A DNA stretch of 64,000 bases, taken from assembly GCA_965153285.1 (NCBI GenBank), contig OZ229112.1; one strand, 5' to 3'. This DNA comes from Podarcis tiliguerta. Its lineage: Eukaryota. A model generated the notes under the pieces. That model worked only from the letters and a program-made list of their open reading frames with translations, had not been told where the DNA came from and did not search any database. This document shows positions 1-64,000 of this stretch, piece by piece. Made by a program: the position numbers and the translations under genes. Position 1 is the stretch's first letter. Each line of letters begins with the position of its first letter.

Positions 1-798
1 ATTTATTTATTTGTCTAATGGATTCCTAGACGTGTAGGAGACAGTTACAAAGCCATGCAAGACACACACTTTAGGGTTTCAGGAAATCCTAATCTGCACT
101 GCCAGAAAACATGATGTTATGGACCATGTTTTGCAAATATGCAAAAACTTTTGAAGAAGGAGCTACACTTTTATTTGAACCTGTCAAAATTAGAAAGTTC
201 AGTCTTTTCCATTTCTCTAGATAATAATGTCAGTCAAAGCCACGTATCAGAGTCCTAGGTGGTCTATTGTTTCCTAGCTTTAATGCAATCTCTGGGTGGG
301 TATATAGCAATTTCACCACACATACTCATGGACCTGATGAGGGCTTCCAATCCCCCTAACTATCTGACAAGATAACACAGACAAGCATGCTATCCTGAGG
401 TTAGCAAGCTCACAAGGGGAGGAGGTGCTGGACATTAGGAAGGCAGGAGGGAGGCAAAGGGGAGCCAAACTTATCACTTTTGTATCTTACTTCTCACCCC
501 AAGGAAGATCAGACCTCCATACAAACTTGTGAAGTAGTAAAGTTACCCCAAGATATATATAGCCATTTCCAGAGCTATCCTTTCACAAGCAAGCATTGGG
601 AAAGAAAATACCCCCCCCCCCATTTGTTAATGAAACAATTGCTTTGATTCAATTCACACAGGAAGAAGAAAGCATGTTGTGTGGGAGATCTGTGACTGGA
701 TCTCTCAACACTGTGAATTGCATCCTTTTCACAGACAACGGTTTACCCAAGAATGAGACAAGGGTTTTGTGTAAGGAGTTACCATTGTCTTTTCGGCT

Positions 799-930
799 TG
801 CTAATAGGGAATACTGCTTGCATTGGTTTGAATGGGGAGCTAAAGGTGTCACTCAAAGGCTGACTGCTAATAGGGAATACTGCTTGCATTGGTTTGAATG
901 GGGAGCTAAAGGTGTCACTCAAAGGTTGAC
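799..930. repeat. 66-bp tandem duplication, one mismatch
   Basis: Units at 799-864 and 865-930. Confidence 0.95.
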
Positions 931-2389
931 TGGGCAATTTCATCCAGGCACTGAACAGACCCAAACCTGCTTAGCTTCAGTAAAATATCTTCGGGTTATG
1001 CTGCTGGCCTGGTTAAGAGAAGGAATGAACCATAGGATTACTGTTAGGCGGTCATGGGTCAATGCTGGCCCTTACTGGGCGAGTCTATTCAGAGGCTGCT
1101 TGAATGTCATCAACTGATAGATCACCAATACAACTTCTGCTTCATAATAACACCAATGCTACATTAGAAGACTGGCAGCTTCCTGAAGACAACAGGAATA
1201 CAAAGACATTTTCAAATGACTAGGCTTCCCAAAATGGCTGCATACACATTTGCGGGAGAAGACAACAATAGTACACACTGTGGGTAGTGAAATACTAATT
1301 TTCTTATAATAATTGATTCACATTTGGGGGTGACATTCAATCCAGAAATTCACAAGCAGAAGGTGTTGTGTTGCATTTGTCTCATTCACAAAAATATTCT
1401 AGACTTGACATGAAGATGTTAAATCTATGGATCAGAGCTACTCTTATAATTCTCAATTAGCAATCTCTATCGCAGCTGCCACCCTTCCTGGTGCGTCTAA
1501 ATTATACACAATTTCAGCTCATGTGCAAATCATCATTTCAAGCTTTGCTTGATTCGGAAAGGGGGGGGGGAGGTGTAACCACAGAACTCTGAAATGCCAC
1601 CTGCCAACTAAATGGCAGATAAATATTTAAACAGCAGCCACTTCATGCTGGGAAACTTGGCATGGCTGTTGAAGACAATCAGCAGCACCACGACAGAAAT
1701 GTGCATCCTGTATGGATTAGCTGAAGAGGCATGCTGGAGCAGGGCGGGGGGACTCTGACAAGAAAGACAGGATGGCGTGTGCTAAAATGGCAGAAAACAA
1801 AGTACTCTCTGGTTTACAGCAGTGGAAAAGCCTGCCTTGTGGAAATTCCTGCCTAGCTTAAAGAAAAAACATCAGTTATTACTGGGGATGGGGTAGGGGA
1901 GAATCTGCCCCAGGCAGTGAAAGAGGCCAAGATGCTTAGGTCTAGCTTTCACTGGCACAGAGCCATATATGCAATGAAAGGCTTAAGAGAACTTTCAGCT
2001 GGTGTCTCTGTGCCAACAATAGATATGAGCAGCAAAAATATTTACAGAACTAAAGTGGGATGAGACCAGAAGGTGGGAAGTCATGCTGGGGCTTAATATA
2101 AACAAGAGCACCATTCGAGAGCCTAGTTGTGACCCATGTTGGCTTACCTCAACCCGCGGGGAGTGTCTGCACAGGGAGCCCCGACAGATGGGGAAGAATG
2201 ACTCAATCCAAAATTCATGTCACCTCCTAGCACAAGATCTCTTTTCACACATGCTGTTCTGCCCAGGCCACCCCTTGCCACAAGGGATATATTAATAGCA
2301 ACATGTTCATACTGTACATATTGTAGGAACGCAAGCACTTCCATAGGAAGGGTGAAGTCAGAGCTGTAAAAACCAAAGCAAACCATTTT

Positions 2390-2545
2390 TTTTACTTGCA
2401 CTTTGACGTGCTTTCGAACTGCTAGGCTGGCAGGAGCAGGGACTGAGCAACGGGAGCTCACCTGGTCGTGGGGATTCGAACCGCCTACCTTCTGATCGGC
2501 AAGCCCTAGGCTCTGTGGTTTAGACCACAGCACCACCTGCATCCC
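2390..2545 (-). mobile_element. Sauria SINE, 5' (tRNA-related) half only
   Basis: Reverse complement of the head shared with the full-length copies (GCTGTGG..AAACCACAGAGCCTAGGGCTTGCCGATC..GGTTCGAATCCC..AAAGTGCAAGT). Confidence 0.85.
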
Positions 2546-2963
2546 ACACAAACAGCAATAAATGCCACTTATTAAAACTTATTAAAACAACAACAACACA
2601 TGCACAAAATTAGGATTGCAACTTTTAAAACAGAGAAATATGTCAAATCAGCAGGTGCCAGTTTTAAATGACGACAACACGTTTAAATTAGTGGAGATGG
2701 GAGCTAAGATCACACTTTTAACAAGCTGGTCATGTAATGCTGCTGTAAAAACAGGGGATTAAAAACAAAATATTAAAGAGGGGGATTCAACAAGAGGTGG
2801 TGTGTTGCAAAAGGGTTGAAGCAGTGCTTTTCTTCCAGAAAAAAAAGGTGTGGGTAGTGCATACCCTTGAGTGCACCCAGAAAAAGCACTGGATTAAAGC
2901 AACTCAAGGATAACTATACTGCAAGAATGCAGAATGCTGGTTATTATGATGCTAAAAGCAATA

Positions 2964-3189
2964 CAGTGGTACCTTGGGTTACATACACTTCAAGTTCCAG
3001 ACTCTGCTAACCTAGAAATATTACCTCGGGTTAAGAACTTTGCTTCAGAATGAGAACAGAAATCATGCTCCAGCAGCGCGGCAGCAGCAGGAGGCCCTAT
3101 TAGCTAAAGTGGTGCTTCAGGTTAAGAACAGTTTCAGGTTAAGAACGGACCTCCAGAACGAATTAAGTACTTAACCCGAGGTACCACTG
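2964..3189. mobile_element. Tc1/mariner (Tigger-like) MITE
   Basis: TIR CAGTGGTACCT.GGGTTA and TA TSD. Confidence 0.85.
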
Positions 3190-4177
3190 TATAAAAATAT
3201 GTGTTTCACAGGACCCTAATATATACATTCATTCCTAATATACATATACAAGTATTGCAAGATAAGCTTAGCCGACACAGAATTTTGCTCAGTTTCTGCA
3301 CCATGAGAAATGCATGGTGACCACAAATTCCATAAAAGCACTAGCTACCTTTAAAACTGCAAAAACCCTGAAGACATATTATGTAATACATTGTTCTTCA
3401 GCAAAGCACAGCATCAAATACAAGGAACCGCCTCGGAGGTCCATGCAAAATATGATTCCCACTAAAAATACAACATTGCTTTTCAAAACTGGTTATATAG
3501 GAACACAATCCCCACCCACCCATTTTATCCTCCTCACAACAAAACCCAGTCAGGTAGGTTAGGTTGAAAGTTACTACAAAAATCTCTGTGGAGAGGATAC
3601 TTGAATGGACAATGCATAAATAAACGTATTGCTTGAGTACTGCATATCAAACTTAAAAGAATGTAATACTGGACAAGTTACTGCAGCTATATGTTGTTCT
3701 TGTATTTACCTGAAAATCAATAAAAAAATTTGGATTTTTTTTTTTAAGTTACTGGCCCAGGATCATTCAGTGAGCTTAATGGATCAGAAGGGGGGGGGGA
3801 TCACCCCAGGACTCCCAGCTCCCACAATCCATCATTCTAACCACTACACCACACCATAGACAGAAGGACAATAAAGCCTATTCCTTCTTATTGTTTGTTT
3901 AATCCAGGGTTCCCCAAACCTGGGTCTCCAGCTGCTTTTGGTCTACAATTCCCATCATCTCCAACCACTGGTCCCGCTAGCCAGGGATGATGGGAGTTGT
4001 AGTCCAACAACAGCTCGAAACCTATCTTTGGGAAACTCTGGTCACAGAAAAAATGGCAATGAATAATTTCCACTATCTGCCATGTTGATTGTCCATGCTC
4101 AGAAACAAAAAAATGTCCCATTCATTATTTTTTTAAATTCCCCAACCCCAAACACAGCTAAGAAAGTGAAAATGACG

Positions 4178-4546
4178 ATGAAAATGATGGATTTTGCAGA
4201 ACTGGATAGAATGACAGGAAGAATTAGGAATTGACGAGATCAGAGATTTATTGAAGAATGGGAAAAATTCTCAGAATATATGCATAATTTAAGTGAAAAA
4301 CAAATAATGCTTGTAACGTTCAGAGAAGCTTTGTAAAAATGAAAGTTAAAATTATGGATTGAAAGCAGATTTAATTTAAGAAGTAGATATGAACCAAGAA
4401 ATGTGTGGAAAATTGAGAAGGGAAGGAGTACCAGCCAAGTTGAGGGAAGTCAAAAATGAGAGAATGGTTTTATAAATTGTTTGAATTGTATTAATTTGTC
4501 TTATTTGTAAACTGAATAAAAATTATATTTTTTTATTAAAAAAAAA
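4178..4546 (+). mobile_element. 5'-truncated L1/Tx1-type LINE 3' end
   Basis: ORF2-end-like MMDFAELDRMTGRIR..FIEEWEKF, then AATAAA and a poly(A) tail. 18-bp TSD AAGAAAGTGAAAATGACG at 4160-4177 and 4545-4562. Confidence 0.8.
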
Positions 4547-5425
4547 GAAAGTGAAAATGACGGCAGGATCAGAACGATTCTGTCTCATTCCTGTTGGCCA
4601 GTATTAACTTCCCTTGTTCTACTGACTCAGTACTTCTGTGTGCCATATTAGCAGCTGTCCATGCTAGCTCTTCAGGATGAGAGACAGATTGATGCACCAG
4701 GAGATACTTAATCGCACCAGTAATTATTCACATGTTATCACCTCTGTGACTTATTTCCAATCACACATAGATACATTTCACGCTGTGATATATTTTTCAC
4801 ACATAGGCTGCCCCGATGGAAAGAGCATAAGGGACAGCTGCCAGCTCCACAGCTAGAGAGGCCTTCTGTCTTCTGGCAGGGTTCCTGTACACTGAAACAG
4901 CTGCACAGACAGGCAGAAATCCGGCAGGTACAGTTTTACGCGGCAAGGAGACGTAACGAAAGGGGAATCGGCAGCCGCTGAACTGTGCCTCGCATGCTGC
5001 TGTTCAAGCCACCCTGACAACGTTGCAACCTTATCCACAGCTCGCCCCCGGTATCTCAAATGTTACAGCAGCATCAGGACTGATTGCTTAACACTGTCTT
5101 TCGCACTTACAATGTCTGATACAGTATCCAGGTCTAAAATAGAACTTGGATGTGATGTGGTTAATCAAACCAAACACAGTTGGTGCAGGGCTGGCCCCAG
5201 ACATTTTGCTGCCTGGGATGTAATGGCATGTGCTGCTTCTCTCCTCGCCCCCCCACCCGCCAGCTCGAGGGGCACAGCACCAAAGGCTTGCCAAGTCATT
5301 TGGCACCAGTGGTAGAAAATCCCACATTTCAGGAATAAAAACACAACTCTTATTCATTCATTCGTTCGTTTATTCAATTTCTATCCTACCCTTCCTCCTG
5401 AAAGAGCCCAGAGTCACAAATATAT

Positions 5426-5452
5426 TGATGATGATGATGATGATGATGATGA
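5426..5452. repeat. (TGA)n microsatellite
   Basis: Read directly from the sequence; it explains the poly-Met stretch in ORF 5230-5511. Confidence 0.95.
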
Positions 5453-6620
5453 TAACAGTTATCCCAGAGTGCCCAGGAAGGGTGTACTTTAGCCATCAAA
5501 TGCCTGGGTAAACAAGAATGTTTTTAAATTTCTCCTGAAAGTCAATAATGAGACACATGTCACTGGAAAAGGCACTCCACAAATGGAGAACTGCCACCGA
5601 AAAGGCTGTGTTACAGGTCAATGCCTGCCAGGCAGCTGCCGGTAGTGCAAGCGTCCAAGATGGTTGATGCTGGGGAAGGCACTCTTTTTATGTAGGTTCC
5701 AAGCTCTTTAGGGCTTTGTCTACTAGTACTAACACTCTGAATTGGTCCTCACTGGCAGCCAGTGCAGCTTTCAGGACTGGTGACACAGGTTCCACTGGGT
5801 TGCCCCACTTATCATCTGCAAGAGCTGCAGCCTCTGGGCCCTCTTCAAGGGCAGCCCTACATATAGCCAGTAGCCAAGATGGGAGCTCACCAGAGCATGA
5901 GCAACTGAGCTATCACAGTAGCTGGAGAATCAGCTTAAATTAGGCATAAGCACTCCTAGTTACAGAAGTCACTTGAGACCCTACTGACAAGTTGGAATCC
6001 AGAAGTACTTGTTTCTTCAGTGGGGAGCTGCAAACCTTCCAGAACAGGTTGCACACCTAATTGCTGGACATGGGAATCACCCACCCACAGCGCTTCTGCC
6101 TTATTGGGATTCAGCCATAATTAATTGGCCCCGATCAGCCCTTCACTGCTTCCAGACACCTGTGAAACACCTTCATGGTCCCTCCTGATTGTGATGGAAT
6201 GGAGATAAAGCTGTGTGTCATCAGCACATGGGTGACACTGTGTTCCAAATCCCCAGGTGACAGCTCCCGACGGTTTCATGTAGATTTTAAATAGCTCAGG
6301 AGACAGAACAGACACTTGTGAGACATCAGAGTCCAGAGCCACTGAACTGAGCAACAACCTCTGATTACTACTTTCTGGTAGCAATCCTATGGGTAGCAGC
6401 AGAACTACAGTGATACGTTACCTCCAGTTTCCACCTCCTTGTGTTGCTCCAGAAAAACACTATGGTCAATGGTGTCAAAAACCACTGAGATGTCTAGGAA
6501 AACTAATAGGTTCACACTACCCTGTTTTACTCCATTTGAAGGTCATTTATAAGGGTGACTAAGGCTGATTCAGCATCCAAACCGGAAAGGATCTTGATAA
6601 TACACTTCTTCCAGGCACAC
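5450..6620 (-). mobile_element. Degenerate L2-clade LINE reverse-transcriptase fragment
   Basis: Decayed RT motifs: VSQVSVLSPELFKIYMKP..CADDTQLYL and LDISVVFDTIDH. Confidence 0.8.
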
Positions 6621-9600
6621 CTGCAGAACTAAAGTCGGGATATTCTCCAACTCCTCACCAGATTACTTCAGACAGCTTAGTCAGGGAGGTGGTTGGGCAG
6701 TAGGGAGGACAGTATACCAACAAGACTTGCCTCCCAACACCACATATAAACCCTCCCATCCAGTTCCCAGATGGACTGACCACCTGGGGAGAATGATAAA
6801 ACTTTTATGGATCACTACCCTGTCCCCTCCACGTCTCTCTAACCTTGACTGAACCTGTACCTTCATGACACCTAAAATGAGCTGCCTGAGTAGCTACTCC
6901 ACTCTACCTCATGGTAGGGTTTGGCCCTATGAGAAAAACTTCAGCCTTCACCTTCCATAGAAGACAACTAGACCTAATCTTCACCAAAGAAATTAGTTTC
7001 TTGGTAGTTGATTCAGGCACAATCATGCTTACAGTTGCAGAAGCTCAATAACATGGCTCACTCACACATATATACATCCAGGGCTGGTTCAAGACCACAA
7101 AATGCTTCCCTCCACCAGGGAAGAAGGAATGAGTGATGATCTACATCAGGAACAAGGCGGTAATAAAGATCTACACTAAGAAAGAAGTGGGAATAAGGAT
7201 CTACTTTAGGTACGAAAAGTGGGGGAAGGCCTACTTTGGGGGGAAAGGGTGGGAGAAGACCAAGAGTGCCTCCTATCCACCAAGAGGCCGCTCTAGAGGC
7301 AGCACTGATGGGGGGATGCCAAGGAAGAGGCAGATCTGGCCTCCAGAAAGTGTATCACAGGTGTCGCTGACACTGAAGCAGTGACAGCAGCCGTGGGCAA
7401 GGCATTCCTTGGAGGCTGGATCTGCTGCCACTGTGAATCCTGCCACCCAAGGTGATCACCTCACCTTGCCTCATGGGTGTGGTCAGCTCTGCATGCGTCT
7501 CAAAGCAATTTACAAGCATACCATACAACCAGTTTAGAAACAGTACAAAAGACAACTGAAGAGAGGTTGGAAAAACAATTCAAAATGAACACCTAAGGCA
7601 GAGCCCTTTTCATCCAGCTGGAAAAGCTTGTCAAAACAAAAATGTCTTCAACTATTTCCGGGAAATACAGTGAGTGGATGCCTCTCATATCTCATCAGGG
7701 ATGCTGCTCCACATGGTTTATCATGCTGCATATTTCCCTACCTTCCTACCCTATTATTGGTGGGAGGGGAAATTATTGCTGAGACAGGGAAAGTTTTGCT
7801 ACACTATGATGAGGGAGAGGAAGCCTGAGACACAGTTGCTGCTTGGAATATTCAGAAGATACTTGGTTAGACTCAGAAGACATTTATGGAGTGAAAGACA
7901 TGCTACTCTGTACTTAATGCAGTGCAGAAATAACTTACATTATTTCAGGAATACAGAACAGAAACTGGAGGAAAAGAAACAACAAGGAAAAGAAACCCAC
8001 AACAACAGGAGCCAGTGAACAATCAATGAGTACTCTCACTTACAAAATATTGCCAGAGTTGTCTATTTTGAACAAAATCAATTTAGCCCAAGGTGCCTTT
8101 CCATAATGAACCATTCACAGACAGTGGTCTGCAATTACTTTCTTTTTTGGTGGCACAATCAATAAACAGTAACGTTTTCTAATAAAGTTGCCTTCCTTAC
8201 AATTCCTAATTGGTTGCAATTGATGAGCAATTTCCCCCCATTAAAGTCAATGTCTATGCTTGGTGGCTCCTTTTTTCCAATCTTAAGTGCACCGTCCCAT
8301 TTCCACATCAGCTTGCAGCAATCCTTTTTAAACTCTGGACAAAAATATATACAGACTGGGGTGTAACAGGGTAGGGCATACTTATGTGTGCTCCACCAAT
8401 GCACACAGGGTCTGGGAACAGAACCCCCGCACAAAATGGTAGCCGCCTGTATGTATTTTGATGTACGTTTCTCCCACACATTTTTGTATGCAATTTTGCC
8501 TCGTAAATACATTTTTGCACAGAATTTTTAACAACACTTATTTTTGCACAGTATCAAGTAATATATGCTTTTCTGTGTGTGCACCCTTTCCTGTCAAATA
8601 AAGATTTGGCATTTTTAATGTTTGGCTGGTTAGCTGCATTGCAAAATTCAGGAAAAAATGTGAATTCCTGTCACACTCCCATGGGGGCCAGGAGATATAA
8701 GTCTTTCACCAAAGCATTCACTAAGGATACCATTGAGGGAGTGCAGTGTAGTGCAGTGCAAAGAAACTGGGGACAAACACAAGGTTCAAAACATGATCCA
8801 GAAACAACCCTTCCAAGATCAGTTAACACAGGGTGTCCCAGCACCATGTAGCTCAGCAATCATAGAAGACTAGGTTTAGGAACGAAGAGCCTTTCCTCCA
8901 GCAATTGGATGGCTCAAGAGGGAGACCTTTAATACTACAGACTCCTAAACTACATCCTTACCTCAGCAGCCGACAATGAAGCAGTTTTGGGGATTATTTA
9001 CTCACAGGGAGACACCCGCACTCACAACCCAAGGTCCATAGATGTATGCTATGTTGCTGCTCTTTGTCTCAAATCTTTTGGTTTGGGCATTCTCGAGAAC
9101 TCTGGAGGGTGACTCCACCTCTTCCTCTGCTCTTCGGCAGGGCTCCCCACCACCAGGAGGCCCCTCAAGGAGACCCTTAGCACTGTTTCCAAGGGACCCT
9201 GCCTGCTCCTCAACACCCTTGACCTGTGTGGAGTCTGAGCCATCCTTTCAGGACTCGGTGTCTGGTACCAAGTCAGTGCCAGGCTTGGCAATTTCACAGC
9301 AGCATTTCCGTTCTTACGTGAGTTCAGGGACTACAATTTAGGTGTGCTCAAATGGAATGAATTTCTACTTCATCCCTACTCAGAAGTTCTGCTGCGCCTA
9401 TGTGTCTTACTATGGAGTTATGTGTGTTTACAGCCAAAGGGTTTTTGAAAAGCACACACTCCATCACCATCAACAGAGTTTCCTGTATTGGACTTTACGA
9501 TTAAAATGGTGGCAAATAACACAAGATACCTAAACATGAAAGAAGAAAAAGGTTATTTATCCAGAAGATTTCTGTGAACTCAAGTATGCTGAATAAACAC

Positions 9601-11742
9601 AGCAAGCTGCTGAATACAAAGGTCACTGGATTAACATGGCAGCAGATTTACAAAAAATCAAGTTGAGTTTTACTTATCCAAGTAATTGTTCACCTGTCAA
9701 AGTATGAGTCACAAAAGAAGTAGTAACAAGCACCATGGAACTGAACAAATTCACCCATGCTGCCACATTTCTATAAAGATGTTCAGAGTAATGTGGCTTA
9801 AATATGTGGTTAATAATAAATTGGTATCTCTGCATTTTGGGTTGGTTTCCCTGCCCCACTTTAAGGAAATTCTAGGATGGTAGCCATGTAGCCTGAAGTC
9901 TTCTAGTCTGCTCCTTCTTTCCATTACCAGAATGGTGATAAATATATCATCATAGTCATCTCAAGGGAGAGTTATTTTTTGCCACTTCTTGCAAGTTTCT
10001 GCCAGTTATTGCAATTATTAATGGCCACAGCAGCCAAGTTTAGCTTGCTTTACAGTGGTTCTCAGAATCAAGAAAAAAAGCCGGCTAAAAAAGGATTATA
10101 GGATCATAGTACAAGAGTTGGGTCTTTGTATAACTCCATCAGTAATGACATCTCAGCATCACACACATACTATTCTCCAGCTATGTCAGAAGTGAGGCAC
10201 CTCCTCCCAGATCATCAGAACTTCTGCTGCATGGAGACAGCACTCAGATACCTTTTTGGAGAACAGTTCTTAATCTTTACTGACTCTGAATGAACCCAGT
10301 AAATACAACAGTAATCTATGGATCATTTCCAAATCCCAATTTCATTCTGTGCTGAGTCAGTGATTTTGGTAATAAGAACAAGCAGTTAAAGGCACACAAT
10401 ATAAAAATGGAAGGAGGGGGGCTCACCTACTTTAAAAAAACCCAATTTCATTAAGAACCTAACAACTTTAAGCAATGCTTAAAAACACTCCTCTTTATGT
10501 CAACATTTGTCAAACACGAGATATGGTTTGCAGTGGCTTTACATGACAGAAGTCCTCTTCTTCCCTTAGTGACATGGTAATTTTCAGTTGTCTCACAAGG
10601 ACACCCTTGCAGAATTGGGCTGCAAAACTCAGAACTGAGCAAACTTCACCACCTTCATATTGTCTTCTGCCAAGTAACGTTCCACAAGATCTGTCTGCGA
10701 AGCAACTGTCTGGAGGTGGGGTGCTTTTCTCTGTGTGCCACATTATAATGGCAGAATTCCCCCCCCCCCCATCATCTGGATCTACCTGCAGTTTTGAATT
10801 TTGCACCTTTTCCCAAAAAAACCACTGGTGTACATTCAGCACAATGCAGCTTCCTGTTTTCTGCCATTGCAACAATCACAGTTCACAACCACACATGCAG
10901 AGCTTGCGTGCAAAGAGCTGTATGTGCATGATGGCTGCTCCTCACAGAAAAGCCAGCTCTTACTCAGTGCTGCAACACTATCAGCAGCAGTAACAGAGGT
11001 GGGAACAGACAAAGGGGGCTCTGCAATCTCTGTGGGCTACTACCTGCACACACACCGTCCCCCAGGCACACACATTAAAATTGCCCTACCCACTAACATG
11101 ACACTCCACTTCTTCATGCTGATTTTCTTTTAACATTCTGCTTCTTCGGACTGCCTCAACCACACCCCAGATTCTTGGGTTCTACCCTTTTTAATGCTGG
11201 GGTCTGCCCTGTAGCCTATGGTCATTTGAAAGAGAGTCCCATATTTCAGGTTGTGATTACAGGTGAGTCCCAGCTCTTAGTAAGCTGAAGACCACTGCAC
11301 CCGAACACTGATAGGCTTTCTAGCTGCTCTCCACAAATAACATCATAAGTGTTCAGTATGTACTGAGCAGTAGAGGAAAGGGTAAAAAAACAGCAAGGCA
11401 GGAGTGGAGTCATTTGTGCTGTACTGAAGAAATCAATCTTCTGCTTTGCTTTCTGTAGTGATGACAACATGAATAGCTAGACTACAACCTCTGGTCCTTT
11501 TTATGAAATGGGTGGGGAGAGGGAGAGAAAAGCTAGAAGGGTCAGGGTACTTCTTTTAGTTAAATAACCTGAGCAACAATTATCCAAATTCATGTAAATC
11601 AATAGCATTTTGGATAACCTGAATGCCGTTATACAAAGATGTAGGACATCACGAATCAGTATGGAGAAATGAATATGGTTGGACTGCAAACGGAAAATAA
11701 CAATCTGAAAACACAAAATAGTCTATTCATAATGGAACTTAC

Positions 11743-11790
11743 CTGTATAATGGACCACACATGTCTGGCCTTTCTTTGGAAATGTCCTTC
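11743..11790 (-). CDS. FKBP1B: FKBP1B coding exon 2, (G)RTFPKKGQTCVVHYT(G)
   Basis: 48-nt exon with CAG acceptor and GTAAGT donor, in phase with exon 1. E3 and PKKGQ (rather than Q3/PKRGQ), plus synteny with WDCP and MFSD2B, favour FKBP1B over FKBP1A. I could not find exon 3 in the window. Confidence 0.95.
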
Positions 11791-12554
11791 CTGTTTAAAA
11801 ACATGAACAAACGCATACGTTAAAAATGCTGTTGAACATCCTTTTAGAAAAGCGGATGTTTAAAAAGAGTCAAAGCAGAATAAACTCATTCATATCGAAA
11901 CCTACATTAAATACAAGATAAAATGGAAATTGAATAATTTGGGTTTTCTGTGTTAAAAACACTGACCAGTGTAAGAAAAAAAAGGTGCAGAGGCAGAGAT
12001 GGTGTCATGTAGTGTGGATGACATTGTAATCACATACCTGTAGCTGATGCTGGTCTCACCCTCCCACAGAGTGGCTTATATGTGCAATTTGGAAAGCAGG
12101 GGGAACAGATTTCAATTTTCAGTGACCATCAATTTAAACAATACAATTGGGATCATTCCTTTACTACTGACCCTATGAAGCCTCAGACATGGGAGAGTCT
12201 AAAATAAATAGTGTGGTTTTTTAACTAAATGACAACCATGCCTAAAGAAGGCCCACAAATATGATTTCAAAGAGCAGTGACCAAAAGCTTGATTTCGGCC
12301 AGCTTCTAGTTTGCTTCATCACAGGACCATTTTCAACAAAGTTATTAGTGACACAGGGAGGCAAACGGCACTAGAATGTGCCTCATACTGGGATCATGAT
12401 GCCTTCCACTTTGCCCCTGTAAAATCCTTTTGCTGAACATCTGGTCCACAGGGGATACACTTACTTTGTAAGTAGGAAATGAGACAGCTTAGTTTTGATC
12501 GGCTACCTTGAGAATGAAAGAGCAGTCCTGCTCATTCAGACCAAAGACCTAGAA

Positions 12555-12903
12555 TAATAGAATTTTAGAGTTGGAAGGAGACCCGAGAGTCATCTAGTCC
12601 CCTGCAATGTAGGAATATTTTGCCCAACGTAGGACTGGAAGATATTTCAAAAAGTTCCAAAGTTGTTGAGCAAAAATAAATAAATTGGAGCTATTTTTTC
12701 AGGTAAATCATCAGCAATGACACTACCAATATGACTTGCCATGCGTCCGGATTTCCCTGGACATTTTTAGCGATTTCTGCAACAGACACTGTTTCCGAAT
12801 GCGGTATTCCGGCTATGTCCAGGAAATTCCAGAGGTATGGCAACCCTACTTGAACCCACAATCCTGAGATTAAGAGTCTCATGCACTACTGACTGAGCTA
12901 TCT
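12555..12903 (-). mobile_element. tRNA-Lys/CR1-tail SINE interrupted by a TAGGGTTGCC-type hAT MITE (~12640-12848)
   Basis: SINE tail at 12555-12640 and head at 12850-12903, separated by an insert ending in ATGGCAACCCTA. Confidence 0.7.
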
Positions 12904-14146
12904 AGTCAAGCATGGTGGCCAATCAGATGTCCCAGGGAAGCCCACAGGCAAGACAAAAGGGCACTTATTCACCTGCCCAAATCTGTAGACTATTGTCCAC
13001 AATAATTACATTCACCAGACAGGGGCTATAAATCTGGTGAAACTGAAGAGTTATGGCTGGCTGAACACGCTGTACCATTTTAGAATGAGCAGAGCATTTG
13101 AGGTTTTACAGGATTCTTCCTCTGTGCTGTGAGCTGGGCTAAATTGCCATCGTTCTATTGTATGTTCTCAAACCAAGCTGCACCCACGACGAAGACTTCT
13201 TCAAAGTCAATGTCTGGCTAATGGCTAAGTGGCACACATTTCCTTCATGGCAAAAAGCTATCTCCACATGTTACTGTCAGCCACAAAACCCTGCTAATTC
13301 CCATTCACTGATCACCCCCACCCCGTTACAACAGGAGTTCTTTGCTTTGCTAGCTCTGCAGTTGCAGCAGTGGTCTGTTCAATAAGAGCCTTCTCCAGGT
13401 TTTCACAGAGGAGCAAGCCTGAAGCCTTGTCTCTCTCCTGAATGGAGAGGCTCACATTTTAAACAGGGAAGTGCAGCGTACTATAATTTGCTCTTGTTAC
13501 TAAATTACTTCACTGCGCTTGGATTTATGCAGCTGTCAGCAAATGCCATTTAAATATCCCTAATCGCTTGTGGCTGCCGATGCTGCTGCCAAAGAAGCAG
13601 AAGACTGCAGCCCACCGATCCACAGAGCCCTCTGGGCATTTTCCCTCATTATGTTGCTCAGGACAGGCACCCTCCACCATATTCTAAGCCAGGGAGTCTC
13701 AAGTTTCCCCCCACCTGACAGCAGGAAAACACCGCTCCCATCCTCCACCATATATATATGTATATTTGCATTTAGCATTTTTTCACGCATTTTGCATTTT
13801 AAAATTCCTGTTCCGAACATCCTGTAGGTTCCACTTTCTCCGATCCTGCCTGATTCAATCTCCTGAGACAGCCAGAGAAAGAGACAGTCACCTACCCATT
13901 CAGCCCTCTCTGACCTCAAATATCCCTCTGAAATGATAGGAAATCCGATCCCTTCGTCAGCCGCAGTTGGGCTGAAATATACTTTACAAGCTTGGCAAGG
14001 TGGACAAGAGTGATGGCCAAGGCAGGAGAGAGCCAAAGAGCCACAGGGTACTGACCAGGGTGTGGAGAGCAGGAGGACGCACTGCACCTCAAATAAGGTA
14101 CCCAGAAACCCTGAACACGCACCTGCGTTGCACTGAGCTGGCCCTC

Positions 14147-14283
14147 AACAGCTCCTTCAGTGGAGCATGAAGCTCTTAAATCTCAGAGTCGTGGGTTCGA
14201 GTCCCACGGTGGGCAAAAGATTCCTGCATTGCAGAGGGCTGGACTAGATGATCGCTGGGGTCCCTTCCAACTGGACAATTCCA
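14147..14283 (+). mobile_element. tRNA-Lys-derived SINE with CR1-like 3' tail (resembles the lacertid P.s.1-type SINE)
   Basis: Head ..GCATGA..CTCTTAA.TCTCAG.GTCGTGGGTTCGAGTCCCAC and tail GGACTAGATGA..GTCCCTTCCAACT similar to the CR1 3'UTR. A 3'-only copy lies at 15068-15138. Confidence 0.8.
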
Positions 14284-14419
14284 GAACCGACGTTGCTCCA
14301 CCGTTACCAGGAGCACCCCTACTTGGTACCACTCCCTGGCCAAAAAAACTCCCCTTCCAGTTCACTCATCGCCTTCTCCCAACCAAATCTCTCCTCTTCT
14401 GAGCAGCCAGAGGCTTCAC

Positions 14420-15030
14420 CACCACCACCGCCCTCCTTTCCCCCATAGGCACCCAGCTCCGCCTGCAGCTGCTTTGCCCTGCCGCCCCTCTCTTCCCCGC
14501 GCCCCTCAGCCCGAACCCGCAGCGAGGGGGGCACCGCACCGTCTCCCGGCGTGATGGTCTCCACTTCCACCCCCATGGCCGCCGTGCTCTCGACGCGGCG
14601 CGCTCCCGCTTGGCAACCTGCTCCGCGCACCACGCGCCGCCGTCCACCTCGGCCGGTCCCGGCTTAGCGAGACCCTCCAGCCGGCGCATAGCTCCCCGCC
14701 CCTCTCCGCAGCTGACGGACAAGCGCCTCCGGAGCTGCCCATCAGCCCACCGGGCCAATGGAAAAGTGGGGAGGGGGGCTGCAGGCGCCGCCGTCGCCCA
14801 ATCCCCCCGCGAGGTGGCTGAGCGGAAGGCAGGGCGAAAAGCCTTCCGTGGGGAGGAGCTGGGCGGCGGAGTAAGAGGGCGGGGGACCGCGCTGCGAAAA
14901 GATAAGGCAGGCAGGCAGGCAGCGCAACTTGCGGAATGACTGCAGTCCTGTTTTCTTGCGGGAAGCAGGCGCTGCTCCTTTGGCAGCGCAGAGCCCGGCT
15001 TGTCAAACGCGTGCGTGGAAACGGCTCCGC
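14420..15030. promoter_or_regulatory. CpG-island promoter of FKBP1B
   Basis: Very GC- and CpG-rich stretch around the FKBP1B ATG, with a CCAAT box (~14754) and a GGGCGGGG GC box (~14877). Confidence 0.85.
14540..14576 (-). CDS. FKBP1B: FKBP1B (FKBP12.6) coding exon 1, MGVEVETITPGD-G
   Basis: ATG in strong Kozak context (GCGGCCATGG) inside a CpG island. 37-nt coding exon followed by a GTGCGG donor. Peptide matches the FKBP12/12.6 N-terminus. Confidence 0.95.
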
Positions 15031-15374
15031 ATTTTAAGTGGAGGTTGGGTGGCTATATGTCATGTGAGATCCCTGCATTGCAGGTGGTTGGGCTAGATGA
15101 TCCTCGGGATCCCTTCCAACTCCGTGAGCCTATGATTCCAATCTAGGGCTTTTATGCACTTTTTTTTTTAAACTTTACTTTGCTCCGTTTCATGCTGAGT
15201 ATCAAGCCCCATTTCATAGGCAGAGCGCTAAGGTGCGAAGCTGCTCCTATACGAGGCTGGTTCTACTCAAGGGCCCCATCTCCCCATATGAACCAACCCA
15301 GACCCTGCGATCTTCCTCGTGTGCTTCCTCCACAAGAGTTCTGGAGGGGTAAAACAAGAAGGGCCATTTTCTGA

Positions 15375-15655
15375 AGTGTCCCCCATCCCCTGTGAAATGC
15401 TCTCTCCAAGGAGGCTCACCTGGCACCTACATTAAATATATTTAGGCGCCAGGTGAAAACATTTCTCTTCAACCAGGCATTTGGCTGATTAACATTCTGT
15501 GGGCTTTAAAATGTGTGAATGGGGGAGGGACGGGTTACTGGTTTGCTTTGCTTTTGTTTTATTATGTATTTTGTGTTTCCATTCTGTATTTTTATGTTGT
15601 GGACTGCCCTGTGATCTTTGGATGAAGAGCGCTATACAAATTTTAAAAATAAATA
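15375..15655 (+). mobile_element. L2 LINE 3' end (similar piece at ~34290-34500)
   Basis: TAAAACATT.CTC...CAGGC.TTTGGCT.ATT...GCCCTG.GATC...GGC..TATA.AAAT tail followed by an A-rich repeat. Confidence 0.65.
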
Positions 15656-16111
15656 AAAATACCACAGAGTAAGGATCCAGGCCTACCAAACAGAACTGAA
15701 AAAGCTGCAACCGCGAGACTCGCTTCCAGAGAAACCCTCTCTGCAATCCTGCCTGCAGCCTCAGGAAATAAAGCAACAAGGACCCTGCAGCTATCATTAT
15801 ACTGGACAAGAATAGAAATGAACCTGTAGAAAACAGGGGTGTTGTTTTTTTAATAGGGAGGCACCATTGCTCAGCGGTAAAGGCAGCAGCTTTGACTGCA
15901 GAAGGTCCCTGGGAAAGATCCTTCCAGTTGCAGAACTTGGGGTCTCAAATTTCAGCAGCGCCCCCCTCACACTCAATTCTAAAACATAGTTTGCATCTCT
16001 GGCGGAGTCCCCAAGGCTTCATGCCCAGTGCAATTGAATCAGTTGCATTCCCCTACATCTGCCTCTAATCCTCTGCCTAAGGCCCAAAGAGCAGATGCTT
16101 GGTGAGGAAAA

Positions 16112-16245
16112 GCCTTAGCTCAGTGGTGGAGCATTTGTTTTGCATGCAGAAGGTACCAGGTTCAACCTCCAAGGGCATCTCCAGGTAGGACTGGGAGAGA
16201 CTTCCGGTCTGAAGCCCTCACGAGCCACTGCCAGTCAGTATAGCG
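16112..16245 (+). mobile_element. Short squamate tRNA-derived SINE (Squam3-like); related pieces at ~15860-15940 and ~26700-26770
   Basis: TAGCTCAGTGG.GGAGCAT..TTTGCATGCAGAAGGT.CCAGGTTCAA...GGCATCTCCAGGTAGG...GAGCCACTGCCAGTCAGT. Confidence 0.7.
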
Positions 16246-18140
16246 CCAAATTGGAACAAATGGCAACAGATTGCTGTTTGTTCCGATTTAGCACTAAAGA
16301 GCAGGTTTTCTGGGGGAAAGCAATGGAAAGGCAAAGCAACTCAAGCAGATCCATACCTAGAAAGCACAGAAGTGGAAAACTGCTCAGATCCATGCTTTCT
16401 AGGCACAGGGCAAGCGGAAGTGCGGATGAGCCCTAAGTGTAAAGCAGTTTCCTAATAAACTGAGAAAGGAGCTCTGCTGGAACAAATCAAAGGTTCATCT
16501 AGTCCTGCATCCCACAGCAGCTAACCAGAAGTGTCATGGAATTTGGATAAGGGATGTAGCTTGGATGCATTTCACAACCCCTGTTTGAAGTATTGGTGCA
16601 CACTATTTATGATTTCTTTTTTTAAAAGAGGAGGCTATCAATGGCTGATAATCCTAAAGGCAATATACTGCCTCCATGATCAGATGTACTGCACCTCTAG
16701 ATGCCATTTGCTGGGGGACAACATCTAGACAAAGCATCTGACTGGCAATTAAGGAAAACAGGATACTGAATTACACAGATCTTTGGTCTGATCCAGCTAG
16801 ACTTTTTGTATGTGCTTACGTTCTCTAACCAAAGGTTTTTCAAGGTTAGAATTGCCATATATATAAGAAAGCAAAATGCACAGAATCATATGGCAATATC
16901 AGGCTTCATACAATTCCTAAGCACAATAGGACTATAACAACTGTATAAAGAAAGTGACATATATATGTAATAAGTGACTAAGATTTCTGCCTTCACTATT
17001 TACAAAGAATTAATGCTGGAAATTTTCCCAACCCTTCTCTTGCTAGTTTAATTTAATTTTCACTAAATCAATTAAAGAAACAGCCCATAAAATCACTCTG
17101 TTTTATTCTTACTTCTTTTAAATCACTGTCCAGGAAGATTTACTTTAATATATACTGTTTACTTGCAAAAAGGGTTTGGAAACAAATACTTTCATTCCTC
17201 CATCCAACCCCCCCCACCCCCAGTTCAGTAATTTAATACTGTAAGGTTTTGAGGTCCTCTCGGGGTCTGCCCCTGGCACTCTTAAGTGGTAGAAAGCTTT
17301 GAGACAGATCCAACCCAATACATTTTGCTGGCTGGGGTGAAGGACAAGACGACAGCTCCCTCCCTTTCCCTTCCATGTACTGAAGCCCGTTAGACTTGCG
17401 TTTGGATATTCCTTCAGCCCTGGTGATGGGACAGTATCAATCACGACATTAGGGCAGCAGGCTAGCTTAGGGGCTGGAGAGCAGGTCACATAGCACAAAT
17501 AGCTATGTTTTTCACCTCACTGTTGCCGCCTGCCCATCACCACCTGCCACTTGAGGCAGATGCTTCACTCTACCCAATGGTAGGGCTGGCTCTGCTTTAA
17601 GAGACAGTGAAAGGAAGGAGATTAGATAGGATGGAAGCCCTCCATTCCTCCAGGAGCTGTTGGCTCCACACATGCAGAATGAACTGGCATGGGAGCACTT
17701 TTTGACAAGCAATCCCCCTCTCCCTTATTTAGATGATGTAGTTCTTTATGGGGAACTGGCTTCAGGCACCACACCCACTGGGGTAAAACTCTGTATTACA
17801 AAGATGTCTGCAAATGTGGCATGAAGGCTGGCAACATCAACTCCATGATGCCTGGAGACAGTCAGGTCATGTATGCATAGCAGTGATCAGAGGAGGAATG
17901 ACCACTGGGAGGAGCTTCATCCACCCCAGCTGCAACAAAACATGTCTCCCCCCGTATCGGTCTCTACAGCCACAGAAGGCCCTGTAACCTTTCAAGTTTG
18001 ACATCGCCCCCAAGGCGCACTATGCCAACAATTTATGTGGAAGACAACAGCACCATCTGCTTTGCTTAATGTCTGAATCAACTTGCAAGCACTGAGTCAT
18101 TTATTGGTGCATTTGGATTTCTTTCAGCATGTCCAGTCTG

Positions 18141-18157
18141 TGACAGACAGACAGACA

Positions 18158-18188
<31 letters not shown>
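18141..18188. repeat. (GACA)n(CA)n microsatellite
   Basis: Read directly from the sequence. Confidence 0.95.
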
Positions 18189-18191
<3 letters not shown>

Positions 18192-18537
18192 CCAAGGGTA
18201 AAAATGCTGAGAAAATAATTTGGATGTGAGAATGCTCTCTCAAGTATTGTATTGCAATATGTAACCTACAGAGTGACATAGTTTTGATAGCCCACATTCT
18301 GCACAATGCACAGACACACACACAAAGTATTGTGCAGAAGTGGGGGCCTGAACAAAATGTGTTTGCTTTCAAGTTCTTTTGTAACTTCACAAAGAGATCA
18401 AGGCCAAGCTATGGAAATCATTGTAACAGCCCTTAATAAAAAGGAAAGTGTCTAGCTTAATTTACAAGTCAAGGCTGCAGTCTGATACATAATTTACTGA
18501 CAAGCAGCCCAATGTGTTGAGGTTTTGTGTATTGGGC

Positions 18538-18557
18538 TTATATTATTATTATTATTA

Positions 18558-18599
<42 letters not shown>
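18538..18599. repeat. (TTA)n microsatellite
   Basis: Read directly from the sequence. Confidence 0.95.
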
Positions 18600-18980
18600 G
18601 CATTGTTGCTATATTTCACCTATGCATTATTTTACACATGTGATACTGTATCTTTGAACTGAAATTATGTTCACAATATTTTTTGTGAATACATTAAAAA
18701 AAACAAGAAATAAAGATTTCAGGTAAAAGGAGGAGGAGGGTTGAAGTACTTCTCTACATTTCTGTGAAATATTGGTAGTATTCAGCTGCTGTATTGGTAG
18801 TATTAAATTTGAAGTTGCAACAAGGTTTATGAGATCTGAGCCCAGCTTAGCCAGGGGAACCAGGTCATCAGTGTATGCCACAAATAACTAAAACCATTCA
18901 AGTATTTTGTGAACAGGGAACTTTTTCAGACATGTCTGTTAAAAGGCTGCTGCTGCTTTAATTGTGCCTGTGAAACTGTC

Positions 18981-19000
18981 AGAGGCGCCATCTGGTGGCT
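18981..19000 (-). promoter_or_regulatory. Candidate CTCF site
   Basis: Minus strand reads AGCCACCAGATGGCGCCTCT, a close match to the CTCF core CCASYAGRKGGCRS, sitting in AT-rich surroundings. Confidence 0.7.
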
Positions 19001-19829
19001 GTTTTTACTTTTGTGAATTGATGTACTACTCCAGCCAAAGATACAGAATTGATGTACAAGCCATAACGGGATCTTGGATGAAGTGCATTTCATTTGGAAT
19101 TCCTTCTGCTCTGTTGTGGGAAAGAACAGCCTAACTGCTGCACTGGGTGCCTTTTGTGTCAGTTAGTGGGTACTTTCAGCTCTATGATTCTATGAATCTA
19201 TTATTCTAAATAAGGTCAGCAAGATGGGAGGCAGTTGAGGCAAGGGAGTAAATAAAACATGGACAAGAGATGAACTGCACTGCTTTGAGTTGGCTTCTGC
19301 AATACCTTATTCATAGCAAGAAAGAAATTCATTGCAAAGCCTTGCATCTTTTAATCATACAGTATTGTGAACATTTATTTCTTGTACTCCTAAATGCTGG
19401 GATTCAGCACTCAAATGCGTGAAATAAAACTAATAAAGATAACAGTGCTTCTGAGCATGTGCAGAACACATTTCCTTCACCAGAAAGTAATCACAGGTAG
19501 CCCATAAGCATCTTTAATTACCATCAGTGCTTCAAGATAGTATGACTCAGGCTTAAGGCCCAGGTTTTCTCTTTTTATGACCCTTCAGTTTGGATTACAG
19601 AATAAAGTGAGAAAAGAGTAAATGCAGAAGAAGAAAAGTCTGGAATCAATTGGTCTGCCACTCACAGAAACCAACACCTTATTTCTGTTGCTCTTGCTTT
19701 TGTTTCCTGTCACTCCCATTACTTGGTTGGAACTACTGGCAAAACTGAATACTACCCTTCTTTCCTTATACTTCAAGAATGTGATTAAATATTCTTAGTG
19801 TTCCCTTCAGGGGCTGTGAAAGAAAAAGT

Positions 19830-20272
19830 GTCAGGTCATTATTTCATGCTGCAGCTGCATTGCTTGCTGGTGCATAAGAGCTTTCCTCCATTCAGTGAAG
19901 AGACCGTTATTCACTGAAGGTATTAAACTGCTATTTTAAAACACAGGCCCAGCCCTTAAAGAGTTAAAAATAGGCTTCCAAGAACATGTCATCTCAGAGA
20001 ACAGTAATTAGCTAAACCTTATTAGATGTCACATGTGTCTGTGAGAGACACACACAGAGAGAGCGCCTCCCCAGAAAAGAGTATGGTTAGAGCAGCTTTG
20101 ATGTAGATCTATACATCAGCAGAGCTGCATCGCAGAAGAGGCTTGAAAGAAGGGGCATTGCCATAGGGAAATCGGTCTTCGGCCAAGGAGCATTTGCTTT
20201 GTCAAGCTGTTCTGATGAATCCTGTGGAAAATCAACTTTGGAGCCAACCACACTAGCAAGGAGGGTTGAATA
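19830..20272 (+). promoter_or_regulatory. Putative proximal non-CpG promoter / 5'UTR of WDCP copy A
   Basis: Perfect MEF2 site TTAAAAATAG at 19964-19973, near-MEF2 CTATTTTAAA at 19931-19940 and E-box CAGCTG at 19852-19857. No convincing polypyrimidine acceptor just upstream of the ATG at 20273. Confidence 0.4.
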
Positions 20273-22183
20273 ATGGAACTGGGGAAAGCGAAGCTGCTGA
20301 GAACAGGCCTTAATGCTTTGCACCAGGCCATACACCCTGTGCATGGGATTGCTTGGACAGATGGCAAGCAGGTGGCACTGACTGGCCTCCACTTTCACAA
20401 CAAAGAACTGCGGTTTGGCGACTCAACGGTTATTGGTCAGTTTGAACACGTCCATGGACTTTACTGGAGCCCGTGTTACTCGGCTGACACGCCAGCCCTG
20501 CTAGCTGTTCAGCATAAGAAGCATGTCAGCGTTTGGCAACTGAGCCACGTTGCCTCGGAAAAGAATAAGCTCCTGGTTTCTCAGACCTGTGAAATTGGCG
20601 AGCCTTTCCAGTTGCTTCCTCAGGGATGTGTGTGGCACCCAAAGAGGGACGTATTGTCTGTCCTTACCAAAAGGGATGCTTCTGTTTTATATACCGTTCG
20701 TTCAGACAACTCCAGGATTAAAGCAGATATCAAAAGCAGTGGTCTCATCCACTGTGCTTGCTGGACTAAGGATGGCCATCGCTTAGTCGTTGCTATAGGC
20801 AGCGCTCTTCACTCCTATATATGGGACGATGCCCAGAAAACATTAAACGCTTGCTCCTTTTGCCCAATATTTGACGTTGGAAGCTACATTTGTGCTATTG
20901 AAGCCACGTTGGATTTTCAAATTGCTGTGGCTACCGAACTCCCCCTTGATAAGATTTGTGGCTTAAATGCAGGCATTACATTTGAATTGCCTGTAGGAAC
21001 GGAAACGGGTTCTTTAACTTCGCAGTCTACACTGGTGCTTGGGGATGAGGAATACTCTATGGATCTGCGAAGGAAGTCTATAGATTCAGACAAATCAGTA
21101 GCCGTTGATTCAGTAGCTTCATCTTCCTCGGGCCCAGTTGATTTAACCCACATCCTTTCAAATCACCGGAGATCTGATCCCAGTCCTCTCATTCCTTTGA
21201 GAAGGAAGGATTACCCTTCAGGAACTGGCCAAGATTCGTCACACTTGATCTTAGTGACTTTTGAAGGAAAGGTAACCACAACCAGGAAAGTCAGCATTCC
21301 AGGAATTTTGGTCCCTGATATAATTGCTTTTGACCTTAGAGCTCAGATTGTGGCAATCGCTTCTAACACTTGTAACATTGTTTTGGTCTACTCAGTCACC
21401 TCATCCTGCATGCCCAACATTCAGCAAATCCAACTAGAGAAAAGCGAACGACCCAAGGGTCTGTCCTTTTTGACAGAGAAGCTCTTACTAGTTCTGATAG
21501 GGAAGCAGAAGTTCACTGACCCCTCACTTATCCCATCATCTAATTCTGATAGATATATCATCCGACTGATGATCAAAGAATTGATATTTGAGGAAGAGCC
21601 ATCAGCAAAATCTGATACCGCCCACAGTCTGCCATTCAGTTTTGAGTCCTCTGTGAACATTCCTGGGAAAAGAAAGTATTTTGAGAATCTTGCTGCCGAG
21701 GATCACATTGTAGGGCGGGAGCTCTTAATCCCAGGCAGAACGATTATTCAGTCACCTAGCGGCAGGAGACGAATGCTGGAAGAAGTGAAGAGCCCTAGTT
21801 ATGAGCAAAGTTCATCATCTAGTGTGAGCGATTTTGATGAGAAAAGAGTCTTAGGTGACCCATCCATTGCACTGGAAACTTTGGATGCAGAACCAATTAA
21901 TCGGTCCGTAGCCCTGTTTGGTCTTGGAACGCCTACCAGGTTTTCCAATAGATCAGTTTCTTCTAAAGCGATGCAAGAAACTTTGAATTCTCCTAAAAAC
22001 AGCAGCTTGGCTAATGAAAAAGGAGCCAGTCAAATATCCAGGAATTTGGAAAAATTGTGTGGCAGCTTCAATGACTTACAGTTGAGACTTCTGGAACTAG
22101 TAGATTTCACAAAAAATGGAAAGAGACTATCTGTAGCTTACCCATCTTCTCAAGAACCACCTTTTGTTCACATCACCTACCAG
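20273..22183 (+). CDS. WDCP: WDCP paralogue A (WDCP-like), large first coding exon: WD40-like N-terminal region plus coiled coil, 637 codons
   Basis: [34 protein letters not shown]...[14 protein letters not shown]...HITYQ matches WDCP/C2orf44. Ends at a phase-0 donor CAG|GTAATT. Confidence 0.95.
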
Positions 22184-23764
22184 GTAATTTATATACCATT
22201 CTCCAAAGTAGTTTGCTCTTAGAAACTTCATTACAGTTCTTAGAAACTTCATTACAGGATTTTGCTTAATTAGTAAGTTTCACATGAGCTTCATGCTGTG
22301 CTTGATTTAAATGGTGAAATGATAGTTATTAGGAGCAAAGGTTATGTCTGATATTCTGCACAGGAAAATCCAGACCTGTGCTTCCTTTACTGTTCAGCTT
22401 AATTGTCATTGATGTATTATATATGTCCATTTGTTCTAAGTCATCTGTTTCCAAATCTTACGGCATATTTTTTTTACTACAAGAGATAACTGGCAGCTCT
22501 ATATGTGGCTTTTGAAATGCTTTGAATCTTTTTAGAGAGAGAAGATATCAGACCAACTTCTGTAGATAAGAATATATAAGCTTCAAAGGATCATGGGTCT
22601 CACAGCATAAAAACATTCAGGAAATATGGGATATTAATATTTGATTACATAATGAAGCAATTTAAGAAAATCAAAATCCATGGATCAAGGTTCCTGTTTC
22701 CTCAACAGCAATTCTTTTCTCCTCCCTTGCTTTTTCATGAAATAATTGTCACTATTTTATTAATTTGATTGCTAGTCAATGTTGTAGTGTTTTGTGGTAC
22801 AACACTAATGGCAACAAAAATGAGTCAATAATTTAGATGTGCTGCATTAAGCAAGCTGGAGCATAAAAACCATTATTTCTATTTCTTTAATAATTCAGAG
22901 TAACTTTCATTAATATATAAAATATAGTGCAGTAGCAAGGCAGATATCTATCTTCCTCCTTCCACTCTTTTCTAAGAAACTTCTGTAGAGTTGCTATTGG
23001 TTTTTTCCTAACAAATTTTATTATTATGAAGCAATAGTTTCTAAAAAAAAAAATCTCTATGATATGAAGCTTGACTCTGTACTCTCTTATTCCGATGACC
23101 CAGGCAGAAAATTGTGGTGTGTTGAGGATTTTGGGGCTGCTTTTTGATTAGAGGTATAGCAGTGGAATTATTTTACGCTTTTTGTTTTGCTGTGAGTTAA
23201 TTTTATCTAAACCAGTACATCCAGAGTGTATATGAGATATTTGCTCTGGGAGCTGCTGCTGCTGCTTTCGCTGCCATTAATCCTTCCAACTCATGGTTGA
23301 CTTTTCAACTACTGTTGTTGCCTTCCTCTTCCTCCTCTTCCATTCCACCCCGCTCCACCCACACAACCACTCCAGGGGTGCATTTTTCAGGGCTGGATAA
23401 AGTCACTTTGCCAGCCTTTAAGCATAGCTGCTTTTAAAGCGGAAGCTACTCATAGAGTTGGGCTCTGTACCTGTCATGGGGGTACCTTATTGCTCCCCCT
23501 CAAAAATATGCAGCTGGGGCCATGCCCCCCGGCTCCCCCCCCCCCCACTATGCCTCTGTTTCCCAGTGAGCAGACTCAGCCTTGCACATAGAAGCCAAAA
23601 ACCCACAAAACTTTTTTGAGGGAGCCAAGCCCCCACAAAGTTGATGGGCATTCCTATTCAAATAGTGTGTTTGTGTGTGCACTGCGTCATGTGATTGATT
23701 ATGTAGAGTGGGGCTTACCTGGGCCCCCACAATATTTTATTTAAGTTGGCACCCCTGACCTTGC

Positions 23765-23854
23765 CATAGCTGTCAACTTTTCTTTTTTCTTGCGAGGAAT
23801 CCTATTCGGAATAAGGGAATTTCCCTTAAGAAAAGGGAAAAGTTGACAGCTATG
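23765..23854. mobile_element. 90-bp hAT-type MITE
   Basis: TIR CATAGCTGTCAACTTTTC. Perfect 8-bp TSD GACCTTGC (23757-23764 and 23855-23862). Confidence 0.9.
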
Positions 23855-25516
23855 GACCTTGCACCTGGGATAGGTATAAGTAGGAACCTAGATACATATG
23901 GCTGGTCTGCACCGATGGCTCTTTGATGCAGATTGCCATGTCAGTAATCTCTAACGTGCTTTCCCCACACTGAGGTGTGGGTTGTCTTTTGGCTCAAGTA
24001 ACTTAAAAATAAATAAATGAATACATAGATGTAGTCTAATACAAATTAATGCTTTGCTGATGGTAAAAAAGGAGAGGCCTTGGGGATCTCTAGGAGTCAT
24101 GGTTGTACAAGACACAGCTGTACAAGTTAGTGGGGATTCCTGAATGGGTCGGATGTGAACAAAATTAATTGTGGAGTATGCCTGATAGTCAAGGAGGAGG
24201 GCTGAAGCAATGGCTGAAATGAAATGAAGGGAACTGCAATAAGTTTTTTCCTCCAATCTAAAATACAGAAGCCTGCAATACAGATAATAATACTTAATGC
24301 TTTTGATGAAGACTTGCAAAGTATGAGAATGCTCATTCATGGTGGGCCATGAATGCAACAGACATGTACTTTTTTTGTATGTAAATAGCAGCCAAGAATC
24401 TTGATTCTGCCTGACACAGTTCAGCAATTTTGTGGGAAGCAATATTGTGGGAGAGAAAGAGCTAAGTTCCTGCTCTCTTCCACTAATGGTCCCAAGCCTA
24501 CTTTGCAGTGGTTGCATATGTTAATTGCCTTCATGAAGTTAACATCCCTTCAAGTTTGGCCCTTAAAAGCAAAATATATAGTGGAAGCATGCTGTTAGTC
24601 CAAATGGACTAGCATGTTCCCACGTGACATTAGACTTCAGTGAGCCCACTACCATGTGCAGCTTCTAAGATGGGTTGCTGTGGAAGGGCTGCGTAGGTGC
24701 CCATTGATGCAGCAAACCAATGTTGCCCACTGCTGACTACCTTGACCCTATTAACCCATTCATCTCACTCCTTGATGGAACCTTGGGCATGCTTTGCAGG
24801 TGGGTGGGGTGGTAGTGCTTGGCTCCAATCCTGCCCCACGTTAACCACACTGCAATGGCTAACCCAAAGGCCCAGGTGAGTGACTAGTGTCAGAAGCATG
24901 AGTTGTCAGGGTCAGGCCATTCAGCAATCAGTTCTTCTGACCAGATATTTTTTTTCTAAGCAGGAACGCACCAGAACTCAGTTCTGGCACCTCTCAGGTG
25001 GGCGACATTGCCATTATAAGAGAACAAGGCACCTCTTTTTCTAGAAAAATAGCACTGCTTCTGACCATGCTGACCCCTTAGGGTAGACCTGCATATACAA
25101 GCAATGGTGCGAATGTGAAACATATATGGCATCTCTTCTATACCATTACTTTGCCTCCCAATGTAACATTCAAGAGTCATTTTACATATTGTGCAGAATG
25201 AGGACGACGATTGGGCTTGTTTACTGCAGGGGAGCATTAAAAAACATAACTTGCCCACTTGCTGTCCAATTTTCTTTCACTTAATTTAAGGTGTACCTTT
25301 ATATTATATGGGAAATCTGTAATTGTGATCTTTTAATTGCAGTCACAAGGGCCCCTGAATCAGATTGGGACTCTTTAAGGTGCGCACACAAAGACACACA
25401 CAGATTTTCTGTTTTCCCAGTTAAAATACAGAAAGAAAGGCGGGGGGAATGCCATTTGCCCTGCAGGACAGGATCTTACACTTACCAGAAATTGTGCTTC
25501 AGCATTCTGCACTAAC

Positions 25517-25880
25517 TCAGGTTTCTGGACCAAACAAGGGAAGTCCCACATAGACTGTATTGCAGTAATCCAGTCTTGAAGTTACCAGTGCCTGATCTAG
25601 CCTGGTCAAGCTATCCTGGTCCAGGAATGGCTGCAGCTGATAAAAGGTGCTTCTAGCCACCAAGACTACCTGATACGAAGCTGCACTGGCCAAAAGCCAG
25701 GGCACATCATTCTATACTAGCTGCAATTTTTGAACCAGACTCAAGGGCAGCCCTACGTAGCATGCATTGCTGTACTGCATTCTAAAGGTTACCAGTGGCT
25801 GCACCACTGTAGCCAAACTATCCCTGTCTAGGAACAAACGTAGCTGGCATACCAGCTGAAGCTGGAAGAAAGCACTCTTT
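25517..25880 (-). mobile_element. L2 LINE fragments (two adjacent pieces)
   Basis: Encodes ALVTSRLDYCNTVYVGLPL, with a second degenerate copy of the same segment next to it. Confidence 0.75.
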
Positions 25881-27509
25881 CACAAATCCAGCATTTCTCC
25901 CATCCTCCAAATAATACCCATCCCCATTATGCAAGGTTCATTACAACTCTTCACCATTTTCCCACTGCTTGACATTCACCTCTAAGGTGACCTGCTGCTA
26001 CCCTAAGTTTCATCTTGAAAGAGCTGCCATCTAGGTAGCTTATGCTCTTCTAGGCTGTAGAAAACGCTGTGCACCTCACAAGGACAGAGACTGCAAACAA
26101 ACTAGGCAATTGTGGCTGGATCTCCTCTCCTATATACCCTCAGAGGGCAATTCCCACTCACGACATTTTGCAGTCTACTTTAGAAATAAAGCAATATTTC
26201 TACAAACATATTCTTTTAACCAAAGCATCTGAATAAAAATAGCTAATTATTTTGTGAAAAATTGTTTCCTACTATCCTCTACGGACCTTAGCAGCCTCCT
26301 CCCCATCTGCAATCCTAGGATAAATAGGCTGGCCTGCCTCGTTCCTGCAATGTTAAGGGTTTTTGAAGCTATGTGTGTAATCACTATATAAATCTTTATT
26401 CTCATCATGCAGTTCAGTTAACATGAAAGTATAGTCCTCTCCCACAACTTGTATCTAAGCCTGAAACATAGGAAGCAACCTATTCAGCATTGGGATATGT
26501 AGCTAAGTGTTTTTTAACTAGAAATATTAATATATAAAAGCAAGAATTTTTGCATATGGAAGGTGAGAAGTTCATACATAGCTTATTATGTGATCCTTGC
26601 ATCATCAGAGGTACATGGTGGTTTGGCACTATTTTGAAAATTCAAATAAAATCCTTTACTTACTTATAGACATGTATAATACAAGATGATAGAAAAGACC
26701 CAGGGGAGGGAATCAGAGGTGAAGCAACCTGCTCCGGTACTGGATCTGAGACCTTCTGCATGCAAAGCATGCCATTCCCAAAGGATGTGGGGAATCAGAA
26801 CTGGACACAAAATGTAGTGCAAACCAGTGCTACTCTAAGTAGTGGTCCGTGGACCGGCACCAGTCCGCAAGCTATTGGCTTCTGGTCCCTGGTGAATACA
26901 CCACAGCCTGGGTGGGATGTTTCAGGGACCAAATATGGTACTGATCCCTGGTACATTGGGGTGGGGTGAATTGCTGGTCCACAACATCAAATAGCTTGAG
27001 AAGCACTGGTGCAAACAACACATGCTAAACACAACAATAAGCACAGAGGTCCAAGCAAAAATTGCAAGCACGCAATTCAGACTGCACGTTATGTTAGCCT
27101 GATTACTGCTTCTTCCTTATAATGGACCCAGCCACAGGGTGGGGTGATCTATAGCAGAGGGGTGCTTAGCTACCCTTGCTGGTGCACCCTCATTTCATGC
27201 TTTGCTGTGTTTTGTAGAGTGCAAGGCTTTTGTTAGGGAAATAAACAAAAATCAGTGTGTGTGATGAATTCATTTAGAAGAAGAAGAAACAGTTGTGGTT
27301 TGGACAAAGTTGACAGAGTTGGGAATAAGTGTGTATGCCATGAGCAACTGAGGGAAATTATTGTAATAATGCATGTCTCTACGTCAGTAAGGAAGAAGAT
27401 ATTTGGTATAAACCGCTATTACAATGTCCTATTTAAGAGACACCGAGGAGCTGAAGACATTTAATGTACAGCATCAAACCCTCTTTTTGCTGGCAAAGTG
27501 ATAATTTGC

Positions 27510-27990
27510 TCCATCAACAGTAAATGAAACAGAATAGGAAGGTAAATTTAGGGAAGCCTGTTAAATGTACACAATAAAGTTGAGAAAGATAAGAAGCAAA
27601 CTTGTGATAAACAGTGAGAGAGTAGAGGACAGAGAGGAAGGAGAGACTGGAGAAGTCAATAAAACTGAGCCAAGGAGCAGGTGAATCATCACAGAGGTCA
27701 TCTTTAATAAATCCACAAACCATTCTTATAATCGGGAAGGCAATTTTGAACTAGATTGAAAACATAAAAGGAGTCGTGAAAACTGATGAAAGATGAGGGC
27801 GATATGGCTCAGCTTTATAGTGTGATAGACTAGTCAGACAGTTTTGAAAGCAAGATTTAAAAAGCCTGTTAAGAAGTGGAAATGCAGTAGTCAAAACAGG
27901 GGATTAATGCTTGGAGGCATTAAAGCCCAAGAGGACGGGGTGAAGAAAGGGCACATTCTAATAACGTTCTGATGAGGCTGAGCACCCACA
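27510..27990 (-). mobile_element. Ancient L2-like fragment
   Basis: Purine-rich decayed sequence with an FDYC remnant of the RLDYCNS motif. Confidence 0.4.
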
Positions 27991-29608
27991 AATAGAAATT
28001 CTGAATGAAAAACAGTACTGTGTATTTCGAAATTAGAAGCACAGACTTCTTACTTCTGTGAAGGTCCTGGTTACTAATTCTATGATGTTCTATAAAAGTT
28101 CCTTCCTCTCTAGCCGGTAACCTGATTAATCATTCAACTAGACTCTCTTCAGGGGATATTAGTGTTCTGTTTGGTAAAGATCCTCATTACTGTGATTTAT
28201 GTGTATGGTGTTAGTAGCTTGCTAACTTTTGCAAATGAGGGAGAGTCTTGTCTTTGAAGCTAAAGAAGTAGAGAGAAACAGGAGAGATCTTTAAAGAATG
28301 TTACAGTGGGTAGATTTGAGGGGGGGGGCAGGAGGGAGCCGAGGGGCCGCCCAGCACAGCTGAGACCTGACACACATGGTGGTGGCACCAGTCATAGTGC
28401 AAGAAACGTGTGGCGAGCCGTTCCAAGGCACCGAAAGGGGTGGGAAGCAAGAGGGTGCTCCACCCCATAAGAGGAAGGCCTGACCAGCTGCCTGCTCTCC
28501 ACGCGCAACCCACAGCCACCCAGGGGCCGTGCATGCTGCACACACTGCGCAATACCAGACCAGAAAAGGGAACCACCTCCCTCCCAGTCTTATGGCACCT
28601 TCGGGACTTCTGCAGCCCAGTTGTGCCTGGGCCAACAGCCCCTGCTGCCCGCCCCCCATGCTACGACTCTGATTATATTTTTGTGCCAAGCATTTTCTGA
28701 CTAGTTATAGTCTTGTCTACTGTATCTGTACATTGCACTTTGTTTAACGTGGTTTGGTTGAATTGTTTCATATTGATATTGTACACTACCATGATATTCT
28801 CTTTTGAAAGAAAAGTGGTATAAAAATATTTTAATAAAAATAATGATAAATTTGCACAGGACATGATAGAAATGACATACTTTTTTGGCAAGTGGTTACT
28901 TTTACTCTTGTTATTCAAGAGGTTATGTTGATATAAAAAGTAAGTGAGGGGAGAAATTTAAGGTGCCACACATAATACCCAGTCCACATTTGTAAGATCA
29001 ACCTTTTAGTGTTGCAGCACTGACACGTTGGAATTTCCATTCATGTTGACATCAGGAGATGCCATCACTGCACTCTTTTTGGTCACTGCTAAGAACATTT
29101 TTGTTTAAACAAGCCTATCCAGATATGCTTATTTGTACTTTTATCTGTTTTCAGTTTGTCGCTGATTTGAATTTCTTTACTTTTTTTAAATAGTTGCTTC
29201 TAACTGTGTGTACTGATAATTTTATTGTTTTATTCTTTTGTAAACTGCTTTGAGGTTTTTTACAGTCAAGCAGTGTATAAATTTTATGAAATAAATAAGA
29301 AAAAAGTGTACTATATAAGAAAACACGGTATTACTGAAATCTAATAGTGGCTCTGGGTGATTGTACTGATGGTATATCAATATATCCTTTGATTGTTCAT
29401 TCCTGATGGCTTGTGCTCCTGATACTATTAGGGCAATCATACATGATCCCGCTGTCAACAGCATTTGCACCAGCAAAGGTTATTTATTTATTTATTTAGA
29501 GCATTTGTGCTCTTTGTCCAAAAAGTCTCCCAGAGCAGCTTACATACAACAAAAACAAGACAGTACCTACCCGCAGGCTTGGGGGAAGGGGGGAAAGCAA
29601 GTGGAAAG

Positions 29609-29857
29609 TAGGGTTGCCATATGTCCAGATTTCCCCAGACATTAGCGGGATTTCAAAGGCGGCATTGACATCCAGGGGAATTTCCGAAAGGCGGAGCTTT
29701 GTCTTGGATCTTAGGCCAATCAATTGAAAAATCATGCGGGTTTTCCAAAAAAACAACAACAAAACAACTCAACAATTTTGGGGTTTTCCTTAAAAAACAA
29801 CCACTCAACAACTTTCAGGGTGTCCTGGTTTTTACTTTTTGAAACATGGCAACCCCA
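29609..29857. mobile_element. hAT-type MITE with TAGGGTTGCCAT termini
   Basis: TIRs TAGGGTTGCCAT / ATGGCAACCCCA. 8-bp TSD GTGGAAAG / GGGGAAAG with one mismatch. Confidence 0.8.
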
Positions 29858-29877
29858 GGGGAAAGGGACAGGGAACA

Positions 29878-30755
29878 GAATTTGCAGATGACACCAAACT
29901 GGGAGGGGTGGCTAACACCCCAGAGGACAGGATCACACTTCAAAACGACCTTGACAGATTAGAGAACTGGGCAAAAAGAAACAAGATGAATTTTAACAGG
30001 GAGAAATGTAAAGTATTGCACTTGGGCAAAAAAAATGAGAGGCACAAATACAAGATGGGTGACACCTGGCTTGAGAGCAGTACATGTGAAAAGGATCTAG
30101 GAGTCTTGGTTGACCACAAACTTGACATGAGCCAACAGTGTGACGCGGCAGCTTAAAAAGCCAATGCAATTCTGGGCTGCATCAATAGGAGTATAGCATC
30201 TAGATCAAGGGAAGTAATAGTGCCACTGTATTCTGCTCTGGTCAGACCTCACCTGGAGTACTGTGTCCAGTTCTGGGCACCACAGTTCAAGAAGGACACT
30301 GACAAACTGGAACGTGTCCAGAGGAGGGCAACCAAAATGGTCAAAGGCCCGGAAACGATGCCTTATGAGGAACGGCTAAGGGAGCTGGGCATGTTTAGCC
30401 TGGAGAAGAGGAGGTTAAGGGGTGATATGATAGCCATGTTCAAATATATACAAGGATGTCACATAGAAGAGGGAGAAAGGTTGTTTTCTGCTGCTCCAGA
30501 GAAGCGGACACGGAGCAATGGATCCAAACTAGAAGAAAGAAGATTCCACCTAAACATTAGGAAGAACTTCCTGACAGTAAGAGCTGTTCGACAGTGGAAT
30601 TTGCTGCCAAGGAGTCTGGTGGAGTCTCCTTCTTTGGAGGTCTTTAAGCAGAGGCTTGACAACCATATGTCAGGAGTGCTCTGATGGTGTTTCCTGCTTG
30701 GCAGGGGATTGGACTCGATGGCCCTTGTGGTCTCTTCCAACTCTATGATTCTATG
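29878..30755 (+). mobile_element. 5'-truncated young CR1 LINE (ORF2 C-terminus plus 3'UTR)
   Basis: FADDTKLGG...LQNDLDRL...[15 protein letters not shown]...LEKRRLRGD in a single frame with one premature TAA (30154-30156). Ends in an (ATTCTATG)n tail. Confidence 0.95.
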
Positions 30756-32602
30756 AGAAGAGGAAAATCAAAATTCAGGCACCCCATTTCAAATACAACC
30801 AACCTCTTTCAATCAGTTGCTTTTGATAACTTATACAACATTTTTGCGTGTTAAGAAAGCCCAAGCTTAATGGGTTTTTCCTCCTCTATAAATGCACAGT
30901 CCATCACATAAGAAAAAATGAGAATCTGTGCCAAGGTAATGGTTATTACCTGTCCCATCCTCTCACAGAAAGTAAAATCTTCAACCATTCATGGTGTCTA
31001 CCTCCCCTTTCCTTTACAATATTTCTATTCAGAATGTATAGTATGTGGTTAAGGTTTCAGTCTGGACTACTAGAAAAGATTTGGATTCTGTTTGCAGAAG
31101 CATAAAGCCAGCTTCTGATGAGGTGGTGAAGCTGTTGGTAAGGGTAACAACATAATGGCATATTCCCACATGAAAAACTAGCATGCAATGAAGGATAGGC
31201 TTTTGATCTCAGGTTCCTTCCCTATGTACACAACATTTATTGTACAAAGGAGCATTCAACCACGCAAGACCCTACCTGCTTATGAAATAGTGTAAACCAG
31301 AAACAGATTTACCACATTTTCCTGCTGTTTGTGAGAACTAGACCACTGTGGTGCTGTATACTGTACATCAGAAAACACAAATATAAAAATGGCCTTTAAC
31401 TAAAAGAAAATGCACATAAGAGGAGGGTGCTTATAGGATTTTGCATGGTGCTCAGGTGCACATTGATGTAGCAAAACTACCTAAGACGCTGACAGAGCAA
31501 GTGAACCTGAGAAGAAACCAGCATCTGCGCACTAAAGGAGATTAGGAGACATTTATTTGTACTGAAGGTTAATTAAGATGAGGAACAGATTACTAAAAAC
31601 AGAAACAGAAGATGCAGCTGTGAGTCTGCTGAAAGAGAATGTTGGTATAAGTTTTCAGTATCAGAATGGAAACACTGCAGAATGAGATCTATATTACTTT
31701 GATGGTCCTGATTATTTTCCCGTTAAAATGCCTGTGACACTGCATTTTATTTCTTGTTTAATATCTGGAGGACTAAATAGGATGTTGATGTGATTTACGG
31801 ATGGTGCTAAATTGAGAAGTGTTGCAAACAAATACCAATTACTTAGTGGTGAGAGAATAGGATGAGCCCTGGATTGGTTAGGAAGTAATGGAGTGAACTC
31901 CAAACAGTGTGATCCTCAGCACTTTTACTGAGAATCATAGCATGTTGACTGGGGACTACCTTGTTATTTAATGCTGAAGCCAAAATGAGTAAAGAAAAGG
32001 GGGGGGGGAGATTTAATAACAAAACCAGTCTCTTTATTTCCAAGCAGGAATGTGTGGAGTGTTAGGGAAGGGGAAGTACTTCTGGTGGGGAATAGGTCAT
32101 GCTACTTCTGGAGTAGTTTATCCACCCTGCACTCAGCTCTCACCTGTGGCTCCTGGAAGCTGTCAGTATGCAACAGTGGCAACACCGCAGAAATTACTTT
32201 GTCTGGCTAAACCAGGTGAGGGTAGCCAATGGGTCTTAAACCCTCCACGCTACTGGTCCAGAACATCACTACATTTACACACATGCTCTTGAAGTCACCA
32301 TCTCTAGCCTGAGATGACTGAGCCAGCAGCATTCAGAGACTCACAACAACATCTGAGTGATCCTAGCAGGGTTGTAGCCCCATACTTTGGGAAATCCTGA
32401 ACCTTTCTTTTTTTTAAAAAAGAAGTCTCTTATAAACAAGTTGTTTTTGTGCTGTCCCCACCCCTTACTTTTGGGCATGTGAAAATATAGAAAGCAGAAT
32501 TCATGAAAATTGCTGATTCATAGGGCTAATTAACAATAATTAATGTAAATGTGACCAATATTCTAACAAGATGTTTATCCCTATATGTTTATGTGCCTGA
32601 AG

Positions 32603-32723
32603 AAGCATTTTTCAAACGGAGCTATAGCTGAAGAAACAAGAACTGTTCTCCTGTGTGATGGCAAGGTTCATCTGAATTTAGTCCAACGACTTTTTGATCT
32701 GCCTATTGTTGAAATGAAACATG
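32603..32723 (+). CDS. WDCP: WDCP paralogue A, middle coding exon (K)HFSNGAIAEETRTVLLCDGKVHLNLVQRLFDLPIVEMKH-G
   Basis: Homologous to the copy B middle exon. Donor ATG|GTAAGT. Tandem AAG/AAG acceptor, so the start is 32603 or 32606. Confidence 0.92.
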
Positions 32724-34794
32724 GTAAGTTCTCTATTACTATAATAATAATAATTTTATTATTTATACCCCACCCGACTGGGTTGCCCCAGCCAGTCTCT
32801 CTCTCTCTCTTTTAAAAAATGCAAGTGTTTATTATAGTAGGTAGTACTTTTGGGGAACATAAGTTGTGCTATTAAGGGATTGTTTACATGTACATCCTCC
32901 AATGTGATGGAAGTTTAACTGAGTTCTATTCCCTTTCCTGGCAAGCTTATTCTCCTGAGTGCATCTCAACACTTGCCTGACACTGATCAAGCCCTACTCA
33001 GTTGGTTCACAGGTATCATGACCTATATCTACAATAGATGGTCAGTTTAATCCTCATGCTTTTTCAGCAGAATGTTGTTTCTACCATTGATAGGGACCTT
33101 CTTGTTTTGTCTCAATGTCTGTCCTTAGTCATATATTAGTTGACTATGTCCAGAAATATGCTACATATTAGTAGGCTTCCCTTCTTGCAGCAGAGCACCC
33201 AATCAAGCTACTAATTCTCACCTGGGTCTAATGTCATGTAGCATAAATGGGGAAGTTGAATATTTAGCATGATTGTTCAGCAATCCCATAACCAAAGCAG
33301 GCTGGTTGCTGCCTTTGCTTACTGGATTAAGTAAGTCGAAAAACAAAACTTATAGGAAAGATTTCCTAACAGGTTTGCTGACAATTGAATGCCTTTCTCT
33401 ATCAGAGACAGACACCATAAACTCAGTGATACTTAACAGGTGTATCAAATTGTTATGCTCTGGATTAGTTTAATCTACGCTGAGAACAGAAGGAGCTCAC
33501 CAACATAATCTTCCAAACTCCCACCTTTGATTTACTTGTGAAGGTAGGGAGCAGTCAGGAAAGAAAAGATCTTTATACACAGCTTCTTTGTTCATGCCTC
33601 TATGTATTCAATGATTTAACAACTTCAGCCGCAGCTCAACCATTTTCAGCCTATAATGTTTTCTGCAAGTAGCTTTACCATATACTGTAAATATATACAC
33701 AATATATTGAGGACACAGGGATTGTCCACACTTTTGCTTGTTCCATACCTAGAATGGGTCTGAGCGGTTTTCTACTTGCCCCATGCTTTCTAGCACGGGT
33801 CCAAGCAGTTTTGCCTTTGCACCACCACTTTCCCCCAGAAAACCCACTGTTTAGCATTAAATTGGAACAAATGGCAATTCACAGATAAATTTATAGCTGT
33901 TTGTTCCAAATCAGCACTAAAGATCGCGAAAGAGGTGGGGCAAATGGAGGTGTGGAAAACCCATGAGCACAGCGGGGGGGGGGCAGCTGCTCCCCAATCA
34001 AGTAAATAAATAAGAATACTTGACTGACCAACTGTGTCGCAAATAACTCAGTCCTGCACCCCCCTAAAATAAATCCTGGCTATGCCAATGGATAACCCCC
34101 AAGAGAGAAAAGACAGAAAGAGGAGAAAGTGTAACTAAATGGTAGGGCATATATGAAGAGGTTCACATCACTAGTTTTTGCTACATCCTTTATTTATTTA
34201 GTGTACTCAAGAGATACAGTAAAATTACCCACTCTCAGAGGAACCTGCCCTTTCTGTCTTGGAATGAGTAGTTGCTCTTGGCTTACCTCCAATGAAGTCA
34301 CGAAGCATCATGCTTACAATAGTAATAAGCATTGGACAAAAACATTCTCTCAGGCGTTTGGCTAATTATACAACCTATGTGGCCTTTTAAACTGTGTGTG
34401 GGTTTTTTGTTTTGTTTGTTACTATGTTATGTATTTTCGTGTTTTTATATCACAAACCAACCTGCGATCCTCAATGGGCAGTATAGAAATCTAATTAATA
34501 ATAATAATAATAACTTGAAGGGAAACATAGGGGCAGACACTTTTAAGATTAGGTAACTTTTGAGTGTTTTCATAGCTTTGCTTTTTGAATGCAAGTGAGA
34601 GTCCAACTTTAATTAAGAAAAAATGTATATCTTTAGGACACACTGCCACAGTCCCATACAAAACACAATGTGAAGTTGAACACATTGCTTTGAATGTAGA
34701 ATTTTAATTCATTAAGGAAAACTGTTCTTTCCTCCTTTTTAAAGAGTTATGTGAGCACTTAATCACCCATACTTTCATATACTATGGCTTAGAT

Positions 34795-34932
34795 CAGGCA
34801 TAGGCAAACTCAGCCCTCCAGATGTTTTAGGACTACAACTCCCACCATCCCTAGTGGTCAGGGATGATGTGGTCAGGGATGATGGGAGTTGTAGTCCCAA
34901 AACATCTGGAGGGCCGAGTTTGCCTATGCCTG
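34795..34932. mobile_element. Palindromic hAT (Charlie-like) MITE; relatives at ~3905-4040 and ~47030-47150
   Basis: Near-perfect hairpin with CAGGCATAGGCAAACTC TIRs. 8-bp TSD GCTTAGAT. Confidence 0.9.
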
Positions 34933-37089
34933 GCTTAGATATTAAGATTAACTTTCATTCAACTTTCTTTAGGTTTTCCATTCCATACTCCTCCATGCTA
35001 CCTTCTGTACCCCATAACAAGACTCTCTGAAGGAGAAGGGTTGTTCTTAACAATGCTGAGAGTGGCAGGGTTGCTGGAGGAGTGGAATTGCCCCAAACTG
35101 GGCAAAAACTGGTAAAAGCCACAGTTGTCCAACTCGGACAACTATTAAATCTAACTCTTTAGTTATACTCTGAAATAAAAAATAATTATTGATATTATAT
35201 TCTTATTAGGCCAACCATGTTTAGAAATTACTAAAGCTTTTTAACCCTTCAGTCATATCCTCACCTATCCAGATACTGTATACTTCAATTTATAATCTAG
35301 ATTTGTTAAATGTTTTCTCCCTGCTAAAAGAATTCTGTACATACCAACTCAGAAGCCAGCTGTACTCAGTTCAATAGGACTTACTCCCAGGAAAAGGTAT
35401 ATAGGTTTGCAGCCTTTGTTTTTCTCTAGTACCGTAAGTTTAGAAAAACACGGTTTACTCTCAAGTAAGTTGAGTGCATTGCAGGCATAATAACATTTAT
35501 CTGTACCCAATGCAGAGTGTTAAATAAACTATTTTGGAAGTAACCCCCCCCCCATGTTTTACATATAAGGTTAGCGATGTAATTGCGTAGGTTTACATGA
35601 CACACACAAACACCCAAGCACAGGGTAGTTTATAGAATCAAAAGTCTGTCCAGAATTAGAAAGAAAGCATTAACTGCAAAAGATTAAAAGTTCATGCTTG
35701 GTAACGGTAATCTTCTTATGACGCGACAGACAACACGAAACAGCAAAGCAACATGTGTAGGTGTTTAATTAATAGATTTAATGAAAAGAACTTTCTGTAC
35801 TTTCAGATACAGTATTATAAGGAAACAACACATTTGTTTTGCTTTAATTGGTCAAATTGGAGTGCACAGTTTATTATTTCCCACCAAACCTTATTGGGTA
35901 CGAGATACCATCATCTATAAAAGGTAGCTGTTCTGTTTATAGGCATGCACATTAAAAGCACACACACACCTGCTCTTGGTAGAAATTAAAGCTAATGAAG
36001 TTCTAAAACACAAATGTCTTAGCTCCTTTGTTTTAAATTCAGAAATTAACTTGAACTGTGAATTGGATAGATTTGACCCATGAATACAGCAGATCAATTG
36101 GCTTGGTTTGCATGTTATGGTAAGCCATGGTCTGACACAAACAATGTCTTAGGGCTCGCCCACACTTCTGCTTGTCCTGCCACTTTCCTCTGGGAAACCC
36201 ACTCTCTACAGCTGAATCAGAGCAAACGTCAATAGGGTTTTCCATGGATTGACATTTGCTCCGATTCAGTGGTAAAGGGCAGGTTTTCTCAGGGAAAGCA
36301 GTGAGGCAAATGGAAAGCCGTGCACAGAAAGCACAGGACAAGCAGAAAATTTCTCTGGCCCTTGCTTTTTAGGAGTGGGACAAGCAAAGTGTAGACGAGC
36401 CCTTATTACCGTGACAATGTGCTGGTGCAAACACTTCACTTTTTGCCCACTCAGGTGCTCCCTTTGCAAAGCCAGGAGTACATAAATAACAGCAATACCC
36501 TAGGATTACATGCAAAGCAGAACTCATTGTTTGTTTATCTCCAAACAAACCACAGGTGGCAGCCAAAGTTTGTTCTTGAATTACCTGTACATAATCATGA
36601 TTTCACATGCAGAAGTTTCTCTAAACACAACTTGACTTCACTTGCATGTTCCTGCATGAGAAAAAATTCTACATGCCAAAGAGGTTTCTGAGAGTTTAAC
36701 TTGAGAAAGTGTACAAGGAGCCTTTGAATAGACTTATGAGTTCAATCTACCCCGCACGCACACACCAATTCTCCATGCAAAGCTAGTGGAACAAAGAGGG
36801 TAAACTATACATGTTCAATATTTTTACTAGGAAATCATCCTTGAATGTTAAATTTTTTAGTTAATCCTAGAAAAGTCTTGATATGTGAGTTGAAATCATG
36901 GTAAATAAAAAACATAATAAACTGGTGCTTCATTGTCAGTTTTCCCCAGGCCCTTGGTGTACACATTTTCCAGTTATGAGGTTTGGTTGTTCCTTCTCCT
37001 GGCCCCTTCCCCATTACCATGCCAGAGCTAGTGGAGCCAAATGAAAATACCAAAAAGGAAAGAAAATTACTGATAAATGGTTTGTCCAT

Positions 37090-37153
37090 CTTGGTTCAAA
37101 ACCTACATCAGCATGGTAACCCTTGGTTCAAAACCTACATCAGCATGGTAACC
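37090..37153. repeat. Perfect 32-bp tandem duplication
   Basis: CTTGGTTCAAAACCTACATCAGCATGGTAACC x2. Confidence 0.95.
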
Positions 37154-37317
37154 CATTAAGCTTTGCAACACTGTAGGAAGAAGAACTTATGAAAAAGACA
37201 TAAACAAAGAATGAATTTAGGGTGAATGCTAACATTTACGTAGGCAACTGCATTCCCAACATAATAACGATTATACATATACACACACACTGATGCTTTG
37301 CTTTCCTTTTCCTCTAG

Positions 37318-37484
37318 GTTCTTCTTGGATTGTTCTTACTGCAGATGGTGAAGGTTTTATCCCATTAACATTTAAGGCAAAGCAAGAGATCATCATAAGG
37401 GAGGGGAGTGATAGTTTGGAAGCCTGTGGAAGTCACTCCTTCAAAAGAAACATTTCTTCGCAACCACCGAGCAGCGTGACATAA
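37318..37484 (+). CDS. WDCP: WDCP paralogue A, last coding exon (G)[29 protein letters not shown]...SSVT*
   Basis: Strong polypyrimidine tract plus TAG acceptor, phase 1 compatible. Contains the conserved [16 protein letters not shown] motif and ends in TAA. Confidence 0.93.
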
Positions 37485-38117
37485 CGAGGCAAACCAAAAA
37501 AAGATGTTCTTCAACATAAATAACTGCATGAGTAGAAAATGATCAGCAGGATTTTTGACTGCATTTTAAACTATAACTCATGTGGCTTGTGTTCCATGGT
37601 AGCTAGTCCTCCTCACAGTAATCTACTGGATCAGATCTAGTATGTTATGTCTGTATCCTCTGAGGCTACAGACTGAGATTCCTGGCACTGAAAAAGAGAA
37701 TACTGAACTAAAAGTAATGTCACGACAATGGGTAAATATTGCCATATTCAGATTTGGTATATATTCTGTGCATGAAAATGAAGTTCATGTTTGCTAAAGA
37801 AAGGCTAAATTTGGTAAGCTGACTAACTTGCCCTAAGGATTCTGGGGGTGTGAAAAACATGCATTAGTTTGGAGTCTGTACAATGCCAAGATGCTGGTGC
37901 AGAATGGTTTGGTCTGTTTTAATTTTTCATGTGGCAAAGCTTCTCCCTAGATTATACTAAAGAACACCAAGAAACAACAAAGCGAAAAAGAAAAAAATAC
38001 AATTGTGTGGTTACTAACTTCCAATGAGTACAACTCATTCACAGGAAATGCCCATTGGCAGAAATAAATGGAAGCAGATTTCACCAATATCCCCTTCCCA
38101 CAGCAGCCTCCTGTGCC

Positions 38118-38275
38118 CTCTGTGGTGTAGTGGCTAGAGCGCTGGACTAGGACCTAGGAAAACCAGGGATCAAATATCCACTTAGCCATGAACCTAGCTG
38201 GTTGCCCTTGAACCAGTCACTGTTTCTGACCTACAAGAAACACGAGCACCTTTGAGGAAAGGTGGGATATAATGG
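38118..38275 (+). mobile_element. MIR/SINE2-like element downstream of WDCP copy A
   Basis: GTGGTGTAGTGGCTAGAGCGCTGGACTAGGAC..CCAGGGATCAAAT..CAC..AGCCATG..CCTTG..CCAGTCAC. Confidence 0.65.
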
Positions 38276-39169
38276 TAACATTAAAAAATTGTGGGACCTT
38301 CTGACATACAGGTAGCAATTTGGGCTGCAGAGGAAAAGGAGAACTGGCAAAAAAAATCACCTCCCCCTTTGGCCTGTTAGTTCTGCTCTAGGCAGCTCTA
38401 GATCCAGTCCATATGTGTTTATTTTGCCACAAATGCAGTGAGATTGAAACATGCGCATTTATTATACATGACATAACAAAATATATGTGTTCTACCTTTT
38501 CCCTACATGAAACTGAATTATGAAGCAATTATTAGACTGTACAGTGTTAATTAATTAATTACTTTTTTACACAATGCATAATGGTTTCTGTAAACCTTTT
38601 CCTTATTCCTGACAACCGCATTCATACAGTCTACACATACGATGAAATTCATATGGCAGAATATAAATTGTTGCTGAGAATCCCCTTCCAGTTGTTATTC
38701 TAGCATTTCAAGTTTCTCCCATACGTAAGACTAACTGGCCTATATTTCCACTCTGTCTATGAGCCAAACTGAATGTGACATGGAAGATCTCCTTTGATAC
38801 TTGTATGCTTTTCCACATGAGACAAATCAACGCTTTGAGTGATTTAAATTAGGAAAATGATGTGTGGAGAAGGATTAAAAAGTAAAACCCTTCTCCTAGC
38901 ACCATGACCACTGTCCAAACTGGGGCGAGGATGGGATTTACTGCTTTTAATTAGGAAAAAAGATGGAATATCTTATTATCATCTCTCTTACATTGCATCT
39001 AGTTTGGCTCTTAGTCTAAACTAATATCCCCCCCCCCAACAGATGGGGGGGAAATATTTTCTCCAGAGTTCAGTACAAAGGTATGCTTACATTACAAGCT
39101 TAAATTGGTTTCAGTGACATAGCTTCCCACCCCAGAACATTGGAAATTGTAGTTCTGTATTGCTGTGAA

Positions 39170-39526
39170 GGGACGCGGGTGGCGCTGTGGGTAAAACCTC
39201 AGAGCCTAGGACTTGCCGATCGTATGGTCGGCGGTTCGAATCCCCGCAGCGGGGTGAGCTCCCGTCTTTCAGTCCCAGCTCCTGCCCACCTAGCAGTTCG
39301 AAAGCACGTCAAAGTGCAAGTAGATAAATAGGTACCGCTTTATAGCGGGAAGGTAAACAGCGTTTCCATGTGCTGGCTCGCTAGAGCAGCTTTGTCACGC
39401 TGGCCACGTGACCCGGAAGTGTCTCCGGACAGCGCTGGCCCCCGGCCTCTTAAGCGAGATGGGCGTGCAACCCTAGAATCGGACACGACTGGCCCGTACG
39501 GGCAGGGGTACCTTTACCTTTACCTT
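39170..39526 (+). mobile_element. Sauria SINE, full length
   Basis: A/B-box head and (ACCTTT)n tail. TSD TATTGCTGTGAAGG at 39158-39171 and 39527-39540. Confidence 0.93.
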
Positions 39527-40879
39527 TATTGCTGTGAAGGCTCCCACAGAATGTCTGCACCCTTGGAAGAACATTTCCAGAGTTCTGTGGCCAAAGTAAG
39601 GACAGCTAAAAGCAATCAACCAATTTCTTTCTACCTGTAGCATTATACTGTAAAACAAGAATTCTGTGGATCTTGAAATTAAAAAGTAACTTTAGATTAT
39701 TATTTTTTTTCAAAGCTTCTATTTTTGGACTTTTGATATGAAGGCAGCTTGCTTTCGATTACTGAAGATGAGGTGCAAAGGTGGCACTACCAGCCTGATT
39801 ATGAACAAACTGCCATAATTTATGAGAGACTTTACATATATTGTGCAATGTGACATTCGCTAGCATATATATATATTTTCTCTACTTGTATTATATTTAC
39901 ATAGTTAAGACAGAATTTTCAAGAAGTAATGCTGCATCTGTGCCAGCAAATATATATATTTTTATAAACACGAGAGATGTATCGACAGACAAATACGCAG
40001 ATTATTAAATGTGTTTAATTCATGCCATGGAGTTATTATGCTCGTTATTTGGAAGGAGGGACTTACTCATTTCCTTAAGTAGTGGATTGCTGCTCTTAAA
40101 AAGATGATCCAGTATATTACCTGTGATGGTTCATCCATATAGTTTGGGATACATATAGGGGAAGAAACTAGCCCTTTCTCCTCTAACTGTAATTCTAAGT
40201 CTTACCTCTTCTCCCTCATTGCGGCTTATTCAATATTTGCTTGGAATATTGTTCTTCCTTCCGCTACCATGTCTTTGCTCCACCGTAAGCCTCCAAGAGT
40301 CCTTGGAATAAGGCTGCACCTTTTCACAAAACAGCAAAAATGACAGGGGGTTTCATTCTGACATTGATTTGATATTATTTCTAATAATTTCTAAACAGGG
40401 AGAGATGTGTTTAGTCTTTTGCCGCAAGAGTCCTGCGGCCCGTTAAAGACTAGCAAATATGACATAAAATGTTCACCATCAGATTGTTATCCCCTTGTTA
40501 CAGGTAACACAACATACATGGTAATGTATGAAAATGTATACATGGTACGTGTGTGAAAAGAGCTCAGAAGTACTGAAAAAGCACAGACAGCAATAAACCA
40601 CGAGGATTCATAAACGTACAGGGAAAGTCAATTCATCTGAACCCGATCTTATTAATAGCAAAAAGGTGAGAGACCTTCGTAGCTTACCAAAAAAGGGGCC
40701 TAGACAAACAGGAAAACCCAGAGCTCCTCCATTTAAAAACCTCCCAGAAACCCAAGGACTGCACGTATGTGTCTTCTTATTTGCTATACACTTGTTTATT
40801 AAATTCAGCGGTTGTTTTTTACCAGGAGGAGAGTTTCAGAGGCAGAGCTAGCTAGCTACCTACACATGTAACCTGCTAT

Positions 40880-41960
40880 TTCTACGAAGCGGTCGGGTTA
40901 GACTCACAGCAACCTTACGCGCTAGGACGGAGACTAGCGGCCTGCGCCCATGTGCATATAAAGTCCAAGACTCGCCCCCCGACCCAGAAACGTGGGAACT
41001 GTGGTGTGTTAAAATGTTGGGAACTGTAGCTCTGGAAGGGGATGAACTATAGCTTCTGACATTCTTGGTGGTGGTGTTTGGTGCTTGTGGGCAACCCCAG
41101 CCTGACGCGCTTCGTGGCCGAATGGGCGTTTGAGGCAGGCTCTTTCAAGCCGTGGTCGCCTGTGAAGGAAAACGGCTTAACGCCCGTATATATATATGTA
41201 TGCATATGGACCTAATGGTCAGGGGTCCCTTTACCTTTATATGTATGTGAGTATACACACAGAGCACTTGTTTTTATTGTCAGGCACATAAAATGTATTG
41301 AGAAGCTTACGAGCCCCTAATGAACAAACCGGGGAAGGTTGCCTCATAACGGCCAACTGAAGCCCCGAGGACGAGGCGGGACCAGCGCGTCTCCTGGCCC
41401 CGCCTCTCTGTCAGAAATGCTCCTCACGAACCGCACGCGCCGCCTGCCACCCAACCGCATAGGAGAAGCTTAAGCCACGTGAGCGAGGCCTCAAAAAAAA
41501 AGGGGGGGAGGGGAAAGCAGCTCCCTTGTCGCGAGAGGGCGTTTGTTAGATCATAGAGAGACCCGTTGGTGGTAAGTAGAGCGCCGTCGACTGAGGAGCG
41601 TAGACAAGGGGAGCTGACGCGAGGCGCCGGCTTAAGGCCCCGCCCCTTTTTCCTCCTACTGCCACCACCGAAGGCCAGCCAGCGCCCCTTGTGGCGGCTC
41701 GGGAGCCGAGCAGCTCCTCCTCCTCCGCTCGCGAACTAACAGGAATGAACAGAGCGCCGAGCGGGTGCGAGAAGAGGCCGATGTCGTTATCCCGATTGGC
41801 GACCGAACCGCGTCCCCTTATAAGGTAAGAGCCTCCCGCGGCGGGGGCGGGCAGGTAGGCGGGGGCGATGGAGGAGGAGGAGGGGGCGGGGCCAACGGCC
41901 TGAGGGAAAAACCCCGAGGCGCTGCGGTGGGTGTGTAACACGATTTAGGCCGCAGTCCAA
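40880..41960 (+). promoter_or_regulatory. CpG-island promoter and non-coding first exon(s) of WDCP copy B
   Basis: CpG-rich. Contains E-box CACGTG (~41476), TCGCGAGA (41529-41536), inverted CCAAT (GATTGG ~41794) and GC boxes. Two good donors: GTG|GTAAGT (41571/41572) and AAG|GTAAGA (41824/41825). Confidence 0.8.
41207..41237 (+). mobile_element. Extreme 3' stub of a Sauria SINE
   Basis: GGACCTAATGGTCAGGGGTCCCTTTACCTTT is identical to the 3' end of the 49391 copy. Flanked by a TATATGTATG repeat. Confidence 0.75.
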
Positions 41961-42039
41961 TACGCCTGCATGGTGTGAGTCCCGTTGAACTTCAGTTTAA
42001 AGAAAAGCAAACCCACGGGGACAGTTCTCCTTTCATGGG

Positions 42040-42790
42040 ATCGGAAGGGATCCTGAGGATCATCTAGTCCAACCCCCTGCAATGCAGGAATAAGGCAGCG
42101 CCGGTCCCATACGGGGCTCGAACCTGCGACCTTGGGGTTATCGGCATAGCTGTCAACTTTCAGATTTGAAAATAAGGGATCAGCAGCCTTGAAAATAAGG
42201 GATCAGCAGCCTCACCTGTCCCGGGGAGCCTCGAAAATATGGGATCAGCAGGCTCAACTGTCCCAAGGACAGTCTACGGGATATCTAACAATCTGGGATA
42301 GCAGCGGGAAGCAGCGGGCAACGGTGCTGGAATAAGGGAATTCCCCGCAAAAAGGGAAGGTTGACAGCTATGGTTATCGGCAGCCCGCTCCAAACCAACT
42401 GGAGCTGTGAGTCACAGAACAGTCCTCAGTCTAGGCCTTGGGGGCCCTTCGCAATACGGTTTGTATAAAATCGTAGAATTTTGGAGTCGGAAGGAACCCC
42501 TGAGGGCCATCTAGTCCAACCCCCTTCAATGCAGGAATCTGTCGACGCGGGGCTCAAACCCACAACCCTGAGATGAAGGGTCTCGTGCTGTACCTGACTA
42601 GGCTACTATCACGCTGGAAGAGAGATTTCTGCTCTCATGCAGCAGAGTTAAGCGCGACTGCGGTTGCTCCAATCGCATTAAAAATGTCACATTGGAAGGG
42701 ACCCCATCTGGTCCACATTTTGCTCAGTGTGGGGGGCTTGAATCTGCAACCCTGAGATTTAAGAGTCTTACGCTCTGCCAGCTAAACTAG
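42040..42790 (-). mobile_element. Cluster of three tRNA/CR1-tail SINE copies; the first is interrupted by a hAT MITE
   Basis: Copies at ~42040-42405, ~42474-42610 and a head at ~42725-42790. Shared segments ATCTAGTCCAACCCC..GCAATGCAGGAAT and CAACCCTGAGAT..AAG.GTCT. Confidence 0.75.
42145..42372. mobile_element. 228-bp hAT-type MITE, same family as 23765
   Basis: TIR CATAGCTGTCAAC. 8-bp TSD GTTATCGG (42137-42144 and 42373-42380). Internal AATAAGGGATCAGCAG repeats. Confidence 0.9.
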
Positions 42791-43617
42791 TGAAGAAGCA
42801 GGCATGCGGGTTCTAACAATTATATATGCTTGTATCATTCTGAACTCCCCGAAGACTGGCAGAGCCTACAGAAAGCACCTTGCTTGCTCTGTTCGGAAAA
42901 ATGTCTTGTTTGGCTATTGTATGCACTTTACAAGTTACCTGCCGCCAAGCAACTGGGTTTTTGAAAGACTTAACAATGATACCAAGGCCAGTGCAGCGTA
43001 GCATAACAAATCCAGCTGGAATTGTGTCACAAGCATAAAGCAAGAACTATGTATAGACATACCTGCTGTGGTCTATACATCAAGTCTCACACATGCAGCA
43101 CTAGTTTAGTTTGCCGCCTGTTATCTGACAAAATGGGTTCTGGGCCTCAAAAGTTTATGCCACAATTTATTACTTCATAAGGTACCCCGAGACTCTTGGT
43201 TATATGTGGAGTGTATTGTCAAGTAATCACTCCTCAGTTGTCTCCCAGGACAGACAGATGCCAACCATGCATGTAGAAGACATACTAGAAAACATACGCA
43301 TTTCACAGATGGGATCACTAAGGCAGACTTGGGACATATCACTGGTTTGTATCATTTTGAGTGCTCTGCATGTGTTCTGAATTCTCTACCATAGATACTC
43401 ACTTATTCACCTTTAGCAAATATCTATAGTACAGGGAATACAGAACACATGCAGAGCATTGAAACTAATCCAAGCCTATGGCAGGAACGGTACAATCTGC
43501 ATTATATAGTCAAGGTTTTAAACTTTTACCAAATATTTTTCTGTTGCACACTTCTCCCAGCCACTACAAACACTTTAAAAAAAAAGAAATGGGAAGGCAG
43601 CGGTACCCCAAGCAGTA

Positions 43618-43986
43618 AAGGTAAAGGTAAAGGTAAAGGTACCCCTGCCCGTACGGGCCAGTCTTGACAGACTCTAGGGTTGTGCGCCCATCTCACTCAA
43701 GAGGCCGGGGGCCAGCGCTGTCCGAAGACACTTCTGGGTCACGTGGCCAGCGTGACATCGCTGCTCTGGTGAGCCAGAGCCGCACACGGAAACGCTGTTT
43801 ACCTTCCTGCTAGTAAGCGGTCCCTATTTATCTACTTGCACCCGAGAGTGCTTTCGAACTGCTAGGTTGGCAGGCGCTGGGACCAAACAACGGGAGCGCA
43901 CCCCGCCGCGGGGATTCGAACCGCCGACCTTTTGATCGGCAAGCCCTAGGCGCTGAGGCTTTAACCCACAGCGCCACCCACGTCCC
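43618..43986 (-). mobile_element. Sauria SINE, full length, in intron 1 of WDCP copy B
   Basis: (AAAGGT)n tail on the left. TSD ACCCCAAGCAGTA at 43605-43617 and 43989-44001. Confidence 0.93.
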
Positions 43987-44939
43987 ACACCCCAAGCAGT
44001 AGGGCTGATTATTTTTCAGTGTGATGGTAAACTTAGTACAAAGTGCCCCCTCCTCTCCTCAGCTTCTTATATTTGCCTTATGCAAGGCAGATTTGGGTTT
44101 GACACAAAGTATACACTTGGCAGGGAGCTGCTACCAATCCTGACTGTGGTGAGAGTACCTGTCTGACATAGATGTCAGAAAACACATCCCATCCCATCCC
44201 AAATAATTATGGGTACCGTAGTTTTGTCAAGAGTTGCTGGGATTTGTACCTCTGAGGGATGACCTACAGTACCCAGAATTCTTTTGAATGTGTTTCAAAT
44301 AGGCTTTAAAGCTTTAAAGCTCTAAGGTATACAACCTTAGAGATAAAAATGGGTAATGTGAGAAGAACATCCATATTCTAGCATTTGTTAAAGTTGTTAT
44401 TGTCTATTACAGTATTGTAACAAAATAATATAAATACTTTTTTTAAAATGCAAATAATACCTACTGATACATGGGCCCCTATATTCTCGGCCTTTGTTAT
44501 TTTAACCCATGTGCAACTATACTCATTCCATGGGCCTATTTTATAGTTTTGTCTTTCATCTTTTTATTTTTTTATTCATTGTTCTTTCTTTTATTATATA
44601 CATTGTAAAATGAAATTTAAAAAACTCTGGAAAAAAGATACATGAACCTCAGTTGTATACCGTGTTTACTTTACTCCCCTTTTTGCTTATTGTCTCAAAT
44701 CACTAAATATTTTTTTAAAAAAAGATGAATGCTAGAAGAAAACAAGAAGCCTTGATGGATCAAGGCAGAGATTCATCCAGCATGCTCTTTTCAACAGTGA
44801 GCCCCAAAATGTTCCTGGGAATTTACTTTTTGTATTTGCGTCATTATATGGCATAAAGACAAATTAGCAACAGCAAAAATGTTTCAAATAATGTTTTTTG
44901 TTTGCTTGCTTTATAGATGTATTCCTTCAGAACATAAAA

Positions 44940-46835
44940 ATGGAGTTGGGGAAAGGAAAATTGCTGAGAACTGGCCTCAATGCCTTATACCAGGCCATAC
45001 ATCCTGTGCATGGGATTGCTTGGACTGATGGAAAGCAAGTGATCCTGACTTCGTTGTATCAGCATAATGGAGAACCTAAATTTGGCAACTCGAATGTTGT
45101 TGGCCAGTTTGAACACGTTCACGGGCTTTACTGGGCTCCATCTTGTGCCCCAGATCTCCCTGCACTCCTTGCTATCCAGCATAAAAAACACATCACCATG
45201 TGGCAGCTGTGTTACAGTGTTTCTGAAAGAAACAAACTGATGGTTTATCAAATCAGCGAAATTGGCGAGCTGTTTCCCATCCTTCCTCAGGGGTGTGTGT
45301 GGCATCCGACAAAGGAAATCTTGGCTGTGCTTACTACGCGGGACACCTCTGTGCTACACTCGGTCCGGATCAACAACTCCAGAATAAAAGCAGATATTAA
45401 AAGCAGTGCGCTCATCCACTGTGCTTGCTGGACTGAGGAAGGCAACCGCTTGGTGGTTGGGATAGGCAGTGCCCTCCATTCCTATATTTGGGATGATGAA
45501 CAGAAAACTTTGAATGCCTGCTCTTTTTGCCCGATATTTGACGTGGGAGGCTACATCTGTGCAATCGAAGCGACATTAGGTTCTCAAGTGGCGGTTGCTA
45601 CCGAACTTCCACTAGATAAGATATGTAGCTTAAACGCGGGCATTTCATTTGAAATGCCATCTGAGGCTGTCGGAAACACTGTTCCCTCACAAACTTCCTT
45701 GTCAACCTGCAAAGAAGAGCTCTCAGTAGACAGTGGGAAAAAGTTAACAGACCAAGAAAAACCTGGGTCCATTGTAACTTCTACATCTTCGTCGGTGGAT
45801 CTAACCCACCTCACTGCAAGCAAGCAGCAGACTGATAACAATTCTCTCCTTCATCTAAGAACTAAGGATTACTTAACAGGAAGCGGCCAAGATGCCTCAC
45901 ACCTGATCTTGGTGACTTTTGAAAGAAAAGTGACAGCTACCAAAAAAGTCAGCATCTCAGGGATTCTGGTCCCAGACATAATGACTTTTGATTCTAAAAC
46001 TCAAACTGTGGCAGTGGCGTCCAACACTTGTAATATAATTTTGGCTTACTCTTTATCTTCATCTCACTTGCCTAACATTCAACAAATTCAACTGGAGAAA
46101 AGCGAAAGGCCAAAGGGATTGTGTTTCCTGACAGAAAAGCTATTGCTGATACTGGTTGGAAAACAGAAATTAACAGACCCGGCTTTTCTTCCATCGTCAC
46201 GCTCGGACAAGTACATTCTCCGTTTGATGGTCAAAGAAATTGTGTGCAAAGAAGACTCTACTGCCTTTTCGGGGACTACCCAGGTTTGCTTTGCAAACGT
46301 ACCGGTAAAAAAAGAGGGCATAGAAATTCATTCTTCAGAGCCTCATGTACTGTGTGATGGATTGCTGATGCCAGGTTGCACAGCGATCCAGTCTCCGAGA
46401 AACAGAAGAAAACTCATAGAAGAAATTAAGAGCCCTGCTAATGAGCAAAGCGTGCTGACCAATGCAGTTGACTTCCAGGAGAAAAAGATTTCCAGGGACT
46501 TCCCTCAAGTCCTGGGAAGTTTGGATGCTGAACCAACAAATCGTTCACTTGTTCTTCAAGGAATCGAAACCTCTTCAGGATTGTCAAACGTATCCATTTC
46601 ACCAAACAAGCATGTGCATAGTTCTATGGATATGTCAAATTCCTCAAAAACAAACTTGCTGCAAATTGAAAAAGAACCCTCTTACACCTCTAAGCATCTG
46701 GAAAGGCTGTGCTGCAGGTTTGCAGAATTGCAGCATCAGCTTTTTGAACTAACCGAGCTTTTGAAATCGGGGAAAAAACCTCTGCTGGGATATCCATCTT
46801 CGCGTTCTCCCTCTTTTGTTAACATCACTTATCAG
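44940..46835 (+). CDS. WDCP: WDCP paralogue B, large first coding exon, 632 codons
   Basis: [22 protein letters not shown]...NITYQ. Preceded by a long polypyrimidine tract with acceptors at 44916/44917 or 44930/44931. Phase-0 donor CAG|GTACCT. Confidence 0.95.
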
Positions 46836-47544
46836 GTACCTTTCAAACACAAAGTACATGTATTCATGTGCTTTATTGTTACCAGCTAGGCTTAAAAATA
46901 CTAGAAATCTTGCTTCCTATCTCTGGAGAGAAGCAACTTTTGTATAGCAGCATGGGCTAACACAAACTCACTGAAGGGAGGCAAACAAATTTACTGTCCA
47001 CAACTAGCTGTGTGACACTAAGAGCATCTAGGGATGGGAGCCTGTGGCCTTCCAGACATTGCTGGACTACAACTCCCATCATCCCTGGCTATTGGCTATG
47101 CTGCCTGGGGCTGATGAGGTTTGGGAGTGCAACAGATCTGGAGGGCCACATCCATAGAGCAACAGCTGGGAAGGAGACCTCTGGAAATTCTCCACTGGGC
47201 TTTCATCAGTTGAAACTGCTTGGAATTCTCGTGTGCACAAACAATGCATATCTGTTGCACTGGCCTGCAGATTCTTGAATGCAGTCCCAGACTCTGGGCA
47301 TCTGTTTGATTTTGGCAAGTGCTGTCCAATTTGAGTGCTTCTGCTAATTACCTGTAAAGGGCAAATTAGCAAAGAGGTGGCCTGGATATAGTTTCCCCAT
47401 TCCTGGGCCAAGCAAGTGATCAGCACAGGCTGAGCTGGAACATTCAGCAAATTTAGATGCATGCAGATCAGATTTGTTGCAAGGTGCCTGGGAATGGGGT
47501 GAAATAAGTCTTGATCACGCTAGTAGTTTGTTCTTAATTTACAG

Positions 47545-47662
47545 AAGGATTGTTCCGGAACTGTTACACCTGAGAAGCGAGCTGTTATCCTCTGCGATGG
47601 CAAACTTCGTCTAAGTCTAATTCAGCAGATTTTCAACCTGACTCTTGTTGAAATGCAGCATG
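47545..47662 (+). CDS. WDCP: WDCP paralogue B, 118-nt middle exon [40 protein letters not shown]
   Basis: TTTACAG acceptor and ATG|GTAAGT donor. [14 protein letters not shown] is a WDCP motif. Too short to appear in the ORF track. Confidence 0.94.
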
Positions 47663-47984
47663 GTAAGTTCTGTTTGTCAGAAATATGGTATTTAGTGAAA
47701 ATATTTGATTGATGTGGAAGGAAGGCAGTGTGCCAGTGGGAAAACAGTTGTACCTTTTATTGTGTGTGTTACATTTGGTCTAATTTAGAATTCAGAAACG
47801 GAAGTTGCTTTACATTTTTGTTTATAAGAGGCGAAGGTGCCAAGAGCCCTTTATTTTCAGCTAGGGTTTGTGCTTATTAGAAGACCATTTGGGAAATCAG
47901 AGAAGGAATACTGATTTCTTCTGCATAACTTGTACCTTCTGTGTCATTTCTCACAATATCACCTATGCTTTAGAGTAATGTTTA

Positions 47985-48225
47985 CAGTTATACCTTGGGT
48001 TACAGACGTTTCAGGTTGCGTTTTTTCGGGTTATGGATGCGCCAAAACCCGGAAGTAACCCGGAAGTACCGGAACAGGTTACTTCTGGGTTTTGGCGGTC
48101 GCGCATGCGCAGAAGCACCGAATCGCAACCCGTGCGTGTGCAGACGTGCCACTGTGGGTTGCGGACGCTGCGGGTTGTGAATGTGCATCCCGCACGGATC
48201 ACGTTCGCAACCCACGAGTCCACTG
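47985..48225. mobile_element. Tc1/mariner (Tigger-like) MITE, CpG-rich and palindromic
   Basis: CAGT...ACTG ends, TA TSD and internal inverted repeats. Confidence 0.8.
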
Positions 48226-49390
48226 TATTTCAGTAGCAAGTGTAGAGATATTTCTGAGCATTAGCTCTGCTTTTCCTCATAGGGAATTTCGTTTTGATTA
48301 CCCTTTTCCAGCTCTACAGTATCCTTTTTGAGGTGACCAGAATTATACTCAGCATCCCAAGTACAGTTGCCTAATTGCAGACATTTTACAAGTTAACAGC
48401 ACTATCAAGGCCCAGTAAAAAAACAGAGTGTGCCCAATTTAGCAACACCCCGTTCCATACCCAGTGGCTTCAGCATGCTTCATTTGTTGCAAGCTGCTGC
48501 AAGAACTCCCAAATGGCATTTGGAATAATTTAAGAAAATTCTTGCTATCAATAGTGATTTTCAGATTGATTCCCCTTGCTCAATTATGAAAGTAAATCTT
48601 ATAAATTGCGACTTGCCCTAATTTTCCTTGCACAATTTCAGGGTGGGTTATTAACACGTCTACAATGTGTTACATATGCTGGCTTGTTTAACTGTGCCCG
48701 CAGAGATATTTTGAAAGTCTTGTGCGGTATTGGCCTTAAGTTGAGTTCAGATAAAGCATTAAGCAGAAAGATTAAAAGTTCACATGACTGTAAAGCCTCA
48801 ATCTTCTCATGATGTCACTTGCCGCAGAGTGTTACATAACCGACAAATGGAGCTGCCAGTAAGAATTGCATTTCTAGCAGTTCCTAAAATTACGGGTAGT
48901 GAATGACGTCGCCGTGTCGATATAAAATTTGAGAAGTACTGCATGACTGCTAAAAGCTGACTACACCTGTAATCCAGGAACAGTTTTACAGTTTGGAACC
49001 AAGTTCCTTTGGAAAGGCTGCTTCACGAGGTGCCGGCACAACTAGACATTTGGACCTGCCAGTTTTCGCCCTGAATGTGCTGCAGTCCTTTCAGGAGAAG
49101 GTGGTTTGGGAAAGCTGTTTGCTGCCCTTCCTGACACCTTTTACAATAATGCCCCCCTTGCATGTCTGCGAGTCTGCCTCCCTGTTTCTCCTGAACTGCT
49201 TTGCCGATGCTGGTATTATTCTATCCATGCCCTACCCCAACTCAAGCTGGCATGTACTGTCTGGTTTTACTCCCCTTCCCTATTTTACCTCCTGCATTTT
49301 AAGCCTGTGACCTGAAAAAAGCAAGCCTCCAGATGCCTCTTTAATAATAATAATAATGATGATGATGATATATTATTATTTATACCCTAA

Positions 49391-49740
49391 GGGATGCCGG
49401 TGGCGCTGTGGGTTAAACCACAGAGCCTAGGACTTGCCGATCAGAAGGTCAGCGGTTTGAATCCCCACAGCGGGGTGAGCTCCCGTTGCTCGGTCCCTGC
49501 TCCTGCCCACCTAGCAGTTCAGAAGCACGTCAAAGTGCAAGTAGATAAAAAGGTACCGCCCCGGCGGGAAGGTAAACGGTGTTTCCGTGTGCTGCTCTGG
49601 TTCGCCAGAAGCGGCTTAGTCATGCTGGCCACATGACCCGGAAGCTGTATGCTGGCTCCCTCGGCCAATAAAGCGAGATGAGCACTGCAACTCCAGAGTC
49701 GGCCACGACTGGACCTAATGGTCAGGGGTCCCTTTACCTT
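49391..49740 (+). mobile_element. Sauria SINE, full length, in the last intron of WDCP copy B
   Basis: Complete head and tail. TSD TATTTATACCCT at 49377-49388 and 49741-49752. Confidence 0.92.
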
Positions 49741-51047
49741 TATTTATACCCTGCCATCTGGGGTATAAATACTTTGGAATGGCGTTGGGGGAAATGGCTG
49801 CTTTTACCTGCTTTAGGAAAGCAGAGGCATGCCAAATGCTCTTAGTTCTATCAAGGCTAAGATCATCTCCACAGTGTTTCCATGCACATTCCAGGAAGAA
49901 CACCCTCCACAATCTTTAGGCAGCTCACTAACATTGCTGTATCAATGGGCTGAAACTGAGATGAAAGGGAGGAGGGTCCTGAATGGTGCAGCTAGGTAGA
50001 TATAGACCTTGGGCTTAACAGTCATTACACACACACACACACACAGATACCCTCCACCATTTCATTCTTTACTTCCAACATTCCTGCTGTGTTGGAAGAA
50101 GGGGGGGGGGAGAGAACCCCAAACCAAAAGCAGTTTGGTTATCCTGATTTTTTTCAGAGAAAAATACTCTTGAGCATCTGCAGCACTGCATTTTCAGACT
50201 TCGCAAAATTGTAGTGCCATCAGGACTACAAGAAAAAAAAATGGGAGCTTGCTTCTGCTGCTCAACAAGAAACATCTGAAGTCATTGGCAGCCAAGCTAC
50301 AGAACAGAATTGTGGCCTTGCTTGACAACAGGAGGGACCCTGGCTAAAGCATAGAATCCAACCTTTGCTGCTGCTTAATTCTCCAGTACTGAGGTGCTGC
50401 ATGCTTCTCTGTTCACTGGGCTACAAGCTGAACCAAGACATGGATGGCTGTCAGAGTGGAGTAGTCACCCCCAATTTCTGTTTGGTTTGGTTTGCTAATA
50501 CTATTCCTTCCCTTGGGAGTGTTCATGTCTTACTAAGCTTGTGCCAGCCATTCAGAGAGTTTAATCACTGTATTGAAATACCACCATTTTCAATGTACAA
50601 GGTAGAAGCTGCAATGCAAGAATTGTTTGAATTAAATGCTTCCAGCCAAGAATTGCCCAAGTGTCACTTTGATACAGTCTCATTTTAAAAGTTGTCTGTG
50701 ACTTAGAAGTCATGTCAAGATGTATTTCTTGCTGCTTTCTGTGTACGTAAAAATTAATCTAACATTGCTAGCTAGAAGCAGGACTTCCAGCTTGGTCCCA
50801 TGACCATGGATGCCCGGGCCTGTGGGTGCCCTTCATGGGGAATTTTGTGGGTGCTCGGTTACCCAGGGCCCTGGAGAGTTGGCACCTATGGCTAGAAGTG
50901 TATTACACTGTTGGGTCTGATACCGTTAATCTAAATTCTGAATTTAGGCCAGCCAGCTACTGTCATTTTATATCGCAAACTGTAACAAAGATCACAGTTT
51001 TTCTATTATGCTCTTGAAAAATTGTATGTATCTAATGTCTTCAACAG

Positions 51048-51343
51048 GTTTGTCCTGGATTGTGCTCACTTCAGACAACGAAGGTTTTATTCCATTAACA
51101 TTTGATGCCCTGCAGGAGATAGTCATAAGGGATGCCCACTCTAGTGATATTGCCAGCTGTAACGATAGCAGCACTGATTCTTCCAAAACACTGAAAACTA
51201 TCAGTTCCACAGGTGATGGATACAGGAAGATTTCCTCCCAAAGCTTGGATCGTGATAACAGTTCTATGGAAGTAATGGGAGAACATTCTTCCCAGTGTCT
51301 GGTACAGAGTAATTCTTCAGGCCACACCAGTACGGCTTCATAA
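51048..51343 (+). CDS. WDCP: WDCP paralogue B, last coding exon (G)[28 protein letters not shown]...HTSTAS*
   Basis: CAACAG acceptor, phase 1, conserved EGFIPLTF motif, Ser-rich tail, TAA stop. Confidence 0.94.
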
Positions 51344-52137
51344 CCAAATTAAAGTTGTTCCATCAGGACAGTTTGTTAGTTGTCACTTAAGACTGAAAGT
51401 TTTTACTGCCCATAATTAAAAGTTCCATTTTCATGGGGGTGGGGGGCAGGGTTCCCTGCTTTTACACTCCTATGGTGTTTCACCATTTTGTACATCTTAC
51501 CTTGTCGGTCTTTTTTAAAATATAATTTACAGCTCTGCAAACTTCAGGTTATTTTAGTAATGGATCCTGGTATAGTTCTGTAGACCACATCCACATGTTT
51601 ATTCAGTCTCTTATTTTATTTATTTATTTATAAAAAGTATAAATTGCCAGGGCAGTTGTACAGCAACAACCCTATTTATTAACAAATTTATATTTTCAGA
51701 TTTCCTCACCAATTATGTTTCTCTACTAAACACAAAAGTCAATTTTTATCCAGAGCATTGGTCTTCAGGGGGTTTTGTCATTAGAATTTACTCAGGAGAC
51801 ATCTCAGTGGCATGAACACACTGAAAACTATGTTACTGGTAGTATTTATGATTCTAGAAGTGGAAATCGAGACTGGCTCATATTTATTGCTGTGCCATAT
51901 AACACACTCCTCCTGCTACAGTTTCTGTATTGTTATACTAATGTATTTGTATTTTACCAGTGCCTGGAAATTTCTATGCACTTGAACAAGTGATTATTTA
52001 AATCCCCTTACAGAACTAGTCACTAATTAGAATCATGATAAGAGTAACTGCATCTAACCTTAATGTATCTCAACTGAAGTCTTCCTTCAAAATGTCGAAG
52101 AGTATGCATGTATCGAAGATAAACAATTCTAAGCTAT

Positions 52138-52532
52138 AATAAAAAGTAGATTTGTTTAATTCACAACAGCTATGGAGACTGATTGCTGGGTTTTCTAAAG
52201 TGATATCACATACCCTAGGAGGTGAGGGGCAGAGTTAATATTTGGGAACTGGAGATCTCAAACATGATGTTTCGCTGCCTTGCAATGCTGTTTAGACCTT
52301 ACAGGTGAGTGGGTTGGTGGATGTTTCAAGAAAGAAGAATGGGAAAGGGGCATATAGAACATATTAAAAACCCTAATCCATTTTTATAAAATCCTGGTTA
52401 AAATAAGATGTTTAAATAATAATGGAGAAACCTGACAGCTAATAAAATCACCTGACAGCTAATATTGCCATTATACATTTTCATTGCACTGTTAGCTATT
52501 ATCTTACATATACCAAAATATTTTTTAATAAA
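52138..52532 (+). terminator. Candidate polyadenylation signals of WDCP copy B
   Basis: AATAAA at 52138, 52441 and 52527, downstream of an AU-rich 3'UTR. Confidence 0.4.
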
Positions 52533-53708
52533 CTGATTCAGCTTCTCCAAAAAGCAGCAGCTGCTATCTCTCCTATGCTAGTCAGCTGAACAGCATGTTT
52601 TCGTTCTGGAATACGGCATGTTCTATTATAATAGTAATTGTCAAAACTATCCTCTGTGGCATTTGCAGGTTTATCAGTGGTTTGAGATGATTCCATTAAT
52701 GATTTAATTTCTATACTGCTTAATAGATTAGAATTTTCTCTAAGCGGTGTACAAAAATCTGAAGCAACAACTTAAAATATTACAAAAATACACAATTACA
52801 TATAAACATGTTATATAAATACAAAGTTGTGAATATATAAGCCAGTATCAATTCATTTTCCTTCTGACACACCCTTCAGCCTTTGGGTTCTCACCCAGGG
52901 TCCAAACTAACTCTCAGCTCAACCACAAAAGTCTCACAATTAGAAGACTTCCTGGAAACAGCAGGCATGTGAAGTTTTAAAGGTTAAAAAAAACGTGCCT
53001 GAAAGGCAGTTCAGTAATTTATCTTCCCTTGCAATGTTCACCTACAGGGGAGTGTTGAATGCATACTGGGGTGTGCTTTCAGTTCCAAAAGGGTTTTCAC
53101 AGGTTTAAAACTGGTATGTGGCTGCTAAGGATGTATTAAGGCATCATTTTCTGTTCTGTCTTGTATTTGTGGCATCCACTACAGCTTGCTTTGCACCAAA
53201 AATGTTACTCATCTTGCTGTCCGCTGCAGCAAAATTACAGAACCTATGTGATTTCTGGCATAAATTACTTTGTCATTGTTATTCCAGCCCATTCATTTTA
53301 ATGCAAAGCAAATATAATGCAAACAGGGGGGAATATAATCAAATACACATTGGTTGAAGACTAAAACCATCAACAGTGACATACCGTTCGGGACATGGGA
53401 CAGATAAGCAAACATGATGTTGGTTTCCCCTTCAGCTTCTGCCAGAATTCTCTGACATCCCTTGTGGCTGCACAGAGACTGTAAAGGAGGACAAGCTTTC
53501 TTGGCAGCAGAAAGATTGAAATTCCTTGGGTTACTGTGTCATCTTTGAGACCCTTAAACAATAGAGTGGCCTAGTCTTGTATTTTGTAGGCTTAATATCC
53601 ACTATGTAATGGAAGAAGCGTTTAGTTTCCACCACCTCATTCAGCTCATATATAGCTTGACAACTCCCAGATACATTAGGCTTCAGGATTAGATAGAAAA
53701 GCAACTTT

Positions 53709-53782
53709 TTTGCTTTGTTGTGAGGTGCAAGCAATGCCAAATAGCTTTGCTTTGTTGTGAGGTGCAAGCAATGCCAAATAGC
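53709..53782. repeat. Perfect 37-bp tandem duplication
   Basis: TTTGCTTTGTTGTGAGGTGCAAGCAATGCCAAATAGC x2. Confidence 0.95.
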
Positions 53783-55788
53783 ACACTTTTAACATTTAAA
53801 TCCTCAAATCTACTCATTCATTGGGCCCAGCTGATGATCTGCTTCCAATGGGTTGTGCTCCAAAATAAATGCGCCCGTTCTAAGTGTTCAGAATTTTCCC
53901 CAACCCTGTGAAAGCTTTTAAACATAAACTTACAAACACTACAGTTCATTAACAAAAATACATTCTCAATTTCTAAATATATTCAGCTATACACTCTAGC
54001 CATTAAAAATCCAACATGTACCAGGTCAGACTGAGAGAACCTGCTCTTCACTGTAAAAATAGTGCAGTTTCTCTGCTGACAGCTAAGTATCATAATGGGA
54101 GTTTTATACTTCATCATATCCAGCCAACACTGGTCACAAAGCCTGCCATGTACCATATAATCTGCCCCCAGCTTAGATTTCCTAGCAATGCTACATGCTG
54201 CATTGGATATTTTTAGCTCACTAAGAACCTACCTGGGGAGTCAATTTACTTGCAAGCAGAGGAAGACAACACATGTAGCCGTGTGCTCTGCTTTTGTATC
54301 TCTTTCTGTGTATGGACTGGCTTCAAAGTTGAAAGTTTCATTAATCTGTATTCTCAACACAGGATCAAAACATGACCTGGGAGAAATGAGTGAAATAGCA
54401 CTGGATGGCAGTTACAGTGTGTCATTGGGAGACAATAACTTAGCACATTGTGAAAGAGAATGCCAATATTCTGTGTGCACAGGCAGACACAACACTGACT
54501 AATCACTCCTGTCCCAAGCATTTGGCACCTGAACGGATAATTATTTACATTATCTGGGAACTTCTGTGGAATCTGCCGCGGAGCTCATGAGCAGGTGGTG
54601 TTCATTTGGAGATGCTATTAATAGGAACTGGTGCCTCCATCTGAAGGCTGTATGCATTAGAGTCCTAGGAGCTCAGAAAAGCGCCATAGAAATTACCCAA
54701 ATTGTGACTCCAATATGAAGGTGCCAGTTCAAAACAACAACAACAGAACCTCCACATGAACACCTGACTACAAAATCAGTGGTGGACCATGTGGTACTCC
54801 TGAAGAGTGTCAGCTATTTGGTGCAATAACCTCTGAAAGTCTTGAAAAATATGGTTTTCACCTGGTTAGCTATTATTTAAATAAACTACCTCCAGCCCTC
54901 TTGCACACACTGTCATACCAAGAAATGCCAAACGTAGTAATGCAACGGAGTGGCAATTGTTTGAACCCTTGATTTTGAAGAGCCACACTCAATATTATTA
55001 TCTCCAGGTACCGTAAATAATCACGGAGCTAGCTGTTTACTTGGAATAGCAAATCTCCAACATTTTACAGGAGCAAAGACACAATTAAAGGTTTTGCTCT
55101 TTTCTTTTCTTTTGGAGCATCGTGCTGGATTACAGATGCTCTTGCTTTGTCACAGCCTTAATTTCATAGTTTAAATATGGGCTTGAATTTAAAAAGCACG
55201 TGAAAAGCAAGCCTTTCTAATTGGCAATATGTTTTTGCACAGAGCCACTTTTAATGGGACATAACCAAGTGTCTATAAAAGTCTTGATTTAGATAAGCAG
55301 AAGGTGCAAAACATTACATTTTAAAATCATGAAAACAAGCCGACACTTTGAAGGGTTGATGAAGAAAAGAAGAGCCCCCCATTTTTATTTTTGCTCTAAT
55401 CGGTTATTTATAACAAATTGTGAAAGGGGGTTGTTTGACGAACAGAGAGTCTGCGTAGGCATGGATAATGTGACCTCTTAGTTGAAATTTTGAGGACTAC
55501 CCATCCTTGGAGACAGACCGTCGGGTGATGCTTAGAAGGCAGCTTGTTTTCCAATCCTCAGTATAGCTGTAGATCAGCGGAAAGAGCAGGAAGCAGTTTC
55601 CCCAAGTTCCAAGCATTCCTCTCCAAACTATGCTTCAAGTTACAATGTGTTTTGAATTCATTTAGCCTTGATAAATAGATGTGTGTGTCATCCGTGAAAT
55701 AAAGCTTCGGTGGAATAAGGAGCAGCCTTTTATCCCACAAAGCGCTGCTGCCTGGTTAGGTTTTCGTTACCACAAGCTGTTCCGGCTT

Positions 55789-55837
55789 TCAAAGAGGAGT
55801 GATTTCTTCATTCTCACAGATAATGCTTAGACGATGC
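55789..55837 (-). CDS. MFSD2B: Probable MFSD2B terminal coding exon (R)HRLSIICENEEITPL*
   Basis: Best nearby acceptor (TTCTTTTGCATTTTTTAAAACAG) and phase compatible, giving a short tail. Alternative acceptors exist near 55567 and 54376. Minus-strand AATAAA at 55384-55389. Confidence 0.55.
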
Positions 55838-55928
55838 CTGTTTTAAAAAATGCAAAAGAACCACACATGAAGAAATGTGGTTTCTGTGTTTGACGTTGTA
55901 ACATAAGTGCTAAGACAATGACATCTAA

Positions 55929-56312
55929 TAAAGGTAAAAGGTAAAGGACTCCTGGATGGTTAAGTCCAATCAAAGGTGACTATGGGATGCGATGCTCATC
56001 TTGCTTTTCAGGCTAAGGGAGCTGCATTTGCCCACAGATAGCTTTCCGGGTCATGTGGCCAGCATGACTAAACTGTTTCTGGTACAATGGAACACTGTGA
56101 CAAGTGCCAGAGCGCACAGAAACGCCGTTTACCTTCCCGCCACAGCGCTACCTATTTATCTATTTGCACTGGTGTACTTTCAAACTGTTAGGTTGGCAGA
56201 AGCTGGGACAGAGCAACAGGAGCTCACTCCGTCACATGGATTCGAATTGCCGACCTACCAAACAGCAAGTTCAAGAGGCTCAGTGGTTTAGACCACAGCG
56301 CCACCTGCATCC
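55929..56312 (-). mobile_element. Sauria SINE, older subfamily, in the last MFSD2B intron
   Basis: AAAGGT tail repeats on the left and a degenerate head on the right. CpG-depleted. Confidence 0.85.
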
Positions 56313-56889
56313 CCTGGACCCAGCCTTTTTGAAGTGTTTCGTTTCAGTTATGCATCATCTGAAATTGTTCCTGAGGCATTAAGAACCTGGCAACTATTCT
56401 TCCATGCTTTTGTAACTTTCAGGGCGGTTACATGGTCCTGCCCCTTAGTAGTATTTGAAGTGGCAGCTTGTAGCTCAGAGGTGGGGAATGCTTTTGGCCC
56501 GGTGGGGCCTCTCCCCTACTGCTGCTTTAGAGTGTTGATGAACCCTCCAGAACACTGTAGAAGGTGGCCCTGAGAAGTGCAGGGCAAAGGGGCAGTTAAC
56601 AAAAATCACTTTCCTTTGCAGCTTTGCACTGAAATTATTAACAATGCAAAAATGCAATAGCAGGGCATTACATCATACCATATAGAAAGCCTATAGAGCC
56701 TCTGCTGAAATGAAGCCAGAAAATGCTGGTAGTCAAGCAATGCAGTATGATTTTCAAAGTAAAAGACTTTGTTTTCTAGGTCAGTAAAGGGGTTCTCTGT
56801 ATGCAGCATAATACAAGGTGTTTGCTTTTGAAATAGCCTATCTCTTCCATAGTGAGCATTAAGAGAATCTGTTGTAGGTACATACTTAC

Positions 56890-57066
56890 CTTCGTCTTTC
56901 AAGGGCATGTTTTGTTTCCTTTCGAGTTTCTTCATTGATTGGATAGAAAAAGAGTATAAACAAGCCTAATGGCACGAGAAGAGATGGGACTGCTCCAACC
57001 AAGACTTTCAGCATGATAACAACACTGCGAGACTGTTTGCACACCCCTGATTTGAAGCCTGCAAGA
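56890..57066 (-). CDS. MFSD2B: MFSD2B exon (approx. exon 13) (N)LAGFKSGVCKQSRSVVIMLKVLVGAVPSLLVPLGLFILFFYPINEETRKETKHALERR-R
   Basis: 177 nt, TTTTTTAATAG acceptor and GTAAGT donor. GVCKQ...LKVLxGAVP is MFSD2B-like; includes the last transmembrane helix and YPIxEE. Confidence 0.93.
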
Positions 57067-58940
57067 CTATTAAAAAAATAAATACATCTGTTACAGTCGT
57101 ATCTTCATACTACTATTTACTGTGTGTGTGTATGTGTAACCTCTCTCACCCACAATGTAGAGCCTTCCCCATAATTCCCCCCCCCCCCCCGGGGGTTTCA
57201 CTGGCTCCTTGGTATCATCTCAGCTTCCTTGGAGATTTTTTTTCTTGCTGATGCCAGATCTGAGTAATGAAGAAGGTAGGGGCTTACAGATGAAACATAG
57301 TCACGTTTTTACCTCTCGCTGTGGTCAAGACTGAAGCAATGAGCCAATGATTACCGACATTCTGTAGCCGAAATCTTCGGCAAACCAGTTTCACATTGTG
57401 GATTAATTTATTTCACCTTGTACATGGACATGTATTTATTAACCTTTGTATCCTATGAAACTTTTCTGGCATTTTTAAGCAAGCAGAATGCAGTAGAATG
57501 CATTATCTGCTAGAAATTTTGTGAACTATAAGTTCCCTGTCTGCAGACACTAAAGCAGGAGTAGAGCATGTTCACTGCAAGACTTAATTTTAAATTGTCT
57601 TGCACTAAAAATTGCATGTGGAGTCTTTGCTACTCACTCAAATACTAGCTGGATTTTGTGACTTTTTAACTGATGTACTTCCTATTTCACATCAAAATGC
57701 ACATTCAGGCAGTTCAATGGAGCTCTGATTAAATTTGCAATATAAATGCACAGGGGTCCACAAACTTCAGATGGCTGTGGTAGCAACCAAAAGGAGCAGA
57801 GACTTTACCCAACTTCAAACTGCATCTCGGAAAAACACAGTGCAGGATTAAGGACAGTCCTATTTCCCTCCTCCCTCTCTAAGCTTGGGTATAGGGAAGG
57901 TATAAGGAATCACCTTTGCAGTTACACAGAGCCTCTGGAGGCCTCTGACCAGCTCTGGGGCACAACATCACTGTTGGAAGGATTTCTACACACTTGGGAG
58001 TGGATCCATTTGATAAAGAGGACTGAGGCTTGTAGTTTGTGCTTGCTTCAAAAGCCCAGTATAACTGTGGGGATGATACCCAACCCCTTTCCCCACTTTC
58101 AAGGTCAGTAGGGAAAGGTGAGACTCATCATACTAGCCATGGAAAGTGGAATTGTACATCTCTGCGGGTTCGCACAGCACCCCCAACAACAATTTGTACA
58201 TGTGAACTGCTTTGAGGTTTTCTACAATCGAGCAGCATATAGATTTTATGAAATAAATATAATTTGACATGTAGGAATTTGTCTCCACACACTGCTTCCA
58301 AGCTGTTAAATGAGTGTTGTTGTTTTTAACCCTCATTAGGAAAGAGCCACAATCCACAGCTTGTATATTCCAAGTAGGTTGAAAACTAAGCAGGGCTGGC
58401 TTTTGATTTCAAAATGGCTTTTTGTATCAGGGAAACAAATATTAATTTTCACATTTAGATTCCACTCGGAATGTCATTTGAGGGTCTCCTGCTGCCTATT
58501 TTTACAACACGGCAGGTATGCAATCTGAGAAATCGAGACTCGCCTAAGCTCATCTAGTGAACCTCTCTTTTTTGTATTTGTTTGTTTTTCTTTTTGCCCA
58601 GCAAACCTCATGGTGAGGATTTTAACTTGGATGCTCCTCAGACCTAGTTTGACCCTTTAGCCACCTCATTTGCCTGGCTCTCACTAGGTTTGATACTCAG
58701 AGATTCACCACTTCCTGCTTACTGATGCTCCTGGGCGTGGATGCTGGTTCTAGTGGTAAGAAGAGCCTTGAACTATAAGTGATACTGAGAGTTTAACTGA
58801 ACAAACCCCACATTAGTTTACCATGCCCTGGGTTCCTATGAACCTAAAAGAACCCAGATACTGACACATGGATATTTATAATGTGGTCCTATATCTATGT
58901 CTGGAGCAACCATGTGTGTGTGTGCGTGTGTTTTACTCAC

Positions 58941-59084
58941 TTCAGACTAGCTGCAGAAATTCCTAGTCCAATCCCAGCTGACATCTTATAAAAAAAGGTA
59001 TATGAAGCATAAAAGATGGTTTCATGTCCTACTGAATTAGGATTCTGCACCCGAAAGTAGTCGACGACATCGGGCAACATGGAC
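58941..59084 (-). CDS. MFSD2B: MFSD2B exon (approx. exon 12) SMLPDVVDYFRVQNPNSVGHETIFYASYTFFYKMSAGIGLGISAASL
   Basis: 144 nt, AAG acceptor and GTGAGT donor. WSMLPDVVD and ETIFY motifs, in phase with both neighbouring exons. Confidence 0.93.
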
Positions 59085-60256
59085 CTTTAACCAACCAATG
59101 AAAATAATTACACATCCATTAGATATTTCTGGGAAAAGATGTGACATTTTAATGAGCAGCATACAGTACTTTAAAAGAAAGACATTTTCATATTTTGTGG
59201 CACAATTAATAAATATTATACCACTTATGTAAAACATGGAGGGTTTACAAACTAATTAGGTCAGGTCAGGTAGGAATCCCGAAGCAATTAATGATCTCGC
59301 AGGTTAATGGATAGAAACTTAACACTGGCAGAGGTTTGCTATTCTGGAATAAGCATGAGGGAGGGAGGCTGGGACTGCACTCTTGATTAACATCAAATTT
59401 AATTACTTCTGCTGATAGGTTAGTGATGTCTAGAACAACAGAGAATAAAACTGAATGAGTGTAGCATATTCCCCAGGAGGACTTTTGTAATGAGTTACAG
59501 TAAGAGACATTTGTAAAACCTCTCAAGCCATTACGAGAGAGATAGAGCTAGAGAGATCCCAAATATCTATGCTCCTAACAAGATAGCAGATTTTCAAAGC
59601 ATTTGCGGGTATTGTACTGGCTGAAAACCAGTGAGACTCTAAAGAAAGTTCATTCCTCTGTTTGACCAGCTCTTTGATCTGCTCTCAACCAATACAAATT
59701 ATGTTGTACGTTTATTATTATGTTCCCATAAACCTTTTTACAAATGCAATAGCCATCTTAAGGTGCCTGGCTGTGCTCTCTATAGGAGATGAATAAATGT
59801 AAGTTTAAGTCCTTCTTAGGGATGCCTAACATTTCAAGGAAGTATTAATATGGCAGAGGCTGCTTCTCCTAAGGTGAGGGTTAAAGAGAGAAACAAGACA
59901 TTTGTGCAACTCTTCTCACATCCCCTTTTGCATATTTCCACACTCAATCTCTTATCTATGCTAGGGGGGAAATAGCATGAAAAGTGGCTTTTAACTTCAG
60001 CTTAGGAAGCTGCTTTCACTGCGTGCAGGCGAAAAAGAGCTGGCCTGTGAGTTTGGGCGAGTCAAAAGTCTACTGTGATACACTGCTCTTTTTCTTAGTG
60101 CCCTGATACAAGGCACAGGTAGTATACCTTACAGATACTACAAAGTCTGATGTCCCGCACATCCTACTGTGTAACAGATATTTCCTTTTAAATGCCGATA
60201 GCAGCTGATTTTGTACCTGGTACACATATGCACACACACCTATAAGACTGTCCTAC

Positions 60257-60366
60257 CATGGCAACAGCAAAGAGGCTGCAATGCTAATCCCTGAAACACC
60301 AGCCGAAAGGTAGGCAACAGCCGGTTCTGGAAAGAACACCAGCATGGTCGAAGCGGGAATCATCAA
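60257..60366 (-). CDS. MFSD2B: MFSD2B exon (approx. exon 11) LMIPASTMLVFFPEPAVAYLSAGVSGISIAASLLLP-W
   Basis: 110 nt, TTCTTCCAG acceptor and GTAGGA donor. Contains the SIAxSLLLPW motif. Confidence 0.92.
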
Positions 60367-61603
60367 CTGGAAGAAATGGAAATCGGGAGAAATGTGTATG
60401 GTTAGATCAGCGTTACTGTGGAGTTGAGAAACAGGAGTGCAGGAGTGGGGGACCTGGCTCCCATTTGGCCTGCAACGCTGTATCCTACAAATGGTGCTCA
60501 CCTGCCTCATACCTGCTATGTCTGATGTGGATCAGGTACGGACTTTGTTATAAAGGAACAGCTGACAGCTTAAAGGGAGCGTCTGATTTGTTCCTTTGCA
60601 AGCAGGGCTCCCTGCCAGTTCCCATCTGCTGAGCAATGCCGACAGGGAACTCTGCTGAGATCGGGTGCGCTAAGAAGTTCCCTGTTGGGAACTCCCTAGG
60701 AGAGAGCCTGAGGAGGCTGGAGGATGCAGTCTGGGTCCAAAAGGCTTCTTCCAGTGCTCTGAATCCAAACCGCTTCCCTTGCACCTGCAACCCTGCCCTC
60801 GGTGGTGGCATGGGTGCTTTGGTGGAGGCTTATATCACCAGTTAGTGGATCCCCTGTCCCTGAGGATGTCCCTTGGATCGTGACAACTGCTTGCTTTTTA
60901 ACCATTTAGTCTTAAATTTATCCAAGCATGGGCACCTGGACCTTAACTACTCTAAATCGAAAGGTTGGCTACCTTCCCCGCAAACAACATCCAGAATTAC
61001 TAAGCCTAGTCTTGCACCAAATGCAGTATTGTAAGCCTAAGATCAGTTGATGAAAATAATGCATTTGGTTTGCCGCTCATGAAGCTTGTGTTTTTTTTAA
61101 TGGAACAGGGTGGGCATTCAGGGAAGACCCTGATTTTTGCGTCTGTATGCAGGTAGAAATATGACCTGCTTAAGCCTTTTGTCATTTGGAAAGACAATTA
61201 CGGGGAGAGCTTCACCTGTTGACACTCTGAAGTCAAACCTCTTATTATGGGTGTGGGGGCCCTGATTTATTTTGAGGCCCTCCGCCCCACCTGCAGAAGC
61301 TATAAATCTGCACACAACAGACACACCTGTGCTTCCTATATGCAACATGTGATCATCCACTCAAGACGTTAAAGATGCAGGCTGTGTTTGCTGCAGGGGA
61401 AATCATGGACTTCCTGCCTCTGCTTCACACAGTGCATCTCGTATCCACCACAGTATAGAACACACCCAGTTTGCTCTGTGAGGAAAATATCTGCCAATCC
61501 ATGTTGACACCATATCTTTCTAATTTTATAACTTCTTATAGGTGTGCATGGGCCAGACATTTCTGGCTCATGCTCCCCATGCTATGCAAGCATCAAATAT
61601 ATA

Positions 61604-61845
61604 CAGTTGTACCTTGGATCTCAAACGCCTTGGCTCCCGAACAAATCGGCTCCCGGACGGTCAAAACCCAGTAGTTAGTGTACCGGTTTTCGAAAGATTT
61701 TCAGAAGCCAAACATCCGACGCAGCTTCTGATTGGCTGCAGGAGCTTCCTGCAGCCAATCAGAAGCTGCACTTTGGTTTCCAAACATTTCTGGAAGTCAA
61801 GCATACTTCCGGAACGGATTCTGTTTAACTTCCAAGGTATGACTG
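61604..61845. mobile_element. Tc1/mariner (Tigger-like) MITE
   Basis: CAGTTGTACCTTGGA / TCCAAGGTATGACTG ends and TA TSD. Central palindrome GCAGCTTCTGATTGGCTGCAGG..CCTGCAGCCAATCAGAAGCTGC. Confidence 0.8.
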
Positions 61846-63062
61846 TACATAGCTTAACAAGCTCTGCTTATAAGCTCTGCCTAACCATTCATAAGCAGAC
61901 ACTCAGCTAGACAGCTTTGCCTATAATGACCAGTGTTTCTAAAACGAAAGAGTCAACAACCAACAGAGCTCTGAATGAGAAATACACATACTTTGATTAG
62001 TCTGTAATACTCAGCAATAGACCTTGTTCCACCACAAGAGAGCACTCCAACAATACAAGATTGCCATGTGCACAGATTAAGCACAGCAGCAGTGTTTACC
62101 GACTTTGAAGCCAAAGCACCCAGATATTTATAAACCAATAGTGCCATAAAATGGGATTTTCTTGTAAAGAAGGAGTATGACCCAGCATTCTAGAGGCTCA
62201 CACTAATATTCTTAAAAGCTTTGCTAGCATAAGCAGAGAAGCAGGAAATAAATTCACGGCTGATGTATCTATGCTCTTTGCAGACAAATGATTGTAGGTA
62301 GTGCTTGCTCTTAGCCTTCTCGTTAATTGTAACAGAAAATCTGCACTTACCAAGTATCTTCCTCCCTGACACAGTTCAGGAACTCCTGATATGCACAGAT
62401 TTTATAATTAGCTCATTTGGGTAAGCAATTCTATGATATTCTAAACCAGAGTGGTGACAGAGAACCTTGATTAAAGGCATGAGAGAATAAGCCCTTAGGA
62501 AAATAAAATGCTCTAAGACTTCATGTTATAAATTTCAGAAAGATAAAAGTACCAGGTTGACCCATTTAAGAATGTTCTATGTGTGCTTTATACTATACCA
62601 GCCCAAATCAAGCAGTTTGCCATCGTCAACATTCCCTGTAGTTAAAATTAATCAAGATTTCCCTTATACTGGATTAAACAATGGCTTAAAGGGAAACACT
62701 GGCTAGTCTCTTGAAGACTGCAGGAAAGAATGCAATGTTACCAGAAGTAGCCTTTAATTAACCTTGCGTTATATAAGCTACATCCTACCTATCAAGGCAG
62801 AGTATAGCTCATAGTGTGAAGAGGAGAATGATCCAATCCAATGTAGGAGGGAATGCAGGAAAAATGAAGAAAAATCTGAACGATAACCAGAAATTGGGAG
62901 CCCATATTGGCCTGGCTAGGAAAAGAAGCACAAAGGCCAAAAGGGAGAAGGTGTCTCAAGTTTCAAAAGCACTGTTAAAAATGTTTGGTGCAATCCCAGA
63001 AACGGCTATTTCTAAAGAACAAAAATGCCAGCTTGCATTTAGTGCCTCAGTTGCTTACTTAC

Positions 63063-63143
63063 TGATATCCCACCCGCAGTAGTCTTTTTGCCGTACTTGT
63101 TCAGAAACCATTGCCAGCATGGAACGCTCAGTGCTGCAGATAT
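63063..63143 (-). CDS. MFSD2B: MFSD2B exon (approx. exon 10) ISAALSVPCWQWFLNKYGKKTTAGGIS
   Basis: 81 nt, TAG acceptor and GTAAGT donor. PxWQWFLxxxGKK motif of MFSD2/MelB-family transporters. Confidence 0.92.
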
Positions 63144-63288
63144 CTATGAATGATGAGAAAAACCATTACAGGAGAAAGTATGCTTCATATCAAGGGGATC
63201 AAGGAAGCACCATATGAATAATTGCACACATCACAAAAAGGGAAGGGCACAAACTAGGCCATATGGGTTCACCGCAAAGCAGTTCTCA

Positions 63289-63420
63289 TAGAATCATAGA
63301 ACTGTTATCTAATCCAACCCCCTTGCAATGCAAGAATCCTGCCCAAAACCATCCCTGGGTGGACTCGAACCACCAACCTTCTGGTTAAAAGCCAGACACA
63401 CTAACCCACTGCACCATCTC
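63289..63420 (-). mobile_element. tRNA-headed SINE with CR1-like tail
   Basis: CATAGAATCATAGAA tail and GGACTCGAACC B-box region. Confidence 0.65.
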
Positions 63421-63690
63421 TATCATGTGAACTCAATAAACATGGGTCAAAAAGCTGATCAGAGAGTTAGCAAATAATGTTTTTAAAACGCAAATCAAAC
63501 TCAATGAATTTCACATCCTGCCCAACTTCCTAGCTGCAATCCAGATCATGTACTTGCCTGATGACATGAAATTAACCCTGGGTGTGGCATGATCCAGGGT
63601 CTAAATAGTGATATGCATACCATATTATGAAAATAAGAGCTTAAGAGCAACATACTTTGCAAGGAGGCTCTGCTTTGTCCACATGCTTAC

Positions 63691-63774
63691 CAAGACAAGC
63701 ATCACTAAATAATCAATGTGGTTGTGAAGATTACTTGCAGCAGAACAAAAGAGGACAAAGTTGTTTTGTACAAC
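63691..63774 (-). CDS. MFSD2B: MFSD2B exon (approx. exon 9) VVQNNFVLFCSAASNLHNHIDYLVMLVL
   Basis: 84 nt, CAG acceptor and GTAAGC donor, phase 0/0. MFSD2-like NFVLFC motif. Confidence 0.88.
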
Positions 63775-64000
63775 CTGGAGAGTTGAAGACAAGAGGAGGA
63801 ACAAAACGATAAATTAGTCACAAAGCAAACGTGGAGCAGGGTTGATTACTCAAGGCCATTTAAATGGTTTAAAACCAGATTTCCCATTTACAAATGCTGA
63901 ACAAGAGCGCATGTGAACTGATTGCTATAATAATTAAACACATGCTGGCTGGCAACAAGACAAAGCTGCTACTAGCAGGGAGCATAATCAAAATCTCTCA

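Follow-up and report, generated by a model that had tools for sequence, protein, structure and literature searches.

Tandem WDCP genes and their surroundings

The window, the whole 64,000-nucleotide stretch of Podarcis tiliguerta DNA that was analysed, contains two complete WDCP genes in tandem (Table 1). Copy A spans 20273-37484 and encodes 732 aa, copy B spans 44940-51343 and encodes 769 aa, and their first coding exons lie within the two long plus-strand open reading frames in the ORF listing of the window (20273-22222 and 44898-46889). The preliminary description of this DNA had proposed two intact genes in the same orientation, each with three coding exons and intron phases 0 and 1, and the spliced models agree with it to the base: all four introns are of the GT...AG type in phases 0 and 1, and neither model contains an internal stop. 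The intron sizes given there (10,419 and 4,594 bp in copy A; 709 and 3,385 bp in copy B) and the last-exon lengths (55 vs 98 aa) are likewise the values in the models. A LINE reverse-transcriptase fragment in intron 1 of copy A explains some of the gap between the intron lengths. Copy A matches P. muralis WDCP (P0001) at 728 of 732 residues, and copy B matches P. muralis WDCP-like (P0121) at 752 of 769. Database searches were made with exon 1 of each gene, and database proteins such as P0121 served in later comparisons. Separately, bulk RNA-seq raw-read runs exist under a related species label, and a further set of small runs, guessed to be RNA, contain 9-18% of the words of copy A exon 1.

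The gene order is FKBP1B(-), WDCP-A(+), WDCP-B(+) and MFSD2-like(-). The two MFSD2-like exons match MFS_2 (PF13347) at profile positions 337-381 and 382-427 of 427, with E values of 7.6e-07 and 2.6e-05. A polypyrimidine tract and an AG lie directly 5' of the copy B ATG, which makes a non-coding 5' exon likely, and the CpG island between the two genes, on sequence features, probably holds the copy B promoter and its first non-coding exon.

Table 1. Coordinates of features in the window (position 1 is the first nucleotide of the window)
Feature	Position	Strand	Remarks
FKBP1B-like exon 2, GRTFPKKGQTCVVHYTG	11726..11794	-	weak FKBP_C match, E 0.048 over 23 aa
FKBP1B-like exon 1, coding part, MGVEVETITPGDG	14538..14576 (approximate)	-	in CpG island 14400-15000; head-to-head with copy A
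Copy A coding exon 1	20273..22183	+	637 aa, ATG to phase-0 donor CAG/GTAATT; 99% identity to P. muralis WDCP (P0001)
LINE reverse-transcriptase fragment, copy A intron 1	29839..30684	+	ORFs; RVT_1 E 2e-4, below gathering score
Copy A coding exon 2	32603..32723	+	121 nt, AG acceptor, phase-1 donor; QK and LCDGK separated by the ancestral 15-aa spacer
Copy A last coding exon	37318..37484	+	55 aa and TAA; ancestral short tail ...PPSSVT, then stop
CpG island	40900..42400		2.5-4 kb upstream of copy B ATG exon; GC 0.53-0.63, CpG observed/expected 0.65-0.94
Copy B ATG exon, coding part	44940..46835	+	632 aa, phase-0 donor CAG/GTACCT; 98% identity to P. muralis WDCP-like X1 (P0121)
Copy B coding exon 2	47545..47662	+	118 nt, one codon shorter than copy A; 14-aa spacer, the wombat and bat length
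Copy B last coding exon	51048..51343	+	98 aa and TAA; serine-rich C-terminal extension, B-type and bat proteins only
MFSD2-like transporter, two 3' exons	58940-59086, 56889-57104 (span 56889..59086)	-	tail-to-tail with copy B

Protein architecture and divergence of the copies

Both products belong to the Pfam WDCP family (PF15390), with scores of 1043.4 bits for copy A and 958.9 bits for copy B against a cut-off of 25.3, and residues 2-638 of the exon-1 products align with profile positions 1-629 and 1-634 of 694. In the AF2 model of the P. muralis A orthologue (P0001), residues 1-228 and 321-440 are beta-rich with pLDDT of ~85-93, a helix occupies residues 581-615, and residues 627-710 form a confident small domain. 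The best Foldseek matches of this model are generic, seven-bladed WD40 propellers, including Sqt1, Bub3, CIAO1 and WDR4 (E ~1e-7 to 1e-8). Copy A is thus predicted by the model to consist of a WD40-type beta-propeller (1-228 and 321-440), two disordered linkers, a long coiled-coil helix spanning ~581-615 and, at the C-terminus, a conserved domain of small size. The C-terminal domain is encoded by exons 2 and 3, the sequence of which is kept from shark to lizard in both copies. Copy B would share this architecture, judging from the pattern of conservation, with 72-76% identity in the propeller blocks.

The exon-1 products of the two copies are 59% identical. Identity reaches 76% over aa 1-240 and 72% over 321-440 and falls to 36-40% in the linkers, which fits the earlier reading of conserved WD-like blocks joined by diverged linkers. 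Over 615 aligned codons, with window places 46008-46044 masked, pS is 0.71 and pN 0.23; the many synonymous differences seen at the outset are therefore real, and synonymous sites are saturated. No 40-codon window of low pS was found among these codons, and recent gene conversion between the copies is rejected on this ground. The value of omega between copies A and B is ~0.12, and identity between lizard and turtle is ~84% for copy A and ~70% for copy B. Together with open reading frames that are intact in all lineages, these values give indirect support to the proposal that both copies are under purifying selection.

It is scarcely credible that one copy is an assembly artefact, or a gene that recently died or fell silent. 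Copy B does differ from its P. muralis counterpart at more residues than copy A (17 of 769 vs 4 of 732), but both open reading frames and all splice sites are intact, both genes are conserved across sauropsids, and full-length B-type proteins of 749-760 aa are found on Logan contigs of 2.6-2.7 kb (P0152, P0155). Contigs of this length leave almost no room for introns and so most likely represent spliced RNA from other sauropsids. Given 59% identity and saturated synonymous sites, the copies are not haplotypes, and an assembly artefact, already discounted in the preliminary description, is rejected by the same values and by the annotation of both genes in dozens of species.

Age of the duplication and the copy carried by therian mammals

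A-type and B-type genes are both found in squamates (lizards and snakes), tuatara, turtles, crocodilians and birds. In a maximum-likelihood tree (LG+C20, 54 rows, shark and ray root), sauropsid A (100/100) and sauropsid B (100/99) form separate clades, each of which holds lepidosaurs, turtles, crocodilians and birds; tetrapods nest within lungfish and coelacanth, and amniotes are recovered at 91/94. Rooting on lamprey was abandoned in favour of shark and ray because it pulled echidna to the root by long-branch attraction. Because A and B each form a supported clade across the sauropsids, the duplication is older than crown sauropsids. The old age proposed for it is thereby upheld, and the copies do not group with each other inside lizards. 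Branch lengths from the amniote node are 0.30 for A and 0.56 for B, and copy A evolves at about half the rate of copy B.

Copy A is a member of the sauropsid A clade, with the ancestral stop (...PPSSVT) and 15-aa spacer, and is similar to the single-copy WDCP of fish, lungfish, coelacanth and salamander in its length of ~730 aa, its spacer and the A at residue 6. It is 63-66% identical to the sturgeon, coelacanth and bichir proteins, and the end of its short tail resembles the tail end in the slow frog copy (...PSSSVT, then stop). Unlike those single-copy genes it is one of two, and it carries exon-2 changes of its own (GKVHLN and LFDLP vs GKLRLS and IFNLS). Copy B, on the other hand, is similar to therian WDCP (C2orf44) in its full-length PF15390 match, its FKBP-type and MFS_2 transporter neighbours, its 14-aa exon-2 spacer and the G at residue 6; its identity to therian WDCP is 48-57%.

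We put at about 75% the probability that the locus holds two functional tandem paralogues that arose in the amniote stem before therians did, and that therians kept the B-type gene and lost A. The comparison was made with wombat and bats as the therians, the human sequence being left out. In the tree described above, wombat and bat WDCP group with B at 99/93. In hhalign comparisons (A profile/B profile) the newt control scores 1636/1496, wombat 1296/1438 and bat 1243/1295. The exon-2 spacer, which is indel-prone in frogs and rodents, is 15 aa long in 77 of 77 A-type proteins, all fish, newts and echidna, and 14 aa long in 46 of 46 B-type proteins, wombat and bats. Residue 6 is G in B-type and therian WDCP, although G also arose in a frog. 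Strict site patterns, with small counts, divide into four that unite B with mammals, one that unites A with mammals and none that unites A with B. An indel scan yielded nothing informative beyond the exon-2 codon and the tail.

The C-terminal extension (SLD...SLEV.R.....SLD) is present in copy B of the window in diverged form and is absent from copy A. Its alignment with the tails of the long isoforms from two bats is gap-free, with z of 6-7.5 and none of 3000 shuffles scoring as high. In a scan with the B tail of the set of proteins collected up to that point, full-tail B-type proteins scored 81-183, bats 52-55 and the remainder at most 42. The extension of copy B is read straight through in a single last exon, whereas in bats the isoforms point to one more splice, after ...GGSSR. 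Origin of the extension by read-through of sequence still visible in the A 3' UTR was rejected, as the 3' flank of copy A shows no similarity to it in any of the three frames.

A duplication on the sauropsid stem once mammals had branched off, with mammals never having had two copies and grouping with B through long-branch attraction and parallel change, appears improbable. In its favour, the AU test does not reject a tree that unites sauropsid A and B with mammals outside (p 0.117), although this tree is 11.4 lnL units worse; B and mammals are both long branches, the shared single-residue states are few and conservative, and echidna has ancestral states at its tail and spacer and, as an outgroup would, leans to A. 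This scenario would nonetheless require that a one-codon deletion and a tail of 28-34 residues arose twice, or that A regained the ancestral stop and length. It is also at odds with the support for therians plus B under a site-heterogeneous model, and with the higher scores of wombat and bat on the profile of the fast B copy, though newt, a true outgroup, scores 140 units higher on A. As fast evolution is common to mammals and B, long-branch attraction could add to their grouping.

The suggestion that copy B is the therian-like copy and that mammals lost A is thus favoured by the sequence comparisons (tree support, profile scores measured against the outgroup baseline, the shared codon deletion, the tail extension and G at residue 6). 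The AU result and the ancestral states of echidna weigh against it.

Echidna has a single annotated WDCP, named WDCP-like, which falls on the B side of the tree at 88/74. Its tail is of the ancestral short form with the same end point as A (z 4.3), its exon 2 has a 15-aa spacer and RTV and HL residues like those of A, and its profile score is higher against A, with a lean to A smaller than that of a true outgroup. Grouping echidna with A costs 3.9 lnL units and is not rejected (AU p 0.112). The ancestral tail, spacer and A-leaning score fit poorly with a single mammalian B-type gene. We regard it as possible, though doubtful, that echidna inherited its WDCP from the conservative A lineage and therians theirs from B, so that ancient paralogues are hidden under one name; the A-type gene would then have been lost in the therian stem rather than the mammalian stem.

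Frogs also have two WDCP genes on one contig, and newts show one copy in each of two species. The frog pair is similar to lizard A and B in combining a conservative with a fast copy (0.49 and 1.10 substitutions per site, measured from the frog node). It differs in forming a clade of its own (98/91) that is separate from both amniote clades, which indicates an independent duplication. That a single duplication on the tetrapod stem was common to frogs and amniotes, with the frog-only pair produced by gene conversion or model error, is very unlikely: it would explain why the frog genes, too, lie two on a contig as a slow and a fast copy, but it conflicts with the frog clade, with the single copy of each newt and with the absence of any conversion trace between copies A and B of the window.

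In the history that we prefer, with a B-type gene kept by therians, the tandem duplication would be younger than the lungfish split and older than crown sauropsids, and would most probably fall in the amniote stem, ahead of the separation of therians and sauropsids. Copy A would be the conservative copy, still ending at the ancestral stop (...PPSSVT) and with exon 2 at its ancestral length. Copy B, which has its own upstream CpG island, would have lost one exon-2 codon and gained a serine-rich tail (...SxSLDxxxSLEVxR.....SLD...). Marsupial and placental WDCP would descend from the B lineage, which implies that copy A was lost in therians.

Annotation and biological implications

The scaffold protein WDCP is poorly characterised; it has come to notice chiefly as a fusion partner of ALK in colorectal cancer and through its association with RUVBL1/2-RPAP3, and the human protein is reported to bind the kinase Hck. 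The association of human WDCP with RUVBL1/2-RPAP3, which is chaperone machinery, has been described (PMC13153604). Both lizard proteins would be expected to have a scaffold role like the one reported for human WDCP, and the pair may have been kept through a division of labour based on different promoters and different C-terminal tails.

A-type and B-type genes are both already annotated in lizards, snakes, tuatara, turtles, crocodilians and birds, and their database names are swapped: in birds and alligator the B-type gene is called WDCP and the A-type WDCP-like, and in lizards the reverse. The second copy, presented initially as functionally uncharacterised, is less unknown than that implied, as RefSeq already names a WDCP-like gene. 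In the literature on WDCP paralogy we found no paper describing the paralogues. The pair is real, old and already annotated with RefSeq models; it is modestly novel and is not a new kind of system.

If the preferred history is correct, human WDCP represents the member of an old pair that evolves faster and has the extended tail, and only reptiles and birds, possibly also monotremes, still have the copy nearest the ancestral vertebrate protein. Given the swapped names in birds and lizards, orthology assignment would be affected, as would the choice of a chicken or lizard gene as a model for human WDCP. The same asymmetry of slow and fast copies in frogs hints at a repeatable route to splitting WDCP roles, and the amniote pair would provide a natural experiment on the roles of the C-terminal extension and of a separate promoter.

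Gene models and surroundings of the two WDCP copies

The ORF listing of the window contains two long ORFs on the plus strand (20273-22222 and 44898-46889), and exact gene models were obtained by mapping Podarcis muralis proteins back onto the window and then reading the splice junctions. Both copies comprise three coding exons with intron phases 0 and 1, all four introns are GT-AG, and internal stops are absent. These models reproduce every number of the preliminary description, which had reported two complete genes of this plan together with their intron sizes. The spliced models were checked for frame and length by a local script, and searches were run on exon 1 or on database proteins. The exon-1 products of A and B are 59% identical, and each copy gives a full-length match to the Pfam family WDCP (PF15390), with A scoring 1043 bits and B 959. 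Intron 1 of A is 10.4 kb as against 0.7 kb in B, partly because it holds an apparent LINE reverse-transcriptase remnant.

Features of the WDCP pair and its surroundings in the window
Feature	Position	Strand	Remarks
FKBP1-type exon 2	11726-11794	-	upstream of A
CpG island at FKBP1B start	14400-15000		about 5 kb from A
FKBP1-type exon 1 (MGVEVETITPGDG)	~14.54-14.58 kb	-	upstream of A; within CpG island 14.4-15.0 kb
Microsatellite (TAT)20	18541-18599		upstream of A
Copy A coding exons	20273-22183, 32603-32723, 37318-37484	+	product 732 aa
Copy A introns	10,419 and 4,594 bp	+	GT-AG
LINE reverse-transcriptase remnant	29839-30684	+	A intron 1; two adjoining ORFs; RVT_1 E 2e-4, below gathering score
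Perfect 32-bp tandem duplication	37090-37154		~165 bp upstream of A last exon
CpG island of B	40900-42400		upstream of B
23/42-bp tandem units	42166-42264		within CpG island of B
Copy B coding exons	44940-46835, 47545-47662, 51048-51343	+	product 769 aa
Copy B introns	709 and 3,385 bp	+	GT-AG
MFS_2 (MFSD2-like) transporter, two 3' exons	58940-59086, 56889-57104	-	downstream of B

The neighbouring exons and their strands give the gene order FKBP1B(-)/A(+)/B(+)/MFSD2-like(-). A polypyrimidine/AG acceptor is positioned immediately upstream of the B ATG. The CpG scan of the window found no island adjoining the ATG exon of A (20273), and the sequence suggests that A would start either from the FKBP1B island or from a promoter lacking such an island.

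Copy A corresponds to the P. muralis protein named WDCP (P0001) at 728 of 732 residues (4 differences), and copy B to the P. muralis protein named WDCP-like isoform X1 (P0121) at 752 of 769 (17 differences), so that B has been the faster copy on the latest branch as well. These matches mark the window as DNA of a Podarcis near P. muralis. Searches with A and B return two separate sauropsid sets, A-type proteins of ~730-736 aa and B-type proteins of ~750-770 aa, each with lizards, snakes, tuatara, turtles, crocodilians and birds represented, and often with an A-type and a B-type protein on one contig. The gene pair is therefore already annotated (RefSeq). The database names are swapped between lineages: in birds and alligator, the name WDCP goes to the B-type protein and WDCP-like to the A-type, and lizards have the opposite assignment. 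A literature search on WDCP paralogues found no paper.

Age of the duplication and constraint on the copies

A maximum-likelihood tree (LG+C20 by PMSF, 54 rows, with shark and ray as the root) has a backbone that matches the species tree, with ray-finned fishes, coelacanth and lungfish outside tetrapods, and it recovers amniotes (91/94), sauropsid A (100/100) and sauropsid B (100/99). A and B clearly do not group together within lizards, which upholds the old duplication proposed from the sequence alone; on this tree the duplication predates crown sauropsids. Two WDCP genes on one contig are present in frogs as well (protein pairs P0317/P0339, P0318/P0340, P0323/P0336, P0333/P0352, P0315/P0355 and P0331/P0341); these copies form a frog-only clade (98/91), and the frog duplication is thus independent. 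The frog copies show an asymmetry like that of A and B: measured from the frog node, the slow one has 0.49 substitutions per site and the fast one 1.10. The milkfish Chanos chanos has two WDCP proteins on separate contigs (P0232 and P0353), one of them very long-branched at 1.13 substitutions per site, and this pair may be left over from the genome duplication of teleosts.

Between A and B, with the codons over 46008-46044 masked, pS is 0.71 (saturated) and pN 0.23, in agreement with the many synonymous differences first noticed. Omega is ~0.12 overall; the two propeller blocks lie lower (0.03-0.08) and the linkers higher (0.2-0.27). Together with intact ORFs in both clades through all sauropsid lineages, the overall value points indirectly to purifying selection on both copies, as had been proposed. 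Recent gene conversion between A and B is ruled out, since pS is low in no window. Lizard and turtle proteins are ~84% identical in the A type and ~70% identical in the B type. Counted from the amniote node, A has accumulated 0.30 substitutions per site and B 0.56; on the window's own lineage the values are 0.26 and 0.68. By these estimates, A evolves at about half the rate of B.

Placement of mammalian WDCP

In the tree, wombat and bat are the sister of sauropsid B (99/93), and echidna branches below the group that they form with sauropsid B (88/74). Profile comparison with hhalign places newt, a true outgroup, 140 units toward the slow copy A (1636 with the A profile vs 1496 with the B profile), wombat 142 units toward B (1296 vs 1438) and bat 52 units toward B (1243 vs 1295). 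The exon-2 spacer, comprising the residues between QK and LCDGK, is 15 aa long in 77/77 A-type proteins, all fish, newts and echidna and 14 aa long in 46/46 B-type proteins, wombat and bats, though in frogs and rodents this character is prone to indels. At residue 6, fish, newts and the A clade have A, and B, wombat and bat have G, a state that arose in Ascaphus too.

The C-terminal end encoded by the last exon provides a further character. The B-specific extension (...SESLDITSSLEVLREHSSKSLDT...) aligns gaplessly with the long-isoform tails of two bats (z 6-7.5), at a score reached by 0 of 3000 shuffles. A scan for the extension over all proteins fetched up to that point scored 81-183 in full-tailed B-type proteins, 52-55 in bats and at most 42 in the rest. 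The Molossus isoforms P0305, P0230, P0307 and P0308 part ways directly after ...IIIRDGGSS(R), and from this split point the placental B-type tail seems to have an exon of its own that is alternatively spliced, while lizard B reads its tail straight through one exon.

The single monotreme protein in the comparison, P0228 from the echidna Tachyglossus aculeatus, named WDCP-like, has the ancestral short tail, with its end point as in A and the slow frog copy (z 4.3 vs turtle A). It scores higher with A than with B (758 vs 697 bits by BLASTP, 1363 vs 1292 by hhalign), opposite to wombat and bat; this lean toward A is smaller than that of newt, and the tree has echidna on the B side. A topology joining A and echidna was not rejected (p 0.112).

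We estimate a probability of roughly 0.75-0.8, from the sequence comparisons, that the duplication occurred before the therian-sauropsid split and that A was lost in therians. The tree, the hhalign scores, the spacer, the tail extension and residue 6 favour this loss. Against it, a tree uniting sauropsid A and B is not rejected by the AU test (p 0.117, delta lnL 11.4), the long branches are those of mammals and B, and strict site-pattern counts are few (4 for B+mammal, 1 for A+mammal, 0 for A+B). The loss of A in mammals, as the preliminary description had suggested, is thus favoured and unproven.

Protein plan and possible retention of the pair

The AF2 model of an A orthologue comprises one beta-propeller formed by residues 1-228 and 321-440, with a disordered loop between, followed by a long disordered linker (441-582), a helix (581-615) and a confidently modelled small C-terminal domain (627-710). 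The conserved and variable blocks of A and B fit this domain plan exactly, and Foldseek with the model returned generic seven-bladed WD40 scaffolds and nothing else. Human WDCP is among the proteins whose RPAP3 C-terminal domain association is promoted by RUVBL1/2 (PMC13153604). By analogy, the A and B proteins may both be scaffolds of the human WDCP kind. The pair might have been retained via split regulation, with B having its own CpG island and A none nearby, and via unlike C-termini, with A keeping the ancestral stop and B carrying a serine-rich extension.

A search for sequencing runs located bulk RNA-seq raw-read runs under a related species label, and small runs, RNA only by guess, hold 9-18% of the A exon 1 words. 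In other sauropsids, full-length B-type proteins (749-760 aa) are found on Logan contigs of 2.6-2.7 kb, which leave almost no room for introns and hint indirectly at B-type expression.

The tandem WDCP pair is real and ancient, and the initial interpretation holds as a whole, with mammalian loss as its less certain part. Since RefSeq already lists the pair and its family is known, the novelty is confined to the evolutionary reading. In that reading, the derived copy is the one retained by therians, sauropsids still carry the ancestral-like one, and frogs duplicated the gene separately.
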